Assembly (NCBI GenBank): GCA_963514005.1
Contig: OY740783.1
Location: 75,764,001-75,828,000, forward strand
DNA length: 64,000 bases
Source: Raja brachyura
Lineage: Eukaryota
Reading direction: 5' to 3'
In this document: positions 1 through 64,000 of the stretch, piece by piece
Layout of the letters: every line of letters begins with the position of its first letter
Position numbering within the stretch: position 1 is the stretch's first letter
Position numbers and translations under genes: made by a program
The notes under the pieces: model-generated
What the model was told of the DNA's origin: nothing
The model's input: the letters and a program-made list of their open reading frames with translations, nothing else
Databases searched by the model: none

Positions 1-624
1 CACCTGCAGCCAATTTGTATTTTGATGATCATTCTACAATAGAGCGATTAAGATATTGGATCTCACTGTCATAAACTGGACAGCTGAAAAAGCCTGGAAT
101 TCTTTCCAGCAAGAGGTTGCTCTGCTTTATGTCAATTGTGATCCAGAATCCCATTGCAGCAGTGGAACTAAAACATTTACTGTTTAGTATCAGTAGACTA
201 TTCAATCAACTAGTATTTAACGTGAAAGATAACGATCAGATCTGATTGTTACTTACTATCAACAAATAATTTTAAATATATTGGAAATCATGGGTTGTTT
301 TTCCCTTCCTGAGTTAGTTTTTGATTAGGTCAATCTATATTCTCAAATCAACCTCGGTAAAGAACTGGGGAATAGAACTAAAGTTTTCTGTTGGTGATAC
401 ATTGCACATATGCAAATGAAATGTTTCAAATGAAATGAGCAATGATGTATGGAAAAGGGAGTGTACCAAGAGTGAGACCTACACAAAAAAATAAGAACGG
501 TCAAACATTTACATTTGAATTAAAAAAATGTCCAACAAGAATCTATTACTAACATGAATGAAATTGGGGAAATAAAACTTTTCTTTCTGAACTAGAAACT
601 TTGATTGAGAATAAAATATTTATT

Positions 625-1170
625 TTCAGGACTTGGGTGTTGCCAGCAAAGTCGGCATTTATTGCCCATCTCTAATTGCTCCCGTGAGCTGAAGCACCAG
701 CAATTATTTCCAAGTCAAGATTGTGTGCGACTTAGAGACGACACACTGGTGGTGGTATTCCCTTGCACTTGCTGTCACTTTCCTTCTTGGTATTGGACAT
801 GGTTTGGGAAGTGGTGTTGGAGACAAGTCACAGTGAAATTCTTTGCTTGCATGCCCAAGGTGTGCAATCGTCAGCACACAAAGAGCGCTGACAAAGTTAC
901 AAAGTATCCCGTGCCAGGTACACTCTTGTTCTCCTCCCCTCCCTCACGGTGGTTCCCTCCTTTGTTCTCCAATGAGCCAAATTGGATTGTTCCTGCCTTT
1001 TGTGAACAAGATACATCATGGCAATTTTCTACATTGCCTGGTAGTTGCCAGATATATAACTGCACTGGAACCACTTGGAATGAAAGTGCAGCTAGTTCAG
1101 GAGAGCATGTTTTCAGTACTACCGATTAGATTTTGTCTGGTCCCATAGTCCTTATTGTATCCAGCACTTC
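625..1170 (-). mobile_element. Old CR1/L2-clade LINE fragments
   Basis: 3' end motif ggcatttattgcccatctctaattg; resembles the decayed + strand LINEs at 29.0-30.95 kb and 43.5-44.4 kb. Confidence 0.5.
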
Positions 1171-2339
1171 TGCTTTTCCCCCCAATATTCGTGTGATGCT
1201 CATGCGAAGAGCTGACAATTGTTCATAATCTGCAAACAGATTGCTAGTATGAAGCAATGGTAGAGATGTTTAACTGGAATGAAGCATGGCGACTAGCAAA
1301 CTCAAGAGATTAGTAATCCCTGGAGACTAGCAAACTCTGGAGATGAGTAGCAAATTCTGGAGATTTGTAACTCATTGTGTGGTGTGTGTCAGTATCATGG
1401 TGTAAATTCATTCAACAGGTTTTCGGTTAATCATCTCAACACTTAGTCTTAGATATATTTACAGATTTCCAATTGGAGCCAGCAAGTTTACGACGCAAAA
1501 TGTTCTGAGGGAATGCTGCACTTGGGACAATTTTACTTTTACTGCTGTTGAAGTACATCTTAATATTGGATTTCAGTTAAAAACTAGAAAGAATGTTTGG
1601 TCTGATTCATATTTTGGTGGGAATCCACATTAAAAGTGATTGGAGTGTAGTAAGGAACTGCAGATGCTGCTTTAAACCAAAGATAGACACAGTTTGACTC
1701 TCATTCTAAAGAACGGTCTGGACCCGAAATGTCACCTATTACTTTTCTCCAGACATTTTGTCTGACCCACTGAGTTAAAAGTGGTTGATCGCTGGTTCAA
1801 AGTATCTGATAGTCAACATCAAATATAATTTTTATAAATAGTAATTTTGTACAAAATCTTTTGTTCATATTGATTATATTTTGATATATCCTCTGCACAC
1901 GCACTTCAGGACTGTTGAATTTAATGAAGATTTTATTTTCTTGGGTGGTAAAAAGACAGAACAAATTAGCTTTTAACAGAAGCAGATTTCTGAACATACA
2001 TTAATTTGGAGCAAGATTCATTTATTTTAGTTTATGCACTGCCAGATGCATTTAACTGCCCTTGTGATCTGTGTCACTTTTTTTGATCATTAAATATCAC
2101 CAACATTTGATCTTAAATAATAGTCTGCCAGAACCTACAAGTTTTCCATTTATTTTCAATAAATATTGAGGAAAAACATTAATCCTTTTCAGAAGGCCCA
2201 TTTTATATACAATGTGAAGGAATTTTATTTCAACATTCATAATGCAAAATACTCCAGGGAATATATGCCAGGAACTGGTAGGGTTGATTTTTACCATCTG
2301 GGATTTGCAGAATCCATGTTTAAATGAAGGAGAGGGTGT

Positions 2340-2563
2340 TTTAAAAATGTGGTTTTATGTTCAGGGGTAGCCATTGTTAGGCTCCTCTCACTGCATTCAA
2401 AAAGGGGTGGTGCTTAGTTACAACTGTGTCTGCAGTGACGGAATATAGTGCAGAGGAGTAAAGGCAGCAGGATTTCACACTGAATTCAGCACTGTGTCTG
2501 TGAGAGTGTCTGTGCATGCGTGTATTTTTAATTTGTTCCTTTGAATTCTAATCTTCAACAACC
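2340..2563 (+). promoter_or_regulatory. Probable proximal promoter / 5' UTR of slc1a1
   Basis: Non-repetitive sequence just upstream of the ATG with a GGGGTGG box and a TGACG half-site; transcription start cannot be placed. Confidence 0.4.
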
Positions 2564-2654
2564 ATGGGGAAGAAATCCAAAAAAGGATGTGATTTTAAAG
2601 CTGTTTTGAGGAAGAACTGGTTGCTCATGAGTACAATTCTCGCTGTAGTGTTAG
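2564..2654 (+). CDS. slc1a1: slc1a1 coding exon 1
   Basis: Kozak accATGG; MGKKSKKGCDFKAVLRKNWLLMSTILAVVL(G); donor G|GTAAGC. Confidence 0.93.
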
Positions 2655-3395
2655 GTAAGCTTTGCATGTGTAAGCTCTTGAATATTTTGTTTATGTACAA
2701 TGATTATTTCTTCGTAATGGAAAAGATCTGAATAGATTCATGTTATTATATAGTTCTGTATAATATAGCTACATTCTAGATCTTATAAGTATTCATATCA
2801 CCGTGTTAATATTAATTCCTGCTAGTGCAGCTGATGCTTAAATTGTGCGGTTTTTAATGCTTAAATTGATTGGTTTGACAATTTACACAGGATTCCATTA
2901 TAACATTGTCCCAAAGCTTTTTAAACCTACACAAAAAGAAATGCCAGGTAGCATTTTTAATGAGTTGTATATGTATCATTGCAATGAAATATCTAGTTTT
3001 AGCCAGTAAATGTAAGAGTTAATCAGCCCATCACATGAAATGGTATTTTGCAATTTTATTCTCTTTATTTATTCTCTTTTCTGTTAATTTAATTCATTTG
3101 GTTATCTATTACTTAATATTCACTGAAGGTGAGCAAACAATCTCTTCCCAGGTTGAAGCCACAGCTCTCTGTACTTAACTACTAGGAAGTATTCAGGAGT
3201 GTTTGAATTGAAATTATCTCAAATATGTGGAATTGATTTGCAAACAAAATGATGAAGAATCTACAAAAATAATTTCAGTTTCATAGTAAGCAAGGACTGC
3301 GAATGAAAGAACTAAGAGATGCTCTTTTTTCTTGTGTTGTGAGAATATCTACTTTCCGTCTGTTGGGGAAAGATGCACTATCATTTATGGGGGGG

Positions 3396-3398
<3 letters not shown>

Positions 3399-3460
<62 letters not shown>
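3399..3460. repeat. (AG)31 microsatellite preceded by a G9 run
   Basis: Directly visible. Confidence 0.98.
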
Positions 3461-3462
<2 letters not shown>

Positions 3463-4355
3463 TGTGACTGAGAAACAACAAAAGAAAAAGAAAGAGAGAG
3501 ACCTAATTGACTTGAAAAGCTTTTCAACTTTTCTCTTCAGGAATAATGGAGGAATGAACAAAGAATATAGTAACAAATGAATCATGTATCAACTGATATA
3601 CAGTAAATAATTTCTAACTGGATTTGGGTAAAAGATGCAGTTCTTTCTTATTATAATTTCATTGATAATTAAAGTAAAATTATGTTTAAAAAATCATTAT
3701 AGCTCATAAACATTACATTTGTTTTTCTAAATTTCACAAATAATGGCTAAAAGCTATGTGCATCAGGATTTTTCTCTCAATGTAATTCTGTAAAATTGAT
3801 TTCAGAGGATTATTGCAAAAACAATAATGTTCTTCCAAAGTGTCCAATCATCACCTCTAATTTACTTTACTAATTTACTAACTATCCTTCTTCTTTCAAT
3901 AACAGATTCCCTATTATCTGTATGTAACTTTCACTCCATGTCTTCTGATTACAAAACGCATGTTATCACCTGAACATCTGCAACTGGTGGCTTTATTAAT
4001 ACATAATGTATTCAAAACAGTCACGTCTGCGCTCTGGAGGAAAATAATGTTATTTGGTTGCACTTATCAGAACCCAATTCTATTCAGTATTGTTTGCACA
4101 GAATTCATTTGAATTAATTCAAAGTGATATCGTATTGTAACTGACCGGCATTCCAATGTTAATACATTACAATGAACTGCCCCTTTGATATGATTATCCG
4201 TGATCACATCAGAGATTTAAATTTTAAGTTTGCTCAGATAGATGTGGCCCATGTTTCATCCCAGCAAAAATGAAGTGTGACTAGAATTGTTTAGTCTTTG
4301 TGTATAAGTATAATATATGGTCGATAATGAGTGTTCATCCAGTGTTATTTCCTCA

Positions 4356-5289
4356 CAGTAAATCCTCATTATAATAGACCATAGGAGGGGAATGGTATCC
4401 AATATTGCAGATAACAGAATAAGGTATTGTCATTGTATAAGTAGTAGAACCAAACAACTGCAGTTGCTGGTTAATCCACAAAAGTACACAAAGTGCTGGA
4501 GTAACTCAGCAGGTCAGGCAGCATCTCAGTCTGCCTAGGCCTATGTGATCTTCTGGTTGCTAAACATCTTAACTCCCCTCCAATTCCCATACTGACCCTC
4601 TCTGTCCTGGACCTCCTCCACTGTCAGAGTAAGGCCAAACACAAATTGGAGGAACAGCACCTCATATTTTGCTTGTGCATCTTACAACCTAATGGTATCA
4701 ATATTGATTTATCTTACTGTTTTTATGCCTAGTTGTTACCTTCCCCTCAGCCAACAATGAACCATTCTACATTTCCCTGATCATCGTCTGCTTTGATCTG
4801 TATTTTTCACACCTTACCCCTCCATATCTCTAGTTTCCCTCTCCAACTCTGAAGGAGGGCCTCAACCCTAAACATCACCCATTCCTTCACTGCCTGTCCC
4901 ACTGAGTTACTCCAGCAATTTGTGTCTATATCTGGTGAACGTGGATAAGCAATGATTTGGCTCGGGACTTTTCTTCACACTCTCGGTCTGGAACCTGGGC
5001 TTGAAATCCAGGTGAGTTGACAGTCCCAGCCTGCTGGCTGCCGGGGGAGAGGTGAGGATCGGCGCAGTCATTGGTTGCGGCCCGGAGGTGGCTGGTGTGC
5101 AGGTAAAGGTTGGTGGTGGCAGGCACGGCCTGGAAGTGGCCGAGGAAGTTTTGTGAGCCAGCAGTGGCAGCAGTAGGTCTGGCTGGGGAGGCGGTGCAGG
5201 TCTGGGGTGCCTCTGGTGGTATATCAGTAGGCCTCTCTGCTATAACCAAAATCCATTATAAGGAGGTGCTTTAAAAGAAGGATTTACTG
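4356..5289. mobile_element. Non-autonomous pogo/Tigger-like DNA transposon, interrupted by a Penelope-like fragment
   Basis: TIRs cagtaaatcct... / ...aggatttactg followed by TA; GC-rich interior. Confidence 0.6.
4440..4930 (+). mobile_element. Penelope-like element 3' fragment (GIY-YIG C-terminus plus pLTR)
   Basis: Translates LLHCQSKAKHKLEEQHLIFCLCILQPNGINID; inverted pLTR piece on the left; decayed hammerhead near 4848. Confidence 0.7.
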
Positions 5290-7439
5290 TACTTGGAGAT
5301 ACTTGAAGAAAAGTTGAAGTACAGTTTTGCAGGAATTAACAAAAAGAGAGCTTGCTCAGTTATTTGAAGCTTAACAATGGAATATAGTTGCCTGCCTTTG
5401 ATGAATTTAGCGATAAGGTTTGGAATAAAGGTATCTATAGTTAGAGTGAGATTTAGCCAAGTCGTTAAAAACAGGTAAATATATCTGGAAATATCTCGGT
5501 ATGCTGGGCAACAACTGTGGAGAGAAAGAAGATGATGGGGTGCACTAACAGCTAGCTGTGAGACCATACAGAGCTGCCAGCTAGCAGCAAAGCATATGTC
5601 ATTGACTGACCTCTGATCTGACATTAGATTCACCACTGAGTCCTGTGATGTTCCTGAATGACCCTGAGCTAATGTGCCGATGCACTTCATATCCAATTCC
5701 TCAGCTTTAAGCATACATATATGAACTAGAATGCATTACCAAACTTCATTAAGGAGATTAAATTAATGTTTTAATTTTAATTTATTTGAATTAATATCAA
5801 TATTTTAATTCATTTACATAGGTTAACTGCATTTTAAATGAACTTACTTTTTAAAATCATTTCAATTTTTTTTTCAATTGTCACTAAGGGTCATAACTGA
5901 TCGTAAAACAGCAGAGACATCTGAAACAATTGGAAAGGCCTTCCAACAGCACAAGCTATTAGAAGGCATCAGAAATGTTAGTGGATGGGTTACATTTTTG
6001 CAGTCTGAAGCATAGTTGCTATTCTGCTTTCAGAATGGCCTTGACAGGAACACCTGAAGATCACTGAGAACTGTGTGGTTGCAAAACATGGCAAAACCTG
6101 TGGTGGAGGTGGAGTTGGGGAGGCAGGGAGAGTGGGGGGGTGGGAAGCTTTGTCTGTGATAAATGCATGCCAGCCAATATTACTTTTGTACCTTTGCCTT
6201 CATTATAATGTGGTGTATATATATCGAGAAGAGGATGCTACTCCTTCCAGCCTGCTCTCAGAAACAAATGGGTTGGAACAAATGGAAGCCCCAAGCAATG
6301 ATTAATTGCACAATATATCTTAGTAGTTACAGCAAATGTATTGTGATGTGATTTGAGATTTTGCTGCCCTTTAGATACAGATAAATAATTGGGAATCCAA
6401 AATTAACCATTACATTTCTGAATGGTAACTGAAATTGAGGAGAAGATATCATAATTTAGCATTTGATCATAACATGTGACACTTACAGTATATACTTTAG
6501 CCCTTCCACACATTTGATATGGAAAAATAATAAGATAAAGAGTAAGATTTGCTTGTTGATTTTGATTAGCATGGATTTTGCATTGTTTTGCTATAACTCA
6601 TATGGCTGTTCAGCAATTTCCATTGAACAACTCTAGTTTAGATCTATAGGTAGTCTCAATTTCAGTTTATCAATCATAAATCTAATTCTGTTAATCCTTA
6701 TCAATTAATGCAATCAAGAAATAATTTCTTACATCCATTTATCAGTATCACACATGACAGAACATAAAACAGAAAAGGGTAAACACAAAGTTATGTAGTT
6801 AATATAATACTGGTGAAATGTACATATGTAAACACTGAATTGTGTTCTCAATCAGTAACTAGAGTTCATTTTCGTAAACCACTAGACCTTTGGCCATTTC
6901 ATTCTGTTGATGCATAAAGTAATCCAGATGTAATAATACCATTCAGTAAATTTTAACTAAATATTATCCTGAAAAGTTAGCATGTAAATTTTAAAGATCT
7001 GTGTTGAAATAAGCTTGGAGATATGTCGCCCCTCATTATGTCTCAAACTGACACCATAAAGAGGTAATGGTTAAAAATCATGCCTATGAATCAACGATCA
7101 AGTACAATAATAAAATCACGATTATCTTTTATTCACAGGTGATCCATTCCGATATTCCAATCCATTACGATGATGGGATTTAAAACAAAATATTTGCCTA
7201 AATATTTCAGAGAGGGACATTCAAAATCTGCAAACAAATCTTTGGTGGAAATCTGTATTTTTTATCCATGGGATCAGCAATAAAAAGGATTAGGCTGTAA
7301 TTTTTTTGTGTTGGATAACAGACCAAAAACAGTGGGAATTAGGTCCTTCAATTTGCCTTGAGAGAACAGCAATCCCAAAACTGAGAACATCTATCAGAAG
7401 AAGTGAAAGTGACGATCTTCACTGGAAAAATCGAACGTT

Positions 7440-8055
7440 TAAAGATGACCATAGGAATTTGATAGAGGAGATACAGGAATATAAATGTCAGCAAATAACA
7501 ATGCAGTCTTTTAGGACTTTGGTAAGGCCGCACTTGGAGTATTCCATTGCAGGAAGGATGCGGAGGCATTTGTAAGGGTGCAGAGGTCGTTTACCAGAAT
7601 TGTGCCCTGGATTCATGGATGTTAGCTGCTAGGAGAGGTTGAACAGACATGGATTGTTTTCTCTGGAACACCAGAGGTTAAGGGGAGACAATAGAAGTAT
7701 ATAAAATTATGAGAGGCATAGATAGGGTAGGTAGAACCTTTTTCTCAGGATGGAGATTGGAGCATGGGAACTTCAGTGTGAATCTTTAAGATGAGAGGGG
7801 TAAAGTTTAAAGGCGATGTGCATGGCAATATTTTTGTTTTACACAGAGGGAGGTGGCTGCCTGGAATGTGCTGTTGGGGATGTTGGTAGAGGCAGATACC
7901 CTGGTGGCATTTACAAGACATTTGGATTGGCTCATGGATATGTGGGGACTGGAGGAATATGGATTATGTGCAGGCAGATAAGAGTTGGTTTTGGCATCAT
8001 GTTGGAATAGGCATTGTGGCCAAAGGTGCCCGTTTCTGTGCTATACTGGTCTATG
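7440..8055 (+). mobile_element. CR1 LINE 3' fragment
   Basis: LVRPHLEY motif and CR1 3' UTR. Confidence 0.8.
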
Positions 8056-8164
8056 ATAATTCCAAATTCAGTATTATGCACAGGAATTTAAATTTGACCT
8101 CTTTGTAGGAGCATAGTCATGCATTCTGAACATTCTGCACATCCAAAGTTATATTTTGGAAGAG

Positions 8165-8282
8165 TTTAAGAAGGAACTGCAGATGCTGGAAAATCGAAGG
8201 TAGACAAAAGTGCTGGAGAAACTCAGCGGGTGCAGCAGCATCTATGGAGCAAAGGAAATAGCAACGTTTCGGGCTGAAACGG
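8165..8282 (-). mobile_element. Penelope-like pLTR fragment
   Basis: gtttaagaaggaactgcagatgctgg...aacgtttcggg, shared with the other copies. Confidence 0.7.
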
Positions 8283-8349
8283 AAGAGTATGGGGTGAGTG
8301 GGGACGTCATGCTCCCAACGACCCTTTGCAAGCCCCTTGGAATGGCTCA

Positions 8350-8605
8350 GAGGCACGGCTGGTAAAGTGCCAGAGAAGTGGGCTCAAATCTGATCTCCAG
8401 TGTGTGGAGTTTGCATGCTCCCCTGTGGTAGAATGAGTTTCCAGCAGGTGCATCAGTTTCCTTTTTTAATCAGCCACTGCAAATAGCCCAAGTATTAAGA
8501 TGGCATTGATGAGAATGTGAGGAGATTAAGAATTGGATTAATGTAGGATTAGAGTTAATAGGTGGCTAATGGCTGGCAACATGGAATGGATGGCCTGTGC
8601 TGACT
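8350..8605 (+). mobile_element. Decayed HE1/V-SINE-like SINE
   Basis: tgtgtggagtttgcatg core shared with the 14732 copy. Confidence 0.5.
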
Positions 8606-8793
8606 TTAGAGGCAGGAGATGTCTTAAATAAATATTTCAGTATGCTATTTATTCTTATGAGGATGGGAATATTTAAATATTAAATTAAAAATAAATATTA
8701 TATCTAATTAAAGGGAAGCTACAAAAGCACACAGAGGAATAGGAACAAAACTAAATAGACTGCAAAAGTGGTAGGAGCACATTGGCTTGTTAT

Positions 8794-9003
8794 GTTTAAG
8801 AAAGAACGGCAGATGCTGGAAAAATCCATGGAGACAAAAATGCTGGAGAAACTGAAGGGGTGAGGAACAGGTGACATTTCGGGTCGAGACCCTTCTTCAG
8901 ACCGATCAGTCTGAAGAAGGGTCTCGACCCGAAACGTCACCTATTCCTTCGCTCTATAGATGCTGCCTCACCCGCTGAGTTTCTCTAGCATTTTTGTGTA
9001 CCT
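8794..9003. mobile_element. Fold-back Penelope-derived mini-element
   Basis: Inverted pLTR arms centred near 8905; TSD ttggct(tg/tt)ttat at 8782 and 9004. Confidence 0.8.
8911..8938 (+). ncRNA. Minimal type I hammerhead ribozyme motif
   Basis: CTGAAGA-A-GGGT(CTCG)ACCC-GAAACGTC. Confidence 0.65.
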
Positions 9004-9199
9004 TTGGCTTTTTATGTTTTTCTGTTCCTTTTCAGGAAACAAATGAATTTAAGTTTGTTTCATGTTCTTTTTTGAGTGCCCATTGTATTTGTGAAATGAA
9101 ATAACTCAACATTTCTCTACTAGCCTATTTTAAAAAAATAGATACATCATTCTACCTGAAAAAAGACTGAATAAATGCACCTTCCACTAGTTAGCCGCC

Positions 9200-9590
9200 C
9201 AAGTCCGATCAGCAGAGAAGATTATTGGCTGCAACCCTCCCTCCATTGATGAACTATACACTGCAAGGGCCAGGAAGCGAGTGGGCAAGATCATCTCTGA
9301 CCCCTCTCACCCTGGCCACAAACTCTTTGAATCACTTCCATCTGGAAGGTGACTCCGGACTGTCAAAGCTGCCACAGCCAGACATAAAAACAGTTTTTAT
9401 CCACGAGTAGTTGCTCTACTCAACAGCCAAAAATCTGTAGCCTCCCTTTGATCTGATATTTTGTTCGTTCACATGCTTGATCAATGGTGTTTGATCATTA
9501 ATGTTTTATTATTATTAATGTTTAGTGTTTTCTGAGTCATTCGTAACTGTCACTGTATGTCATGTTGTTACTCGTGGGTGGAGCATATTA
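9200..9590 (+). mobile_element. Rex/Babar-type LINE 3' fragment
   Basis: KIISDPSHPGHKLFESLPSG C-terminal motif plus 3' UTR. Confidence 0.7.
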
Positions 9591-9674
9591 CTCGAGGGCA
9601 GCATATTCTCATGAAAGAGAATATGCTGCCCTTACCCAATTTTTTTAATTTGTGGCCAATGAAATTATATGTGG

Positions 9675-10015
9675 TCCAGGTTTGAGCTTGACCTCGGGTG
9701 CTGTCTGATTGGAGTTGGCATGTTTTCCCTGTGTTGATGTCGGTTTCCTTCAGGTATTCCTGTTTCCTCCCACATCCGGAGGAATTGCGGGTTTGTGAGA
9801 TAATTGGCTTCTACAAAATAGCCCTAATGACCAGTCATAGAGTGAAACAGCGTGGAAACAGGATCTTCGGCCCAACTTGCCCACACCGGCCAACATGTCC
9901 CAGCTACACAGATGAGATGGTGGAAAAACGTAGAACTAGTGTGATTGGGTGATCAACAGTTGGCGTGCTCGTTGGGTTGAAGGGACTGTTTCCATGCTGT
10001 ATCTCTAAACTAAAC
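9675..10015 (+). mobile_element. HE1/V-SINE-like SINE containing a short CR1 tail (about 9833-9910)
   Basis: SINE core; ends tgtatctctaaactaaac. Confidence 0.65.
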
Positions 10016-10489
10016 AGTGATGCCTACCCGTGCCTGTTGGCTCAATATTTTCTCATTATGGCATGAACTACACAACATCTTATTTATTGCTGATATCCAG
10101 ATGGACAAAGATCCTTGTTTTGTAGAAAATCAAGCCTGTCATGTAAATGAGGGATGGAAATGATCAAGGAGTTGAATGACACTCTCATGTTAGAACTCCT
10201 GAACAATTGAAGAGGTGCTTAGTTCCACAATTTGTAAGATAAATGTTATGGTAATTGGAAAATTATCCATTGAGGATTGACCTAAAGTTATGTGTTAAAT
10301 CCCAGTTTAGAAATGTCATCCAGGATTAATTCATAATACTGGCACCTATTAGTAGATTGTAGATTCATGTTTCTTCATGGATTAGAGAAATCGATGAGGT
10401 GTTAAACAGAAGTCTTTAATTTCCATTCTGGTATGACTGAAATATCCCACAATGGTCTTTAAATAAGGGTCTAATAATGTAAATAGTCT

Positions 10490-12180
10490 TACAGCACAGA
10501 AATGGGTCTTCAGCCCTCTTGTCCATGCCTACAAAGACACCACATTATCCCATGTTTGATGTATATCTCTCTGTCCATGTACCTGTCCGATTGTCTTTTA
10601 AATGCTATTAGTTTACTTGCCTCGACTATTTCCTCTGGTCGCTTGTTCCATAAATGTACCACCCTCTTTGTGAAAAAGGTTGCCCCTCAAATTCATATTA
10701 AATCTTTCCCTTCTCACCTTAAACCTATGCTCACTAGTTCTTGATTTCACACATTTTGGAAAAATACTGTGTGCGTTCACCCAAACTATGCCCTTCGTGA
10801 TGTTGTACACCTTTATAAAAATAACCCCTTAGTCTTCCATGCTCCAAGGAATAAAGGAATTATCTATTTGAATGAATGAATGAATGAATAGGTTTATTGG
10901 CCAAGTATTCACATACAAGGAATTTGCCTTGGTGCTCCGCCTGCAAGTGACAACATGACATACAGTGACAATTAGGAAAGACACATAAAACATTATTGAT
11001 TAAACATGTGAATTAAATAAAATACCAAAGCAAAAGGAGGCTACAGATTTTTGGTTATTGAGTAGAGCTACTACTCATGGAAAAAAGCTGTTTTTATGTC
11101 TGGCTGTGGCAGCTTTGACAGTCCGGAGTCGCCTCCCAGAGGGAAGTGATTCAAAGAGTTTGTGGCCAGGGTGAGAGGGGTCAGAGATGATCTTGCCCGC
11201 TCACTTCCTGGCCCTTGCAGTGTACAGTTTGTCAATGGAGGGAAGATTGCAGCCAATAACTTTCTCAGATATTCATCAGTTCCTCTGTTCTATAACACTT
11301 CCCAGGACCCTACTCTTCATTGTGAAATTTCTACCCTGGTTCAACTTCCCAAATTGCAACACCCCACATTTATCTGTATTAAACTCCATCTGCCTTTTTC
11401 CTGCCAACTTACCCAGCTGATCAAGGCCGCTTGACAGCTTTCTTCATTTTCTTCATCCCTCAACTATTTTAGTGACATCTGCAAACTTTCTGACCATGCC
11501 TTGTACATTCCCATCCAAATCTTGATGTAAATGACAACCAACAGTGGGCTCAGCTCCAACTGCTGAGGCATACACCTAATCAACGCCCTGCAGTCTGCAA
11601 GAAAACCTTCCACCATCACTAAATGAGTCTGCAGAAGGTTTCCAACCCAAAATGTTGCCTATCCATGTTCTTCAGGGATGCTGCCTGACCCACTTAGTTT
11701 TTTGTGTCTATTTTCCACCATCATCCTCTACTTCCTACCATCAAGCCAATTATGTATCCAAAAAGGTAGCTCTCCTTGGATCCCATGCGATCCAAACTTC
11801 CTGAACAGACTAAAATGTGGAAACTTATCAAATGCCTTGCTGAAGTCCATATAGATTATATCATCTGCTCTGCCTTCATTAACCTTCTTGGTTATTTCTT
11901 TGAAAAATTCAATCATATTCATGCGACATGATTTTCATTACACAAAGGCATGCTTAGTATCCCTAATTAACTCCTGCCTTTGAAATTGCATATATATCTT
12001 ATCCCTCAGAATACCCTCCAGGAACCCACCTACCATGGATGTCAGGCTTACTACTCAATAGTTACCAAGTTTTTCTTTGCATCTCTTCTTAAACAAAGGC
12101 ACAACATCCTCCAGTCTTTCGGCATCTCACTTGTGGTCTATGATGATACATATCTCTCAGCCAGGGCTCCTGCAATTTCT
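10490..12180 (-). mobile_element. CR1 LINE RT fragment, interrupted by Rex-type and Penelope insertions
   Basis: YMDFSKAFDK ORF 11728-11922; Penelope insert with TSD ttccaccatca at 11608/11713. Confidence 0.8.
10868..11270 (-). mobile_element. Rex/Babar-type LINE 3' fragment with (ATTC)n tail
   Basis: Reverse complement of the 9200-9590 copy; (gaat)n at 10870-10890. Confidence 0.75.
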
Positions 12181-12182
12181 TT

Positions 12183-12534
12183 GAGTATTGTGTGCAGTTT
12201 TGGTCTCCAAATTTGAGGAAGGACATTCTTGCTATTGAGGGAGTACAGCATAGGTTCACGAGGTTAATTCCCGGGATGGCGGGATTGTCATATGTTGATA
12301 GAATGGAGCAGCTGGGCTTGTATACTCTGGAATTTAGTAGGATGAGAGGAGATCTTTGAAACTTATAAGATTATTATGGGTTTGGACATGCTAGAGGCAG
12401 GAAACGTGTTCCAATGTAGGGGCAGTCCAGAACCAGGGGCCACAGTTTAAGAATAAGGGGTAAGACATTTAGAACAGAGATGAGGAAATACCTTTTCACA
12501 CAGAGAGTTGTGAATTTGTGGAATTCTCTGCCTC
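12183..12534 (+). mobile_element. CR1 fragment (+ strand part of a fold-back junction)
   Basis: EYCVQFWSP...FTQRVVNLWNSLP. Confidence 0.85.
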
Positions 12535-26291: not shown

Positions 26292-26377
26292 TAAAAAAGT
26301 GAAACATAAACATCCATCACAGTGGATTCCACATTCCTCACCGTGATGGAAGGCAATAAAGTTCAATCTTCCTCTTT

Positions 26378-26630
26378 GTAGAAGTAGAATTAGGTCATTC
26401 AGCCCATCAAGTCTACGCGGCCATTCAATCATGGCTGATCTATCTCTCCCTCCTAACCCCATTCCCCTGCCTTCTCCCCATAACCTCTGACACCTGTTCT
26501 AATCAAGAATCAATCTATCTCTGCCTTCAAAATATTCACAGGTGGCCTCCACAGCCTTCTGTGGCAAAGAATTCCACAGATTCACCGCCCTCTGACGAAA
26601 TACATTTCTCATCTCTTCCTAATGGAATAT
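26378..26630 (-). mobile_element. CR1 3' tail
   Basis: Reverse complement of the CR1 3' UTR seen at 54360-54575. Confidence 0.8.
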
Positions 26631-27441
26631 TATTTATTTTCGCAACGTGTTTATCTAACTATCCTTCGAATGCTACTCGCATCAAGTACTTCATGTGGTG
26701 ATGAGTTCCATTTATCCTCTGGGTACAATCTTTATAAAATTAATTTTCTGAAATCACAATAACATCCATTTTGCACTGCAACAAATTATTGCTAGCAGTC
26801 AAAATAGCCTCGGTAATGTTTCCACATAATTTCATAACCCCTGAATAATCTGTAACATTTATCAATTGATAGTGTTAAAAAGCATTCTTTCTCATTTATA
26901 CATGAATTATGATCCATGCAAGACAAACTGAATTAATTCTTCTCTTCATGCAGACTCTTTGAACACTCATTATTGAATAATTATCACAGTAATCTAGATT
27001 AAATTGCCCATTACTCTTCAAAATTACACCATTCTAAGCAATCATCTGGGAAAGTCGAAACATATGTAGCTCTATCAGCTATTTGTTTTTCCATTTGATT
27101 AACGTGTTGTCCTATATCTTAACTCCACATATCTGCGTTAGTTTCAGCTGTTTTCAGGAAACAGAATGGTCCTCTCATCAGATAGAATGCAATCCTGACC
27201 TCCCACATACCTCTTTGGACATTCTTGAATTATCTTTAATTGGACTTTATTGGACTTCAATGTTATATCTTTGCACTAAATGTTGCACCCTTTATCCTTT
27301 ATCTCTGTGCTGTCTATACCAGACAGCTTGATTGCATTCTGGTATAGTCTTTTCTCTGACCAGATAGCACACAAACAAAGCTTTTCACTGTACCTCGGTG
27401 GACGTGACAATGGTAACCTAGACTAACTTTGATTATCCTTA

Positions 27442-27607
27442 TGCCCCTGTCCCACTTAGGAAACCTGAACGGAAACCTCTGGAGACTTTGCGCCCCACCC
27501 AAGGTTTCTGTGCGGTTCCCGGAGGTTTTTGTCAGTCTCCCTAATGGTCGAAAGTGGTTTCCGCTTCTTCTATGTTCCGTTCAGGTTTCCTAAGTGGAAT
27601 AGGGGCA
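27442..27607. mobile_element. PIF/Harbinger-like MITE (166 bp)
   Basis: TIR tgcccctgtcccacttaggaaacctgaacggaa / ttccgttcaggtttcctaagtggaataggggca; TTA TSD on both sides. Confidence 0.85.
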
Positions 27608-27701
27608 TTACCACTGTAATTACATTGAGAATTTTTCTCAATTGCTCACAATGTTTAAAAATGTTAGTTGTGAACCTTTAGACTATATTAATGTACAAAT
27701 G

Positions 27702-28762
27702 AAACATAGAAACATAGAAACATAGAAATTAGGTGCAGGACTAGGCCATTCGGCCCTTCACCGCCATTCAATATGATCATGGCTGATCATCCAACTCAGT
27801 ATCCTGTACCTTCCTTCTCTCCATACCCTCTGATCCCCTTAGCCACAAGGGCCACATCTAACTCCCTCTTAAATATAGCCAATGAACTGGCCTCAACTAG
27901 GTTCAAGGTTCAAGGTTAGTTTATTTGTCACATACACCAATTGGTGTAGTGAAATGCTTCTTGCCATGCAGCACATAAAATAAAGAATACAGACACAACA
28001 CTAATAAATAGATTTAAACATGAAAACATCCTCCCACAATGGTTCCCATTATGAGGGAAGGCACAAAGTCCAGTCCCCAGCCCATGTCCACCCATAGTCA
28101 GGCATATTGAGGCCTCCATAGTTGCCTTCACGGAGGCCCGGTGTTCCAGGCCGTTCTCGCCGGGTGATGGTGCTCCGGCGTCGGGAGAATCTTCTCAGCG
28201 GCTTGGGCCACCTGGAACGGCCGCTTCCTACTGGAGTCCACGGCTTCCGAAGCCGACAAGGCCGCGCTGAATGGAGCTGCCCCACTGGCTCCCGATGTTA
28301 AAGTTCAGCGCCGCCGCCCGCTCCACAGACCCGCGGCTCCGCGATGTTTGTCTCGGCGGTCTCAGCTCACCGGAGTTCCAGCGCGGCGACCCAGGCAAGG
28401 CATCACCCGCTCCGTCCCGCGATGGCGCTCCAGCGCCATCTACCCTCTGTGGTAGAGAGTTCCAGAGACCCACCACTCTCTGTGTGAAAAAAGTCCTTCT
28501 CATCTCGGTCCTAAAGGATTTCCCCCTTATCCTTAAGCTGTGACCCCTTGTCCTGGACCTCCCCAACATCGGGAACAATCTTCCTGCATCTAGCCTGTCC
28601 AACCCCTTAAGAATTTTGTAAGTTTCTATAAGATCCCCTCTCAATCTCCTAAATTCTAGAGAGTATAAACCGAGTCTATGCAGTCTTTGTTCATAAGACA
28701 GTCCTGACATCCCAGGAATCAGTCTGGTGAACCTTCTCTGCACTCCCTCTATGGCAATAATA
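27702..28762 (-). mobile_element. CR1 3' fragment with (tttctatg)n tail, split by a GC-rich element
   Basis: QRRFTRLIPG...WNSLPQ ORF; CR1 sequence resumes across 27900-28440. Confidence 0.85.
27900..28439 (-). mobile_element. Unclassified GC-rich non-autonomous retroelement with (ttgaacc)n tail
   Basis: Clean insertion into CR1; shares 3' motifs with 34925-35778 and 26292-26372. Confidence 0.6.
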
Positions 28763-29039
28763 TGCTGATAAGAACTCACATGGGCCTAAAGCATGTTGTT
28801 AATTTGATGATTGCATTTAAATTAAAGACATAAAACTTGTCTTTCACAACTTCAGGGCAATCCAAAAAAATTATGCATTGCCGTAAAACTGAGGCAGGCC
28901 TTTTACCAATTCAATGGCACATGCATAATACAGTGAATACTCACCATTTTATTTTGGATACTTAGCAATTGTCTGAAAGACAAGAAAGTACTGGTGCTCA
29001 ACCTAAGAACTGCTGTTATCCGTTATGTTGATGTTGATG

Positions 29040-30960
29040 TAAAATAAGAGCATCTTTGGTTCAATGAGGAGGGCGTACAAGGAGCAGGGCATACCTCAGA
29101 ATGAGTGATCAATCCAGTGAAGATACAAGGCAGGACTGCTTGCATGCCAGATGACATAAACAGAGCTAAATGATACCACAACCAATGGATCACTTCTCTG
29201 CTCTGCAATCTTGCTACATCCAGTTGTGAATGTCGGTGGACAATTAAACAACACACTGGAGGAGGAAGCTCCATAAATATCCCCCATTCTCAATGCTGGG
29301 GGTGCCCAGCACATCAGTGCTGAACAGAATTTCAGTCAGAAGTGCCCTTATGGATGTTCCTTCTCGGCCTCCTCCAGTATTTTCCAACACGATAGATGCC
29401 AGGCTTTAGTCAATTTGATTCACTGCACATGGTAGCAAGAGAAGGCAAAAAGCATTGGATCCAGAAAAGGCAGCATTCCAGTAATTAAATTGAAGACATG
29501 CTCTAGAGTTTGCTGCATCCTTGTCCAAGCTGTTCAAGTGGAGCCACAACACTGACAAAGCTGAATATTACCCAATTCACAAGAAGCAGAATAAATACAA
29601 TGTGGCCAACGATTCTACTGCCCCACGATTCTACTTTCAATATTGAGCAAAGGCATTTACTTAGAACAACCTGCTCTCTGAGGCTGGGTTTGGGTTCTGC
29701 CAAAGTTGCTCAACTTCTGACTGAGCTTGGACAAAAGAGCTGAACTTCAGGAGTGAAGGGAGACTAACTTCCCTTGGTAATCAAGACTGCATTTGGAGAG
29801 TCTTGACAAACGTGTACATGGTAATCCAGCGAAAACTCTGCTGATTGTAATCATATCTAGCATGAAGGAAGATGATCTCAGTGGGTGGAGATTAATCATG
29901 TCAGCTACAGTACATGGCATCTCAGCAGGAGTTTCTCAGGTTAGTGTTCGAGGCCCAATCATCTTCAACTGCTTCATCAAAAAACAAGGTTTGAAATAGG
30001 TACGTTTGCTGATGATTGCACCATGTACTGCGCTATTCATGACTCCTTATATAATGAAGCAATGCATACCCAAATGCAGAAAGACCTGCACAATTTTCAA
30101 GCCAGGGTCGATAGGTGGCAAATAACATTCACATTACACAAGTGCAAGGCAATGACAATACTCAATAAGAGAAGATCCAGCTATCACCTCCTGACATTTT
30201 CTGACATTACAATCACCAAATCCCTCACTGACAATATCCTGGGGGGGTTATCGATGACCAGAAACTAAACTGGAGTAGCTATATTCGGAATGTGCCTGCA
30301 AGACCAGGTGAGAGGTTAGGAATCCTGCGGTGAGTAACTCACCTTCTAACTCCCCAAAGCATGCCCACTATCTCCCAGGCTCAATTCACGAGTCCGATAA
30401 CAAATACTCTCCAGTTGCCTGGATGAGTGCAGCTTTAAAAGCACTCAAGAAGCTCTACACTATACAGGGCATAGCAGCTCACTTGATAAGGATCTAATTC
30501 GCAACCATTAATTCACTCCACCACAGAAGCACATTAGCAGGAGTTTGTATAATCTGCAGGATGCAGAGCAGCAACTCACCAAAACTCCCATAGACAGCAT
30601 CTTCTGAGGAAGGGTCTCGACCTAAATCGTCACCTACCCATGTTCTCCAGGGATGCTACTTGACTCGCTGAGTTACATCAGCACTTTGTGGCTTTCCTTC
30701 TAAATCTCTCCCTGCCGGAAGGAGAAGGGCAGGGAAATCATGTGAACCCCACCACCTGGAGGTTGCCCTCCAAGTCACGCACCATCCTGACATGGAAATA
30801 TATCGCTTTTCCTTTACTGACTTTCCTTCACTTTGACTGGTCAAAGTGCTGGAACTCCCTCCCGAACAACACTGTGGGAATACTCACTCCTCAAAGACTG
30901 CAGTAGTTACAGACTGCCACTTTCAAAGGCAGTAAGAGTTGGGAAGTTAAAAGTGGGTTT
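29040..30960 (+). mobile_element. Old CR1/L2-clade LINE, decayed RT
   Basis: GVSQ.SV.GP, FADD, CWNSLPN remnants; Penelope insert at about 30600-30695. Confidence 0.7.
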
Positions 30961-31667
30961 ATTCTACAAATCCCACATTTCTTGAGTGGATAAAAGAAAA
31001 ATGAACTAAATCTATTTTTATCCTTGCTCAACATTTTACTGACCAACTTGCTTAATTATTTAATGCCAAGGCTTCATATATGTTTAATTGCACACGGGGA
31101 TGGTATGTGTCTTTTTGGAAGTTGACTTGAAATGATTTGTGAGGTACATTTTATTTGACAAGCATATCTCTGGAACTACACAGGGCCTATCAGTTAAAGA
31201 CACCATGATTTAATGTAATCTTCAATTGCATGGGGCATCTGCTGCCCTCCAGTCTCCATAGGGCCCCACATATGACAGCATACAATTGCAATGTGCAGAG
31301 AAGTAACGATGTTTAATTAGGTAGCAAATCTATCTCAATGTATGTAGCTTAATTATATTTAAAATGCATTGTGGCAACGTACCATTTTGTGGTGAATTTG
31401 TGCTAAAGATGACAGCCCTATGCTTTAATGGGGGTGAGAAAAAAACTCATCTACAGATTTAAATCATGTCATGGTTAAGGAAGAGTATTTTTAATTTTTA
31501 ATTTACTTTTGGTACAATCAACTGGAGAAAATAAAGTAGTGGGACATATACATTTATGAGTGAATAGGCATCGGGGATGGGGGGGGGGGGGGGTGTCATT
31601 TTTAAGACCCGACATGCTATGGGTTAAAATAATCTCAATAAAATTCCCACAATGTCAATCGCAATAA

Positions 31668-33830
31668 TCTACTTGCACTCAGGCCATACCCCTCCATTCC
31701 CTTCCCGTCCATATACCTATCCACTTTATTTTTAAATGTTAAAATCGATCCTGCCTCCACCACTTCTGCTGGAAGATCATTCCACACAGCCACCACTCTC
31801 TGAGTAAAGAAGTTCCCCCTCATGTTACCCCTAAACTTCTGTCCCTTAATTCTCATGTCATGCCCTCTTGTTTGAATCTTCCCTACCCTCAATGGGAAAA
31901 GCTTATCCACGTCAACTCTGTCTATCCCTTTCATCATTTTAAAGACCTCAATCAAGTCCCCCCTTAACCTTCTGCGCTCCACAGAATAAGACCTAACTTG
32001 TTCAACCTTTCTCTGTAACTTAGTTGCTGGAACCCAGACAACATTCTAGTAAATCTCCTCTGTACTCTCTCTATTTTGTTGACATCCTTCCTATAATTAG
32101 GCGACCAAAATTGTACACCATACTCCAGAATTGGTCTCACCAATGCCTTGTACAATTTTAACATTACTTCCCTACTCCTATATTCAATGCTCTGATTTAT
32201 AAAGGCCAGCACACCAAAAGTTTTCTTTACCGCCCTTTCTACTTGCAATTCCACCTTCAGGGAACTATGCACAGTTATTCCTAGATCCCTCTGTTCCACA
32301 GCATTCCTCAATTCCCTACCATTTACCATGTACGTCCTATTTTGATTTGTCCTGCCAAGATGTAGCACCTCACACTTATCAGCATTAAACTCCATCTGCC
32401 ATCTTTCAGCCCACTCTTCCAAATGGCCCAAATCTCTCTGTAGACTTTGAAAATCTACTTCATTATCCACAGCACCACCTATCTTAGTATCATCTGCATA
32501 CTTACTTATCCAATTTTCCACCCCATCATCCAGATCATTGATGGACATGACAAACAACAGTGGACCCAACACAGATCCCTGAGGCACCCCACTGGTCACC
32601 GGCTTCCAACCTGACAAACAGCCATCCACCATTACTCTCTGGCATCTCCCATTCAGCCACTGTTGAACACCCAAAGATTGCCATTAACACCCAAAGATTG
32701 AACCTTCATAACCAACCTTCCATGGGGAACTTTGTCAAAGGCCTTACTGAAATCCATATAGACAACATCCACTGCTTTACCCTCATCAATTTCCCTAGTA
32801 ACCTCTTCAAAAAATTCAAGAAGGTTTGTCAAACATGACCTTCCAGGCACAAATCCATGTTGACTGTTCTTGATCAGACCCTGTTTATCCAGATGCTTAT
32901 ATATATTATCTCTAAGTATCCTTTCCATTAATTTGCCCACCACTGACGTCAAACTAACAGGTCTATAATTGCTAGGTTTATTCTTTGAACCCTTTTTAAA
33001 CAATGGAACAACATGCGCAGTAGGCCAATCTTCCGGCACTATTCCCGTTTCTAATGACATTTGAAATATTTCTGTCATAGCCCCTGCTATTTCTTCACAA
33101 ACTTCCCTCAATGTCCTTGGGAATATCCTGTCAGGACCTTTTTTTTAATTTAATTTAATTTATTTTTTTCAAAAGTGTCAGTACTTCCTCCTCTTTGAAT
33201 CTCATAGTTTCCATAGCTACTCTACTTTGTTCCTTTACCTCACAGAGTTCAATATCCTTCTCCTTGGTGAATACCGAAGAAAATAAATTGTTCAATATCT
33301 CCCCCATCTCTTTTGGCTCTGCAGATAGCTGTCCATTCTGGCTCTCTAATGGTCCAATTTTATCCCTCGTTATCCTTTTGCTATTAATATAGCTGTAGAA
33401 ACCCTTTGGATTTACTTTCACCTTTCTTGCCAAAGCAACCTCATATCTTCTTTTAGCTTTTCTTATTTCTTTCTTAAGATTCTTTTTACATTCTTTATAC
33501 TCATCTAGCCTCCTATTACTCCATGCCTCCTATAATTATTATAGATATCTCTCTTTTTTCGAACCAAGTGTCCAATTTCCCTTGAAAACCATGGCTCTTT
33601 CCGATTTTTACTATTTCCTTTCAACCGAATTTGGACATAAAGATTCTGTACTCTTACAATTTCCCCTTTAAATGTCCTCCATTTCTCTTCTACATCCTTC
33701 CCATAAACCAAAATGTCCCAATTCACTCCTTTTAAATCATTACGCATTCCCTCAAAGTTAGCCTTTCTCCAATCAAAAATCTCAGCCCTTGGTCCAGTTC
33801 TGACTCTCTCCATAATTATATTGAAAAAAT
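31668..33830 (-). mobile_element. Young CR1 LINE ORF2 fragment
   Basis: NYRPVSLTS, YMDFSKAFD, YADDTK, LEYGVQFWSP ORFs. Confidence 0.92.
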
Positions 33831-34924
33831 ATACTTGTGGGTTCATCTGACAGGTTTCTGGAAGTTCAACTGTGGAGAATGCCATCACATACATGCATTT
33901 TGTGGCTCTAGAGTATAGATTTTGAACTGGTTAACAGACCTCTTCCATTCAAACACTGTGTAATCAATAATGTTGCTTGCCATCATAACATTGTGTTTGT
34001 CCTATCAGCTTTCATCCCCTGAGACTTGGAGCAATTCCAAGGTTGTGCAACCATCAACCGAGGAGGTGAAAGGATATTTTCAGTAATTGATTTTTAATTA
34101 TACACAAACCACAAATATACAGTGCATCTTCCTGCATGAGAGAGGGCTAATGTGTCTGTTTAACTCCAAGTGAACAATAAAGGATAGAGTGGATTCCCCA
34201 TGAGATTGCCAAGAATTATTAAAAGTTATTGGCATACATGTTATGAACCAAATGATAAAATATACCATGATATTTCTGTTTTCTCTTGAATTCCAAACAG
34301 CAATTACATCAGTAGAAGTGGGAAATGTGTATGCAGTTTTTTGGCCATTGTTTGAAGAAGTGCTCTAATTGCCTGCTAAATGACAGCATTTTATTACACA
34401 GCTCTTATTTCAGTTTAATCCGAGCAGCTGCAAATACCAAATGAGCCTCTCAATACCACCTACCAGCTCTAAATTCTGGCAAAGCCTGGTAGATGGGACA
34501 AGAAATGGCCTTTTGCAGTTCCCCAGAAGAAAGGGGAATTGGAAACGGCTATATCCGGACTCCTCAGGATAAAGAAATAACACTACCTGTAAAAAAAAGC
34601 CTAGGGTGTGTGCTTCACTCCGTCAGACTGAATCAGCTGCAGGACCCAATTTGCATTTGAATTTAGCTACCGACTGCCCAAAGGGCCTGTCCTAAGAGTT
34701 TATTTCAGCAGATCTGGGGTATGTTTGGAGAGAGGATAACAAAAGACAGAGAGACCATGTAGAAAGGATTGCTGCACTGTTTTAGGTGACCATCCTTTCT
34801 GAACAACAAGGATCCCTCAAGTTGAGCTAACGTTTTAAGTTCAACTGTTTGGCAGTTTTAATGTTTCCCATGTCAGTGATTTGTTTTGAAATATTCTGCC
34901 CTCTTTCCTTATTAATAGCTCATT

Positions 34925-35778
34925 TATTTTAAAGTGCAAGTGAACTAAATTTGCCAACAGCGGTACAATGAAAAAGAACACACAAAATCACAATAAAAAT
35001 TTAACATAAACATCCACCACAGCATTCATCACTGTGGTGGAAGGCACAAAAGTTGGCAAGTCCTCCTCCATTTTCCCCCATGGTCTGGACCTCAACTATC
35101 CGCAGCCACCGCTGCGGGCGTCCAGATGAGTATTCAAGGTAAAAGTCCAGGTAAATCCTGAATCTGTGCCTCCCCACTGGAGACCACGGCCTCAGGTTGG
35201 TGTAGGCCTCAGGCCGGCGGTTAAAGATTTAAAGTTCCCACCGCGCCGCAGCCAGAAGCACTGCAGACCACGGGCCGGCGGTCAGAGCTCCCCTCCAGGG
35301 GTCCCCGGCGAGGGACCCCGCTCCTGATGTTAAGTCCACGCCACGCCCGCTGTGGAAGTTGGCCACCGGCCGGCGGTCGGAGCTCTTCTCCTCCCGGGTC
35401 CCCAACGAGGGATCCCAGGCCCAGGACGCCGCGACCGGCTGGAGCTCTGCAGACCCCAGCTTCAGGCTGCCGCGGGCCAGCGAACGGAGCGCTCCCATCC
35501 GGCGAGCCCCAATGAGGGCTCGGCCGCTCCACGACGAGAGTCCACGCCACGCCCGATCCTCAATGTTAGGCCACGAGGGAGGCGACATGGAAAAAGTTGC
35601 CTCTCCGTGGAGGAGGCGACCGAAGCGGTTTCCCCCTTACCCCACCACACCACTCCCCACACAAGACACACAGAGAAACACCAAAACCATACATTAAAAC
35701 ACACCGAAAAAACAAAAAAAGTAGAAAAAAAACTAACATCCTGCTGGCAGGGCTGCCGGCTTGCAGCGCCCCCACTGA
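34925..35778 (-). mobile_element. Unclassified GC/CpG-rich non-autonomous retroelement
   Basis: Sharp compositional boundaries; conserved 3' hairpin motif at 35008-35046. Confidence 0.55.
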
Positions 35779-37066
35779 CCGATTTTACATTACATTAAAT
35801 CACTGCTTTATGATCAAAACCATCTGAATCAAGTTGATGACATGTAACTCAGTGGGTCAGGCAGCATCCCTGAAGAAAGTGGATAGGCGACATTTCTGGG
35901 AAGGGTCCCGTCCCGAAGGTTACCTATCCATGTTCCGCAGGGATTCTGCCTGACCCGCTGTTACTCCGGCATTTTGTGTCTTTTCTTGGTAAGCCAGCAT
36001 CTGCAGTTCCTTGTTTCTACATGAAGTTGAATTTGGATATATACGAGATTGTTCACGTGCGCATAAATGTTGCACTGGCTTTATGTGCTGCTTTATTAGC
36101 ATACACCATCAAATGCCATTATAATGTCTCCACTCTGCAACTTTCACTCTGTCTTAGATTGTCTATGAAAATAAAACAATATTGCTGGCAGTCCTGCGAG
36201 TAGTCCATGAGGTAGAAATTCATTCTTTGTTATTTGTGTTAAAATACACGAGGAAACAACATAAGCAAAATTTACTCCTCTTCTACAATTTGGTTCCATT
36301 GGGGTGGAAGATTGCAACCTTCACGTGGTCCGCCATGTTTCGACTAATGTAATCAACTCGACGTGCACAAACAGAAGATCAAATAGATCAAGTTGTCCAA
36401 CAACTTTAGGCTGTGCACGCCACACGAAAGAATAATAATTTGGTTCAATTGATACACTAGATAAGTTAAAGGAAAGCTTTCTACCCATAAATTTATTGTA
36501 AAGTCTGACTTTGCAGTTCAATATCTAATTATACAATAGCCAAATCCAGCGATATAACAATAAACTTACCTTGCGATTTTGACTGAATCCTGCACTTTTT
36601 ATATGTGTCCTCTTGTGCTTGTCCAATCTGTCTGAAGGCAGGCCAAGACAATCAAGCATGTTTTGTTTATTTTCCTCGAAAGAAGAATAAGAAACTAGGC
36701 TTATTAATAATTTGTATCATAGTTATATATAGTTTTTAAACTATCAGAGAGGTGCTTTGTGTACGGATGTTTGAACCCTGGTGCAGGTTTGATACTCAAG
36801 CAGAGTTTTCAATTACCACCAGGGTTTCTGCACAATGAGATTTGGCCTCTGTACAGGGATTATGAATGTTTATTTGGTTATCATTTTGGTAAGATGAAAA
36901 ACCTGTGGGCTTTTCACTGATCCAATCTAAAATGTGTGGGAAGAGACAATAGGGCCTCATTGGAAATGGATTGAGATCTGTAATATTCCATACAATATCT
37001 TTCCCTGCGTTTAATACAAACTTTAAGTTCTTACACCCAGTAAGCTTCTGGTTTGATGATATAAGC

Positions 37067-37091
37067 GTGCGTGTGTGTGTGTGTGTGTGTG
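37067..37091. repeat. (GT)n microsatellite
   Basis: Directly visible. Confidence 0.9.
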
Positions 37092-37317
37092 CAGAAGCTG
37101 CCTGATCTACTGATTATTTCAAGTCTTTTCCATTTGGGAATTTTACATATTTGATTAGCAATTTGCTTTGTTTGATACCACAGCACTTCAACTGCAATCA
37201 AACTCAAAATCAATGCAGTGCACCAAAAGCTATTAAAAGTCTCAAAATGTGACCTCAAATATTCATAGAAATTGTGCAAACGCTCTGATGCTGTTTATTT
37301 GGCATTTCTTGTTACAG

Positions 37318-37458
37318 GTATAGTGACGGGACTTCTGGTACGGCAGCATGCCGTGTTATCAAGCCTGGACAAGTTCTACTTCGGGTTTCCTGGAGAGATC
37401 CTGATGAGAATGCTGAAGCTGATTATTTTACCTTTAATTGTTTCCAGTATGATTACAG
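37318..37458 (+). CDS. slc1a1: slc1a1 exon 2
   Basis: ttacag| (G)[46 protein letters not shown] |gtaagc; 141 nt. Confidence 0.97.
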
Positions 37459-37873
37459 GTAAGCAGTCTTATTAAGTTACGTTATTTAGGGGATTATTGG
37501 AGTCTGGCCCACCGTATAGTGCGTATAACAATAAACTCAAATTAACTGGGCTTGACTTTTGACATAACTGGCTGTTTCTGCAAGGGGAAATCAATACAAG
37601 TTTTAAACTAGTAAATACATCAACATTGTTCATGTAAAATGCACCTCCATACCATATTACACATATGCTGGTTAATTTAAAGCAAAACAACATACATAGA
37701 AATTCAATATGAATGTCATATAATGTTGTTCTTGACTTATGCTGCCAAACTACTATTATTCAGATCTTGCAAAAATGCATGAAATTAAGCAAAACTTTAG
37801 TACCAATTATGGATTTAATGATAGACATAAAATGCTGGAGTAACTCAGCGGGACAGGAGAGAAGGAATAGGTG

Positions 37874-38194
37874 TTAAAGAAGGAACTGCAGATGCTGGAG
37901 AATCGAGGGTTGCACAAAAAGCTGGAGAAACTCAGCGGGTGCAGCAGCATCTAAGGAGCGAAGGAGATAGGCGACGTTTCGGGTCGAGACCCTTCTTCAG
38001 ACTGGTCAGGGATCAGGGAAACGAGAGATATAAACAGTGATATGGAGAGATAAAGCAGTGATATGTTCTTGCATTATCAAGCATTGTTCTTGCTTTATCT
38101 CTCCATATCACTGTTTATATCTCTCGTTTCCCTGATCCCTGACCAGTCTGAAGAAGGGTCTCGACCCGAAACGTCGCCTATCTCCTTCGCTCCC
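37874..38194. mobile_element. Young fold-back Penelope-derived insert
   Basis: Perfect 103-bp arms 37955-38057 / 38091-38193; perfect TSD gagaaggaataggtg at 37859/38195. Confidence 0.88.
38148..38175 (+). ncRNA. Minimal hammerhead ribozyme motif (mirror copy on - strand at 37973-38000)
   Basis: CTGAAGAAGGGTCTCGACCCGAAACGTC. Confidence 0.65.
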
Positions 38195-39399
38195 GAGAAG
38201 GAATAGGTGACGGTTCCGGTCGAGACCTTTCTTCAGACTGATGTTATGAGAGTGGGCGGGGCAGAGATAGAATGTAGTCGGAGACAGTAAGACTGGTGGG
38301 AGAACTAGGAGGGGGGAGCCTCCTCCATTGTCAGAGTGTGGCCCAGCGTAAATTGGAGGAACAGCACTTCATATTTTGCTTGGGTAGCTTACACCCCAGC
38401 GGTATGAACATTGTCTTCTCTAGCTTCAAATAGTCCTTGTTTTCTCTCTCTCTCCTTCCCCTCTCCTTCCCAGTTCTCCCACCAGTCTTACTGTCTCCTA
38501 CTACATTCTATCTCTACCCCACCCACTCCCCTGTCATCAGTCTGAAGAAGGATCTCGACCCGAAACGTCACCCATTCCTTCTCTCCAGAGGTACTGCCTG
38601 TCCCGCTGAGTTACACCAGCATTTTGTGTCTACCTTCGATTTAAACCAGCATCTGCAGTTCTTTCCCACACCATTACCGACTTAATGATGTTTTACTGTG
38701 AATGCCTGACATGAGAACTGCATTCGTAAATTGTACTTTGTTTTCTGTTTACTCTTTTAAAACAATGTTGATTGTATGTAATAACAATTAAAAGAGGGAA
38801 CATTACTTTTTACAGTGCCTTACTATGCCTACCTGAAAGGTCCTTGGGTGTTGTTTTATTACTACCAGGAGAATGAGAGCTAATTTGATAGTATTATAAA
38901 GTAACATGCAATAGGACAAAGTAGGCGGAAACAAACTTTTTACTAGTCGATATAGGTCAAGAACAACGAGAAGTTAAAGATTAATTGCAAAAGATTTAGT
39001 GAAATGAGGAAAAAATGTTTTATGTCAAAGGTTTATTGGTTGACTTTATAGGTTGACTAGCAGTATTGACGGAATAAAAAATTGGATCAAGTTCTAATTA
39101 TAGTTCAATTACGTGATTGAAGAGAGCAATAAAGTGATATGATTCTAACGAGATCAATACAATTAGATCTATTACCGTTTTGGATGATAAACATAAACAT
39201 TGCCTGTTTTTGCCAAATGCCCTTATGCATTGTAACTTCCACAGAATTCTAAAAAAAGATTTCCTTACACAGAATGAATATTGTAGGGACTGTGAACAAA
39301 TTCCAGGAAGTGCAAATGCTTTGCATACATCAGGCCCCTTCAAAAAGCAATGTGATCATTTAATAGATGATTGGAATTTGTTGAGGAAGTATATAGCAG

Positions 39400-40565
39400 A
39401 ATAGACAAAGAAGAGTCAGTGGATGTTGTTTAATTTTATTTTCAGAAGGTATTTGATAAGTTGCCACATGTGAGAATGCACAACATGATGAGTGCCAACA
39501 GTTTAAGAGGGAAGATACTCGCATAGATGGAAGATTGGCTATATGGCAGAAGGCAAAGAGTGGGAATCAAGTGGGCTTTCTCTGGTTGGCTGACAGTGAC
39601 TTGTGGTGTTCCACAGGGGTTGATGCTGGGTCTGCTACTTTTCACGTATATTAATGATTTGGATGATGGAATTGATGGCTTTGTGGTCATATTTGCGGAT
39701 TATATGAAGGAAGTATGGAGGAAACAAGGACTCTGCATAAGGACTTGGAAGAGTGGAAGATTGGGAAAGTGGGCAAAGAAGTGCCAGCTGGAATACAGCA
39801 TAGCAAAGTGTGCAGTCATGCACTTTCAGAGTAGGAATAAAGATGTAGTCTATTTATTAAATGACAGGATTCAGAAATCGGAGATGCAAAGAGACTTGGG
39901 AGCGCTGGTGCACGATAGCCAAAAGATTCATTTGCAGGTTGAGTCGGCAATAAGGAAGTGAACTGCAATGTTAGCATTCATTTCAAGAGTGCTAGAATGT
40001 AAAAGCAGGGATGCAATGCTGAGGTTTTATAGGGTACTGGTCAGCCCACATTTGGAACATTGTGACAAGATTTGGGCCCCATATCTGAGGAGGGATGTGC
40101 TGGTATTTGAGACGGTCCAGAGGAGGTTTTCAAGAATGACGCCGGGGATGATTGGGTTAACATATAATGAGTGTTTGACAGCTCTGGGCCTGTACTCACT
40201 GGAGTTTAGAAGGATAAGGGTTGACCTCATTGAAACTTACCGAATAATGAAAGGCCTGGATAGAGTGGATGTGGAGAGGATGTTTCCAGTAGTGGGAGAG
40301 TCTTACACCAGAGGGCGCAGCCTCAGATATAAAAGGACATACCTTTAGAAAGGAGATGAGGATGAACTTTTTTTAGCCAGAGGATGGTTAGTCTGTGGAA
40401 TTCTTTGCCAGAGATGGGTGTGGTGACGAAGTTTAGGGATATTAAGTTAGAGATTGATAGGTTCTTGATTAGTGAGGGTGTCAAATGTTATGGGGAGAAT
40501 GGGGTTGAGAGGGAAAGACAGATCAGCCTTGATTGAATGGCCTAATTCTGCTCCTATTACTCATG
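39400..40565 (+). mobile_element. CR1 LINE 3' fragment
   Basis: GVPQG, YINDLD, FAD motifs and 3' UTR. Confidence 0.88.
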
Positions 40566-41268
40566 AATTGATAAATAGTTGATTGTTGGTGACATTGCTG
40601 AAAGAGTACCATTTGGCAGAACACTGGGAGAATTCTTTATTGATCTGTTTTTGTCCTCACTAGTACACTTGCCTGGCCATCTACATTGATGTTTAAGGAT
40701 TAGCAAGGAACTCAATCTGAAAAGGTAGAACAAAACCAAATGACATTTTGGTTTTTTAAAAAAATACACCTTCAGTTAATGCTATTTCTAATCTTGCAAT
40801 TATTTAAAAGTTATAGAAAATCAGAAGTTTGTGATCAAAATCACTCCAAATGTGTAGATGATTCTAGATGATGCTTCAAGATGGTTTTAAGCATGCCCTG
40901 TATTATCAGATGCGCTTTCGTAATGGACTTTAAATAGGGGACCTATCAGCCCCTTTGGGTGTCTTGAAGTGACATTAGCCAAAGAGAAGCACATGTACCA
41001 TTCAGGCATTACTCAGAAAAAACATTTTCAACTGAGGTTGCATGATCATATTGTTAGCTGTGAACCTTGTAACGCAACACTTGGCCGCTGTGTTTTTCTA
41101 TACTTAAGACTACAAACAATGTTGCTCTAAGATCATGATAGCAGTCATCTATATGTCTACACGTGACAAATTAGTTAATTTGTATTTTTAAAAGGATGCA
41201 GAAAAATATTTGTGAAATACATTGCAGTAGATGGGTGCCCTACAGGTTTAATTTTACTTAGTTTCTTT

Positions 41269-41650
41269 CAGGTCAGGTCGAGGGGAGCTCCCCCTGCCAT
41301 GGGTACCATGTAAACTCGATCAACCTGCTCCATGGTCGGATAGTCGGCAACTAAACCGTCTCCCCAACCTGGTTTGCCAGGTGAGGAGGGGGCTGTGGAC
41401 CCCCAGCAGGACCAAAAACAAGACCTGTCAGAGGGCGGAGGAGCTTTTAGCGGGCCAACGGCCATCCACACTTCAGTAGAAGTTGCGATCATTGTCATAC
41501 ATAACATTGTAAGAAATGATGATAAAGCACACACACCAAAATCCTATACTTCCAGCGGAACTGGAGGACAGGGATGTGTGGTGATTCTGTCACCGTTCCC
41601 GTTGGGAACCAGCACCACTGCCTCGCTAATGGTTTCAACGATGATGAATA
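41269..41650 (+). mobile_element. Probable RTE-derived non-autonomous element
   Basis: GC-rich structured head, short (gat)n tail; family assignment from resemblance only. Confidence 0.45.
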
Positions 41651-41744
41651 ATTAATTATTTCAATAAGTAACTAATTGAAATTATCTCCATATAGCTTTA
41701 ATAAAAATATTGTAGTAACCAGGTTCCGAAATCATTCTCTACAG

Positions 41745-41837
41745 GTGTTGCTGCTTTGGATTCAGACGTCTCAGGGAAGGTCGGAGTACGGGCAGTGGTG
41801 TATTATTTTTCAACTACCATCATTGCTGTGATTCTAG
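41745..41837 (+). CDS. slc1a1: slc1a1 exon 3
   Basis: ctacag| (G)[30 protein letters not shown] |gtaata; 93 nt. Confidence 0.96.
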
Positions 41838-42714
41838 GTAATAAGCCATGCAGTGAAGTATTGTGTGTCTGGTAACATTTTTTGATATCTGAAAGTCCAT
41901 GAAGAATTAAGTGCTGTCCTGTCATTGTTTGGGGAATTAATCAGAAAGAATCCAAAAGAGAACAAAAAACTTTAGGCCTTCAGATTTATCCTATCTTAAA
42001 AATGCACGCATAAAAACAATAATGTGGAAGATCGGTGCTAGTTGGATCCTGGTGAGTGATTTTGATGTACATAACTGGTATGAGGAGCTGTTTTGTACAG
42101 TTGTGCAAACTGATCCAGATTGGAGGGCTTCAGTTATATTAGACTGAGGGCTTGAGTTTGAACTGAATCATGTCCTATCATGGCTAAAATGCTAAAAGTG
42201 GAGGTTCTCAAACAGAGCGACTGGTGCAATTATTGGAGGGGCCAGGTATGAACCTTCATGGAGAGCAGTAGGTTGATCATGAGAGCAAGCACGTGTTTCC
42301 CTAACACTGCAATGAATATTGTTGTGGCAGAGGAGAGCACAGAGAAAGTGGATCAGTGCAATGATGGCCTCCTCATCAAAAATGTAGAAAGATCTTGCTT
42401 CAATTACCTCTGCTGTACCAGGATTATATTTGAGCAGAGTCAAACAATCTTCCTTAAAGTAAACTGAAGAGATAGGCAAGGTGTATCCCTTTTAAGTCAT
42501 GCACAAATGGGCTTTTTTCCTTCTATTGGAGCTTATATTTCCATATATGCCTTTGTACACTTAGTGGATAATCAACACAATGACTTTGTGTCTAGCATTC
42601 GTCTTACAAAGAAGCTTGATGCACTCGAAAGAGCTGGATGTAATATACTGATTGCATTCTGCCATGAAGCTTACTCTAAAATTCAACCACTAGCATGTAA
42701 AATAAAATCAACCA

Positions 42715-43387
42715 TCTGATTAAACTTATCTTGTCACTCAATAACTATTATTGCTTGTTAAAGCAGCATTCTACATTTTTGCTTCCAAAGCCAAAAATAC
42801 AAGATTGCACTGCAATCTTTAAACTATTTTAGCGTTTTGCATTCGTCATTGTAGTACATATCGTTATCATGTGTACCATATATTCTATGATCTTCATGCG
42901 AACACGTAATTGAATTGCACCGTGGTGTAAATGGTAATCAATGATGATGAATTTGAGTATGAGTATGCAAATCTGGCAGACCTTCGAGATCATCATTAGC
43001 ATTAAATCTTGGGCCATTTTTGTTTGATGTAGATCCAAGTTTAATTGATAAAATTATATAGAACAAAGTTTTAATGTACATTCAATGGCAAACTTCCTAA
43101 GCATACCATTTATTTTTCTTTGTACAAGGAATTGTGTTGGTCATGGCCATCAAACCTGGCATCTCTCAAAATGCTGAAGAAATTGACAGGAGTGGAAGTA
43201 CCCCGGAAGTCACCACTGTAGATGCCTTGCTTGATCTCCTTAGGTTAGTAAATCACTCAGGATATGCAATTTGTAATCACTTATCTTCAAATACTTTGCC
43301 TATAATTAATGTACTTAAAAAATTGACAGTCTGATTAAACTTATCTTGTCACCCAATAACTATATTGCTTGTTAAAGCAGCATTCTA
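42715..43387 (+). repeat. Direct repeat pair 42715-42773 / 43330-43387 flanking exon 4
   Basis: tctgattaaacttatcttgtcac(t/c)caataactat(t)attgcttgttaaagcagcattcta. Confidence 0.95.
43129..43243 (+). CDS. slc1a1: slc1a1 exon 4
   Basis: tacaag| (G)[37 protein letters not shown](R) |gttagt; 115 nt. Confidence 0.96.
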
Positions 43388-43479
43388 AATTTGTAGATCT
43401 TGTTTGCATTAGTTTAAGAGCTCATGATTGCACAATATTCATGTCCATTGTAATTCCCCAGAAAATGAAGCAGTCAGTC

Positions 43480-44405
43480 TATAAGCAGGCATGGATTAAA
43501 ATGTGCCATGCAACATTTGCATCACTAAGGTCATAGGCCTACTCATCTATCCTTGATGTTCAATGGCATTTTCTTTCCCAAATCACCCACCAACTTCCTG
43601 GAGATTACCATTGATCAGGCACTTAAATAAATTAATACAGTAGCTCAAGAGTACACCAGTCTGTTTAGAGTGGCTCTGTGATCTGTAAGGCAAAAGTCAG
43701 GAGTATAAAGGAATGTTCTTTCTACCTGGGTAGGCAACTCTAAAAACAGTCAAGAAGCTCAACACTATTCAGAAACAGATAGCACAAAATGCTGGACTAA
43801 CTCAGCGGGACAGGCAGCATCTCTGGATAGACGCAATGGGTGACGTTTTGGGTTAAAACCCTTCCTCATTCGACCCAAAACATCACCCATTACTTCTGTC
43901 CAGAGAGGCTGCCTGTCCCGCTGAGTTATTCCAGCATTTTGTGTCTATCTTCAGTTTTAACCAGTATCTGCACCTCCTTCCTGCGACATTCAGAAATAAG
44001 CAGGCAACTGAATGGCATCACATCAACTACCCTAAACATTCATTTACTCACTCACTCACTGGCACACGGTGATTGTGCAATCTATTCTCTACAAAGACAC
44101 TACAGTTATTACCTTAGGCCTCTCCAACACTATCTCTAAAATCTGCAACCTTTGCGATTAAGAAGGACAAGGGCATTAGATGCTTGGGAACACCCTCACT
44201 TGCAGGTTCACTACACAAATACACACATTTCTAACTTGAAATATATCACCAGCCCTTCATTGTTGCTGGGTTTCAATCTTGCATATCCCTAGCCAACAGC
44301 CCTTAGGAAGTACCAGCAGGACAACAGTGCTTCAAGCTGGAGATTTACCTTCACCTTCTCAAGGTAAATCAGGAGTAGTTTTAGTAGCAATGCCCAAATC
44401 GTGAA
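43480..44405 (+). mobile_element. Old CR1/L2-clade LINE 3' fragment with a Penelope fold-back insert (about 43776-43987)
   Basis: Similar to 30100-30950; insert flanked by attcagaaa. Confidence 0.6.
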
Positions 44406-45084
44406 TAATGAGCAACTGAAAGAAAAACGCACTGAAGTCTCCATTACACCACAATATTTAATCAACTTAGTTTTGAATCAAATGTGATTTTTTGAAATGT
44501 ACCATTTGGAACAACTCTGCAAAGATATTTTCGTTTGAATGTTCTGCAAAACATTGATTCTATTTTTTTAAATAGAATTGCAAGCTGGTGATTGAATCAA
44601 TGCAATGATAGGAAATGATTAAGTGGATTTTCAGGTAAAGCTCTGAGCAAGATTTGATCTTTAGCCTTTTTCTAATAGATTATAACTATAACTGGGTATG
44701 TAAATCAATATGCAATCTCAATAAGTCAGAATATGTTAAAAGCGTTTACCGGTAATTATACTTCAGAAAGATTTACTTTGCCTCCAACGCTTTAAACATT
44801 CCATTTGTCACCACCTGGTTAAAATGTAACTTTGTAATAGGTTCTGAAACAATCACCTGTTACTTGGGAGTGGCGAGGAAGCTTTTGCAACATATCCCAT
44901 GCCACATGCTTACATTGTGAGACATTACATTGCATCCTTTTCTTTGCATTTTGAAGCAATTCTCATGTAGGTCATTTTGCCTCATTGCCCAATTCCCTCT
45001 ATAATATTTATTTGTCAATAGTTCCAAGTGTTACTCTTCATTAACTCTTAATATCTGCTCAAAATGTTCAGCTCATTGTCAGAC

Positions 45085-46456
45085 AGTTATAACCATATAA
45101 CATGTACAGCACGGAAACAGGCCTTCTCGGCCCTTCCAGTCCGTGCCGACCATTCATTTTCCCCTAGTCCCATCTACCTGCACTCAGACCATACCCCTCC
45201 ATTCCCTTCCCGTCAATATACCTATCCACTTTACTTTTAAATGTTAAAATCGATCCTGCCTCCACCACTTCTGCAGGAAGATCATTCCACACAGCCACCA
45301 TTCTCTGAGTAAAGAAGTTCCCCCTCATGTTACCCCTAAACTTCTGTCCCTTAATTCTCATGTCATGCCCTCTTGTTTGAATCTTTCCTACCCTCAATGG
45401 GAAAAGCTTATCCACGTCAACTCTGCCTATCCCTTTCATCATTTTAAAGACCTCAATCAAGTCCCCCCTTGACCTTCTGCACTCCAAAGAATAAGGACCT
45501 AACTTGTTCAACCTTTCTCTGTAACTTAGTTGCTGGAACCCAGGCAACATTCTAGTAAATCTCCTCTGTACTCTCTCTATTTTGTTGACATCCTTCCTAT
45601 AATTAGGCGACCAAAATTGTACACCATACTCCAGAATTGGTCTTACCAATGGCTTGTACAATTTTAACATTACTTCCCTACTCCTATATTCAATGCTCTG
45701 ATTTATAAAGGCCAGCACACCAAAAGCTTTCTTTACCACCCTATCTACATGTGATTCCACCTTCAGGGAACTATGCACAGTTATTCCCAGATCCCTCTGT
45801 TCCACAGCATGCCTCAATTCCCTACCATTTACGTCCTATTTTGATTTGTCCTGCCAAGATGTAGCACCTCACACTTATCAGCATTAAACTCCATCTGCCA
45901 TCTTTCAGCCCACTCTTCCAAATGGCCCAAATCTCTCTAGACTTTGAAAATCTACTTCATTATCCACAGCACCACCTATCTTAGTATCATCTGCATACTT
46001 ACTTATCCAATTTTCCACCCCATCATCTAGATTATTGATGTACATGACAAACAACAGTGGACCCAACACAGATCCCCGAGGCACCCCACTAGTCACCGGC
46101 TTCCAACTTGACAAACAGCCATCCACCATTACTCTCTGGCATCTCCCATTCAGCCACTGTTGAATCCATCTTGCTACTCCGCCATTAACACCCAAAGATT
46201 GAACCTTCTTAACCAACCTTCCATGGGGAACCTTGTCAAAGGCCTTACTGAAATCCATATAGACAACATCCACTGCTTTACCCTCATCAATTTCCCTAGT
46301 AACCTCTTCAAAAAATTCAAGAAGGTTTGTCAAACATGACCTTCCAGGCACAAATCCATGTTGACTGTTCTTGATCAGACCCTGTTTATCCAGATGCTTA
46401 TATATATTATCTCTAAGTATCCTTTCCATTAATTTGCCCACCATTGACGTCAAACT
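45085..46456 (-). mobile_element. Young CR1 LINE 3' fragment
   Basis: ORFs 45164-45817 and 45905-46453; nearly identical to the 31668-32950 copy. Confidence 0.93.
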
Positions 46457-46894
46457 GACGATAATTAACTAATTTGATGCACAACCTTTCTGAGTACCTA
46501 TTAAGAGTTACAATTGCTCAGTAAAAATACATCTATAACCAGGTTAACCTTCCTGGCTACCTTCTCATCCCTTGATTTATTTTCTTACTTTATCAATGGA
46601 CAGTATCCTGTATAATTAAAAAAATAATATCTTTAACATTTTGAGTAACCGTGCACAAATGCACTGAGAAAATTATCTTTAATCGTGTGAAATGTGCAAT
46701 TCAGTGGTAAAACATAAAGTGCTGGAGTACCTCAGTGGGTTCAGCAACATTTGTTGAGGGAATAGATTGGTGACATTTTAGGTTGGGACCCTTCTTCAGA
46801 CTGGTTATACTAATCCAAAACATCACCTATATATTCCCTCTACAGATACTGACTGACCCGTTAAGTTACACCAAGACTTTGTGTTTTACTCAAG

Positions 46895-47667
46895 TTCACG
46901 TTATAGGAGTAGAATTAGGCCATTCAGACTATCGAATCCACTCCACCATTCAATCATGGTTGATCTCTGCCTCCCAATCCCATTTTCCTGCCTTCTGCCA
47001 TTAACCCGTGACACCCGTTCTAATCAAGAATTTGTCTATCTCTGCCTTACAAATATTCACTGACTTGGCCTCCATAACCCTGTGGCAATGAGTTCCACAG
47101 ATTATCTACCATCTGACTAAAGAAGGTCCTCCTCGCCTCCTTTCTTAAAGAGTGCCCTTTAATTCTATGACCTCTGGTCCTAGACTCTCCCACCAGTGGA
47201 AACATCCTGTCCACATCCACTCTATCTATGCCTTTCATTATTCTGTAAGTTTCAATGAGGTTACCCCCTCAACCTTCTAACGTCCAGTGAGTAGAGGCTC
47301 GGTGCTGTCAAATGCTCATCATATGCTAACCCACTCATTCCTGGAATCATTCTTGTAAACCTCATCTGGACCCTCTCCAGTGCCGGCACATCTTTCCTCA
47401 TATATGGGGCCCAAATTTGCTCACAGTACTCCAAATGCAGCCTGACCAGCACCTTAAAGAGCCTCAGCATTACATCTCTGTTTTTGTATTGCAGTCCTCT
47501 TGATATAAATGCTGCATTTAATTTGCCTTCCTTATTATTGATTCGATTGGCAAATTAACCTTTTGGGAGTCCTGCTATAACATTCCCAAGTCCCTTTGCA
47601 CCTCCAATTTCTGGATTCCCTCTTCCCAAGCAGCCTGACGTGTGGTACCTTATCGAAGGCCTTCTGA
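46895..47667 (-). mobile_element. CR1 3' fragment inserted in a Penelope pLTR fragment
   Basis: LVRLHLEYCEQIWAP ORF; pLTR sequence resumes on both sides. Confidence 0.8.
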
Positions 47668-48814
47668 TTCCAGCATCTGCATTTCATGCAATCTGCAACA
47701 TAGGAGTAGTGTTTCATGCTTCTGCTTCTAAATAAAACAGTTGTATTTAATTTTAATGTCCATTTGAGATCAGTTGAAAGTAAGTTTAAAAAATTGGACT
47801 GAAGTTGTACCTTTCAGATGAGTTGACAAAGCAAGGCCTATTTGCAAGCCAAGATGAACCCAGTAGGGGACAACCCCTGGCGCAATGGTTAATATTTACT
47901 TCGCAAAGCTCAATGAATATATCTAAAGCAGGTTGGCCCAGAAATTATTCCCCACCTCAGAATCTATGCTAAACCAGTAATGCTTAGAATGGGGGCCAAA
48001 GTGTGGGATAGTCCTTGCAGCAACATTTTATTGCATGTGGAGCCCAAGGTGTTGTGAACAAACAGACCTTGTACCAAATTAACCAGAGAAACTCAGATAG
48101 ATTTTGAAAAGGGGCCTGCGGAGGCTGGGGAAGGAGAAGGGAGTGATAGCTGTAAGGACATTCTCAAAATCATAGTGTGCACCCCACTGCACTTTATCTA
48201 GTAGCATTGTGAAATATATTATCAGTAACACATTGGTAAAAAACATACATGGACAAATGAGTTTGTGCAATTGTCTTTTAAATATGAATTGCACACTGTC
48301 TGATGTCACCGTGCATGACTAGATGACTCAATGTGTAATTGCATCCTGCATGTGAAGGAACCAAAACACATTTGTCATTCTGTGATTCAACTGCGCATGA
48401 AATATTTGATTGTTTTAAACAATATAGTTATTGACAAATAAAGAATCACCATCTTGCACCCAAAGGTGTTGCACCACTGAATGGATTTCTGGATCATTAT
48501 TACCTTGCTATGTGTGGAGGTTTCTATGTGCAAACACTTTAAAATTAATGTATTGGCTGTGAAGTGCCTTGGGACAATCTGGAAGAGATGCAAAAGTCTT
48601 TTTTTGTGGCCAAATATATGGCTAACAACATATTTTACAATTCCCTTATGAAGTCTAGTGTGGCGTGTACTGTCATCTTTTTCGAGAATTCTGAATGTAC
48701 AAAATCTTTGCAGGATATCAGGAAACCAAATGGCTGCATTTTTGTTCATAAGCACACATCCACATCCCTTTGAAGTACTCTTATGCCTGTTGTGCATCTT
48801 TTTTTTAAACATAG

Positions 48815-48857
48815 GAATGCATTCCCAGAAAACCTGGTCCAGGCCAGCTTTCAACAG
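48815..48857 (+). CDS. slc1a1: slc1a1 exon 5
   Basis: acatag| NAFPENLVQASFQQ |gtaaat; 43 nt. Confidence 0.95.
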
Positions 48858-49613
48858 GTAAATGATTTACTATTTCCTTCACCTACTTCAAAGCTATCAG
48901 AATCAGCCAGTTGCATAAGATTTAATTATATTTTTAAATTGCAATTGGGTGACTGATTGAAAAGTCAAAATTTACCATTAAGAGGACATCATAAAGATAA
49001 TTAATTGCAAAATCTTGCTGGATATTATAAATAATGTCATAAATTATATTTCAGGAATATCAGTGGCCAGATAATGCAAGTGATGCCACATTCATTTAGA
49101 TGTCCCTTATGCTTGATGAGGCAGTACAAAGTCATCTTAACCTAATAAAATTGCATAATCCATACATAAATAAAACCAAGTGATAATAAATCTTCAACAT
49201 TTTATGCTTGTGTCTATAAATCATCAGTGAGCACATTTTGCATTAATGTATGAAAACAGAGTGAAAGTTTTCCTTAGAATACTTGTATTTCCTAACATTG
49301 TTAAAGTACTACAATTGAACTTGTCATTTTAATTGTCTTCCTGTAAGTGCATTCCAATTGCACTGTTGCATTCATCTGCTAGCTTTTCCCCTGAGTGAAC
49401 TTGCTACCATTTTAGGTCCACCAGGAATCATTACATCCTTATTTAATTGATTTAATTCTCATTAAATGGTTACAATTGTGATTCTCACTTAAAAGATCAA
49501 AGCAACAGTTTGGAATGCAACTCGCCCCAGGACAAATATAAGACTATCAGATATGGAATTATGCTTCTGCCATAACATAGTTAATTGGGTGCACTAACCT
49601 CAAAATAGGTCTT

Positions 49614-49837
49614 GTTTAAGAAGGAACAGCAGATGCTGGAAAATCGAAGGTAGTCAAAAATGCTGGAAAAACTCAGCGGATGAAGCAGCATCTATGGAGC
49701 GAAGGAAATAGGCAACGTTTCGGGTCGAGACCCTTCTCCAGTCAGAAGAAAGGTCTCGACCCGAAACGTTGCCTATTTCTTTCGCTCCATAGATGTTGCT
49801 TCACCCGCTGAGTTTTTCCAGCATTTTTGTCTACCTT
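49614..49837. mobile_element. Fold-back Penelope-derived mini-element
   Basis: Inverted arms centred near 49741; TSD caaaatagg(t/c)ctt at 49601/49838. Confidence 0.85.
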
Positions 49838-50933
49838 CAAAATAGGCCTTCCTCTGCACCATCCTTTGAATGAATTAGCCAGCTATGACAGATATTCTGC
49901 TATAATTTGAGTTATGGTAATGCTAATTGAATATAACACGAGTGGTAAATTAACTAACATTATTTGCATCACCATGCCAAATTAGTTATGTGAAATCGAT
50001 CAGGAACTGTAAAAGCACTTAAAAGTTACTTTGGAAAGTGACAAGCAGAAAACAAATCTTGCTTTCAGTGAAAATTTATCGAGGGAAATAAATGTAATTT
50101 ACGTAACCTTCCCATAGTAATCAGACAGCATTGTCTCTAAAGAACACAATCCCCTGCAGGTGGCCATTGTAATTGACCAACAATTGCTTCTATATAGAGC
50201 ATAACATACAGCCTTTAGTATTTTTAGTTTGCAGTAATAAAAATAGCTATTAAAAATACCTTTACTTTTGAAAATCCTGCAAAGAATCATTGTTATTGAC
50301 GGTCTGAAACTCTATTGCAATAAACCTCTTTTCCCCATTCCCCACAATTGTTTTAAAACTTGATTTTTTTTTAATAATGTGAAGAACACACAGTACTGGA
50401 GTAACTCAGCGAGTCAGGCAACATCTCTGGACGACAATAGACGCAGGAGTAGGCCATTCGGCTCTTCGAGCCAGCACCGCCATTCAATGTGATCATGGCT
50501 GCTCATCCACAATTAGTACCCCGTTCCTGCGTTCTCCCCATATCCCCTGACTCTGCTATCTTTAAGAGCCCTATCATGGACAGGTGACGTTTTGGGTTGG
50601 GACCCATGTGCGTGAGGTTTCTTACGAACACAACCATTGTGTTATAGCATAGCTTCCTGTACTGTAGTTCCAATGCTGGAACTGGATGGTTTCTAGAGTC
50701 AACAGCTAGGAGAGCAGGTGAAAGTTTGAACTTTCACTTCTATAATGGAAATTTATAACCATGTAATTTCTCTCAAGTTATTCTGTATTTGCTCAATTGG
50801 TATTTGGGTATTTTTTTTAAAAATGTTGATCTGAACTACTTTACCAGTTAATTACAGTGTGTATTAATTAATGAATTGTCCTGACATGTCAAAAACAAGC
50901 TATGTGTGATTTCCTTTTCCTATTCATTTCCAG

Positions 50934-51029
50934 TATAAAAGCAAGCGACAGGAAATTGAACCTGTAAACAATGTCAGCGTTACCACTGCGGTAACAGTTA
51001 CTGTTATAATGACCACTCTGATGAATGAG
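50934..51029 (+). CDS. slc1a1: slc1a1 exon 6 (extracellular loop)
   Basis: ttccag| YKSKRQEIEPVNNVSVTTAVTVTVIMTTLMNE |gtaacc; 96 nt, phase 0-0, NVS sequon. Confidence 0.9.
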
Positions 51030-51129
51030 GTAACCTTGTTTCTTTGCTAGTCATTGCTATCATAATACTTTTATCAGATAATTTTTACATCAAGTTTTTT
51101 TTTTAAGAGTGCTGCATTTGCAATTAATT

Positions 51130-51450
51130 GATCTAGAATATGGAATATTGAACAGTACAACACGGGAACAGGCCCTTCAGCACACAATGTCTGTGCTGAT
51201 CATAATACCAAGATAAACTGATCTTGCCTGCCTGCACATGATCAATATCCCTCAATTCATCTCATTTCCACATGCCAATCTAAACGCCTCTTTAAAACCA
51301 CTATTGTATCTTTTTTCGCCACCACTCACGGCAATGTGTTCCAGGCACCTATGATTATGCCCTTTAGTCTTTGACAATTCCACTTTGGGACAAAGGTTCA
51401 GACTGTCTGGCCCATCCACGCTTCTCCTAATTTTATATATTTCTGAGATC
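51130..51450 (-). mobile_element. Decayed CR1 3' fragment
   Basis: aacagtacaacacgggaacaggcccttc 3' end. Confidence 0.65.
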
Positions 51451-51579
51451 ATAGAACACCAATGCATAGCAGGAAAGAACGAAGAAATTAGCAAAGTAAA
51501 TGTGTCGTTTAGAAAGATCGGTAAGTCTATCCAATGCATTCTATCTTCATTATTCCTCCCATGATGACCCATCCACATT

Positions 51580-52117
51580 CATAGAAACATAGAAACATAG
51601 AAAATAGGTGCAGGAGTAGGCCATTCGGCCCTTCGAGCCTGCACCGCCATTCAATGTGATCATGGCTGATCATCCAACTCAGTATCCCGTACCTGCCTTC
51701 TCTCCATACCCCCTGATCCCTTTAGCCACAAGTGCCACATCTAACGCCCTCTTAAATATAGCCAATGAACTGGCCTCAACTACCTTCTGTGGCAGAGAAT
51801 TCCAGAGACTCACCACTCTCTGTGTAAAGAATGTTTTCCTCATTTCGGTCCTAAAGGAATTCCCCCTTATCCTTAGACTGTGACCCCTTGTTCTGGACTC
51901 CCCCAACATCGGGAACAATCTTCCAGCATCTAGCTTGTCCAACCCCTTAAGAATTTTGTAGGTTTCTATAAGATCCCCCCTCAATCTTCTAAATTCCATC
52001 GAGTACAAACAGAGTCTATCCAATCTTTCCTCATATGAAAGTCCTGACATCCCAGGAATCAGTCTGGTGAATCTTCTCTGTACCCCCTCTATGGCAAGGA
52101 TGTCTTTCCTCAGATTC
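51580..52117 (-). mobile_element. CR1 3' fragment with (tttctatg)n tail
   Basis: ORF RKDILAIEGVQRRFTRLIPG... Confidence 0.9.
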
Positions 52118-52386
52118 AACAGGAATGTTGACAAGGGCTGGTGAACAAGAGTGCTGCAAATCTTTACACTCTTTACACTCATTTGCAGAGGCACTTTTCC
52201 TGAACCGCAGGGACATGGCTGTCGTTCCTGTGAATCACAGCAATATCTATATCCAGAAATGGTCTGCAGGTTTGAGAGTGGGGAGGAGATTTCTGGCATG
52301 ATTGTGCATTTGATCCTCTTTAATTTACATTTCAATAATATTTACGAGTTCTGCTGGAGACATGCAAGTCCATTAGGAGTTGTTAA

Positions 52387-52624
52387 AGGGCCTGTCCCAC
52401 TTGACGTTTTTTTTGGCGACTGCTGGCATCATTGACTGACATATTAGGTCACTGAAAAAGATGTGGTGTGACGTGGCGTGATGTGGCGTGATGATGAATG
52501 GTGTTTCATCAAGTGTCGCAACATTTATTTTGTTGCCGCTGGATTTTGAATTGTTCAAAATCTTTTGATGATCCTGATATGACGCCGGCAGTCGCCAAAA
52601 TAATCACCAAGAACGACAGGCCTT
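52387..52624. mobile_element. PIF/Harbinger-like MITE (same family as 15520-15742)
   Basis: TIR agggcctgtc; TAA TSD on both sides. Confidence 0.8.
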
Positions 52625-52641
52625 TAAGAGTGCCATCAGTG

Positions 52642-52819
52642 GAGACACACGAGATTGCAGATGTAAAAATCTGGAACAAAAAACAAACTGCTGGAGGAAC
52701 TCAGTGGGCTGAGGAGCAGAATCTGTGGAAGGATGTAGGGTCTTCACCCAAAATGTTGACAATTCCTTTCTCCCCACAAATGCTTGACCCATTGAGTTCC
52801 TCCAGCAGTTTGTTCCTTT
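52642..52819. mobile_element. Older fold-back Penelope-derived mini-element
   Basis: Perfect 12-bp TSD gtgccatcagtg at 52630/52820. Confidence 0.7.
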
Positions 52820-52916
52820 GTGCCATCAGTGTATTGATTATTATATATATATACAATTAAGAAATCGAAAATTAGACTATGATTTTTAATTTAGATCCTA
52901 TCACAAATCTTCACAG

Positions 52917-53101
52917 AATAAAACCAAGGACTACAAGGTGGTTGGCATGTACTCTGATGGAATCAATGTGCTGGGGCTTATTGTCTTCTGCCTAGTGTTT
53001 GGGATTGTCATAGGACAAATGGGAGAAAAAGGAAAAATTCTGCTGGACTTTTTTGATGCGTTGAATGAAGCCACCATGAGAATGGTGCAGATCATCATGT
53101 G
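52917..53101 (+). CDS. slc1a1: slc1a1 exon 7
   Basis: tcacag| [61 protein letters not shown](W) |gtgagt; 185 nt. Confidence 0.97.
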
Positions 53102-53584
53102 GTGAGTAGGATGTAGTACTGAAATTAAGTTCTGCATTACTTATGCATTATCTTTTTGTACTAAGTGAAAGAGGCATCAATACCATTGCTAGATTGCCCT
53201 TTTCCACCAAACAGATACATTATTTTATGACTATATGTGAGGGCTAGAAGCTCTGCTAAGCAAGTGTTCATCGAGGCACCAGGATCAAAGAGCAAGATCT
53301 TGTCTTGATGATCTATATCATTCCTGTAGTGGCACTTCCCACTCTTGGAAATGCTAGTTAAAATATACCACAATGTTCAAGAGCCTCGAAGGGCCCATGG
53401 ATCAAATCCCTGGCCAACCTTCTATATTTGACTACTGAAAGTCCCTGATGTTCATATATAGGAAGATGAGGCAAATAATCAAAATGGAAGATAAAACCAC
53501 TTACTCTCTGAATTAAGACTGGAGGAAGTTGGCTGCTGCAGTGCAGCACTGTATACGGTGAACAGCACTGCTACATTACATCTT

Positions 53585-54575
53585 TGCATTGTATATTAAT
53601 GATTTGGATGGGGGGTTGAAGGTTTTGTGGCCAAGTTTGCAGATGTTACGAAAATAGGTGAAGGGGCAGGTAGTGCAGAAAAAGCAGGCACTCTGCAGAA
53701 AGACTTGGACAGGTTCAGAGAGTGGGCAGAGAATGGCAGATGGAATATAGTGTAGCAAAGTGTTGAGTCATGCATTTTGGTAGTAGGAATAGAGGCGTAG
53801 GCTATTTTCTAAATGGGGAGAAAATCCAGAAATCGGAGGTGCAAAGGGGCTTGGGAGTGCTGGTGCAGGATTCCCAAAAAGTTAATCTGCAAGTCGAATC
53901 GGTAGTAAAGAAGGCAATGCTAGCATGTATTTCTTATTGTTTATCTCTTAGTATTAAGAGGGCTTGAATTAAAAAAACAGGAATGTAATGTTGAGGCTCT
54001 ATAAGGTACTGGTCTGACCGCATTTGGAGTATTGTGAGCAATTTGGGCACCATATCTAAAGAAGAGTGTGCTGGCTCTGGAGGGGATCAAGAGGAGGTTT
54101 ACGAGAATTATCCCAGGAATTAGTGGGTTAAAATATGAAAGGACGTTTGACAGCACTGGGCCTATACTCGCTGGAGATTAGAAGAATGAGGGGAGACCTC
54201 ATTAAAAATGTACCGAATGGTGAAAGGCTTGGAAAGAGTGGATGTGGAGAGGATGTTTCCACTGGTGGGAGAGTCTAGGACTAGAGGTCTTCACCTCTGA
54301 ATTAAAGGACATTCCTTTAGGTGGGAGATGAGGGGGAATTTCAGTAGTCAGAGAGTAGTGAATCTATGGAATTCTTTGCAAAGAAGGCTGTGGAGGCCAT
54401 GTCAATGGATATTTTTAAGGCAGAAATAGATTCTTGATTAGTACAGGTGTCAGGGGTTATGGGGAGAAGGCAGGAGAATTGGGTTAGGAGAAAGAGATAG
54501 ATCAGCCACGATTGGATAGTGGAGTAGACTTGATGGGCTGAATGGCCTTATTCTGCTCCTATCATTTATGACCTT
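53585..54575 (+). mobile_element. CR1 3' fragment
   Basis: YINDLD, KFAD, MHFG motifs and 3' UTR. Confidence 0.88.
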
Positions 54576-54815
54576 GCATATATTAAATCCATTTTAAGAG
54601 GAACATACATGATTTATAGTAATTAACTATTATTTGGCCTTGTTAATGACTTACTTATAGTTCAATGTGAAACTCTTCTGTTTCGGTAGTATTGTTAATC
54701 TAAGAGCAAATAAAATAATAATTTCTGGAATAACATATTACCGGATTTATAACTGTACCAAAATTAAGTTGAAATTACTTTTCCAGTATAACCACTTGTC
54801 AATGATTTGTTTCAG

Positions 54816-54923
54816 GTATATGCCAATTGGCATTTTATTCCTGATTGCTGCAAAAGTGATGGAAGTGGATGACTGGGAAATTTTCCGCAGACTTGGGCTT
54901 TACATGGCCACAGTGCTGAGTGG
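54816..54923 (+). CDS. slc1a1: slc1a1 exon 8
   Basis: tttcag| [35 protein letters not shown](G) |gtatgt; 108 nt. Confidence 0.97.
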
Positions 54924-55079
54924 GTATGTATCATGTTTCTTTAAAATGCTTTTAGAAATTTTTGAATCAGGTTGAAGAAAGAGTTCTATTTATTGAATTG
55001 TTGCAGGGAAAAGAAGTGGACCTAAAGTTAGAGTTAAATAGTGAAGCTAAATTGAAATCTTAAACTTTAGCAGTTAAAT

Positions 55080-55725
55080 TAGCTTTCATAGCAAAAGGAT
55101 TTGAGTCTAGGAGCAGGGAGGTTCTACTTCAGTTGTACAGGGTCTTGGTGAGACCACACCTGGAGTATTGTGTACAGTTTTGGTCTCCAAATCTGAGGAA
55201 GGACATTATTGCCATAGAGGGAGTACAGAGAAGGTTCACCAGACTGATTCCTGGGATGTCAGGACTGTCTTATGATGAAAGACTGGATAGACTCTGTTTA
55301 TACTCTCTAGAATTTAGGAGATTGAGAGGGGATCTTATAGAAACTTATAAAATTCTTAAGGGGTTGGACAGGCTAGATGCAGGAAGATTGTTCCCGATGT
55401 TGGGGAAGTCCAGGACAAGGGGTCACAGTTTAAGAATAAGGGGGAAATCCTGTAAGACCGAGATGAGAAATACTTTTTTTCACACAGAGAGTGGTGAGTC
55501 TCTGGAACTCTTTGCCACAGAGGGTAGTTGAGGTCAGTTCATTGGCTATATTTAAGATGGAGTTAGATGTGGCCATTGTGGCTAAGGGGATCAGAGGATA
55601 TGGAGAGAAGGCAGCTACGGGATACTGATTTGGATGATCAGCCATGATCATATTGAATGGCGGTGCAGGCTCGAAGGGCCGAATGGCCTACTCCTGCACC
55701 TAATTTCTATGTTCTATGTTCTATG
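55080..55725 (+). mobile_element. CR1 3' fragment with (ttctatg)n tail
   Basis: ORF 55133-55531. Confidence 0.9.
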
Positions 55726-56446
55726 AATAACAAGCCGCTGTATTAAATCTAAAACAAATGGTTAGGGTGATCATTGCCGAGGTTCTAATGTTAAATACGT
55801 GGATCTGACTCAATGCTGAACATACAGCTTGAATAATATAATGTTCAGATACAGAATACATTTAACAGTTTGCGTATTCCATTCTATAATACCAGAATAT
55901 GATGATTGAGGAAATGTATTTGTGGTGTTCCTCACACAACTGAGGATCACCTACTGGGATTGGAATTGGGTGTGTATTTCTATGTGTGCTCCCTGCTGTA
56001 GGCACAATGGTATAAAAGTAAACTGAGTTTTATCCTCTCGCTAAACTATGGTTTACCGTATTGAGATCATCCATAGAAATAGCTTTCAGTCAAGAAGAGT
56101 AAAATGATGTTTGCAAGAACAAATTCAATTTATCAAGTACCTCTAATGCAGTAAAACTTCTCAAGGTCTTTCTTTCCTAATCCATTTATGTTATTAACAT
56201 GAACAGATAAATTCTCTTGTGTCTTTGGACCCATCTGCTTCTGCGAAGTAATGGATCTCCTATAATCTAAGCTCCATGACTTTAGCTAGACGATGGGTCA
56301 CAATACAGGGACAGGGCATTGTGCTATTGAGGTCCTCAAGTAAATAATGTTAAATAACTCACTGCCAATACAATATGGAATGGTCCTACTCTGGATGTTA
56401 TTATCTTTTAATTTTTTTTCAACCTGCGTTGTAGTAAGCTCTGATT

Positions 56447-59400
56447 CATAGAAACATAGAAACATAGAAAATAGGTGCACGAGGAGGCCATTCAGCCCTT
56501 CGAGCCAGCACCACCATTCAATATGCTCATGGCTGATCGTCCGCTATCAATAACCTGTGCCTGCCTTCTCTCCATATCCCTTGACTCCATTAGCCCCGAG
56601 AGCTCTATCCAACTCTCTCTTAAATCCATCCAGTGACTTGGCCTCCACTGCCCTCTGTGGCAGGGAATTCCATAAATCCACAACTCTCTGGGTAAAAAAA
56701 CCAGCTCAGTCTTAAATGACCTCCCCTTTATTCTAAGACCGTGGCCCTTGGTTCTGGACTCATCAAACACTGGGAACATTTTTCCTGCATCTAGCTTGTT
56801 CAGTCCTTTTATAATGTTATATGTTTCTATAAGATCCCCACTCATTCTTCTAAACTCCAGTGAATATAAGCCTAGTCTTTTCAATCTTTCCTCATATGAC
56901 AGTCCCGCCATCCCAGGGATCAATCTCGTGAACCTACGTTGCACTGCCTCAATCACAAGGATGTCCTTCCCCAAATTAGGAGACCAAAACTGTACACAAT
57001 ACTCCAGATGTGGTCTCACCAGAGCCCTATACAACTGCAGAAGAACCTCTTTAGTCCTGTACTGAAATCCTCTTGTTATGAAGGCCAACATTCCATTAGT
57101 TTTTTTCACTGCCTGCTGTACCTGCACACCAACCTTCAGTGACTGGTGTACAAGGACACCCAGGTCCTTCTGTACCTCGCCCTTACCTAACCTAAGCCCA
57201 TTGAGATAATAATCTGCCCCATTGTTTTTGCCGCCAAAGTGGATAACCTCATATTTATCTATATTATACTGCATCTGCCACGCATCTGCCCACTCACTCA
57301 ACCTGTCCAGGCCCCCCTGCAACCTCCTAACATCCTCTTCACAGTTCACACTGCCACCCAGCTTTGTGTCATCCGCAAACTTGCTAGTGTTGCTCCTAAT
57401 TCCCTCTTCCAAATCATTTATTTTTATATATATATATTATATATATATATATATATATATGGTAAACATTTGCGGCCCCAACACCGAGCCTTGCGGCACT
57501 CCACTCGCCACTGCCTGCCATTCTGAAAAGGACCCGTTCACTCCTACTCTTTGCTTCCGGTCTGCCAACCAATTTTCTATCCATGTCAACACATTCAGGG
57601 ACAGAAGTTTAGGGGTAACATGAGGGGGAACTTCTTTGCTCAGAGAGTGGTGGCTGTGTGGAATGATCTTCCAGCAGAAGTGGTGGAGGCAGGATCGATT
57701 TTACCATTTAAAAGTAAAGTGGATAGGTATATGGATGGAAGGGAATGGAGGGGTATGGTCTGAGTGCAGGTAGATGGGACTATGGAAAAATAAATGGTCG
57801 GCACGGACTAGAAGGGCCGAGAAGGCCTGTTTCCGTGCTGTAATTGTTATATGGTTATATGGTTAACACCCTATGCCCAATAGGTAGGTCTCTCTTGCTC
57901 CTTTCTTGAAAAGTGGGATAACATTAGCTATCCTTCAATCCACAGGAACTGATCCTGAATCTATTGAACATTGGAAAATGATCACCAATGCGTCCACTAT
58001 TTCTAGAGCCACCTCCCTGAGGACCCTGGGATGCGGACCATCAGGCTCAGGGGATTTATCATCGTTCAGTCCCATTAGCCTACCCAATACTATTTCGCGC
58101 CTAATGAACATTTCTTTCATTTCCTCTACCCTCTTAGATCCTCTGTCCTCCAGTACATCTGGAAGATTGTTTGTGTCTTCCTTAGTGAAGACAGATCTGA
58201 AGTACCTATTCAACTTCTGCCATTTCCTTGTTGCCCATAATTATTTCGCCCATGTCTGCCTTCAAGATACCCACATTTGACTGTGCTACTCTTTTTCCCC
58301 TAACATATCTAAAGAAGCTTTTACTGACCGTCTTTATATTCCTAGCCAGCTTCCCTTCGTTCTTCAACTTTTCAGCCCGTATTGCCCATTTTGTTTCCTT
58401 CTGTTGTCCTATGAAAGTTTCCCAATCCTCCGGTTTCCGGCTACTCTTTGCTGTGTTATACATCTTTTCTTTTTGTTTTATTCTATCCCTAACTTTTCTT
58501 GTCAGCCACGTTTGCCTCCTACTCCCCTTAGAATCTTTCTACCTTTTTGGAATGAAATGATCCTGCGTCTTCCGGATTATGCCCAGAAATTCCTGCCATT
58601 GCTGTTCCACCGTCATTCCTGCTAGGATCCCTTTCCAGTCTACCTTGGCCAGCTCCCCTCTCATGCCTTCATAGCCCCCTTTATTCAACTGCATCACTGC
58701 CACTTCCGATTTAACGTTCTCCTTCTCGAATTGCAGATTAAAACGAATCATATTATGATCACTACCTCCAAGCGGTTCCTTTACCTCGAGTTCTCTTTAT
58801 CATATCTGGTTCATTGGACAACACTAAATCCAGAATTGCCTTTTCTCTGGTCAGCTCCATTACAAGCTGCTGTAAGAATCCATCTCGGAGGCATTCTACA
58901 AACTCTCTTTCTTGGGGTCCTGAACCAACCTGATTTTCCCAGTCAACCTGCATATTGAAATTCCCCATCACCACAGTGGCATTAGCTTTGTTACATGCCA
59001 GTTTTAACTCCTGCTGCAACTTACACCCTACATCCGGGCTACTATTTGGGGGTCTGTAAATAACACCAATTAGTGTCTTCTTGCCTTTACAATTCCTCAA
59101 CTCAATCCACAGTGACTCTACCTCGTCAGTCCGTATGTCTTCCCTCGCAAGGGACTGAATTCCATCCCTCACCAGCAGAGCTACTCCTCCTCCTCTGCCC
59201 ACCTGCCCGTCCTTTCTATAGGATGTATAACCCTGAATATTAAGTTCCCAGGCCCGATCCTCCTGCAGCCACGTCTCAGTAATCCCCACAATGTCATATC
59301 TACCAACCTGTAACTGAGCCTCAAGCTCATCTACTTTATTTCTTATACTTCACGCATTCATATACAATACTTTTAATTCCTTGCGCATCTCACCTTTCAC

Positions 59401-60125
59401 ATCGATCCCTATTACACTTGGCCATACTCTCCTATCCCTTTGTGAGCTTCCTTTCCTGTTAATTCTGGGGTCATTAACCATCCCTTTACTCTGTTTCCCT
59501 TTAACTTCATCGTCGACTATCAAATGTGACATCCCACCCCCCTTATTCAGTTTAAAACCACCCGTGTAGCAGTGGCAAACCTGCCTGCCAGAATGCTGGT
59601 CCCCACCTGTTAAGATGCAAGCCGTCCCTTTTGTACAGTTCCCCCTTACTCCAAAACAGATCCCAGTGATCTAAGAATCTAAATCCCTGCCCCCTGCACC
59701 AGTTACTCAGCCACACATTCAGGTCCCGTATCTCCCTGTTCCTGCTCTCGCCAGCACGAGGAACTGGAAGCAAACCGGAGATAACAACCCTGGTGGTCCT
59801 GCTTTTGAGCATTTTTCCAAGCTCACTAAAGTCACGCTGCAGAATATTCATCCCCTTCTTTCCGACATTGTTTGTGCCGACATGCATTACCACTTCCGGC
59901 TGTTCACCTTCGCCCTTGAGGATTTTCTGCACTCTGTCCATGACATCCTGGATCCTGGCACCAGGAAGGCAGCACACCATCCTCGAATCCCGTCTGTTGC
60001 AGCAGAAACCCCTGTCCGTACCTCACAATGGAGTCTCCAACTACAATGGCGTTGCCTGACGTTGGCCTCTTTGGTTTTGGCTCAAGAGCCCTTTTTGCTT
60101 TGCAAGCCAGTCCGCCGCTCAGTTT
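56447..60125 (-). mobile_element. Long CR1 LINE: ORF1 SGNH/esterase domain, APE endonuclease, partly deleted RT
   Basis: HVGTNN...DGLHLN (59552-59980); GITETWL/IYRPP/GNFN/LDLV (58762-59289); FADDTK (56492-57412); (tttctatg)n tail. Confidence 0.92.
57592..57864 (+). mobile_element. CR1 3' end nested in the long CR1
   Basis: Same subfamily as 45085-45350; aacac on both sides. Confidence 0.85.
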
Positions 60126-60603
60126 TCTAATGTCTTCTGTCATCATGTTTCTCAATCTATCTGCATACTTTGACACTATCCCATTCATTCATCATTCATC
60201 GTTTTTCTATTGCTCTCACTTGGTTCTATTTCAAGCATTGAATTATAGACATAAAATAACTTGCAATATGTCTTCCACTATCCCACAATCTCTTGCTTCT
60301 CAGGATTACAACATTTTTCTCTCTCCTTTGCTTGTTTCCATCTCTTTCCCTTTCTCTCTTTTTTCTTCATTTACAGTTTACTGACATTTCAGCAGTTAGG
60401 AAACATTTCAGTACCTTGTGCTACGTATTCTGAAACAAGCAGCTGGAATGCACGTGGTAATTGTTTCACAAGGAGTGTTATTTCTCTACCTGTTCAAAAT
60501 ACATAAGGCTACTAAATTCCAATCATTTTTGTTGTAGATTTATTTATTTTTTAATATGGTTATGAAAGATAAATGTCCATAAATATACACTGTTGTTTTA
60601 TAG

Positions 60604-60726
60604 ATTAGCCATCCATGGAATAATCATCCTACCCATGATCTACTTTATTGTGGTACGGAAAAACCCGTTCACATTTATTGGAGGGATGGCTGAGGCATTA
60701 CTGACTTCTGTGATGATTTCATCCAG
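60604..60726 (+). CDS. slc1a1: slc1a1 exon 9
   Basis: ttatag| [40 protein letters not shown](S) |gtaact; 123 nt. Confidence 0.96.
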
Positions 60727-61925
60727 GTAACTGTGCAGATTTTAATAATTTATTACAATCATCTAAACAGTATGAATTGTTCATGAATCAAAATTTATAG
60801 TGCCTGGACTGAAATATTTTCCACTATAACCTAAACATAATTTGAGGCCTGCCCATTGCAAACCAATTGAAATTCAAAGCACTTGGAATTTAAAATGACC
60901 AGACAGAATATGTTCCCTCACTAACTAAATGCTGGAATCTGGAGCAAAATAATACAAATGGCTGGAGGAACTGAGCAGATTGAGCAAGATATCTTGGGGA
61001 AATGAATTATTGATGTTTTGGGTTGATACCTTGCATTAGAAATGAGAGTGGAGAGGGCAGATTGCTGGAAAAAGGACTGTAATGCTGACTGCCCCAAAGA
61101 CACTTCCATTGACTGTGCCAAGATCCTGCTTTAGAACATATTGTATCAACAATATATTAAGAAGCCGGTGTAGCTAATGGATATCAGAAGTATGCAAAAT
61201 ATGCTGATCATGGCGTCAAATTGGACGAGTTACCATGCTTTATGCAATGATCAGGGATTAAGCAGGAATACACCCCCCCCCCCCCCCCCCCCCCCCCAAA
61301 TCCACCTGCCTCCCCAATTTCCTATTGTTTAAAGAGATCATTAAATATTTGTGGACAACATGCTTATTGTTTCCTATGTTCTAGTCACCTGGTCATTTAT
61401 GTTTTTAGGCCCTTACAGAGATGCAACTGTCTAAGTGGTGTATAAGAAACAACAGGAGTTTGTGTTAACTGAATCTTTTTCCAAAATTCTTTGTACCCTC
61501 TGATGGATGTTTATGTTGCTTTATCTGTCACGTGCGCAACATGTTAGACAAATTGTGCACACAGAGCACAACTGTGCTCTAGAACAGGGCAACATTCATT
61601 CATTGAGAAATTATACACACTGACCCTCAGCAAAGAATGATACATAACATGTTTTCAGTTCAGGAAGAACATCCTGGAGCCACATATAGTACCAGACATA
61701 ATAACAAATCAATTTGTGTTCGTTAAGATTACGGTGCCCATCTGCATTTGTAGATTAAGTTCTGTCTACACTGCAGCTGAAAATATCTCCAATATATTAT
61801 AGTTTGCCACGCACACCATTCAATAAGGGAGGTTACAATCTCTAAAGTAATTGCACCATTTGACAACCATTTTGTGATTGGCAATAAGTAATAGTTGGAG
61901 GAAAGCCATTTCCAAAGATTTATTG

Positions 61926-62139
61926 TTGAAGAAGAAACTGCAGATGCTGGAGAAATCAAAAGCAGACAAAAAATGCTGGAGAATCTCAGCGGGTGAGGCA
62001 GCACCTGTGGAGAGAAGGAGTAGGTGATGTTTCGGGTCGAGACCCTTCGAGTCTGAAGAAGGGTCTCGACCAGAAACGTTGCCTACTCCTTTTCTCCATA
62101 GATGCTGCCTCACCCGCTGAGTTTCTCCAGCATTTTTTG
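61926..62139. mobile_element. Fold-back Penelope-derived mini-element
   Basis: Inverted arms centred near 62049; TSD tccaaagattta(t/g)tg at 61911/62140; hammerhead motif 62053-62080. Confidence 0.85.
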
Positions 62140-62720
62140 TCCAAAGATTTAGTGGCTCTTCTGATGTGTAAAAAATGCAATGCCATCTCATCCCATCTCC
62201 TAGTAATATAATAATCGTAAGCACAAAATATTTCAAGGTAAGATGTGAAAATGCATTACCAAGATGGAGGACAATTGCACTGCAAGTAAGTGATTGTAAG
62301 TGAGCCATAGCAGTTTTCTTGTACCGTGTCTCTCCAAGTATCTTATACCATGACTCTTCAAGAATCCTCAGTAATTAATGAAAAAGAACAAGCTGCAGTT
62401 GGCAACATAGCACAAAATGATGTAGATTTCCTTTTATCCACTCTCAGACATCAGTTCAGAGGCTTCTCTGAAATCCGATATTATTAACACATTGGTGAAT
62501 CAGCAAATCATGTTGAAGAATTCCCATAGACAGCAAAACAAATTATATAAAGCAAAATATTTAACTAGTATTATAAATTATGTACAAACCTCCAAAAGGT
62601 GGCTACCAACCCCAAACATTGTCTGTGCATTTTGCTCCACAAATGCTGCCTAACCCATTGAGTTCTTACAGCAGTCTATTTTTGCAGGAAGAAGTGTTGA
62701 GAGATACTGCAGTTTTACCT

Positions 62721-62908
62721 ATGTAGACAGGAACTGCAGATACTGGTTTATATCGAAGATAGGCACAATGTGCTGGAGTAACTCAGCAACAGCATCGCTT
62801 GAAAAAAAGGAACAATCCTTTTCGGGTCCCATTCCCGACCCAAAATGTTGCCCATTCTTTTTCATTGCTGCTTGACCTGCTGAGTTACTCCAGCACTATG
62901 TGTCTATC
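62721..62908. mobile_element. Decayed fold-back Penelope-derived element
   Basis: gctggagtaactcagc / gctgagttactccagc arms; degenerate TSD tgcag(t/g)tttac. Confidence 0.65.
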
Positions 62909-63037
62909 TGCAGGTTTACTTGATCTATTCACCCAATGAAAGAAATACTTATCACATAGCAGGAGATTATAAAGATGTGCAAAAGCTTGTTTTACTGAGA
63001 ATGGTGCTGATGCAATAATATTCAATCTTATACACAG

Positions 63038-63232
63038 CTCTGCAACTTTGCCAGTGACTTTTCGATGTGCCGAGGAGAAGAATAAAGTGGACAAAAGGAT
63101 CACCAGATTTGTGCTGCCAGTGGGAGCCACAATAAACATGGATGGAACAGCTCTGTATGAAGCAGTTGCCGCCATATTTATTGCTCAGCTGAATGACTAC
63201 CCATTGGATGCAGGACAGATCATCACCATCAG
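63038..63232 (+). CDS. slc1a1: slc1a1 exon 10
   Basis: acacag| [64 protein letters not shown] |gtgtga; 195 nt. Confidence 0.97.
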
Positions 63233-63486
63233 GTGTGATCTTTATCTCAAGTTTTAGTCAAAGTGTAAATATATTTCTTGCTTTTTTTTTCCCTCAAGGT
63301 GACTTCGGAAGATCGATTCATTGTCAATTGCTCAAAGTCAATAGATCAGATCCGGATCTATTTTGTACCACAGAAATTAGTTCAGACGGGGGTGTGCACA
63401 GTGGTCACCAGGCAAGAGTAGCTTGCAACCCTCCCTAACTTTTCCAATGTTTAAGAAACAAATAGGCAGGTACACTGATAGGTCAG

Positions 63487-63802
63487 GTTTAGTTTAGTTT
63501 AGTTTAGAGATTCAGCGCGATAACAGGCACTTTGGCCCACTGAGTTCACACCGGCCAGCGATCCCCACACATTAACACAATCCAACACACTAGGGTCAAT
63601 TCACACTTATACCAAGCCAATTAACATACAAACCTGTACGTCTTTGGAGTGTGGGAGGAAACCAAAGATTTCGGAGAAACCCCACGCGGTCACGGGGAGA
63701 ACGTACAAACTCCCTACAGTCAGCACCCGAAGTCAGGATCAAACCCAGGTCTCCGGCGTTGCAAGCACTGTAAGGCAGCAACTCTAACTGTGCCACCATG
63801 CC
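63487..63802 (-). mobile_element. HE1/V-SINE-like SINE inserted in a CR1 tail
   Basis: (ctaaa)n tail, tRNA-like head; reverse complement of the 22560 family. Confidence 0.8.
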
Positions 63803-64000
63803 ATGTAGAGGGATATGGGCCAAACGCAGGTGGGTGGGACTAGTGTAGATGGGACACGCTGTCATAAGTAGTTCCTTGTTTCCACCCTCTTAATCTGACA
63901 TTCACACTTTTAGTGGAAATTCTGTTTAGAACAGGAAACCAGACTATTGGACAAACTGTTCTCATTGATCAATGTTTGATTGGCATATTGCAATGCCACA

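What the first reader, a model, noticed from the sequence alone, without database searches (positions are those of the whole stretch)
8911..62080. Intronic family of minimal hammerhead ribozyme motifs carried by Penelope-derived elements
Seen: the 28-mer CTGAAGA-A-GGGT(CTCG)ACCC-GAAAC-GTC recurs on + at 8911, 23803 and 38148, near-intact at 38542 and 62053, on - at 37973-38000, and in decayed form elsewhere (about 4848, 25027, 30604, 49742). It has the CUGANGA/GAAA core, a stem II, and a loopless palindromic stem III (ACGU) ending in a GUC site. At 4440-4930 and 37821-38670 it follows a GIY-YIG-type C-terminus. Established: Penelope-like elements carry minimal type I hammerheads that cleave as dimers. 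Inference: several potentially self-cleaving motifs lie in the sense strand of the slc1a1 pre-mRNA. Caveat: stem I appears to be only about 2 bp, so activity is uncertain.
Basis: partly seen in the sequence, partly recalled or inferred. Interest (0 to 1): 0.72.

Follow-up and report, generated by a model that had tools for sequence, protein, structure and literature searches.

The report
Penelope transposon ends carrying minimal hammerheads
The repeat is the known stripped-down hammerhead motif at the end of a Penelope-like jumping gene (about 50,000 exact copies in this fish genome); the copies in slc1a1 introns are predicted not to cut the gene's RNA, but the ends of the copies suggest that the motif likely sits at the very start of the element's own RNA and likely cuts it only rarely.

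Summary
Observation confirmed. The 28-mer is exact at 8911, 23803, 38148 (+) and 37973-38000 (-), and occurs 50,608 times genome-wide. It is the minimal type I hammerhead in the terminal repeat of a ~4-kb Neptune-type Penelope-like element (RT, Cys linker, GIY-YIG), a known kind (PMC4209133). The slc1a1 inference is not supported. Only three sense copies have an intact core and stem II; two are predicted to be locked by an upstream antisense arm (37-42 kcal/mol), and the third has a 1-bp stem I. Sense copies are not depleted (19 vs 17). More informative: 53 of 103 copies picked by a downstream anchor begin within 7 nt upstream of the core, likely the RNA's 5' end. Starts at the cut site are rare and not above a control (147 vs 143). 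Yet five insertions carry AAA exactly at the cut site, and some repeated units all start there, hinting at rare cleavage in vivo. The scan had already noted this family and its start pile-up on other DNA.

The parts
8911..8938 (+). Intact min-HHR core, sense arm (8904-9000) of an inverted two-arm insertion in slc1a1 intron 1; ~16-bp TSD
   Evidence: predicted masked by the upstream antisense arm, 36.9 kcal/mol to open
8793..8909 (-). Antisense arm of the same insertion (motif at 8873-8900, 1 mismatch)
23762..23896 (+). Young insertion with a perfect 15-bp TSD: partial copy (+3..+32) followed by a copy from -1 to the first tail site; intact core at 23803-23830, stem I only 1 bp
37872..38053 (-). 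Antisense arm of a young nested insertion (exact motif at 37973-38000)
38066..38193 (+). Sense arm of the young nested insertion; intact core at 38148-38175, intron 2; ~15-bp TSD
   Evidence: predicted masked, 42.3 kcal/mol
38311..38430 (+). GIY-YIG C-terminal fragment of an older copy
   Evidence: 72% identity over 36 aa to the L103 ORF, E 7e-15
38542..38569 (+). Motif of the older copy; stem II mismatch; antisense arm at 38195-38313
   Evidence: 34.3 kcal/mol
4562..4928 (+). Old decayed copy: GIY-YIG C-terminal fragment (4562-4729) and decayed motif at 4849
25027..25054 (+). Motif with C3>A and stem II mismatch
30604..30631 (+). Decayed motif (GAAA box lost)
49612..49833 (.). Head-to-head two-arm insertion in intron 5; both cores mutated (49714 -, 49743 +)
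61922..62140 (.). Head-to-head two-arm insertion in intron 9; sense motif at 62053 with broken stem II closing pair
2564..63230 (+). Host gene slc1a1 (EAAT3), coding exons 1-10 (approx. 2564, 37318, 41744, 43128, 48813, 50931, 52911, 548xx, 60605, 63027)

Best explanation
The motif is the minimal hammerhead in the terminal repeat of a very abundant Neptune-type Penelope-like retrotransposon, and the copies in slc1a1 introns are likely passive insertions that are predicted not to cut the pre-mRNA. Shown: the element is ~4 kb (3,988 nt motif to motif) with the motif ~160 nt upstream of the main ATG; copies end at two tail sites (about +94 and +129, counted from C3), often have 9-18-bp target duplications, and often form head-to-head pairs. 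Inferred: reverse transcription starts at a tail site and, in about half of all events, runs off the RNA's 5' end 0-7 nt upstream of the core, which is likely the transcription start. The ribozyme would then form the first ~31 nt of the element's RNA. Inferred: with a 2-bp stem I and a competing hairpin it would cut only as a dimer or with protein help, and rarely; at most about 1% of copies start at the cut site.
For: Element. 5' ends: 53 of 103 anchor-picked copies start at -7..0, only 1 at -99..-8, 28 run on beyond -100. Genome-wide only 9,216 of 35,267 core-bearing copies keep 11 templated nt upstream. 11 of 22 copies that run through the tail into the ORF also start at -7..+8. 3' ends: 64 of 103 at +87..97 and 34 at +121..132, like the two RT start sites of Anolis PAc (PMC11167929). 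Poor fold: stem II probability <=0.03 in the element's own context. Masking of intronic copies. No strand depletion, 19 vs 17. Cut-site starts not above control: 147 vs 143 at +32 and 97 at +31. Rare-cut footprints: AAA exactly at the site in 5 of 29 insertion-bearing copies with different flanks; repeated units all starting at +28 in four loci.
Against: No raw RNA reads were available, so neither the start site nor cleavage was seen in RNA. The extra G before the start (54 of the first 100, expected 26-29%) is not a clean cap signature: purines, often G, also precede +28 starts. Starts spread from -7 to +8. The five AAA copies all have exactly three A and may descend from one event. Fold energies ignore proteins and kinetics. 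Non-CpG core positions vary less (4 of 820) than others (47 of 3,256; p=0.03), though this is biased by how copies were chosen.
Confidence: 0.78

Rival explanations
1. One reading: sense intronic copies cleave slc1a1 pre-mRNA as dimers and tune its output.
For: Three sense copies have an intact core; 23803 is not masked (0.1-1.3 kcal/mol to open) and has a partial tandem copy upstream; rare cleavage footprints exist for the family.
Against: 8911 and 38148 predicted locked in long hairpins; 23803 has a 1-bp stem I and stem II probability 0.01-0.17; the ACGU dimer helix adds only about 3 kcal/mol; no sense depletion; published min-HHRs show no monomer and low dimer activity (PMC4209133).
Confidence: 0.07
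2. The pile-up of starts at -7..0 is not the RNA's start but a reverse-transcriptase stop, or a fold-back at the near-palindrome just upstream of the core, or the 3' splice site formed by the pyrimidine tract and CAG at -4..-2.
For: Many junctions are head-to-head at that near-palindrome; a pyrimidine tract with CAG precedes the core; in Drosophila virilis the intron's 3' end maps to helix I (PMC4209133).
Against: Most short copies have no inverted arm next to the start; 19 of 69 non-inverted short copies have the TSD within 25 nt and share no upstream exon; no joint at that acceptor among the listed joints of four RNA-guess runs (other organisms, list cut); RT moving 3' to 5' would be expected to stop before, not after, a structure.
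Confidence: 0.3
3. The motif is a dead relic that never cuts; it persists because it overlaps promoter or RT-binding signals, and the cut-site oddities are chance.
For: No bulk peak at the cut site; stem I below the published descriptor's 3-bp minimum; predicted misfold; HHR mutants did not affect PAc insertion in vitro (PMC11167929).
Against: Non-templated A runs at exactly this site in several junction forms (AAA inserted; GUC lost plus AAA; AAAA replacing two bases; ORF piece plus AAAA; 12 A) and none at the other positions among 29 copies; four or more A directly or one G before +28 in 7 listed hits versus 0-1 at +27, +29, +30, +31 (first 100 of 284, hand count).
Confidence: 0.3
4. The short copies are a retrozyme or SINE family spreading through self-cleaved circular RNA.
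For: Huge copy number; a few tandem arrays whose units start at the cut site; retrozymes derive from pLTRs (bioRxiv 10.64898/2026.07.22.740005).
Against: Copies are dispersed, not HHR-bearing tandem arrays; the arrays found lack the core; most copies retain the uncut core; ends match the autonomous element's tail sites.
Confidence: 0.05

Closest known systems
Minimal hammerheads (min-HHR) in pLTRs of metazoan Penelope-like elements (Cervera and De la Pena 2014, PMC4209133)
   Same: CUGANGA plus one extra base, G10.1-C11.1, GAAA, palindromic 15.2-16.2 with no loop 3, C17; pLTR location; mostly solitary truncated copies, pairs on opposite strands. Closest rows in Fig. S3: Acropora digitifera Neptune (4-bp stem II, CGUC) and Culex (2-bp stem I, CUGAAGAA, CGUC).
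   Different: Stem I is 2 bp with a U.G or U-A closing pair, under the descriptor's 3-bp minimum; the 2-bp rows in Fig. S3 use G-C pairs. 50,608 identical copies versus thousands of variable ones. No cartilaginous fish in Table S1 or Fig. S3 (supplement file 1 could not be searched).
Neptune/Nematis-type EN+ Penelope-like elements (Craig et al. 2021, passages)
   Same: Single ORF, RT then C-terminal GIY-YIG, CX2-5CxxC linker, partial tandems, inverted truncated copy, 30-40-bp tail.
   Different: No tree was built, so Neptune versus Nematis is not resolved; the sharp start of copies at the motif is not described in the passages read.
Poseidon element PAc of Anolis (Frangieh et al. 2024, PMC11167929)
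   Same: Two adjacent RT start sites bounding the tail; both strands extended; hammerhead near the 5' end; uncut RNA is the main template.
   Different: In PAc the ORF starts in stem II and the RT sites lie in the ORF; here they lie upstream of the main ATG (+163). PAc RNA-seq showed no ends at the cut site; here rare genomic junctions mark it.
Non-LTR retrozymes and conserved intronic hammerheads of amniotes (PMC7229834 passages; bioRxiv 10.64898/2026.07.22.740005)
   Same: Type I hammerhead in animal genomes, often intronic.
   Different: No tandem HHR-bearing arrays and no long stem I for loop-loop contacts; these are dispersed young insertions, not conserved single-copy motifs.

Membership tests
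Minimal type I HHR of PLEs | Core CUGANGA, optional extra base, GAAA, NUH | tested here: met
   descriptor
Minimal type I HHR of PLEs | Stem II of 3-7 bp closed by G10.1-C11.1 | tested here: met
   4 bp by sequence; only a one-sided U-A to U.G variant seen; predicted to be outcompeted by other folds
Minimal type I HHR of PLEs | Palindromic 15.1-16.1 allowing dimer stem III | tested here: met
   ACGU; dimer structure -12.7 vs best cofold -26.6 kcal/mol
Minimal type I HHR of PLEs | Stem I of at least 3 bp (published descriptor) | tested here: not met
   2 bp in 66 of 85 commonest copies; minimum 3; the paper lists 2-bp variants outside its descriptor, so the motif is filed with those variants
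Minimal type I HHR of PLEs | Located in the pLTR of a PLE | tested here: met
Minimal type I HHR of PLEs | Self-cleavage after H17 (dimer or protein-assisted) | tested here: inconclusive
   no assay; no bulk peak; rare junction footprints
EN+ Penelope-like element, Neptune/Nematis type | One ORF with RT and C-terminal GIY-YIG | tested here: met
   1,203-aa open frame with YIDD and IYCIRC..YIGET; Pfam RVT_1 E 2e-4 and GIY-YIG E 1.6e-3, both under the curated cut-offs
EN+ Penelope-like element, Neptune/Nematis type | CX2-5CxxC linker | tested here: met
   C-x4-C-x2-C before the endonuclease; definition
EN+ Penelope-like element, Neptune/Nematis type | pLTR partial tandems, inverted copies, 30-40-bp tail | tested here: met
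EN+ Penelope-like element, Neptune/Nematis type | RT phylogeny within Neptune | not tested
   no tree built
Non-LTR retrozyme | Tandem units each with a complete type I HHR, no ORF | tested here: not met
   dispersed copies tied to an autonomous ORF; arrays found start at +28 and lack the core
Host-co-opted intronic ribozyme | Foldable in native context and conserved at the locus | tested here: not met
   masking or broken stems; young TSD-bounded insertions; the empty-site test was inconclusive

The most novel reading that the evidence does not exclude
In this Penelope-like element the hammerhead is the first ~31 nt of the capped RNA and works as a rare, dimer- or protein-gated self-decapping switch. 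The genome records the cut in the living animal: copies in which the cut end was oligo-adenylated and rejoined or jumped to, and arrays whose every unit starts at the cut site. This would be in vivo evidence of PLE hammerhead cleavage, which the papers read here lack.
Probability: 0.3. Interest if true: 0.65.

Novelty: new member of a known kind. Interest (0 to 1): 0.38.

Why it matters
The motif class and its home in Penelope-like elements have been known since 2014, and intronic copies are expected at one exact copy per 53 kb, so the slc1a1 angle is ordinary. What the ribozyme does for these elements is still open: Craig et al. call it unclear, and Frangieh et al. found it dispensable in vitro with no RNA ends at the cut site. 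Tens of thousands of near-identical copies give a natural record of template ends. That record points to an RNA that starts at the motif, is nearly always copied uncut, and is cut rarely. This argues against the model in which cleavage and circularisation routinely make the template, and it names exact positions to test by CAGE and cyclic-phosphate sequencing.

Tried and rejected
Rfam scan: no hammerhead family hit at E<=5; hits were sub-threshold miRNA-like hairpins caused by the inverted arms. A pattern for a common sequence after the tail gave 902 mixed hits and was not used. RNA evidence: only assembled contigs, mostly of uncertain kind and of coded other organisms, were offered; they cannot show starts or ends, and loose ends near the start position mix subfamilies. 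Empty-site test of the 23803 insertion: joints skipping 153-164 nt had short sides and lie in another repeat; inconclusive. Cap-derived G: kept as weak only, because purines precede cut-site starts as well. Host-exon capture at the CAG acceptor: rejected, TSDs lie close to the start in 19 of 69 and no shared exon was seen. Excess core conservation: p=0.03 for non-CpG sites, but copies had to align through the core's first bases, one downstream column holds a subfamily variant, and the core's CpG position decays like others (5 of 82). Bulk peak at the cut site: not found (hand tally of the first 100 of 1,638 hits: 15-17 at +28, 14 at +32, 2-9 at the other positions, 15 internal duplications set aside; genome counts). 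The A-run search was flooded by a C>A variant, so only C1 to part of C7 was read. Older subfamilies with a longer templated stem I: none in 1.2 Mb of fetched, partly overlapping and motif-enriched DNA. Lunse et al. 2017 was not held; only its title was seen.
Full report
Observation. The 28-mer is exact at +8911, +23803, +38148 and -37973-38000, with 1-5 mismatches at the other places named. It has 50,608 exact copies in the 2.70-Gb genome, evenly on both strands, and 0 for the reversed control. Positions below count from C3 of the core (0); the predicted cut is between +27 and +28. The host gene is slc1a1/EAAT3 on +; its closest hits are sharks and rays, so the genome is likely a cartilaginous fish (inference). 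Ten coding exons map from 2564 to 63230, placing the copies in introns 1, 2, 5 and 9.

The parent element. Long copies continue upstream into GIY-YIG and RT coding sequence. [quoted passage not shown] L106 has the motif at both ends, 3,988 nt apart. The linker marks the Neptune/Nematis type (Craig et al., passages); no tree was built. The main ATG is at +163, so the motif lies in the 5' leader. Window fragments at 4562 and 38311 match the ORF's C-terminus; 38148 belongs to a younger nested insertion and does not follow that fragment.

The motif. It fits the published consensus for core, extra base, G10.1-C11.1 and the palindrome (PMC4209133; main text parts 1-2 of 4 and supplement file 2 read, file 1 not searchable). 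Stem I is 2 bp in 66 of 85 copies of the commonest form, under the descriptor's minimum of 3; the paper lists 2-bp variants separately. In the element's own context stem II is predicted at probability <=0.03, outcompeted by a hairpin that spans the cut site. The hand-set dimer scores -12.7 kcal/mol against -26.6 for the best cofold. Published min-HHRs showed no monomer and low dimer activity; PAc's needed protein (PMC11167929, parts 1-2 of 4).

Effect on slc1a1. Three sense copies have an intact core and stem II. 8911 and 38148 follow their own antisense arms and cost 36.9 and 42.3 kcal/mol to open; 38542, 49743, 62053 and 25027 cost 20-34 and also carry mutations; 23803 is open but has a 1-bp stem I (350 nt upstream). 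Repeat ends inside the gene are 19 sense and 17 antisense (hand count; p=0.87; paired arms are not independent). Across 82 copies, non-CpG core sites varied at 4 of 820 versus 47 of 3,256 elsewhere (p=0.03), but this is biased by the alignment rule and by one subfamily column, and the CpG core site decayed like others. I read this as no clear excess. Regulation of slc1a1 is unlikely (inference).

Where copies begin and end. Copies were picked by a 30-nt anchor downstream of the cut (54,970 in the genome). I analysed those in fetched DNA from the first 3.8 Mb of C1: 103 after de-duplication, against 100 listed, so a few duplicates remain. 53 start at -7..0, 10 at +1..8, 6 at +9..25, 3 at +26..30, 2 at +31..34, 1 at -71 and 28 beyond -100; 64 end at +87..97 and 34 at +121..132. 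Genome-wide, 9,216 of 35,267 core-bearing copies keep 11 templated bases upstream (26%; mutation and other subfamilies lower this somewhat). Of 22 copies that run through the tail into the ORF, 11 start at -7..+8. The simplest reading is an RNA whose 5' end lies about 3 nt before the core. The sequence there fits an initiator consensus (recalled), and Drosophila Penelope has an internal promoter (PMC2377424, passages). The base before the -3 start is G 54, A 35, T 11 in the first 100 of 4,464 hits (G expected 26-29%). This is not proof of a cap, since purines also precede cut-site starts. No raw RNA reads were available.

Does it cut? In bulk, no: starts after two purines number 147 at +28, 97 at +31 and 143 at +32, i.e. 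roughly 1% of copies or less. In detail, perhaps. Among all 29 copies with 2-6 extra bases near the site, 10 are expansions of the GAAA run, 5 have AAA exactly at the cut with different flanks, 1 has four A replacing two bases after the cut, 1 has two purines there, and the rest are local duplications or complex. Among the first 30 hits are a copy with GUC lost and AAA added, an ORF piece joined by four A, and a 12-A run before +28. Four loci hold repeated units that start at +28, with differing junction bases in one (L221, L222, L253, L263). Against this: the AAA copies may share one origin; one array starts at +32/33 (L231); the numbers are small. I put rare in vivo cleavage at about even odds or a little better.

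Mechanism. Shown: anatomy, copy ends, target duplications, inverted pairs. Inferred: the protein nicks both strands and starts cDNA at a tail site, as shown for PAc; short transcripts' ends give the ~100-135-nt copies, read-through transcripts give the long ones; the ribozyme is mostly misfolded and cuts rarely.

Novelty. The motif class and its link to these elements are published. Searches for hammerhead with Penelope, shark, skate, pLTR, transcription start and non-templated junctions listed no paper on this family or on copy starts at the motif. Lunse et al. 2017 was not held and could cover it, and bioRxiv supplements were not opened. The retrozyme preprint (parts 1 and 3 of 5, passages) sampled one cartilaginous fish. 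PMC6765202 and PMC7229834 were seen as passages. This scan holds 59 matching notes in this genome and similar ones in other genomes; they are not independent support. Verdict: a real, known kind of element; the intronic-ribozyme reading is weak; the record of template ends is the part worth testing.

Noticed in passing
L268, L275, L276, L291, L292 (G000): Five insertions with different flanks carry three extra A exactly at the predicted cut site; L288-L290 carry a different 3-nt insert there and look like one lineage.
   Followed up: partly
L221:500-1000, L222, L253, L263: Single insertions made of repeated units that each start at the cut site (+28); two are bounded by a TSD.
   Followed up: partly
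L259: A piece from inside the RT coding region is joined through four A to a copy starting at the cut site.
   Followed up: no
L103 and L106, leader +49 to about +170: An upstream ATG opens a ~40-codon frame that runs through both tail sites and overlaps the main ATG (read by eye output).
   Followed up: no
L161-L190: 756 genomic copies run past the tail into the ORF start; many stop at +165..+266 and are followed by a second copy starting at the motif, a miniature partial tandem.
   Followed up: partly
motif +23..+26: If the RNA starts at -3, the ACGT palindrome falls near the position of a downstream promoter element; Drosophila Penelope's element RGACGTGY shares ACGT. Possible dual use, speculative.
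   Followed up: no
window 12000-60100: Many CR1-like LINE fragments; 58201-60130 (-) and 55900-57860 hold ORF1/endonuclease/RT pieces, and 31667-32958 and 45172-46459 are 97-99% identical copies (family names recalled).
   Followed up: no
window 16837-17659: RT C-terminal fragment of another LINE type on +, with a chance CUGAUGA..GAAA pattern at 16976.
   Followed up: no
window 2657-37317: slc1a1 intron 1 is ~35 kb and holds most of the repeat copies.
   Followed up: yes
L106:5251-5300 and 6651-6700: The upstream partial copy includes a duplicated piece of the ORF's 5' part, so this tandem is composite.
   Followed up: no
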